Below are positions 1 to 38,611 of a DNA stretch of 38,611 nucleotides, one piece after another. The notes beneath the pieces were generated by a model. The model made no database searches, had not been told where the DNA came from, and saw only the letters and a program-made list of their open reading frames with translations. The position numbers and the translations under genes are program-made. The stretch is from Reclinomonas americana ATCC 50394 (lineage: Eukaryota). Location: contig PS015237.1 of NCBI GenBank assembly GCA_048213135.1, forward strand, positions 11,194 through 49,804. Direction: 5' to 3'. Position 1 is the stretch's first letter, and each line of letters opens with the position of its first letter.

Positions 1-975
1 CTTCCTAACTTCCTCGTGCAACGGTGCAGCGTCGGCGTACTTGCCTTGCGAGGCCAGCGCGGCGGCCAGATGTGAGATGCACGACAGTGTCAGCGGGTGC
101 GACGAGCCGTGAGTCGCGCGGAAGGCCGGAGCGGCCTTTTGCAGCGCCACCTCGGCTTCGGCATGGCGACCGGCAGCCGACAGGCAGCGACCGAGTGCAC
201 AGGCCTCGGCCAGCGTCCGCGGGTGCCCGTATCCCAGGGCCTCAGTGAACATTTCCACCGCATCCTCATGCACCGCGGCGGCGTCGGCAAAGCGCGACTG
301 CGAGTCCAGCAGCGAGCCCAGATTCACCACCATATCCAGGCAGTGTGAGTGCGAGTTGCCGAGCTCCCTTCGCAGGCCCTCCAGCGCCATGCGATACGTG
401 CTCTCGGCCTCGGTCGCCAATCCCTGGCGCTCCAGCGTCTCGGCGACCCATCCATACCTGCACATGCGCAAAGGGTAATAATGAGTGCGCTGGCGACAAT
501 CTCGAGTAGATTGGGGTCAACAACGCAACAGAGTGTAGCGGTCGACCTCGCGCTTGGCAATGGCAGCCGCCTGGCGGAAAATGTCCGCGGCGGCCGCATA
601 GTTTTCGTTTTGCATCTCCTCCCGCCCAAGACTGTACAGGGTGGCGGCGGTCTGCGAGTTGCGACGCTTCTTCTCCGACTTTTTCGAGGTGGTCGACGTG
701 GCCGACGCCACATCGCTGTTGAGGTCGAACTTGATCTCCGAAGAGGGGTGATTCACATGCAGCGCCATCACCGCGGCGTCGACAGAGTGCGACCGCGGCC
801 GTGAGTTGGCCGCCAACATCGCCTCTGTGGGTGGTGGCAGAATCATGCTGGCATGGCTGCTCTTGCGGCTGCCGCCGACTGCGGCCGACTGCCCGGCCTG
901 CGCAGTCGGAAGGGTGTAGGCCGACACCGAGGCCGACACACCCGACTTGTTCGCCTGCGATCCAGTGGCTCCCAT
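1..975 (-). CDS. TPR-repeat protein (kinesin-light-chain/TPR_12-like), 3' end runs off the window
   Basis: ATG at 975 (MGATGS, fits N-myristoylation consensus). Intron 529..458 (GTTGCGT...CAG) joins ...REVDRYTL to YGWVAETLERQG. Repeated motifs LGxxHPxTL and LASQGKYADAAPLHEE. Confidence 0.8.
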
Positions 976-1099
976 GTTTCTCGCTGCAGCAGGGTGGGGG
1001 AGAGAAAACAGATGAGAAAGAAGCGAAAGGAATCACAGGGGATCTGCTCGGAGGAAAAACTAAAAAGACACGATCAACATGGAAGCCACGAGGGCAGAA

Positions 1100-2760
1100 G
1101 GGAATGCGCATCTACAACTGACGTGAGAGAGAAAAGTAAGCAGGGGATTGATTGGCAAAGAGGACAGAGAGAGAGAGAGAGATATTGCAGCGTGGTACTG
1201 TAGAGGAGTTGCAAAGAAGGCGGGCAAGTGGTTCGCACCAGTGCGCAGTGGCGCTGTCGCGCGGAGCAACCGCCGAGTGAGGAAGACAAGATGAACCGGA
1301 AAAAATGAATCACTGATAACCTTCAAATTGAGTCACAAGATGACGTAATGCGATTCAAACTTGCACACACACACCGGAGTGACAGACACAGAGATACAAC
1401 AAGGGGGGTAGGTAGATAGGGAGAGGAGGCGGAGGAAGGATCGTGTGCAAACGCTGTCGCACAGAAAAAGAAAGAAATCGGCAGTTCGAACAAATGAGGC
1501 ATTTACAAAGGAAACCCACGACATCGTCCACAACGCTCCTGCAGCCATACTCAGCGACGTGTGGTCGGCACGCCGAAGAGGAAAAGAGAAGGAGACAGAG
1601 AGAAAGACATGAGACATTCATGAACAGGCAGCAAGTGGTGACACGAGACACATGCAGTCCTCCCGAGAGCGCGAGAGATACAGGAATTCACAGAAGGAAA
1701 AAAGGGAAAAAGCCGAACACCAACCTCTTTGTGCGATGACGACAGCAGCGACAACAACAAGGTAGTGGTGGAAATGCCTCCGCTCAGATGACATAACAAA
1801 TAAAAGCAAAGCACAGGACGAAATGCAGAGAGAGACGGAGCGAAACAGGGGGACGGACGGAAGAATCTGACTTGTGTGTCTTTTCACCAACATATACATG
1901 CCTTTTCACACGCTCCAAACCAGCACGCGGCACTGGTGATGTGGCGGAGGAGGACAGAGAGCGCGAGAGAGTGTGAGAGAGTGAGAGAAGGGAGGCGGTG
2001 CGGAAGAGGCGGCCAACTGAAACACATACATATACATGTGCAAAGTCAACCGACGCGAGAGGAGAATCAAAAAATCATGTGAAATGCTGATGGACTTCCG
2101 AGAGAGACAGACAGACACACACGCGCACAGAGAGAGACACTCGCACTCTCAAAGAAAAATGTATTGCTGGACACAAAGCGCGCGCGCTTCTTGGACACAC
2201 TCACAGACACAGTCACAGACAGACACACACGGAAATAGGAGAATGAAAAGACACACTGCACGTGTATTGAGAGTGCGAGTGAGAGATGTGAAGAGCATGA
2301 TGTCATCAAAGTGCATCAAGACGCCGAGTGTGAGAAGAACACATGGGCGAGAGAGACACGACAAATATGCGCAGATTCATGACTTTTTGACTCTCTTCAA
2401 ACACGCGTGCACACGTGTGTCGCTCACTCTCTCACACGCGCGCACTCTCTGTGTCTCTCACAGTGAGAGAGCTTCTCTGTGTGTGTGATATGGCGAACAA
2501 AAGTCGGCGATGATGGCCGCCAAAGGACACTCTCGCACTTACACAACAGCTCATGGAGAGTGAGGCAGTGAGAGAGATGGAGAGAGTGCTTCTCACTTAC
2601 ACACGCGCAGAGAGACAGAAAGAGAGGTGTGTTGCACGTGGCGGCCAGAAGAACATCTCTCGCACTGTGCCCTCACCTCAGTCACTCGTCCACGCCAGTG
2701 TAACTCGCACACAGACAGTCACACAAAGACAATGAAAAAATCTGCTTTGCGCGTTGTGTA
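1100..2760. repeat. Long intergenic/UTR region rich in imperfect (GA)n and (CA)n microsatellites
   Basis: Many gagaga/acacac tracts (e.g. 1165-1182, 2100-2135, 2420-2490), lower GC, no convincing spliced ORF. Lies between divergently transcribed genes. Confidence 0.6.
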
Positions 2761-2837
2761 AGCTCCGTCCGCGTGAGAAGTAAACAAAACAGGTCTTTTC
2801 CGTCGACTGGCATGGACTGGTGAAACCACGTATCATA

Positions 2838-4896
2838 ATGCGCGTTGTGGCCGCCACTGTGTTGCTGCTTTTGCTGCTGCTCGCGGCATTAGTCTGCGCA
2901 GATGACACTGTCAACCTGCCCGGGTTCCACTTTGTTCCACTTCCGCACGGGTGGATGAATGATCCCAAGTGCGTCTGTCATGCTCTGCTTTCCCGCGCGC
3001 TCTCTCTTCACAGCCAGCCCGCATATTAACGCTCTCTCTCTTTCTTGCTCAGCGGGCCATTCTACGATCCGTCGACGCAGTTGTACCATCTCATGTACCA
3101 GTACTTGACGCCACGCACGTGGGGCCATGCTGTCTCTGTCGACTTGCTGCACTGGAAGCAGCTGCCGATTGCGCTCGTCAACGACGAGTGGTACGACGAG
3201 GGTGGCGTGTTCTCCGGCAGCGCCACTCTCCTCGACGATGGCACTCCCGTGCTCAGCTACTCGGTCTCCACCAATGACATGCAGGTTTGTATTGTTCCGA
3301 TCGATGCATGGGCGACAAGACAGCTGCTCATGTCGCACAAAAAAACAACACAGTGTCTGGCGGCGCCGACCAATCGTTCCGATCCGTACTTGGTGTGGTG
3401 GACGAAGAACGACGAGAATCCGGTGATCTCGACCAAGACCGGGGCGCCGCCGGGTCGCGATGATACCACCGCGTGGAAGAGTGCCGACGGCAAGACGTGG
3501 CGCATGGCGTATGGCTATCAGCCGGATGCCTCCTCCGGCGCCGCCATTGTGTTCACCTCCACCGACTTTCAGACGTGGACCAAGGCCGGCGATTTGCACG
3601 TGTCGCACACCACCGGCATGTGGGAGTGTCCAGGTGAGAAACGCCCAAACGTCCTCTTCATTCATTGCTCTTTCCTCGCGTGTTGGTGAATGGGCAGCGA
3701 GAGTGTCGGAGTTTGCGCGAATAGAGTGGTGATTGAGCTCACTCGCGTTCACAGACTTCTTCCCCATCCCATACGCCTCGTCCAATTCGACGGCGCGCGT
3801 GACGCACCTGCTGAAGGCCTCGACCATGGGCAAGGACTACTGGGTCTCCGGCACCTATGACGACTCGCGCATCGCCTTTACGCCGCACGATGCCGCCACC
3901 GACATGGGCACCCGCACGCAGCTGTACGACGCCGGCGCCTTTTACGCCAGCAAGACCTTCCACGATCCGAGCACGGATCCGCCGAGCCAGGTGCTGTGGG
4001 GTTGGGTGCCGGAGGAGCGCAGCGTGGACGCCAATGGCTCCCCGTACGGCTGGGCCTCGGTCATGTCGCTGCCGCGGCTGGTGGTCCTCGACGACGACGG
4101 CGTGCGCATCCGCACTCCGCCACACCCGCGCCTCTCCACGCTGCGCGTGCAGTCGTCGTACTATCGAATCTCGAACTTGCTGGTGCCTCGCAGCACCGTC
4201 AAGTGGGTGCCGGTGCACGGCGACCAACTGGAGCTGCGCCTGGAGATCGCCCTCACCAGCGGCACTGCCATTGAGTGCGGCATGCTGGTGCGTGCATCGT
4301 CCGACGGGCGGGAACAGACGCTGGTCGGCGTCTCCATGGTCGACACGTCGTACATGAACGCCACCGACCTGCCGGGCCTCGACTACAACGTCACACCCGT
4401 GTCGTACACCGACCCGCGTCTGTGCCAACAGGCCTGCCAGGCCGACTCGCGCTGCGCAGCGTGGACCTACGTGCTGCCAGTGCCCGGACAGGAGCGACGC
4501 TGCTGCCTGAAGAGCGCCGTGCCGGCCGAGGTGTCGGAGAGCTTTTGCGTCTCCGGCATCAAGAATGGCGGCGTGGAGATGAGCGTGTTCGGCGACACCA
4601 CCAAGTCGTCGCTGAACAGCAGCGACGGACATGCATCGTCCGTCGTTCGCTCCCCCCTGCCGCCTCGCACTGGCGGCGGCAGCACCGTGTCGCTGCATGT
4701 GTTTGTCGATCACAGCGTGGTGGAGACGTTCATCAATGAGGGACAGGCGGCCGTCACCCGTCGCGTGTATCCCACTCTGGCCGCGTCCACCGGCGTGGCA
4801 CTTTACGCGGGCGCACAGTCCGACTGCCGCGTTGTCAACTTTGAGTCGTGGGCCGTGGCCAGCGCGCCTGTCACGGTCATGGAGGGGTTCGAGTGA
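2838..4896 (+). CDS. Secreted glycoside hydrolase family 32 (beta-fructofuranosidase/invertase-like) with inserted PAN/apple domain
   Basis: Signal peptide MRVVAATVLLLLLLL. Motifs WMNDPNG (across intron 2969-3052), WGHAVSxDLLHW, FSGSA, GRD, WECPDFF (across intron 3), FYASKTF and DHSVVETF. Three GT-AG introns. Confidence 0.93.
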
Positions 4897-5230
4897 AGAG
4901 AGAGAGAAAATTCCGACTGTAACGGTCAGCTTTGTCTATGGCACGCACGCGCAGAGAGATGCGCACTATTGACAGGCGCCACAGGAGTGAGATTCCCTTC
5001 TCTCATCACTCTCTCTGCCTCTGCACCTATTCTCCTCGCTCTCTCACGCACGCGCACACAGAGTGACAAACACACACAATTAGAAAAAAGTTCAGTATTT
5101 GCGGGTGGCGCGGAGAAAAGACCAGTGAGCGACGAAGACAGTGAGAGCGAGGGCCAACCGTAAACACCTCGCAGAGGCACACACACACACACTCCCACAC
5201 ACTCCTCCCCCACTCTGTCTGTGCTGTTTC

Positions 5231-7341
5231 ATGCAGCACCATGCAACAAGGCAATCGGGCGCCAACAGCAACAGCAATAACACAGCCTCAGCCGCCACCG
5301 CGGGAGCGTCGAGTGGCACTGACCGCACTAGCACTCGCCGCCGAAGCAGCAGCGGCGCAGGAAGCAACAGTATGCGTGGACGGCCCGGCAGCGGCTACGC
5401 CGTCGTCGACTCCTCCGCCCCCTTCACCCCTGTCGCTGACGCTGCTCTCGATGCTGGTGCTTTCCCCTCCGGAAACACCAAGCTCGCCAACCCTGTGGCA
5501 GCGGGAGCCCGCATGGCATCGCCGCTGGCGCCAGCCGCCAACCGTGGCAATGGAAACCTCCTCACCCACCCCACCCTGGCCAGTGTCGTCGACGTGGCAA
5601 GGTACATTGACCCCTGCTCTCTCTCTCTCTCCCTCTCTCGAGCCACTTTTGGTACTGAACGGCTGTGTCGTGCGGCAGGCTCCAGGAACTTGAATCGGTG
5701 TGCACCTCGAAGGACGCACTGAGTCAGGATCCGCCCGAGGTGTTTGCCTTTGTCGGCTCGCAGCTGGATCGCGCGGCGCATCGCCTCATGGACGCCTACG
5801 ACATGCACGTGCTGCGGTACCCGACTCTGTGGGCGGCCAAGCACATTAACCGACTGCTGCTCATCGATCGCCGGTGGAAGGCCACACGAGAGCATGTGTT
5901 TCGCGAGTTCACCGCCGAGCGCACGCGCTATCTCTTCACGCGCTTCCAACGCCTGCTGTGGTGCCTGGCCTTTATCGAGGACCTGGAACGCACCGTGAAG
6001 GAGATGCGCCAGGTCATGCCTGAGCGACTGACCAACAACCGACGTGCCTACCGTGCCATGTTCACACGCACGCTGGCCTCCGTGACGGCGGCCGCGGGCA
6101 GCAAGAGGATACCCGTCGCCACGCCACCCGTGGTGCCGCCGCTCATGTTCCCTCCACAAGGGCACCACCAGTCTATCGACACGGTGTCGCAGTTGGCCGA
6201 CTACGTGACGCGACCGCTGACCGACCGATCCAATGCGTCCGACGATTCCGAAGAAGAGGGCACGGCGGCTTCCGCGGCGTCTTCTGCTGGAGCGGCCACT
6301 GGCTCCACTCCGACCGCCAGCGCAGGAAAGTCCCCGCGGCCAACCGGCGGCCGGTCGACGACTGCGGCGCCGGCACGGCGGTACAGACCCTGCACCAGCT
6401 TGAGCGCTCGAGCCGAGTCCGAGACGTCTCCACCAACTACCACCACCACCACCTCCACTGCCTCCACCGCTGGCGCCGCTGCAAAGAGCACGCGCAGCGG
6501 CGGCAGCAGCAGCAGCAAGCCAGTGATCGATCCACTGCCCATCAGTGCACGATCCGAGGTTCCCAACAGCACCGCAGAACCGTCGCAACCGCGACGCGGC
6601 CATCGTCGGCGAATGACAGCCGACGGCAGTCGTGAGGCCGACAAGGTGTTCTCACGACAGTCCACCACCAATTCCGCCACCGCCATTGGTCAACGCGCTC
6701 CGCCCGCCGCCTCCGCCGCCGCCGCGGCGCCCACACCACCGACCACTCCGTCGCCTCGGCAGCGTTATGCCATCGCCGCTGCCATTGCCGCCGTTGTTCC
6801 CACTCCCGCTGCAACCACCGCCCCCAGTCACTCCCGGAGTCGGAGTACGTCGAGGGAACCGAGTCCGCGCCAGCTGCCGGCCATTCCCTCCGCCTCGTCG
6901 TCGTCATCGTCATCGCGAGCCAGCAGCAGCCGCCGGTACCGCGCACAGACGATTCCGAATTCGTCGCGATCATCATCAGGTCGCACCAGTGCTACCGCAC
7001 TGCCGATCCAGGCAGCGACGGTGACGGCGGCGGTACTTGCCGCCGCCCACTCACAAGCCGCCCGCAGCGTCACCGGCTCCAGCGTCGACAACCCACGACA
7101 TCGTGTGCCCTCTGCCGGCCTCATTCACGCGCCTGGGCCTCTGCCGCAAACGCGGCGGCCATCGTCCTCGCACGTCAACCGCCGCGCCTCACAGACGCAC
7201 GTCAGCCGCCGCTCCTCGCAGACGCACGTCCGCCACACATCCAAGCACACTGGCTCGTCATCGGCCATTCGGCACATCCACACCAACAGCGTCGCGCACT
7301 CGCGAATGCCCTCAACGGGGCATGCACATCGAGTGGCGTAG
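5231..7341 (+). CDS. Hypothetical protein: helical core of about 140 aa plus long S/T/A/R-rich disordered tail
   Basis: ATG at 5231; one GT-AG intron (5602-5678) joins VDVAR to LQELESV; long open exon to TAG at 7341. No family recognised. Confidence 0.6.
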
Positions 7342-7466
7342 TCGTGCGTAGGGGAGGAGAAATGTTTTATACGGGAGAATCAATGAATCGTTGTTGTTGT
7401 ATGAGAAACGGAGTCAAATCGCGGGAACGAAGGAACATTGTAACTCACACAGACACACACGCGCCC

Positions 7467-9074
7467 ATGCACCGTGGCAGGGAACGGGCACCATCACTGA
7501 TCTCCTCGGTGGACAGCGACAGCAGTGTCTCCCACGACGATGACGACGATGACGCCGAGGAAGACGAGGATGCCTATGTCGATGCGGGTGTCGAGCTGGG
7601 GGACGACGGTGACTACGACGAGGAGGATGCTGATGCAGAGGGCGACGCAGAGGCTGAGCGGCGGCAACGACAGCGGAGAGAAGGCGGTCGACCTCGACGC
7701 GCCACCTCGGATTCCTCATCGTCGGGGTACGCTGACGAGGCCGCCTTTCGCGCCTACTGGAGACGACGAGAGGCAGCAGCTGTGGCTGCTGCACGCGAGG
7801 CACAGCTGAGAGGGAAGGATGAGGGAGGCGGCGGTCTGTTGGGTGGCGGGTCACGGGTGTCGTTGAATGGAACGCAGTTGCGCAGTCGCTCGTCGTCGCG
7901 TCGACGCAGGCGGTCGTCGACGTCGCAGTATCCGCGGCGACTGTGCACTGTGTGGTTTATCTTTGTGGTGGTTGGCATGGTGCTGTGTGCGGCCGGTGCG
8001 GCGGTGGCACTTGCCGTGTTTCTCATTCCGGATGTGATGCGAGTTGAGTCGCGTCTCTCTCTCACCACATGTGCGTGTGTGTCTGTGACGGCTCATTGCC
8101 TCTGCACGAACCACAACACAGTATCAAGACTACATAGAGTCGACGTGCACGGTCACAGCCAGCGCGGTGCAAGACACCAATGGTGTCTTTGCGGCCGTGT
8201 TCACAGTTGCGTCCCTCACACACGCTTGCATGCATTGTTCGGCAGCTCATGCTGGCGCTGGCGGTGCAGGTTGACTACAGCGTCGGCAGCCATGTGACTG
8301 ACGCGCAGTACAAGCACGCCACGGGCGACGACAAGCTGGCGGCCGAGGACTACACGAAGCGGTTTGTGATTGGTCACAAGTACAAGTGCTGGTGGGATGT
8401 GCATGACGAGCACTCGGGTGAGTGTGTCTCTCCGCAGTGGTTTGGCGGGCGAGCTCGAGTATCTCATTCGCTCGTACCGTGTAGTGGTGTTCGACACGGG
8501 CTTCCAGCAGTACACGATTGTGTTTTCGGCCGTGCCCATTGTGTTGCGCCTCTCTCGTTTTCCCCCTTGTCGACACACGTGGTTGCTGAACATATATATG
8601 TCACCACCGCGCAGCGTGTTTGTGGCGCTCTTCGTGTTTGTCATGTTTGTGCTGCGGCGACGGAAGCGACGGTACGGCAAGGCATGCACTCCGTGCTGTC
8701 ACGACGTTCCACGGTATCGCGGGCGACTGCTGTTGCGTACGAACCGTCGCGGCAACCATTGTGGTGCGCCCTGCACTCGAGCTCACCGCGCGCCGCACGC
8801 AGGAGTTATGGCACGTCGTCGACCACCACGCAGCCGTCATTACCGGGACCGATTGAGCCGCCACTCATGGCGGCACCGGAGAACCGCTTTGTGCCATTAA
8901 CGTTGCGTCTCAACTCACTGCTGTGCCACGAGCGTTGCGGCCTCACTTCGCCTGTGCCGATACTGCAGCACCGATGCGGACACCGACTTTGATCCGAACC
9001 GCACACTGCCGCTGCAAGGGCTCGCCGGTCCACCACCACGCACAGCGTCTGTCCTTCGTGGACCTTATCTATGA
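7467..9074 (+). CDS. Two-pass membrane protein with Cys-containing loop (BK-beta/DUF3592-like topology, tentative)
   Basis: Acidic N-terminus, TM1 (VWFIFVVVGMVLCAAGAAVALAVFLIP), loop YIESTCTV...KYKCWWD...VVF, TM2 (IVFSAVPIVVFVALFVFVMFVL) followed by RRRKRR. Six introns, four with GTTGCG/GTTGAG donors. Confidence 0.6.
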
Positions 9075-9189
9075 CCACCCCTCCCTCCATCTGCATGAAT
9101 ATTGTTGTCGCTCGAGATAAGCATGGTCGACGTTCAGTCGGTGTCCTCCCTCTCTCTGGTCCCCGATTCATCTCGTTGTTGTGCACGCC

Positions 9190-11532
9190 ATGGTGAAGAC
9201 AGTGGAGCGCATGCTCGCACGAAAGGAGAAGAAGGAGGAGAAGTCGCGCAAGAAGAAGCCGGCCAAAGAGGTGATGCATGCATGCATGCACCAACACTGC
9301 CACCTCGCTGTCTCTCTCTGTCTCTGTGCATGCTTCTGCACGTTGGGTGCTCTCACACGACAGTCACCACCTCCACTCACACGTGGCACTGGCGGGGGAG
9401 AGAGAGGGCACGCAGTGTGGCCATGGCTGTGCATGCCTTTCACTCACTCTCTCACTGCCTCTCTGTTGGTCAGACCACTCGTGGACAGCGCATTCTCAGT
9501 GCACTGGCCATCCTCAGTGTGGCCATTGGCATTGGCTTGATTCTCGGTCGCTTCGGCAACACACGTTGAGTGTGATCAGTGCATGGTTGTGCATTGCAGA
9601 GAGCTGATCCTTCTCCTTCTCCTCCGCCACCCACGCAGCCAAGTACAAGGTCGAGCAGGAGCAAGAGATTCGCTTCGATCAGGTGTTTCCCTATCTGGAG
9701 GAGGCCGTGGAGACCATTGACAGCGTTGCGTGCCACTTGTCGTCAGTTTGCATCTCACTCATCGCACGCGCTCATTCATCGCCGCCGGGATGCAGGTGAT
9801 TCGCAAGGAGACTGGCGATGCAGAGGACACGGCGTGGGAGATCAACTATGGCGGCGACAAGGACGTGCAGCGTTTCTTCAACAAGGCGATGCAGAGTCCG
9901 AGTGACACGGTGCGCGGCCTGTCGCAGACGTTGATCGATGTGATGGCGCAGGCCACGGTGCGCACGCTGGTGCAGTGCATTGTGAGCACCAAGTCCGACA
10001 AGGTCAAGGCCGCCGCCTCCATTGGTCTCAAGTCGAAGCTCATCACCGGCAAGGATCAGCTGCCGGATCGCGGTGTGGGCATTGTGGCGGAGATGGCGGC
10101 GCACACAGATGCCGGCGTGCAGGAGTTGATGGCGTACACGTTCCGTCAGATGATCTACGACGACTATGAGCGCGAGATCAAGGACGCGGCCGACAAGCCG
10201 TCGCCGTCGGTGCTGCGAGTGATTGAGTTGACCAATCACCACTCGCTGCTGGTGCAAGAGGTCGCCAAGCGCGTGCTCCACGACCTCGTTCAATGTTGCG
10301 CCCGTGATGGTCTCCGTTCGTTGGGAAGTTTGCAGCAGCACTCACACTCAGTCACACACATTCACGCAGCCGAGACGAAGCACCAGCGATTCGCCATGTA
10401 CCTGACGTCGGAGAACGAGAAGCTGCGCAAGGAGGCGGAGCGCGTGCTGTACACGGTGGTGCGCAAGATGGCCGACGACGGCAATGAGCTCGATGCACAT
10501 GAGCTGATGGCGGTGCCGGAGACGGGCACGGTGGCGGCCAAGGCCATTGCCGACTCGTACATGTCGACGGAGAACTTGAAGAAGGTGAGAGAGTGTGCTG
10601 ACTGGCTGGATGGATGGAGGGAGTGTCTCGTGTGCTGACCTGCCGTGGTGCAGGATGGTGGTCTGGAGCGCATCGTCGAATTCAGCGACTCACCGCTGCC
10701 GATGGCACAAGAGCTGGCGGCTTCCGTGGCCTTCCATCTTTTCAATGGCAAGCTCGAGGAGCACGTGTCCGCTGCCGATGCGCTCAACCGCATTGTCAAG
10801 CTGCTCGATCCGCCAGCTCCCGAGCACGTGCAGAAGCAGGCCAAGGCCACCATCTACAAGGCTCTTCGTCGTGCGTTGCTCCCGCACATTCACCATTGTC
10901 CCTGTTGAGAGTTGGTCTCGCTGACGCGCGTGTGTGCAGTGGGCGGCAAAATTGGTCAAATCCAGCTGTCCAACGTGCTGGCACAGCATCCGGATCCGCG
11001 CGTCCGTCTCATCGAAGACGCCTGGCGGTACGCCATCATCAAGCGCTTTGAGGAGGCACCGGCGGCTGTGGTGGCCGAAGTGCTGAAGCATACACCGTCG
11101 GCGAAGATTAAGGAGCTGGAGAAGACCTTTGCGCCGTCGGAGGAGGAGCTGAAAGAGTGGGCCCAGCAGAACGGTGGCGACACCGCGGCGGCGGCGGCGG
11201 CATTCGGTCAGTCGCAGGCCAACACTGCGGCGGCGGGGGCAGCCTCGGCGTACGACGACGTCGAGGAGATTGAGGAGATCGACGAGCCGGCGGCTGCCGC
11301 CAATCGTGAGGAGGCGGAGGAGGAGCAGGAACAGGAGGAGGAGGAAGAGGAGGATGCTGGCTACAGGGGTCATGCGGGCGAGGGCGACGATGACAACGCG
11401 GCGGCGGCTGAGGATAAAAACGACGAGTACCAACCCATGGACCAGGAGGATGAGGATGAGGAGTCCGGAGAAGGGGATGACGGCGATGCGGGTGAAATAG
11501 TGGTCGGTGGCGACGACGATGACGACGAGTAA
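9190..11532 (+). CDS. Signal-anchored helical-repeat (ARM/HEAT-like) protein with acidic C-terminal tail
   Basis: Basic N-terminus, one TM segment (ILSALAILSVAIGIGLILG), amphipathic helical repeats (e.g. GGLERIVEFSDS), D/E-rich tail. Six introns join in frame to TAA. Confidence 0.65.
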
Positions 11533-11595
11533 TGGTTGTGGAGAACAAATGCGTTTGTAATGATGAATTCGAACAACTAAAAAAACGAGCGTGGT

Positions 11596-14387
11596 TTAAA
11601 TGAGCCCGTGCCTCCAGCAGTACCATACTGCAGCCGTTGGTGAGTGCGCAAGAGAGAGGATTACAGATTGCGGAGCGGCAGGTACGCAACGGATAAATGA
11701 CATGGATCCGACCGAGAGCACGCCCATGCCCATTACCACATTCATGACTGGGTGAAGTGGAGCGAAACAATCAGCGTCGCAGTGGGAGAGTGGCTTCGAG
11801 GAGAGATGCATGAGACGCAACAAGCAGTGCGGCTCTCCTCCAACTCAGTCGCTAAATTCATGCCAAAGATGCCGGTGACCACCGACGATAAAGAGAAGCT
11901 AAACATGGAGGCCGACAAGACCAGCTGCAGTCGAATGATTCGATTGCGGTTGCTGCGCGCATCACGGTCTACTCGTCAGCGACTCAGAAAAATGCAGCAA
12001 CAGCATCACTGCGCGCAACGTGTCGAGTCGGAGCATCACCACGTCCTCCACATCTCGAATGCTGAGCGACATGGCGGAGGTGAGTCGAGAAGAGATAGGG
12101 GAAGGAAGCAAACGATTCAAACTCACGATCGTTTGAAATGGGTGACTTGATGTAGGACCTGACGACGAGGATACTCACTTGTGTGAGAACGACGGGGAAG
12201 GAATACAAGTGCATGAGAGAGACGAAACGTCAGTCTGCTGCTTCAAGAAGCCCTCGAACAGCAACTCAACCTCCTCGTGTTGATTGACTTGCCGAGGATG
12301 TCTGCGCGCAGATGTCAGGAAGCAGCGGGGAAAAGGAAGCAGGAGAGGAGGAGACGCAACCCCAGCACTGCTTTTGTTGTCAAGTACATTTGCGCCATGT
12401 CCTGTGCAGGAAGTGTTAGGTTCTCCTCGCTCGGCGCGCGTGCGTGCGGCGTACGTACCTCGTCATTCATTAGTACTTCAGAGAGCGCGTCACAAATCGA
12501 TTGCACATGATGGCCAAACGTGCTCAGCCTGCACAAACAAAAGTCAGGCGACTCATACTGACAATCAAAACAATCGACCAGACGCAACGCTTTCTTGAGC
12601 GGCAGCAGCCGGGCCAGGTGGTGTGTCCTCACATCGACAGCCATAATGTTCAAGATCTGCGATCGACTGGTGCGTCAAGAGGGGCACAGACACGTACGCG
12701 ACACGAACTCGGCCAACACACACCTCGTCTACTGCTNNNNNNNNNNNNNNNNNNNNNNNNNNNNNNNNNNNNNNNNNNNNNNNNNNNNNNNNNNNNNNNN
12801 NNNNNNNNNNNNNNNNNNNNNNNNNNNNNNNNNNNNNNNNNNNNNNNNNNNNNNNNNNNNNNNNNNNNNNNNNNNNNNNNNNNNNNNNNNNNNNNNNNNN
12901 NNNNNNNNNNNNNNNNNNNNNNNNNNNNNNNNNNNNNNNNNNNNNNNNNNNNNNNNNNNNNNNNNNNNNNNNNNNNNNNNNNNNNNNNNNNNNNNNNNNN
13001 NNNNNNNNNNNNNNNNNNNNNNNNNNNNNNNNNNNNNNNNNNNNNNNNNNNNNNNNNNNNNNNNNNNNNNNNNNNNNNNNNNNNNNNNNNNNNNNNNNNN
13101 NNNNNNNNNNNNNNNNNNNNNNNNNNNNNNNNNNNNNNNNNNNNNNNNNNNNNNNNNNNNNNNNNNNNNNNNNNNNNNNNNNNNNNNGGTACAAGCACGT
13201 CAAAGTCTCGTAATGTCGCGAGATACTGCTCAGGCGAGAAGCGATGAGCACAAGCCACCGCCACGTCTCACTCTCCCTCTCTTTCTCCGTCTATCGCAAC
13301 TGTGTACATCAGCACGGCTTCCATGAATCGCAATTCAAGCGGCACGTTCTCCTTGCCGCCCTGCTTTGGCGAGATCTCCAGACGATTGAGGATAATGTCG
13401 ACAAAGTCGTCGACCACCTGCGGCTCGGCGTCGAACAAGTACAACGACTTGTACGTGATGAGCGCGCGCACCGACGGGAAGTTCATGATGATGCACGAGG
13501 GGCGCGAGAGGATAATGGGAATGTGATAGCGGAAGCTGCCGTCGACCGCCCGCACATCGCGCGCCTCCAGCTGATACTTGGTGTACAGATCGGATTTGGG
13601 GATGACTGACGGTGGCGCAACGTGAGCGCCAAACAGAGAGAGCGAGAGTCTTGCACGTCCCTCCCCACCTGTTCGTTCTCTCCTTCCCTGCCCATCGATA
13701 CGCACAGCGACCAGCACCGATTGCGTGGCCAGTGGACCCCGAACCGGAGGGCGCGATCCTCCCGACGAACCCTCCGATCCCCCNNNNNNNNNNNNNNNNN
13801 NNNNNNNNNNNNNNNNNNNNNNNNNNNNNNNNNNNNNNNNNNNNNNNNNNNNNNNNNNNNNNNNNNNNNNNNNNNNNNNNNNNNNNNNNNNNNNNNNNNN
13901 NNNNNNNNNNNNNNNNNNNNNNNNNNNNNNNNNNNNNNNNNNNNNNNNNNNNNNNNNNNNNNNNNNNNNNNNNNNNNNNNNNNNNNTCCTCCTCCTCCTC
14001 CATTGCCGTTTCTCCTCCCCGACTCCGCAGTCGGCGCCACCGACGACAATACCGACGACACCTCCTGCATATCCGCTGCGCGTGCGACACACTCGTCACA
14101 CCACACTCACTGATTCACCCACTGTCTTACACACATGCATTGCACCGACCTCGTGTGGCATCAAAGTCTGCGCGTTTCGACGCCTCCTCTTCCTCCTCGT
14201 CTTGCAGTGCCCATTCCTCTTGCATGGCGCGTTTGGCGCGACCGCCAGACACCTGCCCAGTGTCGCTCATTTGGCCAGTGGGAGGAATGATGGCACACAG
14301 TGTGCGTCGCTGTTGCGCGACAGACAACCATGGTGGTGGTGATAGTGTGCCTCGGGCGAGCAGGTGCCGAGGCAATCGCCACAGCAT
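11596..14387 (-). CDS. MRS2: Mitochondrial Mrs2/CorA-family magnesium channel
   Basis: Transit-peptide-like start MLWRLPRHLLAR. Motifs LEARDVR, PLELRFMEAVL, LMNDEDMAQMYLT, HEEVELLFEGF, LDTNRNRIIRLQL, and GIFGMNL before a second TM. About 12 introns; interrupted by two N-gaps. Confidence 0.9.
12737..13187. other. Assembly gap (N run) inside Mrs2
   Basis: Run of N. Confidence 0.99.
13784..13986. other. Assembly gap (N run) in a Gly-repeat exon of Mrs2
   Basis: Run of N flanked by (TCC)n and C-runs. Confidence 0.99.
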
Positions 14388-14588
14388 TCGCTGAGTGAGT
14401 GGATCAAAGGAGAGGACACGTTTGTCGACGTTCTGGCGCGCAATGAAGGCACTTGTGCGCGCGGGAGAGACTTTGCAGTAACAGTGCACGGTGAGCAGCG
14501 TCAGCGTCTTCAGCCGCAAGGCAACGAGCGATGACGAAGAGAGAGAATGTCCCGAACGTCGACCTGCATCATCCTTCGTTGACAAAAG
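14388..14588. promoter_or_regulatory. Probable bidirectional promoter between Mrs2 and the AUH-like hydratase
   Basis: About 200 bp between divergent ATGs (14387 on minus, 14589 on plus). Confidence 0.5.
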
Positions 14589-15868
14589 ATGTTGGCGAGC
14601 TCGCTGCTTCGTCGCTGTGTGAGCGTGTGTGGCCGGCGTTCCACTGTGCCACTGTTCTCCACCAGTGCCACTGCTGCAGCGGCCACATGTGCGCGATTGG
14701 AGCTGTTGCAGGGCGATGACAAGGGTCTGTTCCACTCGCTCCCGACACTCTTCTCTTCATCGCTGACTGACGTGCATGAGAGCAGGCATCGCAGTGATCA
14801 CTCTGGACCGCGCGCCAGCCAATGCCCTCGGTCGCCAGATGCTGCAGGAGGTCCACTGATTGCTCTGTCTGTCTGTCTCACAGATGCATGCATCACTCTG
14901 ACTCTCGCGCGTGCATCAGTTCCGCGGGGCGGTGGCGCAATGCCGCTTCGAGCCCTCTCTGCGCTGCGTGATTGTGCGCTCGGCACTGGAGAAGGTGTTT
15001 TGTGCGGGCGCCGATCTCAAGGAGCGCGCCGAGATGACGCAACGCGAGGTCGGCGAGTTTGTGTACGGATTGCGTTCCGGATTCACGGAGCTGGAGTCGC
15101 TGCCGGTGCCGACGATTGCTGCGCTCGATGGAGCCACGTTGGGCGGTGGATTGGAGCTGGCGCTGGCGTGTGACATGCGTGTGGCCAGTGAGGGGGCGTT
15201 GATTGGCTTGCCGGAGACCGCGCTGGCCATTACTCCGGGGTGTGTGTGTAGTGCGTGAAGGGAGAAGCAGGGGGAGGCGCTGATGCGAGTGTGGTGATGC
15301 AGAGCGGGTGGTACGCAGCGACTGCCGCGTCTGATTGGACCCTCGCGCGCCAAGGAGCTGACGTTCACCGCGCGGCGCATCAGTTCGGCGGATGCGGCCG
15401 CGATCGGTTCGCCCCGTGTCGTATGCTCTCCCTCTCTCGCTCGCCTTCTTCCTGCTCATGCACGTGTGCGATTTGCGCAGGGCTGGTGAACTACAGTGTG
15501 CCAAAGGGCAAGGCATACGAAAAGGCTCTGGCGCTGGCGCGAGAAATACTGCCGCAGGTCGGTGGTGGCGATGCATGAAAAAGCTGGCCAGCGTTGGCAC
15601 TCACACTCCGCATACGTAGGGACCTGTGGCGCTGCGCATGGCCAAGCTGGCAATCGACGGTGGCATGCAAATGGATCGCACCAGTGGCATGCTGCTGGAG
15701 CAGCAGTGCTACGCACAGGTCATTCCGACCAAGGACCGACTGGAGGGTTCGAACGCTTATCGTGTTGAGTATATTAACGCCGTCCGATTTCGTTAACTGT
15801 TGAAAAACCCCGACGCAGGACTCGCGGCCTTCAAGGAGAAGCGCAAGCCGCAGTACACTGGCGAGTGA
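14589..15868 (+). CDS. AUH: Mitochondrial methylglutaconyl-CoA hydratase (crotonase/enoyl-CoA hydratase family)
   Basis: Transit peptide MLASSLLRR. Motifs [55 protein letters not shown], and [22 protein letters not shown]. Six GT-AG introns. Confidence 0.92.
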
Positions 15869-16033
15869 GACGCCCGGGGAAACGTACGAAAGTAAAATAT
15901 GGTCCGATTTGGCAACAAGTAGCCACTCAACGGCCGAAAATTGACGGTTTCACTCGACCGTTCTTCGAAACTCACGCACGAACGGAGAGGAGAGAGAGAT
16001 AAGAGAGACGAGTGACGCGCATCTGTCGGTGCA

Positions 16034-18900
16034 ATGTCTAGTCGCAGTGAGTAACATGCACACGCGCGTGTGTGTTTTCAGAAAAGTGACTCACACCCGT
16101 TGATCAGATGCGTGGCGACGGGCTCCTGGCGACGACGACGACGATGATGATCGCGGTCGCGATATCGAGGCATCGAGAGCGATCGAGCAGCGGACGCCCA
16201 TCACCATGATGACATCGCCCAGAGCGCCTGATTACTTGCTCAGCGATGTCGACGACACACCAACACCAGCAGAAGCAACAGCAGCAGCGCCTGCCTATGT
16301 GAATGAGGTGAAGAGAGAGGGTGTTTGATTCCTCTTGTTGCACCACTCGTTTTGATCATGCGGTCTCACTCTCTCCCACGTAGCGCTTCTTGCCGTACCG
16401 CGTTCCGGGAAGTCGCGACACGGTGGTCCGACCGTCGCTGCCACTGTTGGAGCAGCGGTCGTCGAGCTCCTCGGCACTTGTCTTTAGCACGCTGCCGATG
16501 GTGGGCGACGATGGGGCGCAGCCGCGGGTGCAGAGTGCACGCGGTAGGGCAGTTGAAAAGGAAGGCGTGCGCGGGGAGGCGGCAGCGTCGGAGGTGTTGG
16601 AGGGCGATGTGGGCGGGGATGAGGTGGAGAGCGGTCGTGGATGGCGACAGAACAAGCCGGTGCAGTTGGCGCCGGTGACAGCGCTGTCGTCGGAACCTGA
16701 CATCATGTCGGCTTCGGTGCAATCCAAGTCGTTCTTCACGGCACGCATGCTCGGCAACGACGCGAGCAGCAGCGACGGTGTACCCACCCGGGCCGCACGG
16801 CGCACCCATGCGGGTATTCGTGACCCCGACGACACCGACAATGACGACGCCGAGACGTCGGAGATGGATCTGGATTCGGCGCGAGGAAGTCAGACGCACC
16901 AGAAGAGCGAGTTGCGCCGCTTTTCTCGTTTTCCATGCGCCTTTCCTCTCTCTCTCTCCCTCTCATCGCCTCTCTCTCTCTCACAGTCACGGACAGTCTA
17001 CGATTCTCGTGCTCGGCAAGTCCACTGGCAGCAAGCACGGCGACGACGAGGATGGAATGCTGCCAGAAGCCGAGGAGGAGGAGAGTTTCGAGGACGAGGA
17101 AGGCGGCGACGATGATGGAGACGGCGACGATGACGATGGCGACGACGGGAAGAAGGCCGACGATTCCGACGAAAGCGACGAAGACAGTGACGATGAGGAG
17201 GACCGCGGCTGGTTTGGCGCTCCCAACGGAGCACCGTTTGTGATGCGACAAGTGTCACGTTTCCGCATTCTGTGGGATGGGTGGATGCTACTGGTGGCCT
17301 TCTACCTCGTGACATTTGTGCCGGCGATCATTTGCTTCGGGGTGCAAAACACAACCGTGGTGCTCAGTGCCAACGCCGTGGTCGACTTCTTCCTGTGGGC
17401 CGACATGCTCATTGAGTGTTTCACGGCCTACGAGGACGACGGCGTGTCGGTGATTGACCGCAAGCTGATTCGGCGACGATACTTGCGGGGCTGGTTCACG
17501 GTGGATCTGATCAGTGCGCTACCGTTTGAGGTGATTGCGGCCGGCGTCAGCATCTCGCGACCTGGTATCTTCCGTCTCAACAGATTAGCGCGCCTGGCGC
17601 ATGTGCCCTCGTACTTTACGCTGTGGGAGACCGAAACGAGTGTCAACACGAGTCTCCTGCGCATTGTCAAGTTCGTGCTGTACGTGTTGTACATTATGCA
17701 CCTGCTGGCGTGTGTGTGGTTCCTCGTGGTGGCGCTCGAGTACGAGGCAGGCGAGCTCCACAGCTCCTACGTGTTCTCGATGACAATCGTGACCGCGCCC
17801 CTGCGATATCAGTACATGCAGGCGTTTTTCTGGGCGCTGGCCTCCATGACTGGCTACGGCAACACGCTGCCAATCAGTAACGTGGAGCTCATGACGACCA
17901 TTGTGGTGTCGATTATCGGCACCTCGCTCTTCGTCATCACCATCGGTGTCGTCAGCTCGCTGCTGAGCAACATGGATGCGGCCAATCAGGCCTTCCGCAG
18001 CAAGGTCGAAAACATCGACCGCTTCATGACGTACCGCCGCGTGCCACCGCACTTGCAAAAGACCGTCAAGCACTACTACAGCTACTTGTGGAACTCGCGA
18101 CGAGTTGCGTGCGCACTCTGCGGGTGGGTGAATTTAATCGAAACTGACGCTGTGTTTTATCCGTGCAGGGTGTCGACGAGCGTGAAATGCTGCAGGACTT
18201 GCCCGAGTATCTACGCACCGAGTTGGTGTTTGAGGTGCGTCACTTTGTGTTCCATTCCTTTTGTATTTCTGTGACTGCCGCTGACCACTTTGCCTCCACA
18301 CAGATCAACAAGGAGATCATCACGGCGGTCCCGTTCTTCGCCAAGTGCCAGGCGGCATTCATCGAGCGTCTGGTGGTGCGCCTCCGCCCGCGTGTAGTCC
18401 TCCCGCACACCTACATTGTACGCAAGGGCGATTTTGGCAAGGAGATGTACTTTATCTCTCGCGGCGTGGTGCAAGTGGTCGGCGACAATGGCGAGGTGTA
18501 CGCCACCATCAAGGACTGGTTCGGCGAGATTGCGCTGCTGTTCAACATGCGGCGCACGGCCAATGTCAGGGTGCGTGCGTGCGCCGAACCGGCGAACAGG
18601 CTGGGCCACAAACTCACTCACCTCCTCGTGCAGGCGGCGACATTTTGCGATATCTTTGTGCTGTCGCGCTCCGACTTTAACGATGTGATCAAGCTGTTCC
18701 CTGCCGAGGCCAAGATCATGGAAGGGGTGGCAGAGGAGCGAAAGAAAGCCCTGGGCATCCAGGACGACGGTGAGACGACGCTTGTTGTGGCGATTATTGC
18801 TGCAATGACAATTTTTGACTTACACGAACTGCATGCAGCCTCGTCCATGCACAGTGGCGACGACACGGACGACCTCAACTCGACCGCCAGCTCATTCAGT
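16034..18900 (+). CDS. Cyclic-nucleotide-binding 6TM cation channel (KCNH/HCN/CNG-like); 3' end lost in gap
   Basis: S1 FRILWD, YLRGWFTVDLISALPFE, S4 RLNRLARL, pore SMTGYGN, C-linker, and CNBD GDFGKEMYFI...FGEIAL...RRTANVRA. Start inferred from a 13-nt first coding exon. Confidence 0.88.
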
Positions 18901-19438
18901 NNNNNNNNNNNNNNNNNNNNNNNNNNNNNNNNNNNNNNNNNNNNNNNNNNNNNNNNNNNNNNNNNNNNNNNNNNNNNNNNNNNNNNNNNNNNNNNNNNNN
19001 NNNNNNNNNNNNNNNNNNNNNNNNNNNNNNNNNNNNNNNNNNNNNNNNNNNNNNNNNNNNNNNNNNNNNNNNNNNNNNNNNNNNNNNNNNNNNNNNNNNN
19101 NNNNNNNNNNNNNNNNNNNNNNNNNNNNNNNNNNNNNNNNNNNNNNNNNNNNNNNNNNNNNNNNNNNNNNNNNNNNNNNNNNNNNNNNNNNNNNNNNNNN
19201 NNNNNNNNNNNNNNNNNNNNNNNNNNNNNNNNNNNNNNNNNNNNNNNNNNNNNNNNNNNNNNNNNNNNNNNNNNNNNNNNNNNNNNNNNNNNNNNNNNNN
19301 NNNNNNNNNNNNNNNNNNNNNNNNNNNNNNNNNNNNNNNNNNNNNNNNNNNNNNNNNNNNNNNNNNNNNNNNNNNNNNNNNNNNNNNNNNNNNNNNNNNN
19401 NNNNNNNNNNNNNNNNNNNNNNNNNNNNNNNNNNNNNN
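18901..19438. other. Assembly gap hiding the 3' ends of two convergent genes
   Basis: Run of N; open frames enter it from both sides. Confidence 0.97.
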
Positions 19439-20182
19439 CGAAAAGACTCTCGCAGCATCGTCCCAAAGCGCCGCAGCAGCTTCGGATGAGCGCCGAACGC
19501 CGCCTGCGCCTCGTCACTCAACGACAGTGTCCACACGCAGGTGGCGGCCCACTCCAACACCTCCTGCGCCTCGTCCTCGGTGTTGACCAGCAGCTCCGAC
19601 AGCACCAAGTGCCCTCCCCGTGCAATCACCAATCGACGCGCCAGTTGCCGCTCATCCGAGTCACCAATCGCTGGCCACACACATCGTAAGCAAGCAGGTC
19701 GTCATCATCAGCAGAATGCACACACACACGCACACACACTCACCCAAGGAATTGAGCATGCGCAGTGCCTCCGCAGCCGCCTCATTCTCCTGCGCCGAGT
19801 GCCGCAGAGCGCGTCTCCTCCGCCTCTGCGATCGTCCAATCTCCACATCGCCCTCGTCCATGGCCTCCTCCTCATCGCCCATCATCATCATGTCATCATC
19901 ATCCTCCTCCTCATCCAGCTCATCAATCGTCTGCACATCGTCGCCTATCGCAGCCGTGGCAGCCTCTCGCTCTTGCTTCTTCCGACTGTAGTGCTGCAGG
20001 AAGGCGAGGCTGCGCCACATCTCATCGTCGCCTTGGCGTGAAGCACTCGTGCCGGCACCAAAGAAGCCTGCGCCCACTGCAGTCGATGCGTTGGAGGCAG
20101 TGGCAGTGGAGGCCACGTCAGAGTCAACTCCGTTGGCAGAGCGAGCGCCTCCACCAGCGCTGCGCCCCTGTTGTGCGCCCAT
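19439..20182 (-). CDS. Armadillo-repeat protein, N-terminal part (start uncertain, rest in gap)
   Basis: After one GTGAGT intron the frame reads LVIARGGHLVLSELL...VLEWAATCVWTLSLSDE, an ARM-like pattern. Confidence 0.65.
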
Positions 20183-20281
20183 TCCGATATCAGAGAGTGA
20201 GTGGAGTGGGACTTGGGACGACGTGTCGTACAACCAGAACTAGGAGAACGTGTTTCATTATGAGGGATCGCCTTCGGAGCC

Positions 20282-20301
20282 NNNNNNNNNNNNNNNNNNN
20301 N
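20282..20301. other. 20-N gap of unknown true size
   Basis: The plus-strand ARM gene resumes mid-repeat immediately after it, so more than 20 nt must be missing. Confidence 0.9.
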
Positions 20302-21590
20302 CGATGTGGTGCGCGAGGCGTCGGCCGGTGCGCTGGCGGCGCTTGGTGAGTGTGTGGTGGAGAGAGTGTGAGTTTCCATTGGAGGACTGTCGTGTCGCTC
20401 ATGCTGCCATGCAGCGTACTACCATCCGGCCAATGCCGAGGCCATTACGAGTCAGCCAGGTGTGCTGTCGGCACTGGTTGCCTGCATTGCTCCGACGCAG
20501 AGCGAGTCGATTCGCTACGCGGCGGCGCGGGCGCTGCAAAACGTGGCCGCCAACCACGCAGGCACACGCATCGTTCTTGCGCAAATCCCCTGCTTTCTGG
20601 AGAATCTACGCTCCCTTCTCGCCGACTACCTGCCGTCTGAGCTGCACGAGATGGCCTCGGGCACGTTCAGCAACATTGGTTTGTGTTTTGCGGTTCCGCC
20701 TCGTCGTAGAGGAACGTGGCTCATTTCAGTGTCCATAAGTCCTTCACAAACCCAACCGCGACGCCATTGTGCAAGCCGGATGCGTGGCTCCTCTCATTGC
20801 ATTGCTCGAGTCGCCATCGAAGCGCGTGCAACTGCACGTGGTACGCACGCTGGATCAGCTGGTGAAGGAGAGCCGTGAGGGTCGCATGGCTGTGATTGAC
20901 GCGAATGGCATTGAGCACTTGCGACGACTCAGTGAGAGCCGCAGTGCCGACTCTGACGCCAAGAAGCAAGCCAAGTCGCTCCTGTCTGGCCTTCGTGCTC
21001 CAGGTCTTGCCGCGTCCTCTCGTGTATGTTTTTCATGTCCTTCAGTTCCTCACTCTCCTTCCATGCCAGCTGCCGACGTGGCACGGGCCGCCAAGCCACC
21101 GCGCCCCACAGCACCGCCATCGTCGGCGTCATCTGCTTCGTCGCCGTCGTCACCGTCATCCACTGCGCTGTTGGCCTCCATGCCGTCACCACCCTCACAG
21201 CCATCCACACGTCCTGTGGAACGAGCGCGACCGCCAACCACTGCCGCCGAGGGTGCCTCCAGTGCCGGTGCGTGTTGTGTGTGTTTTGTGTGTGTGCACG
21301 TGCATGTAAGGGACGTTCCTCTAATCTCTTTGTGGTGGTCGACAGGGCGCGCCGGCTCTCTGCGACGTGAGCGCTGATGATGCTTGCTGTTTGCTCTCCC
21401 CCGATCCGCTCACTCATATGGATTGTGTACAGTTCGCGCCGGCTCGTTCTCCATGCCGTTTGCGTTGCCTGCTGGTGTGTATTTTCTTCCCCAATAACGT
21501 AGAAAAGCTGCTTGAAACTGAATGCTGGGTGCACACAGGCGCTGTCGAGCCAGTGGGCGGCCCGCCACCACGTCCTCGGCGTCAATGTGA
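20302..21590 (+). CDS. Armadillo-repeat protein, 5' truncated; may end at TGA 21590 or splice on into the downstream kinase
   Basis: ARM motifs VREASAGALAALA, IRYAAARALQNVA, NRDAIVQAGCVAPLIALL and VIDANGIEHLRRL. Exons in the low-complexity tail are ambiguous. Confidence 0.7.
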
Positions 21591-21677
21591 ATACCGTGCT
21601 TTCATTTCTTGCGCTTAAGCGAACTCACCACTCCCTCCGTGTGTTGTGCAGTGCCCGGAAGCTCAGCAGCCGATGCC

Positions 21678-24600
21678 ATGTCACAGCAGCCGCCACGGGG
21701 GATCGCGACAGATGTTGCACACGTACCTCCATCAGCTGGTCCGTTGGCTCTGAAGCGCACATGATGGTGTTGGCGAGTCCATCTCACGCACTTGTCGCTC
21801 TTTATAATGCAGCTGCCGGTGCAGTCAGCATGAGTGCTCTCCTCGGCACGCACGTTGGTGTGTGCATCTTATGCTGGCTTGCGTATTTTGTTGCCGGCAG
21901 TGGTTCACTCACCGTCGCGCAGAGAATCGGTCTCCCAGCCGCTCACCACCCTCCAGCGGCACTGTGACTCCGGAGCGCTCACCGCATGGCAGTCCACGTC
22001 GTGGAACCGAATCGCCGCCTCCGCCACCACCACCGCCACCTCGTTACGTGCATGGTCAACTCAGCTCACGCACGCACAAACAACCGCTCAATGCGCAGTT
22101 GCTTCCATGCAGCTCCACTCTTTATCCGCGTGTCTGCCGATCGCCGGGGACTGTCGACAGCAGTGCTTACCGCACTCGACGCCAATGCGTCGCTTGCCGA
22201 CCTCCGTAAGGCCGTGTGTGGAGCCGATGCGCAAGCAGACGTGGAGTGTGTCGACGAGGCCACGGGTCGAGTGGACGTACTTGGCACGAATGCCGTTCGT
22301 CCTGCCCGCTGTCGCGAGTCCTCGTCTGCTGTTCGTATTCACATTGTGCTTTTTGCACAGGCGTGGCTCGCATTCAAGCATCGCATGGCCGGTGCTGGAT
22401 TCGACACCTCGCAGCTTGTTTTCCAGCCCTCTGCTGGTCGTGCATCTCGCGAAATCGGCAGTGGAATCGGGCCGGGTTCGCTGCCGCCGAGCGTGCAGGT
22501 GGACAGTGGCGCAATGCAAGTGCCGGGGCCATTGCGTGCCAGCTCTCTCACCGACGAACAGTTGCGTGCGTGCGCATGCATTGGCTGACGCGACACAGTT
22601 CTTGACATGGCGCGTTGCAGGGCCAACTTCTTCCGACAGACACACGCGCTGTTCGAGGTGTCGTTGCCAGTATTGCGTCGACTTGTGGAATCGCGCTACC
22701 GGGCGTTTGTGACGAAAATGCGCGGAGAGGACCCGCCATTCGACGGTCGCCACTGGTTCCTCAAGCCAGAAGAGCTGTACTGGAGGTTCGGTACAAGCAA
22801 CTCGTTTCCAGCGTCTCTTTCATTTTGCCTTCTTTTGCGCTGACTTGTGCGCATGGTAGATACAAACGCGCCGTGGCAGGTCCGGCGGGTGGCGTGGTGG
22901 AGCAGACAGTGACAGTGTCATTACCGGAGCACTCGGATGCGTTGCGCGAACTGGCCACTGCCGGCTCTGCACGACTGTTTGACCACACGTTTGCCAGTAG
23001 CTTCTTGCAGCGTGCTTGTTATAGACCCGCAAGTCGTACGGGCGCACGAAAGTGCAGTGCGGTCGAGTGTTTTGATTCGGCGACCGGGCATGATCGATTT
23101 GCGGAAATGCTAATCCCCGAAGACACTCTGGTGTGTGGGGCTCGCGTAGTGGTGTCGTTGCTCCTGCATTACTGCAGCTCATTTCTTGCGTGGTGTAGCG
23201 AACGGCAATTGCTCACGTGCAGCGGATACGCAACGACACGACGAGAGCGAAGGATATGAGTGTGCCTGTCGACGAGTATCGTGAAAACATGCGCGCCATC
23301 AAGAATCTACTGGAGCTGGCACACGACGAAGAGGCTCGTCGCAGATTACGCGAGATCCGACACGGTGCGACTGCGCTTGTCCGAGAGAGCATCTGCGTGG
23401 CCTCCAACTCAACTCACGTTTGCGTGCGCAGTCTCCGACTTGGACATCTCGTACGACGATCTGGCCGGCTGCCGAGCCAATCTCGCTCTCAACATTGTGC
23501 CACCGGAGGAACTCATTATCGACCGCGACATGATTCTCGGCGAAGGTGCGCGGCAGTGTGATGCTGGTTGACTGATTGCCCCCCGATGTTCACCGTCGAT
23601 CATCGCAGGCGCATTCAGCATTGTGTATGCCGCCGAGTGGCTCGGTCATCATGTGGCGGTTCGTGGTCCTGCGCGTCGATCGACGGCCTTCGCTGTGGTT
23701 GCGCTCACTGTATCTTGTATGTGTGCAGCTGAAGCAGTTCCGCTGTGGCTCTGGTCAGCGAGCAAAAGTCATGGAGGACATGATCAATGAGGCGACGGTG
23801 GCCATTACACTGGCATCGTGCGTTATCTCCCAGCAAAAAATAGTCTCGATTCTTCGATTATGACCAACTGACTTGATGCGCACAACACACAGCCACCCTG
23901 GCATCGCCACCATCTATGGGCTGGCCATAGATTTGCAGGAGGGACCTGGACTGATTGTGGAGCGTGTGAACGGAACCGATTTGGGTGCGCTGCTGTACGG
24001 CTCGAAGCGACGATCGTTTTCACCTGCAGAGGTTGGGAGAATGGCGATGCTGCAGCAAGTTGCTTGCGTTGACTGACCAGGATGACTCGTGTGCAGAAAC
24101 TGAGCATCTGTGGCCAAGTGGCGTCGACGCTCGAGTTCCTCGTTGCGTGTGTTGCTGCTGCATCGCGTGTGTTTGCTTTCCGGCCTTGACTTACGACACT
24201 CCGTGCGCCATGCAGCACGAGAATCGCATCATTCACCGCGACTTGAAACCCGAGAGTTGTGTGCAGTTGCATTACCGTCAACTAGTGCACTCCTGACACC
24301 CTGCTTGCGCAGATGTCATGGTGGAGCGCAACGGGACGGTCAAGTTGCTGGATTTCGGTCTGGCCAAGGTGCAGAGCACGTTGTCCACCATGTCGGGGAG
24401 CTTCCTCGGAACGCCTGGGTATATGGCGCCCGAGATCTGCATGCACCAGGTGAGAGCGAAGAGGAGCGGTGCGTTTTTTTCCTTTTGCTGACTGCTTCTG
24501 CAGCCGTACAACGAGAAGTGCGACTGCTACGCGTTGGGTATGTGTGCACCCCTGCCTCCTCGGTCCTCTGGTCACCTGCTCACTTCATTTCCATCAAAGG

Positions 24601-24905
24601 TGTGCTGATGTACGAGGTGTTTTCGGAACAACGCGCCTACGAGGGCATGAGTGGCCTGCAGGTGATCACGGACATTGTGGCCGGCAAAACACCCGAGCAT
24701 CGACACAACCTCGCAGCACTACCGCCGCCCATTGCACGCATCATTTCCGCCTGCTGGGTACGTGTATCACGGCTCCCGTATCTCTCGCAATGGGAGAAAT
24801 CAGGCACTGATATCTATGTTCTCACACACACTGTCGCAGCATGCAAATGTCAGCAAACGACCGTCGGCTGCCGAGGTTCGACAAGCACTGGCCAGCTTGG
24901 GATGA
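21678..24905 (+). CDS. TKL/Raf-like protein kinase with upstream PB1-like and DZIP3-type HEPN-like domains (start uncertain)
   Basis: Spliced kinase motifs [52 protein letters not shown] and KRPS. Upstream segments [18 protein letters not shown] and RIRND. Confidence 0.85.
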
Positions 24906-25278
24906 GAGAGTGTGTGAGAGACAAGCATTGTAAAACATCCGCCATTTTGCGCCGTAATTTACACCACACCTTTATTCCTTGCACAAGAGAGAGAGGAGTG
25001 CGCTCCGTCTGTGTGCGTGCTTGCGTGAGAAGAACACACGCACACACACACACACACAGGATAAAGAGAGAAGAGAGAAAGAGGAGAGAGTGCGCGTCTC
25101 GAGTTGTCAAACATGTCAGAGACGCCACCTCTCACAGACTCCATTCACGGCTCCTCACTGGCCCTTCGCCGACGATCAGTTGCGTGTCACCTCCCCACAC
25201 ACACACAGAGCGCGCGCGTGTGCGTGCGAGAAAAACAAGTCATGACACACACATATACTGTCACAGTCGACCACATTC

Positions 25279-28200
25279 ATGTCGGCCTCGTCCCTCCCGC
25301 TGCAACGCAAGTCGTCCATGCCAGCTTCACAACTCGCCGCTGCCGCCGCCGCCGCCTCTGCAGCAGCAACAACCACCACCACAACCACACGGCGACCTCT
25401 GCGCAGACAGGCCAGTGATCGCTCACTCGGCGAGGGCAGTCTCGCAGGCAGCAGTGGCTCGGTGGTGATCAAGCGCGTCTCCATGGACTTGCCCGAGGCC
25501 GAGATGGTGTCGACTCCGACGTCGTCGGATGGACTGACGCCGACGGGAGGCGGGCCGGTGACGCCCTTTGATGATGCCGAGTATCAGCAGGCGATGCGAC
25601 TGATGGGGCGGCGCCGCTCGTCGCTGACGGCGTTGCCGCTGAATGGACTGCCGGTGAGCCTGTTGGTGTCGTCGGTGGCGTCGGTGTTGCCCAAGGACGC
25701 GGGGAAGACGGCCGCGGAGATGCAACAGCAGTCATGTTGCGGCTGTTGAAGAGAGTATCTCTCTTGGTATTCTGTCTCGTGACCAACATCTGTGCGCAGC
25801 GCATCATCGGACGACGCGTTCGTTGACGGTGTTTGGCTCGTCGTCGTCGACGACGCGGTCGCCACGGACGTCGCCCAGATCGACGCCGCGTACGACTCCC
25901 AAGTCGACGCCGCGCGCCTCGCCCGTGTCGAGTCCGCGCAGTTCACCGGTGAATGTGTCGCCGTTCTCGCCGGCGCGCATGTTGCGTGTGAGGGGTGTCT
26001 TGTCTCTCTTGTTTATTAGCCTTTGTGTGACATTGCGTGTCAGTGTGGACTCGACGGCGGCTCCACCAGTGCCGTCGTTCGCGGCCGATCTGGTGTGCAC
26101 TCTGCGTGGTCACACGGCTGCGGTGACGTCGCTCAGCTGGCACCCGCGGGAACTGTGTCTGGCCAGTGGCTCCAAGGATTGTTCGGTGCGCCACTGGGAT
26201 CTGTCGATGATGTCGTCCGCGGTGCCGAGTCAGGTGGTGGGCGAGCACGCCGACGCTGTAGATTCGGTCGAATTCTCCGCGGTCGACGGCATGTGCATCA
26301 TGGTGCGCCTGTGTCACTCGCGTTACGTACGTGCACACCACGCTGTGCTGACTGCTGTTGCTGCTGTTGTTGCAGTCGAGTTCTGGCGACAAGGTGGTGA
26401 AAATGTGGAGCGGAGTCGGCAGCCTGACACCGTCCGTCACCGTGCTGCCGGATCTCGGGCAACTGGCGACACTGGCCCCAAATGGCGACCTCGTGGCCGC
26501 CCGTGGTGCCAACCAGGAGAGCAGCACCATCCGTCTGTACAAGACCAGTGCCGGCGGCAAGAACGTGGGCTCGCTCCGTGGACACACACGCGGTGTGCTG
26601 CACTTGGCGTTTTCGCCCAGCGGCCAGCAGCTGCTCTCCGTGTCCTCTGACAACACTGGTCGTCTGTGGAGCGTGGCGCAGCGCACTTGTGTGCATGTGC
26701 TGGAGGGACACACCAACTGGGTGTGGTGAGTGAGCCGTGTTCTTGATCACACACAGGGTGGTTATCATTCTCACCGTGGAACTCATGTCACAGGGGCGGT
26801 TGCTTCTCCCCCATGGGAACCCGCGTCGCGACCTCGTCGGGTGACAAGTCGATTCGATTGTTGCGTGGATGGGAGGAGAACAGCACTTGCTTCGTGGTTT
26901 GTGCTTTCCGTTCTCACTCGGACGTGATATTGCAGGTGGGACACGGTGACTGGCGCCTGTGACATGGTTCTTCTGGGTCACGATGCGGCAGTGCGCGACG
27001 TCCGCTGGGATCCGATCGGGCCGTACTTGCTCACCAGCTGTTGCGTCCGTGGTGTTCTTGTTTGCTGTGTCGATTCACTCACCTTTCCCCCTCCACACAG
27101 CCGACGATTCCACGTTGCGCTCTCACCGCACATTAGATCTCCTGCCTCTGCTCACTCGCTCACCACTTCTACACAGTGTGCGCATCTGGCACTCCGAGTC
27201 TGGAGTGTGTCTGACCTTTGTCTCGGCGGTGGACTCCAGCATATCGGCCGTCGCCTGGGCCGACGACGGCATTCACTTTGCCATGGCGAGCGCGAAACAC
27301 ATTGGCGTGTTTGAGATTGATGCTGCTCGAGTGACGGCGCAGGGAGTGCCGACACCCGAGGTGCGTGTCGACGATTGCGGCTCATGTTTGGTGGTGGAGT
27401 TCGACACGTCGTCGCTGCCGCCGCGAGCTTCGGTGCGACTGGTGGTGCAGCGAGAGCGAGCATCTGGGTCACCGGCGCCGGATATCGGTACGAATTCTTC
27501 ATTTCTCCACTCCTTGATATCGGATCTCTGACTGATTGACGCACACCAGTGTTGGAGCCGCAAGAGTTTGTGCCGCTGAGCGGTCACGGTCGCTTTGGAT
27601 GCTTCGTGGCGGTGCCCGAGGAAGGCTCCGTGCGTCTCCGACTGGAGGCCCGCGGTCGCCCCAAGCACCGTGCTTCCGACATTGATCAGTCGCTCTTCTC
27701 TCCGTCGCCGTCTGTCGCCTCGCCCACCAATGACGAACCGTGGTCGGAGGGGCAGTGGGTCCATGCGACTGTCCGTGCAGGTACGCGCACCTGTGTTTGC
27801 TTCGGTGTTTGTGAACGCACGATGCTGAAGGAGATGCTTTCTCGTGATCAGGGTACTTGCACCTGCGCGCGCGTGCAGTCAGTCCTTTCAGCGTTTCAGT
27901 GAGCTGGAACAGCGATGCGTTCCGCTCCATTACACGTCGCGCACCGTGGGTGAACGAGTGCAGACGAGTGCCCACGGCATTGCCACTTGAGGACTCCCGA
28001 TTGTTGCGCACCTCGCATGCAGTGTGCGCTCTGTTCACAACAAACAAAACTGACTTTCTTTCGGTGTGTGTGTATGCACAGATCGTGCAAAGTCATCAGT
28101 ATGCGAGACGAGGCCGTTGTGTTCCATCAGCACGATGTGCGTCCATTCACTGACTCCATCACGGCGTCACGACTGCTGCCGGGCACTCGGTACCGCGTGG

Positions 28201-29610
28201 AACTCGGCCTTGCGGGTTGCACGCGACCGGCGGAGGTCGTCACTGTCGACACGCCCGAGCTGCCGGCACCCTCCGAGTCGCCGCTGGCCGAGTGTGCGGC
28301 TCTGATGGAGAAGGTTGGTTGCGAGAGATGCCGTGTCACAGGCGACCGTCTTCTTTTTGTTGATGGCATGTGTAGATTTCATCCTGGATGACGCCGCTCT
28401 CTGGCGGCAGTGTCTCCGCACTCCACTCGTATCGCACCCGTCGCCGAAGCAGGTAGCGTACTGCTCATCTGTCGCACCTTTTATTGGCGCGTGCTGTTCA
28501 CTCACTTCCACGCAGTGCGTCGACGCAACTGAAGCGCATGGCCACCAAGGACGCTCCCGACGGTCCCACTGACGCCGGTGCCTCGGATGCCGATGCTGCC
28601 GCAACGGCCAACACTCGCGATGTGGCGCGTATGATTCTCACCCGCACACACAGTGTGGCCGACGAGTGCGACTCGCGGTTGGCCGAGGGTCTGCTGAACC
28701 ACAAGGGCACGGCGGAGATTGGCGGCGAGTTCGCCGACCTTCTGTCTGCCAACCTCGGCGACCTGTCGCAACAAGCCGTGGCGGCGGGGCAAGCGCTGAC
28801 CGCTGTGGCGGCCACGGAGGATGGCGTGCAATACGTGACACCGGCCACCGCGGCGGCCTGCGCACGCAGTCGATTGCGTGCGTCGGGCGCAGCATGTGCG
28901 CTGTCCGTTGAGCCGTGGGAGGCACGGCGCTCGGATCGCGACATGCCGGTCGCCTGGCAGGATGTGCAGGGCAAGTGCAGACAGCTGTCGGAGGTGGCAC
29001 ACGAAGCCGCGCAGCAATTGGCACAGTCGCTTGCGAATCTGCACACCCAGGTGTCGGAGGTCCGCCGCACCAGCACCACCCGACGAGAGCAGCTCGAGGC
29101 TGAACTGGCGCGCATCCAGCGAGAGCTGGAGACCGAGACCATCAAGGTCAGACGCAGTTGCTCGCGACTCTGTGTTATTTTTCTCGTTCCCTTATTCCTT
29201 TCGACTCTTGTGACAGCTCAAGTACGCCGACGGTCTCGACGCCATCCTCAGCAGCCATCAGAAGCGGGTCGACGGACAAGTCGACGCGCTGGCGAACCGT
29301 GCTGCAACTCTCCGCACTGCTGCCCAGATGCCCGAGGTTTGCCTCGCCCACCCACTTGTCTGTTCTTTCCCCCTTTTTATTGCTGACCGCGTCGTCCACG
29401 CAGTGGTTCTGCGCTCGCCTCAGCACCCTCAGCGACGAATGCCTTCGCTTGTGGAACCAGTGGAAATCCAACGAACAAACCACGCTGCTCCCGCAACACG
29501 CCTCCTCTCTCCTACAAGCACTAGACTCCGCCGATTCCACCACAGGCGCCGACACGGACGCACTTCGGGCAGAACTTCGTTTGGTCGCGTCCCGAGGGAC
29601 AAACTCATGA
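25279..29610 (+). CDS. WD40-repeat + FN3-like + coiled-coil protein (paralog 1)
   Basis: S/P-rich N-terminus; repeated LxGH...SxSxDxxxRxW units; FN3-like VSWN...LLPGTRYRVEL; heptad-rich C-terminus. About 14 introns including a 13-nt microexon. Confidence 0.85.
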
Positions 29611-29682
29611 ATGAACCCCATTGTCCACTCGCGAGCAATTCGGATATCTTGAGATTACACACACAAACAGAGCGCGACAGAG

Positions 29683-32600
29683 ATGAGGCGCCGCGCAGTG
29701 TCACTGGCAGTCACACTGCTGCTGCTGCTCATCTGTGTGGGTGCACTGGTGTCTGGTGAGTGCCACACGGACACACGTGCGTGTGAGTGTTGCCACTCAC
29801 CCTCTTGCACGCGCGCAGTGGCAAACGCGAAAAAGTCAAAGAAGGCGCCCTTATCCTCCAACAAGCTGGATGTGGCCGCACGTCAGCACGAGCAGGTGAA
29901 GCGCGCACAGGCCGAGCTTGACGCAGAGAGGGCCAAGTCGGGCAAGAAGCAGAAGAAGGCGGTGTTGGGTCCGGCGGCTCCGGAGGCCGACGAGGCCGAT
30001 GATCCAGCGCGACAGGAGGCCGAGGACCGGCTGAGAGACTTTGGAGCGGAGCATCGTATGCACAATCCGCAGCCGTCGCCTCTGGTGCCGCGTGGGAAGA
30101 ACGAGGGCGACGATGAGATGCCGAATCGCAACCCGAATACCCCGGAGGATGGCATTGTGCCGCACAAGCAGTTGCGACAAAGAAAGAGGCTGAGCGTTTC
30201 GTTGCTGTTGTTGTGCAGTTTCGTGACGCATGTGTTTTTTGTAGTGTGCGTCGCTCGCTGCTGGACTATGTGGAGCGCAAGATGGCGTTTGATCGCTCCG
30301 GTTGCGCCTTCCCTGGCGAGCAGCGTCTGTGCATTGGTCGTATTACCGAGTACTACCAGCAGGTTTGTGCCTGTGTCTGTGTGCGCGCGCGCAGCAATGT
30401 CTTGCTTGTACTGAGAAAGAAGTGATTTTCCTTTGTGTTTCTCTCCAGGTGGTCTCCGGTATCATGCACTACCTGACGGTGGAGATGGGAGGCGAGCTTC
30501 TGGAGGTGCAGATCCACGAGCACCCGGCCAGTGAGCAGGCTGAAAAGTGCGCTGGCTTGCTGCTGATTCGTGTCACTTGGTGGTCGCCGAGGCCTGATTG
30601 CTTGTCGCAGGCATCACATGCAGTCGATTGACATTCCGCCGCGCCAGCAATTCTACGAGCTGATCAGTGTGGCGCGCCCTGGTCAGGACCCGCCACCGAC
30701 TGGCTTCTTTGATCCGTCGGCACCGCGCCTGCCGGAGAAGCAGAATGGTCCCAGCGAGCCGCCGGCCACTGTGCCTGGCGGTGTGCCGACCACCACCCCT
30801 CCGCCCGGCTCCGCACCAACCATGGCTCGCCTGCGCCGTGAGGTGCACGGCTGCATGCTGGCGTTTGATCGCGCTCGCGAGGCACAGGCTTGCCGTCGCC
30901 GCAAGCTGTACGTGGCCGAGAACGTGAACCTGACACGTTTCTCCAACATGCCCGCCGCACTCAATCCCGCCTCGGCGCTGACCACTGCCGCCACTGCGCT
31001 GGCGGAGACCTCATCTGCCGAGGCCGCCTCGCGTATTGTCTCGCAGGAGCAGCTGCTGCAGCTCAGCACAAAAGTGCTGCCGTCGTCGTTCTCGTGGGTG
31101 CCGGCACTGAAGAAGCTCAACTGCCACTGGATCATGAACCAGAAGGGCTGCGGCTCCAGCTGGGCTTTTGCCGCCGCCACCGTGCTCAGCACTGGCATGT
31201 GTGTGCGCACCAAGGTCGGTGGAGCTGTGTGTGTGGGCACGAAAGGGGAGTTTTCACTCACACCTCTCCCTTCACCAACAGGGCGCCGTGCGTCAAGTGG
31301 TGTCGCCTCAAGATATCGTGTCGTGCACCTCTCCCGCCGGCTGCAGCGGTGGCTCTGCCTGGGAGGTGTTCCAGCGCATGGACCCCGGTGCCGGCAGCAA
31401 GGATCATCCGTGGAAGGCACGTACTCCAGGTGTTTTCTTGTCTTTCTTTCGCGTGGCGGTTGATCTGACTGCTGTTGTGCAACAAATCACAGACACTTGC
31501 CGCTCAGTGCCACCCCTACTCGGCTCGCGACGCCGCACAGGGCGACACGTGCGAAAACATCAATCGCAAGGGCGTATGCGAGCAGCCGCGGTTGTACGGT
31601 TCGTGTTGTGAAGATACGTTGGTGCTGGCCGGTGAAACTCACAGAAGGAGCGCGCAGGTGGCACACACCCGGTGATGATGGAGAAGATCCGCGATGGTCA
31701 CCCAGAGGATGCCATGCACTTGCGTGCACTCATCTGGCACTGGGGACCACTGGCGGTGCGCTTTGACGTGTTCGAGGACCTGCTTACTGTTGCGTCGCGC
31801 GGCATCACACACATGATGGGAGTGTCGGTACTCACTGGCAAATCATCCCGCAGTATGAGAAGGGCATCTACCGCCCGACCACCGACAAGCGCGTGGGACC
31901 CCATGTGCGTCGCACTTGGAGATTTCCTTGCACTGAGAGAACTTGAGTTGTTGACGTGCCCCTGTTGCGCAGGCTGCTGTTATTCTCGGATGGGGCATTG
32001 ACGCCGATGAGACACCGTTCTGGATCCTGCAAAACTCTTGGTGTGTATTGTCGGGTGGATGTGCTTGGTTGTGTGTGGTGGTAGTGGTGCTCAACAAGAA
32101 CCGCGACTGCAGGGGCAAGCACTTTGGTGAGGAGGGCATTTTCCGCATCGAGCGCACCATCGAGACGGAGACGATGCTCAACCTGCGCCACTTTGCGTGC
32201 GTTCTTCGTGCCTCACCGTGTCATCAACGTCCACAAATTGTGCACTGACAGTGATCACGCGCAGTACCATTGAACAAAGCTGGACGCCGACGTGCCCGAG
32301 CGAGTGCCGCAACGGCTACCAGGATTCCAAGTGCAAGTGCTTCTGCCAGCTGGGTTTCACCGGCGAGAATTGCGATGGTTTGCTGTTGCATGTTGTGTGT
32401 GTGGTCTGCTTGCTTGGCTCTCCACCATTCACTGACGTGGCGCGCCCTCCTACGCAGTGTGCTCGCTGCAATGCGAAAACAATGGCACACTTCAGCAAGA
32501 CTCGTGCAAGTGCAAGTGCCCGATTGGTTTCCGCGGACGCAGCTGCCAACAAGGTCAGTCTTACATGCAGCTTTGCCCATGTGGTGCCGCGCCCTCACAC

Positions 32601-33474
32601 CACTGTTGCCACAAAAAAACAGGCATTGAGATTGTGTCCGTCACGGGCGAGGTCGACAACGAGTCGGTGTGGCCACTGCCGCCGTTCAAGTTGTCGAAGA
32701 AAGCCCGCAAGCGCCGCAACAAGCACAAGATCCGCCCATGGGACAAGCCACCGACCAATGCGGCGGACGAGTTCCCACCGGGCTCGAAGCGCGTCAAGCT
32801 GCCGAAGCGACCGGACGGCTCGGAGCCATTCGCCGACCCGTCGCTGACCGCCGAGCAGCGTCGCGCAATGGACCGCAAGAGCATGTTTGCTCCCGAGCCA
32901 TTCCTGCGCACGGTGCCGGGTGAGGGACGCATTGTTCCGACTCCCATTCGCGGCGAGAACAAGATCGAGTTCCGTCTGCGCTTCTCCAACATTAGCATCA
33001 GCGAAATGGTTTGTTTTCTTGGTGAAACTGTGCTTGCAGTCCCCGGTTCTTGCGTCGCCTGACCCGTTCTTGCCGATCACAGGATAAGATTTACATTGTC
33101 GAGCGAGACGAGGGTGCCATTGGCGACTACATCAAGAAGTACCAGTTCGTGCACCCCGCATACCCAGACAAGTTCGAGTTGTTGCTGCACGTTTACGCCA
33201 CTCGGTTGCACCGCAAGGGGCACTACAAGGTTTGCATGACGCCAAATGACGATCTGTTCTTGCGCGCATGTCTCACGCCTCCCCGTCTCTCTCTCTCTCT
33301 CTTTGCAGCTCATCCTCTCCAAGTTCCGCGGCTTCAATCGTTTCGGTGAGTCGACACACGCCACTTCTGTGCTTGTCTGTGCATTTCGAACTGATATCGT
33401 AACTCCCGAAACAAACAGGGCGGGAACGTGACTGGGATCCCGAGTACATTGTGGTGCCATTCACGCTGGCATGA
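29683..33474 (+). CDS. Secreted papain-family (C1A) protease homologue with catalytic Cys>Ser, N-terminal cystatin-like domain and C-terminal EGF-like repeats
   Basis: Signal peptide; QQVVSG; LPSSFSW, NQKGCGSSWAF, SPQDIVSC, GCSGG, WGPLAV, YEKGIY, GPHAAVILGWG, WILQNSWG; then CxCxxGFTGENC and CxCxxGFRGRSC. Confidence 0.87.
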
Positions 33475-33631
33475 GGCGGCTCTGGCTGCGTCAATGTCGA
33501 TACGCAGAAACTTCATGTATTGTCATCAAAGTAAACAAAAAGAGAAACACAAGTACACAGCCGCGAGGGGGAGAAGATGATTGGCAGCAAATTCGATCGC
33601 CAACCTGCTCAACCGATCAAAACGCAGGTCC

Positions 33632-36600
33632 ATGGGCGACAGCGAGAAGGTGGCCTGCCTCCCACTTCACTCTGCTCACCACTTTCTCTTCACTCACTTT
33701 GCACGTCTTCTTCTCTCCTCTCTCACATACGCAGCCGGCCTCCGCTCGATTCGCGGTTCCCGCGCTGCCGACCTCACGCGCGGCCTCCAACGCCCATGCG
33801 CGCTCTCGCTCTGCTCCCTCGTCAGCGCGCGATCGCCCACGCGCCTCAGTGCCCTCTGTGGGAACAGCAGCAGCAGCAGCAGCCGCGGCAGCCGCAGGTC
33901 GCCCTCGTCGCTCTCCAGTGGCCAGTGGATCACGATCGTCACGAACTCCTCCACTGACCACCAGCCCCGGGCGCAGCGCCAAGGCACACGATCGCACGTC
34001 ACCTGCACGCACACCGTCGCCACCGCGGCCGACTATCACGTGCGTGCTGAATCTGCAGAAGAGTGCGCTGCTGCACCCACCGATCATTGATTTTTCGATG
34101 TGTGATACACACCGCAGTCGCGACTGTCGAGGCATGCTGCCGCAGCCGGTGTGCAGCATGCGCCTGGTGCAGACGCTGCAGGGACATGGTGATTCGGTCA
34201 CTGCGGTGGCGTGGCATCCGGCGCAGGCCAACGTGCTGATCAGTGGCGGGAGAGACAACTCGATGCGCGTGTGGAATGTGGCGGAGGCGTCGAGTCGGGT
34301 GCTGGGCGATCACGCGGCGCCAGTGGATCCTGTGCAGTTCTCAGGCGACGGTGCCGTGCTCGTGTCGGTGGAGGCCAAGACGCAGACTGTGAAGGTGGGA
34401 TGGTGATTGTGATTGATGGTGGAAACAAAGTTCAGCGTCTTTACGTTGTGTTTGCGCTTGCAGTTCTGGGACACAGAGGGCTCCATGTGCACGCGCGCAT
34501 TCACTGACAATGGTATGTCGGCCGCCGTGTCACCCTCCGGTCAAGTGTACGTTTCGTCGGAGATGGACGGGTGCATTCGCGTGCGAAACTTTGCCACGTC
34601 GCCCACGGGCGGCAAGGTGGTGGCGACGCTGCGTGGTCACACTCGCGGCCTACTACGCATGCGCTTCTCACCGAGTGGCACGCGCCTCTTGTCGGCTTCG
34701 TCCGACAACACGGCGCGTGTGTGGCTCATGCAGAGCCGAGTGTGTCAACATGGTGAGAGAACACAGTGTGCGTGAGGAGCGAGTCAGTGCAGAACCGCTG
34801 ACTTTTCGTGTTGCGTGCAGTGCTGGAGGGCCATACGCAGTGGGTGTGGGGTGCTGCGTGGTCACCGTCGGGTCTGCGCATCGCGACCTCGTCTGGCGAC
34901 CAGTCGATCCGGCTGTGGGACGCGGTGAGCGCGTGCTGTTCGACCGTACTCTTCAGCTACATGGCGTGCTCAATCGTCTCGCACAGGTGTCTGGCGCGTG
35001 CGAGTTTGTGCTACTCGGTCACACGGCCGCCATTCGTTTCGTAGAGTTTTCTCCCAGCGGAGAACACGTGTTGTCGAGCTGTTGCGTCCCGCGTGTTCTC
35101 GACTGCGTGTTGCCACTCTCACCTGCGCTCACCACGAATACCGATTCGCGCAGCCGACGATCACAGCTTGCGCCTGTGGTCGGCCGACACGGGTGAGTAC
35201 GTGGCACACATTGGTGGTCTGTGCACGAGCATTTCGTGGAGCCCGGCGGGGAATCGGTTCGCGGCGGCAACCGAGTGCGACATTTCCGTGTTTCAAGTGG
35301 ACGGTGCCCGAGGTCCGTCGCCCCTCGCCTCACCTCCAGAGATCATCTCTCTGCCTCTCTTTCTCAAGGCCGTACTTCCCAACTGCAGTGTCGGTGGATG
35401 CGGTGCCTGTGCTGCGGCAAGTCCGTGGCACCGATCAGTGCGGACAGTTTGTTGTGCTGGAGTGGAATCAAGCGAGTTTGCCGGCTGGCGCCGAACTGCG
35501 ACTGGTGCACCAGTTCCGCCACTATTCTCCTGGTGCGAGCACGCGTGCATCATGTGGTGTCCACGGCTTCCGCTCACCTCTCATCTCACTCTTACCTCGC
35601 GCTCATAGCACCGCTGCCGGTCGTGTTCCTCCCAACTGGGCAATCGGGGTGGTTTGGCTGTGTGGTGTCGGTCGTCGGTGACGGCGTGCATCGCTTCCGG
35701 TTGGAGGCGCGTCGTACGTCAGCGTCCTCGTCAGCGGCGGCTGCTGCAGCAGCAGCAAACGGTAGGGCGCCACCATTCACGACAGTGGACGCAACCTCCT
35801 CCAGCAACACTGGCCTCTCGTTCACCAGCGACGACGACGACACCGCCCATGGCTCGTTTACCCCCATTGAAAGCCTCATGACAGAGGCTTCCACCGTATC
35901 CACGGACAAGCATGACGATAGTGTGGGCGATGGTGCTGGCATCGGCGAGGACAGCGAAGACATGCTCACGTGGGTTCCAGGCCAGTGGCTCGACGTGGAG
36001 TGCCACACGTGTTGCGTCGCCCGCTGCCAACTGCACCCTCATGCGCTAGCTGTCCACCTACCGCCTTGTGCACAGCATTCCTGACTCTGGAGGCGCGCTC
36101 TGTGACGAGTTTTGGTGCGCTGATCACGTGGGACACGGCGGTGTTTCGTGTGCTGCCCAACGTGTGCCCGTGGCTCTTTGATGCGGAAACAGGCGAGCCG
36201 CTGGAGACGTGGTGCCCGCACACGACTTGCCATGTCGACTGCCGCGTGCTCAGTCTGCCGGATCGTGCCGTGATTCAGACGCTGAACGATGTGGCGTCGT
36301 CGGCGGGGCGCTTCGAGGTGGACCACTTGCTGCCCGATTACGGTACGCACGGAAACGCATTCGAGGTGCTTCATGTTCTGACTCCTGGTGTGTGTGTGTG
36401 TATGCTCGTGTGCAGAGTATCGTGCAGAGGTGCGCCTCGCCGGTGTGCACGGCGTCGTGCCCGACGTGGTGGTCTTCCGCACCACGGCCTTGCCGGAGAG
36501 CGATCTCGCGCAGCTGCCGCCAGTCACCGAACGTGCACGATCTGTTATTCGTGCCATGGCCCCACTGGTGGAGCATGCCAACTTGCCAATGTCGCCCTCG

Positions 36601-37197
36601 CCACTGGGAGTTGCGGCACTGTCGCCACGGCCACCACCTGCAGCAATGATCCGCGACCAACTGGCGGAGCTGGATACGTTGGCGACGCAGCAGGCGCCGA
36701 CCGCCGATCTCTGTCGGCGTCTGCTCCAGCGCAGCGAAAGTGCCACCGTGCAATTGCCACCGTCGTCAGCCGACGCAAGCGCTCGCGTGGTGGAGCTGGC
36801 GGTGGAGCACTGCCGACGAGTGCGCGACCACGATGAAGATCTGCACCTCGAAGCCTGGTCGCAGCTCGAGCACGCCGCGCGAGCCGACGCCGCCGCTGCT
36901 GCAGCCGCCGCTCAGAGCCTACAGGCCGACAGTGTGACCGAGCTCGCCAAGGACATCAACGCGGCGCGTCGAGCCGCCGAGGTGCACCGCGACTTTCTGC
37001 AGCGCGAAATCAGCCGCCTCGATCGCCAGCTGCTGTACATGGACGCCCTGGAGAGACTAATCGCCAGTCAGAGTGCGGATCGGACCTCGCGGCAGCAAGC
37101 TGTGCTGCAGGAACGGGCACAGGCGCTCGAGGAAGTGGCTGCGTGCGCCGCCGACTGTAGACACATTGTCGAAGGCGAAGGCGGGGACCGTGAATGA
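33632..37197 (+). CDS. WD40-repeat + FN3-like + coiled-coil protein (paralog 2)
   Basis: Collinear with paralog 1 (GGKxVxxLRGHTRG, LSxSSDNTxR, LEGHTxWVWG, ATSSGDxSIRLWD, GxFGCxV, GQW, LLPxxxYRxE). About 10 introns; start ATG inferred. Confidence 0.83.
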
Positions 37198-37531
37198 ACT
37201 GATCGCAATTTCATCTTGGATAACACGAGGCGCAGGTGAGAGGATACGCTGCGATCTGTGCGTGGCATGCATGTGTGTGTGCGCGCGTCGGTTTGCGTTG
37301 TGTTTGGCGTGCGTGTGCAGGAGTGCGAGATGGCACACACGCACAAGACATGGTTGTCTGCCTCACTCTCTTCCTCGCCCTTTCTCACACGCACGCACAC
37401 ACCCTCGCCTTCTGCCTGCGCTCGCTCTCTCCTTCACACTCGTGTGGGGCAGTGGTGGATGCGAGTGAGCATTTCTGTGTATGTGTGTGTGTGTTCTGTG
37501 GTCTAATGACGAATTTGATGATGATGCAGGG

Positions 37532-38611
37532 ATGAGCAGTCGCAGCAGTAGCGCAGGCAGTGCGTCGACCATGGATGGCAGTGGCGCAGTTGTCGCCAAT
37601 GCGGAGGCTGCGGGAGCTGCCGCGCGTGTGCCAGCCACCAACGGAGCCGCTGCCGGAGGCAATGACAGCAGCGCCGATGAGGCACATGCGAGTGCGAGTG
37701 CAGGAGGAGGAGGGCAGGGAGCGGGTGGCAGTGCACCGGTGATGCTGGCGCAGGCGGTGCAGCAGGCACCGGGTGCACACTCGTCAACAGCCATGTTCTC
37801 GTCGGTGGCGAGGGCGGCGTCGCCGCTGGAGGATCCGCTGTTTGGTCGCGCGCATGAGTTGGAGTTGATTGCGCAAAAGGCCGAGGTGGCGGCCGCCAGT
37901 GGAAAGCCGTTTGTGTTGGTGTTGAGGTGCGTGCGTGTGTGTGTGTGTGTATGGGTGTGTCTTGCTCGTGTGCATGGTGATGTTATTTTCACACTTTGCT
38001 GCAGTGCACCGGGTGGCTTTGGTAAGACCAAGCTGGCGTATGCAGCGTGGAACATCCTGCTGCAGTGGTTCACAGGGCCAAAGCTGTGGGCGCGTCTTCG
38101 TGGCCAGCATCACTTGCGAGTTTCGTCACCATTGCCGCGTGTCTGTCTGTGCACTCGGTTGTGTGAGAGTGACGAATGTCCTTCGCTCGCCATCAGATGG
38201 ATGGCATCCTGACCGAGCTTCTCATGTCCTACGACTCCAAGTCCACCGACACGCTGAAGAAGTCAATGGAGCAGAAGATGAGCATGTACAGAGAGTTGCG
38301 TCGTGTCTCGTCGTGTGCTGTCATTTCCCCTCGTGTGTGGTGGTCGTTGACACGCTGGGTGAACTTTGCAGACTGGTGAGCAAGAAGGGGCTGGTGCTTC
38401 TCGACCACGTGCATCAGCTGTCGGCAATCGACGAACTCGTCCGGGCACCCGACGCCAACTCGGCGTTCCTGGTGACCACGCGCGAGGATGTGTCGGAGAT
38501 TCACGTGGTGGACATGGTGCGTCACTTTTGTGTTCTATTGCGCGCGCGCGCGTGTGTGTGTGTGTGGAGAGAGTGCTCACGCATGCATCGCAGGAGGCCT
38601 TGGTGATCCCG
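37532..38611 (+). CDS. NB-ARC/STAND-type P-loop NTPase, 3' truncated by window end
   Basis: LFGRAHEL, Walker A VLSAPGGFGKTKLA, Walker B GLVLLDHV, and sensor-1 FLVTTRE after removing three introns. Confidence 0.8.

What the first reader, a model, noticed from the sequence alone, without database searches (positions are those of the whole stretch)
458..38371. Pervasive +1-shifted 5' splice site class (GTTGCGT) used mainly when the exon does not end in G
Seen: about 33 of roughly 100 hand-spliced introns start GTT[GAT][CAT]G, mostly GTTGCGT. Plus-strand donors: 8043, 8543, 8732, 8902, 9565, 9725, 10295, 16911, 18104, 22043, 22561, 24142, 24256, 25736, 25981, 26860, 27040, 27114, 28003, 30171, 31789, 35081, 36011, 38120, 38295. 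Minus-strand donors: 529, 11690, 11821, 12019, 12228, 12360, 12588, 13300. This is the co-existing GTGCGT/GTGAGT consensus with one extra T, so the normally critical G+5/T+6 sits at +6/+7. All but one (12360) follow an exon ending in A, C or T. A few placements (e.g. 22561, 30171) have alternatives. Conserved residues fix the cut at the GT: kinase EFL|H and DLKPE-N, protease LLT|YEKGIY. Known: shifted U1 pairing of GUUAAGU-type sites is a rare exception in mammals (INPP4A, GTF2H1). Inference: here it is a major donor class, implying a variant U1 or U6, bulge tolerance at +3, or altered U1C/LUC7/Prp8/U6 modification.
Basis: partly seen in the sequence, partly recalled or inferred. Interest (0 to 1): 0.9.

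Follow-up and report, generated by a model that had tools for sequence, protein, structure and literature searches.

The report
One-base-shifted splice donor class
In this piece of an unidentified, intron-packed microbial eukaryote genome about a third of introns begin GTTGCGT, the usual start signal pushed one base inward, which is a rare exception in mammals and would make this organism a natural test case for how the splicing machinery fixes its cut site.

Summary
GTTGCGT occurs 25 times against 9.6 expected; 19 of the 25 sit at intron starts, 2 elsewhere on the sense strand and 4 antisense. A gene parse that knew nothing about donors beyond GT still chose GTT[GAT][CAT]G at 17 of 81 introns, against 3.5% of sense-strand GTs. 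Eleven junctions lie in gapless homologue or paralogue alignments or in the kinase catalytic loop. The exon ends in G in 1 of 35 shifted sites against 52 of 71 others (p=1e-12). The introns share no sequence family. Best reading: ordinary GT-AG introns read in a register shifted by one base, the intron's own G standing in for the exon's last G. The cause could not be tested: no snRNA gene in the window, no genome, no RNA runs. Pairing models say a human-type U1 cannot explain it. I found no paper describing such a major class.

The parts
458..529 (-). shifted-donor intron, t|GTTGCGT, TPR gene
   Evidence: chosen by donor-agnostic parse and PWM parse
8043..8121 (+). shifted-donor intron, a|GTTGAGT
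   Evidence: acceptor uncertain
8543..8614 (+). shifted-donor intron, t|GTTGCGC
   Evidence: donor; this acceptor
8732..8802 (+). shifted-donor intron, t|GTTGCGT
8902..8968 (+). shifted-donor intron, c|GTTGCGT
9565..9638 (+). shifted-donor intron, c|GTTGAGT
9725..9795 (+). shifted-donor intron, c|GTTGCGT
10295..10369 (+). shifted-donor intron, t|GTTGCGC
11628..11690 (-). shifted-donor intron, c|GTTGCGT, MRS2-like gene; acceptor set by hand
   Evidence: donor; acceptor; last junction, not checked by homology
11748..11821 (-). shifted-donor intron, t|GTTGCGT, MRS2-like gene
   Evidence: junction gapless in 4 of 5 homologue alignments, 2-residue gap in the fifth
11953..12019 (-). shifted-donor intron, c|GTTGCGC, MRS2-like gene
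   Evidence: junction gapless in 5 of 5 homologue alignments, just before the GMN-motif helix
12159..12228 (-). shifted-donor intron, c|GTTTCGT, MRS2-like gene
   Evidence: gapless in P0038 and P0031 alignments
12302..12360 (-). shifted-donor intron, g|GTTGCGT: the only one after an exon-final G
   Evidence: lies in a variable loop of the protein, so homology cannot fix it
12529..12588 (-). shifted-donor intron, c|GTTGCGT, MRS2-like gene
   Evidence: gapless in the P0038 alignment
13226..13300 (-). shifted-donor intron, a|GTTGCGA, MRS2-like gene, next to an N gap
16911..16986 (+). shifted-donor intron, a|GTTGCGC, cyclic-nucleotide-gated channel gene
18104..18168 (+). shifted-donor intron, a|GTTGCGT, channel gene
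   Evidence: junction (residue 510) gapless in 4 of 4 alignments to P0001 (two domains), P0002, P0003
21274..21345 (+). possible shifted-donor intron, t|GTTGTGT; weak, in a GT-repeat with three in-frame alternatives
22043..22098 (+). shifted-donor intron, c|GTTACGT
22561..22620 (+). shifted-donor intron, a|GTTGCGT; in-frame GTGCGC alternative 9 nt downstream
   Evidence: alternative
24142..24215 (+). shifted-donor intron, c|GTTGCGT, protein kinase gene
   Evidence: hand-spliced: joins the helix before the catalytic loop to H-x-N-x-I-I-H-R-D without indel
24256..24312 (+). shifted-donor intron, a|GTTGTGT, splits the Asn codon of the kinase catalytic loop
   Evidence: next exon starts at Pkinase profile position 129; a cut one base later would replace the invariant Asn
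25736..25799 (+). shifted-donor intron, t|GTTGCGG
   Evidence: the donor-agnostic parse took a GT 5 nt upstream
25981..26043 (+). shifted-donor intron, t|GTTGCGT
26860..26935 (+). shifted-donor intron, t|GTTGCGT, WD40 gene A
   Evidence: paralogue B has uninterrupted exon here and aligns without gap
27040..27100 (+). shifted-donor intron, t|GTTGCGT, WD40 gene A; same position and phase as 35081 in paralogue B
27114..27176 (+). shifted-donor intron, c|GTTGCGC, after a 13-nt exon (27101-27113)
   Evidence: paralogue B has no intron here and aligns without gap
28003..28081 (+). shifted-donor intron, t|GTTGCGC, WD40 gene A
30171..30244 (+). shifted-donor intron, a|GTTGCGA, ends TAG
31789..31853 (+). 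shifted-donor intron, t|GTTGCGT, papain-family protease gene
   Evidence: flanking exons read as the papain-family stretch before the catalytic His (family motif recalled; Pfam hit to the later exon is weak, E=0.11)
35081..35153 (+). shifted-donor intron, t|GTTGCGT, WD40 gene B
   Evidence: same position and phase as 27040 in paralogue A
36011..36075 (+). shifted-donor intron, t|GTTGCGT, WD40 gene B
38120..38196 (+). shifted-donor intron, a|GTTTCGT
38295..38371 (+). shifted-donor intron, a|GTTGCGT
   Evidence: donor-agnostic parse took an in-frame GT 9 nt upstream

Best explanation
These are ordinary short GT-AG spliceosomal introns whose 5' splice site is N|GUUGCGU instead of G|GUNNGU. Shown: the class exists, is about a third of introns, is cut directly 5' of the first GU, and is used when the exon cannot offer a final G. 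Inferred: early recognition reads one seven-base signal, G-(G or U)-U-G-C-G-U, in a single register. In ordinary sites its first G is the last exon base; in the shifted sites it is the first intron base, so the U at +2 lies opposite the position that normally pairs with G+1 and the UGCGU core sits one base further in. Catalysis then cuts before the first GU, so the active site must take up one extra base between the cut and the U6-paired core. Because the shifted form loses a pair when the exon already ends in G, it is selected only where coding sequence forbids that G.
For: Enrichment and strand bias of GTTGCGT. Donor-agnostic parse picks the class at 17 of 81 introns vs 3.5% background. 35 of 106 curated introns. 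Exact cut site fixed at 11 junctions by gapless alignments or the kinase catalytic loop. Exon-final G in 1 of 35 vs 52 of 71; among introns without it 34 are shifted and 19 canonical, among those with it 1 and 52. The base before the shifted donor (A10 C10 G1 T14) resembles position -2 of canonical sites (A28 C13 G11 T19), not -1. Shifted sites carry the strongest core: GCG in 26 of 33 vs 15 of 71 (p=2.8e-8), and canonical sites lacking the exon G are also GCG-rich (7 of 19 vs 8 of 52), as expected if a missing pair is compensated. Shifted introns are over-represented in phase 2, where the last exon base is a second codon position (7/9/14 vs 28/27/15, p=0.035). Lengths (median 70 vs 69), CAG ends (33 of 35 vs 65 of 71) and branch-like motifs (28 of 35 vs 52 of 71) are the same in both classes. 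One shifted donor is kept at the same position in two paralogues only 41% identical in protein. Shifted and bulged U1 registers are proven in human cells (PMC4856993, passages).
Against: No transcript evidence of any kind. The organism's U1, U5 and U6 are unknown. With a human-type U1 5' end the model gives no stable duplex for N|GUUGCGU in any register (+0.5 to -1.4 kcal/mol) and a better one for N|GUGCGU (-1.2) or N|GUGAGU (-5.6), so simple pair counting does not explain why the shifted form outnumbers the canonical one 34 to 19 when the exon G is missing. The near absence of G before shifted donors is stronger than the analogy with canonical -2 predicts (3% vs 15%). The curated counts come from my own parser, whose last round used donor matrices for both classes; seven introns were fixed by hand and the parser made known errors. 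One 38.6-kb window only.
Confidence: 0.5

Rival explanations
1. A dedicated or altered snRNA: the lineage has a U1 whose 5' end is complementary to GUUGCGU (for example A instead of C at position 8, and G/C instead of the two pseudouridines), either as a second U1 beside a standard one or with matching change in U6 or its partners. The two donor forms are then two matched signals, not one signal in two registers.
For: Modelling: a hypothetical U1 with GC at positions 5-6 and A at 8 gives -10.3 to -11.8 kcal/mol with the shifted site and -9.0 with CAG|GUGCGU, whereas the human-type end gives about 0. The strong preference of shifted sites for GCG over GAG cores (26 vs 2 of 33) is the reverse of what a human-type U1 favours. 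Variant U1 genes that are expressed exist in humans (titles and abstracts of PMC3561869 and PMC10870369 in the listing), and a coevolved snRNA is reported for Entamoeba (abstract start of bioRxiv 10.1101/2022.06.08.495308).
Against: No snRNA gene was seen: Rfam found nothing in the window and no genome is held. The variants modelled are my own constructs. The base before the donor shows no clear preference for A, which full pairing into the exon would predict.
Confidence: 0.25
2. Bulged-U register: G+1 and U+2 pair with U1 in the normal register and the extra U at +3 (or +2) is looped out, as shown for some human GUU sites.
For: This register is experimentally validated in human cells (PMC4856993, figure legend 1C and table passages). 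It keeps the GU in its normal place for catalysis.
Against: In this register an exon-final G would still add a pair and should be as favoured as in canonical sites (52 of 71); it is found in 1 of 35. A bulge costs energy without any gain over N|GUGCGU, yet the GUU form is the commoner of the two (34 vs 19).
Confidence: 0.15
3. Artefact of splicing by eye or by my parser: the true donors are nearby canonical GTs, or the motif is enriched for a reason unrelated to splicing.
For: 9 of 35 sites have an in-frame GTNNG alternative within -18..+26; my parser mis-placed some junctions; no RNA data.
Against: 26 of 35 have no such alternative; 11 junctions are fixed by homology; the donor-agnostic parse finds the class; 19 of 25 GTTGCGT are at intron starts and only 4 antisense.
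Confidence: 0.04
4. Introner-like origin: the introns are copies of one mobile element that carries GTTGCGT at its end.
For: Several genes hold runs of such introns (MRS2-like 7 of 10 counted, or 8 of 11 with 13300; small membrane-protein gene 5 of 7).
Against: All-against-all BLASTN of 104 introns gave 13 pairs at E up to 0.01, all 13-19 nt long, none between two shifted introns; beyond the first seven bases the introns differ.
Confidence: 0.02

Closest known systems
Shifted (+1) U1 base-pairing register at atypical human 5' splice sites (Roca and Krainer 2009, cited as reference 10 in PMC4856993; the 2009 paper itself recalled, not read)
   Same: GU at +1/+2 followed by a U and then the consensus displaced by one base; cut stays at the GU; the exon lacks the final G.
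   Different: A rare exception in humans; here 35 of 106 introns. Core is GCGU, not AAGU. Register not tested here.
One-nucleotide bulge registers (+2/+3, +3) at human 5' splice sites (Roca et al. 2012 as cited, and Tan et al. 2016, PMC4856993, passages read)
   Same: GUU start with the consensus one base further in.
   Different: Human table lists 68 (+2/+3) and 51 (+3) predicted sites in the whole genome; those sites keep the exon-final G, these avoid it (1 of 35).
[quoted passage not shown]
   Same: A see-saw between the exon end and the intron core: here sites with exon G have variable cores, sites without it have strong GCG cores.
   Different: In the published classes both keep the same spacing from the cut; here the intron-strong class mostly carries an extra U.
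Lineage-wide change of donor consensus with a coevolved snRNA in Entamoeba (bioRxiv 10.1101/2022.06.08.495308; title and abstract start only)
   Same: A whole lineage departs from the standard consensus, with change in the machinery proposed.
   Different: There one transformed consensus in an intron-poor genome; here two co-existing forms in an intron-dense genome, and no snRNA data.
U12-type (minor spliceosome) introns
   Same: A second, co-existing class of 5' splice site.
   Different: The U12-type donor motif (recalled: [AG]TATCCTT) is absent; 3' ends, lengths and branch-like motifs are the same as in the other introns.

Membership tests
U2-type GT-AG spliceosomal introns | GT at the 5' end and AG at the 3' end | tested here: met
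   35 of 35 start GT by definition; 34 of 35 ended AG as entered, the miss being my off-by-one at 13300, corrected to 13226; CAG in 33 of 35
U2-type GT-AG spliceosomal introns | branch-site-like motif shortly upstream of the 3' end | tested here: met
   CT[CGA]A[CT] within 5-45 nt of the 3' end in 28 of 35 shifted and 52 of 71 other introns, against 19.6% of random 40-mers; the parser rewarded this motif, so the rates are somewhat inflated
U2-type GT-AG spliceosomal introns | removal restores a continuous, conserved reading frame | tested here: met
   11 of 35 junctions fixed by gapless alignments or an invariant motif; the rest only by open frame and codon usage
U2-type GT-AG spliceosomal introns | spliced junction seen in RNA | not testable with these tools
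   no RNA run could be listed; read laying therefore not usable
Shifted-register 5' splice sites | consensus displaced by one base with GU kept at +1/+2 | tested here: met
   +4 G 32, +5 C 31, +6 G 35, +7 T 26 of 35, matching +3..+6 of canonical sites
Shifted-register 5' splice sites | more stable pairing to U1 in the shifted than in the canonical register | tested here: inconclusive
   with the human-type U1 end printed in PMC4856993 no register is stable for GUUGCGU; the organism's own U1 is unknown
Shifted-register 5' splice sites | rescue by suppressor U1 only in the shifted register | not testable with these tools
   needs experiments
Bulge (+2/+3) register 5' splice sites | normal pairing of exon -1 G, G+1 and U+2 kept | tested here: not met
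   exon-final G in 1 of 35
U12-type introns | extended conserved donor and branch motifs of the minor spliceosome (motifs recalled) | tested here: not met
   donor sequences do not carry it
Introner-like element families | sequence similarity along the introns | tested here: not met
   13 short hits of 13-19 nt among 104 introns, 0 between two shifted introns

The most novel reading that the evidence does not exclude
This lineage runs two matched donor 'dialects' side by side, chosen by the last exon base, because its machinery has been re-tuned: a U1 (or a second U1) complementary to GUUGCGU, or a change at the U6/Prp8 stage that accepts one extra base between the cut and the paired core. That would be the first organism in which a shifted 5' splice site is a standard, selected signal rather than a tolerated exception.
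Probability: 0.3. Interest if true: 0.85.

Novelty: new variant of a known kind. Interest (0 to 1): 0.72.

Why it matters
How the spliceosome hands the 5' splice site from U1 to U5/U6 and fixes the cut to the nucleotide is still argued; in mammals the shifted and bulged registers can be studied only at a few dozen odd sites and in minigenes. An organism in which a third of introns use the shifted form, with a clean rule for when (exon not ending in G), offers hundreds to thousands of natural test cases, a direct prediction for its U1 and U6 sequences, and a warning for gene finders, whose single donor matrix would misplace a third of the junctions in such genomes.

Tried and rejected
No whole genome is held for this window, so U1, U5 and U6 could not be sought. 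Rfam at gathering thresholds found nothing in the window. Earlier findings of this scan: nothing for this genome, its look-alikes or these words. Protein searches found no close relative: channel exon best 28% identity, GH32 exon best 46%, from a metagenome, first MRS2-like exon nothing; the metagenome scan gave only 23-27% relatives, so no related locus could be compared for donor evolution, and I did not place the organism. The protein-atlas look-up gave only generic ion-channel clusters. Pfam on single short exons mostly found nothing: 6 of 10 exons without a hit. Literature: motif strings returned primers and unrelated text; concept searches returned work on human registers, the two-class model and Entamoeba, but no paper describing a lineage with a major shifted class; subscription journals and supplements were not searched. 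Rejected readings: introner family, nearby canonical donors, a cut one base later with a shifted acceptor (it would replace the invariant Asn of the kinase catalytic loop), U12-type introns. My first two parses merged genes and bridged spacers with false long introns, so only introns of 130 nt or less were counted; 10 longer ones of the 110 were dropped.

Full report
What the window is. The 38,611 bases are about 60% G+C with four N gaps and carry some 17 genes with very short exons and introns of about 70 nt. Third codon positions are 70-86% G+C, which makes reading frames easy to score. No whole genome is held, no RNA run was listed, no Rfam family reaches threshold, and the nearest proteins in the large collections are only 26-46% identical. 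The lineage is therefore poorly sampled, and I did not place it.

Noticed in passing
27101-27113 (+): A 13-nt exon lies between two shifted-donor introns (27040-27100 and 27114-27176). The paralogue at 35154 onward has the second position uninterrupted, so that intron was gained in one copy or lost in the other.
   Followed up: partly
25279-28400 and 34134-37197 (+): Two paralogous WD40 genes with a C-terminal beta-rich part, 41% identical over 399 residues. The shared shifted-donor introns (27040, 35081) are also alike over roughly their first 20 bases, more than expected at this protein divergence.
   Followed up: partly
11628-14100 (-) versus 14589-15868 (+): Shifted donors are unevenly spread over genes: the MRS2-like gene has 7 of 10 counted introns (8 of 11 with 13300), the neighbouring enoyl-CoA hydratase-like gene 0 of 7, the protease gene 2 of 16. 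Whether this follows only from the last exon bases was not tested.
   Followed up: no
25179 (+): A GTTGCGT in the spacer between the kinase stop (24905) and the next start codon (25279); it could be the donor of a 5'-UTR intron.
   Followed up: no
2955-4896 (+): A GH32 fructosidase-like gene with a C-terminal PAN/Apple-like cysteine-rich segment. The same domain pairing (PF00251, PF08244, PF14295) occurs in its best hits, which are all unnamed metagenome proteins, at 46% identity at most.
   Followed up: partly
canonical donors, e.g. 3285, 20679, 30363, 33009, 23659, 31599 (+): Among ordinary donors a G|GTTTGT / G|GTTCGT subgroup exists, always after an exon-final G. Positions +3 and +4 are nearly free in this organism while G+5 is kept in 64 of 71.
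   Followed up: partly
12737-13187, 13784-13986, 18901-19438, 20282-20301: Four N gaps, three of them inside genes (MRS2-like, channel), so some introns and exons of these genes are missing from the count.
   Followed up: no
introns and spacers throughout, e.g. 5602-5678, 16911-16986, 37927-38004: Short (CT)n, (GT)n and (CA)n runs are common in introns and spacers. From their positions and the intron texts, they seem to account for the short cross-intron BLAST hits; I did not print the matched stretches themselves.
   Followed up: partly
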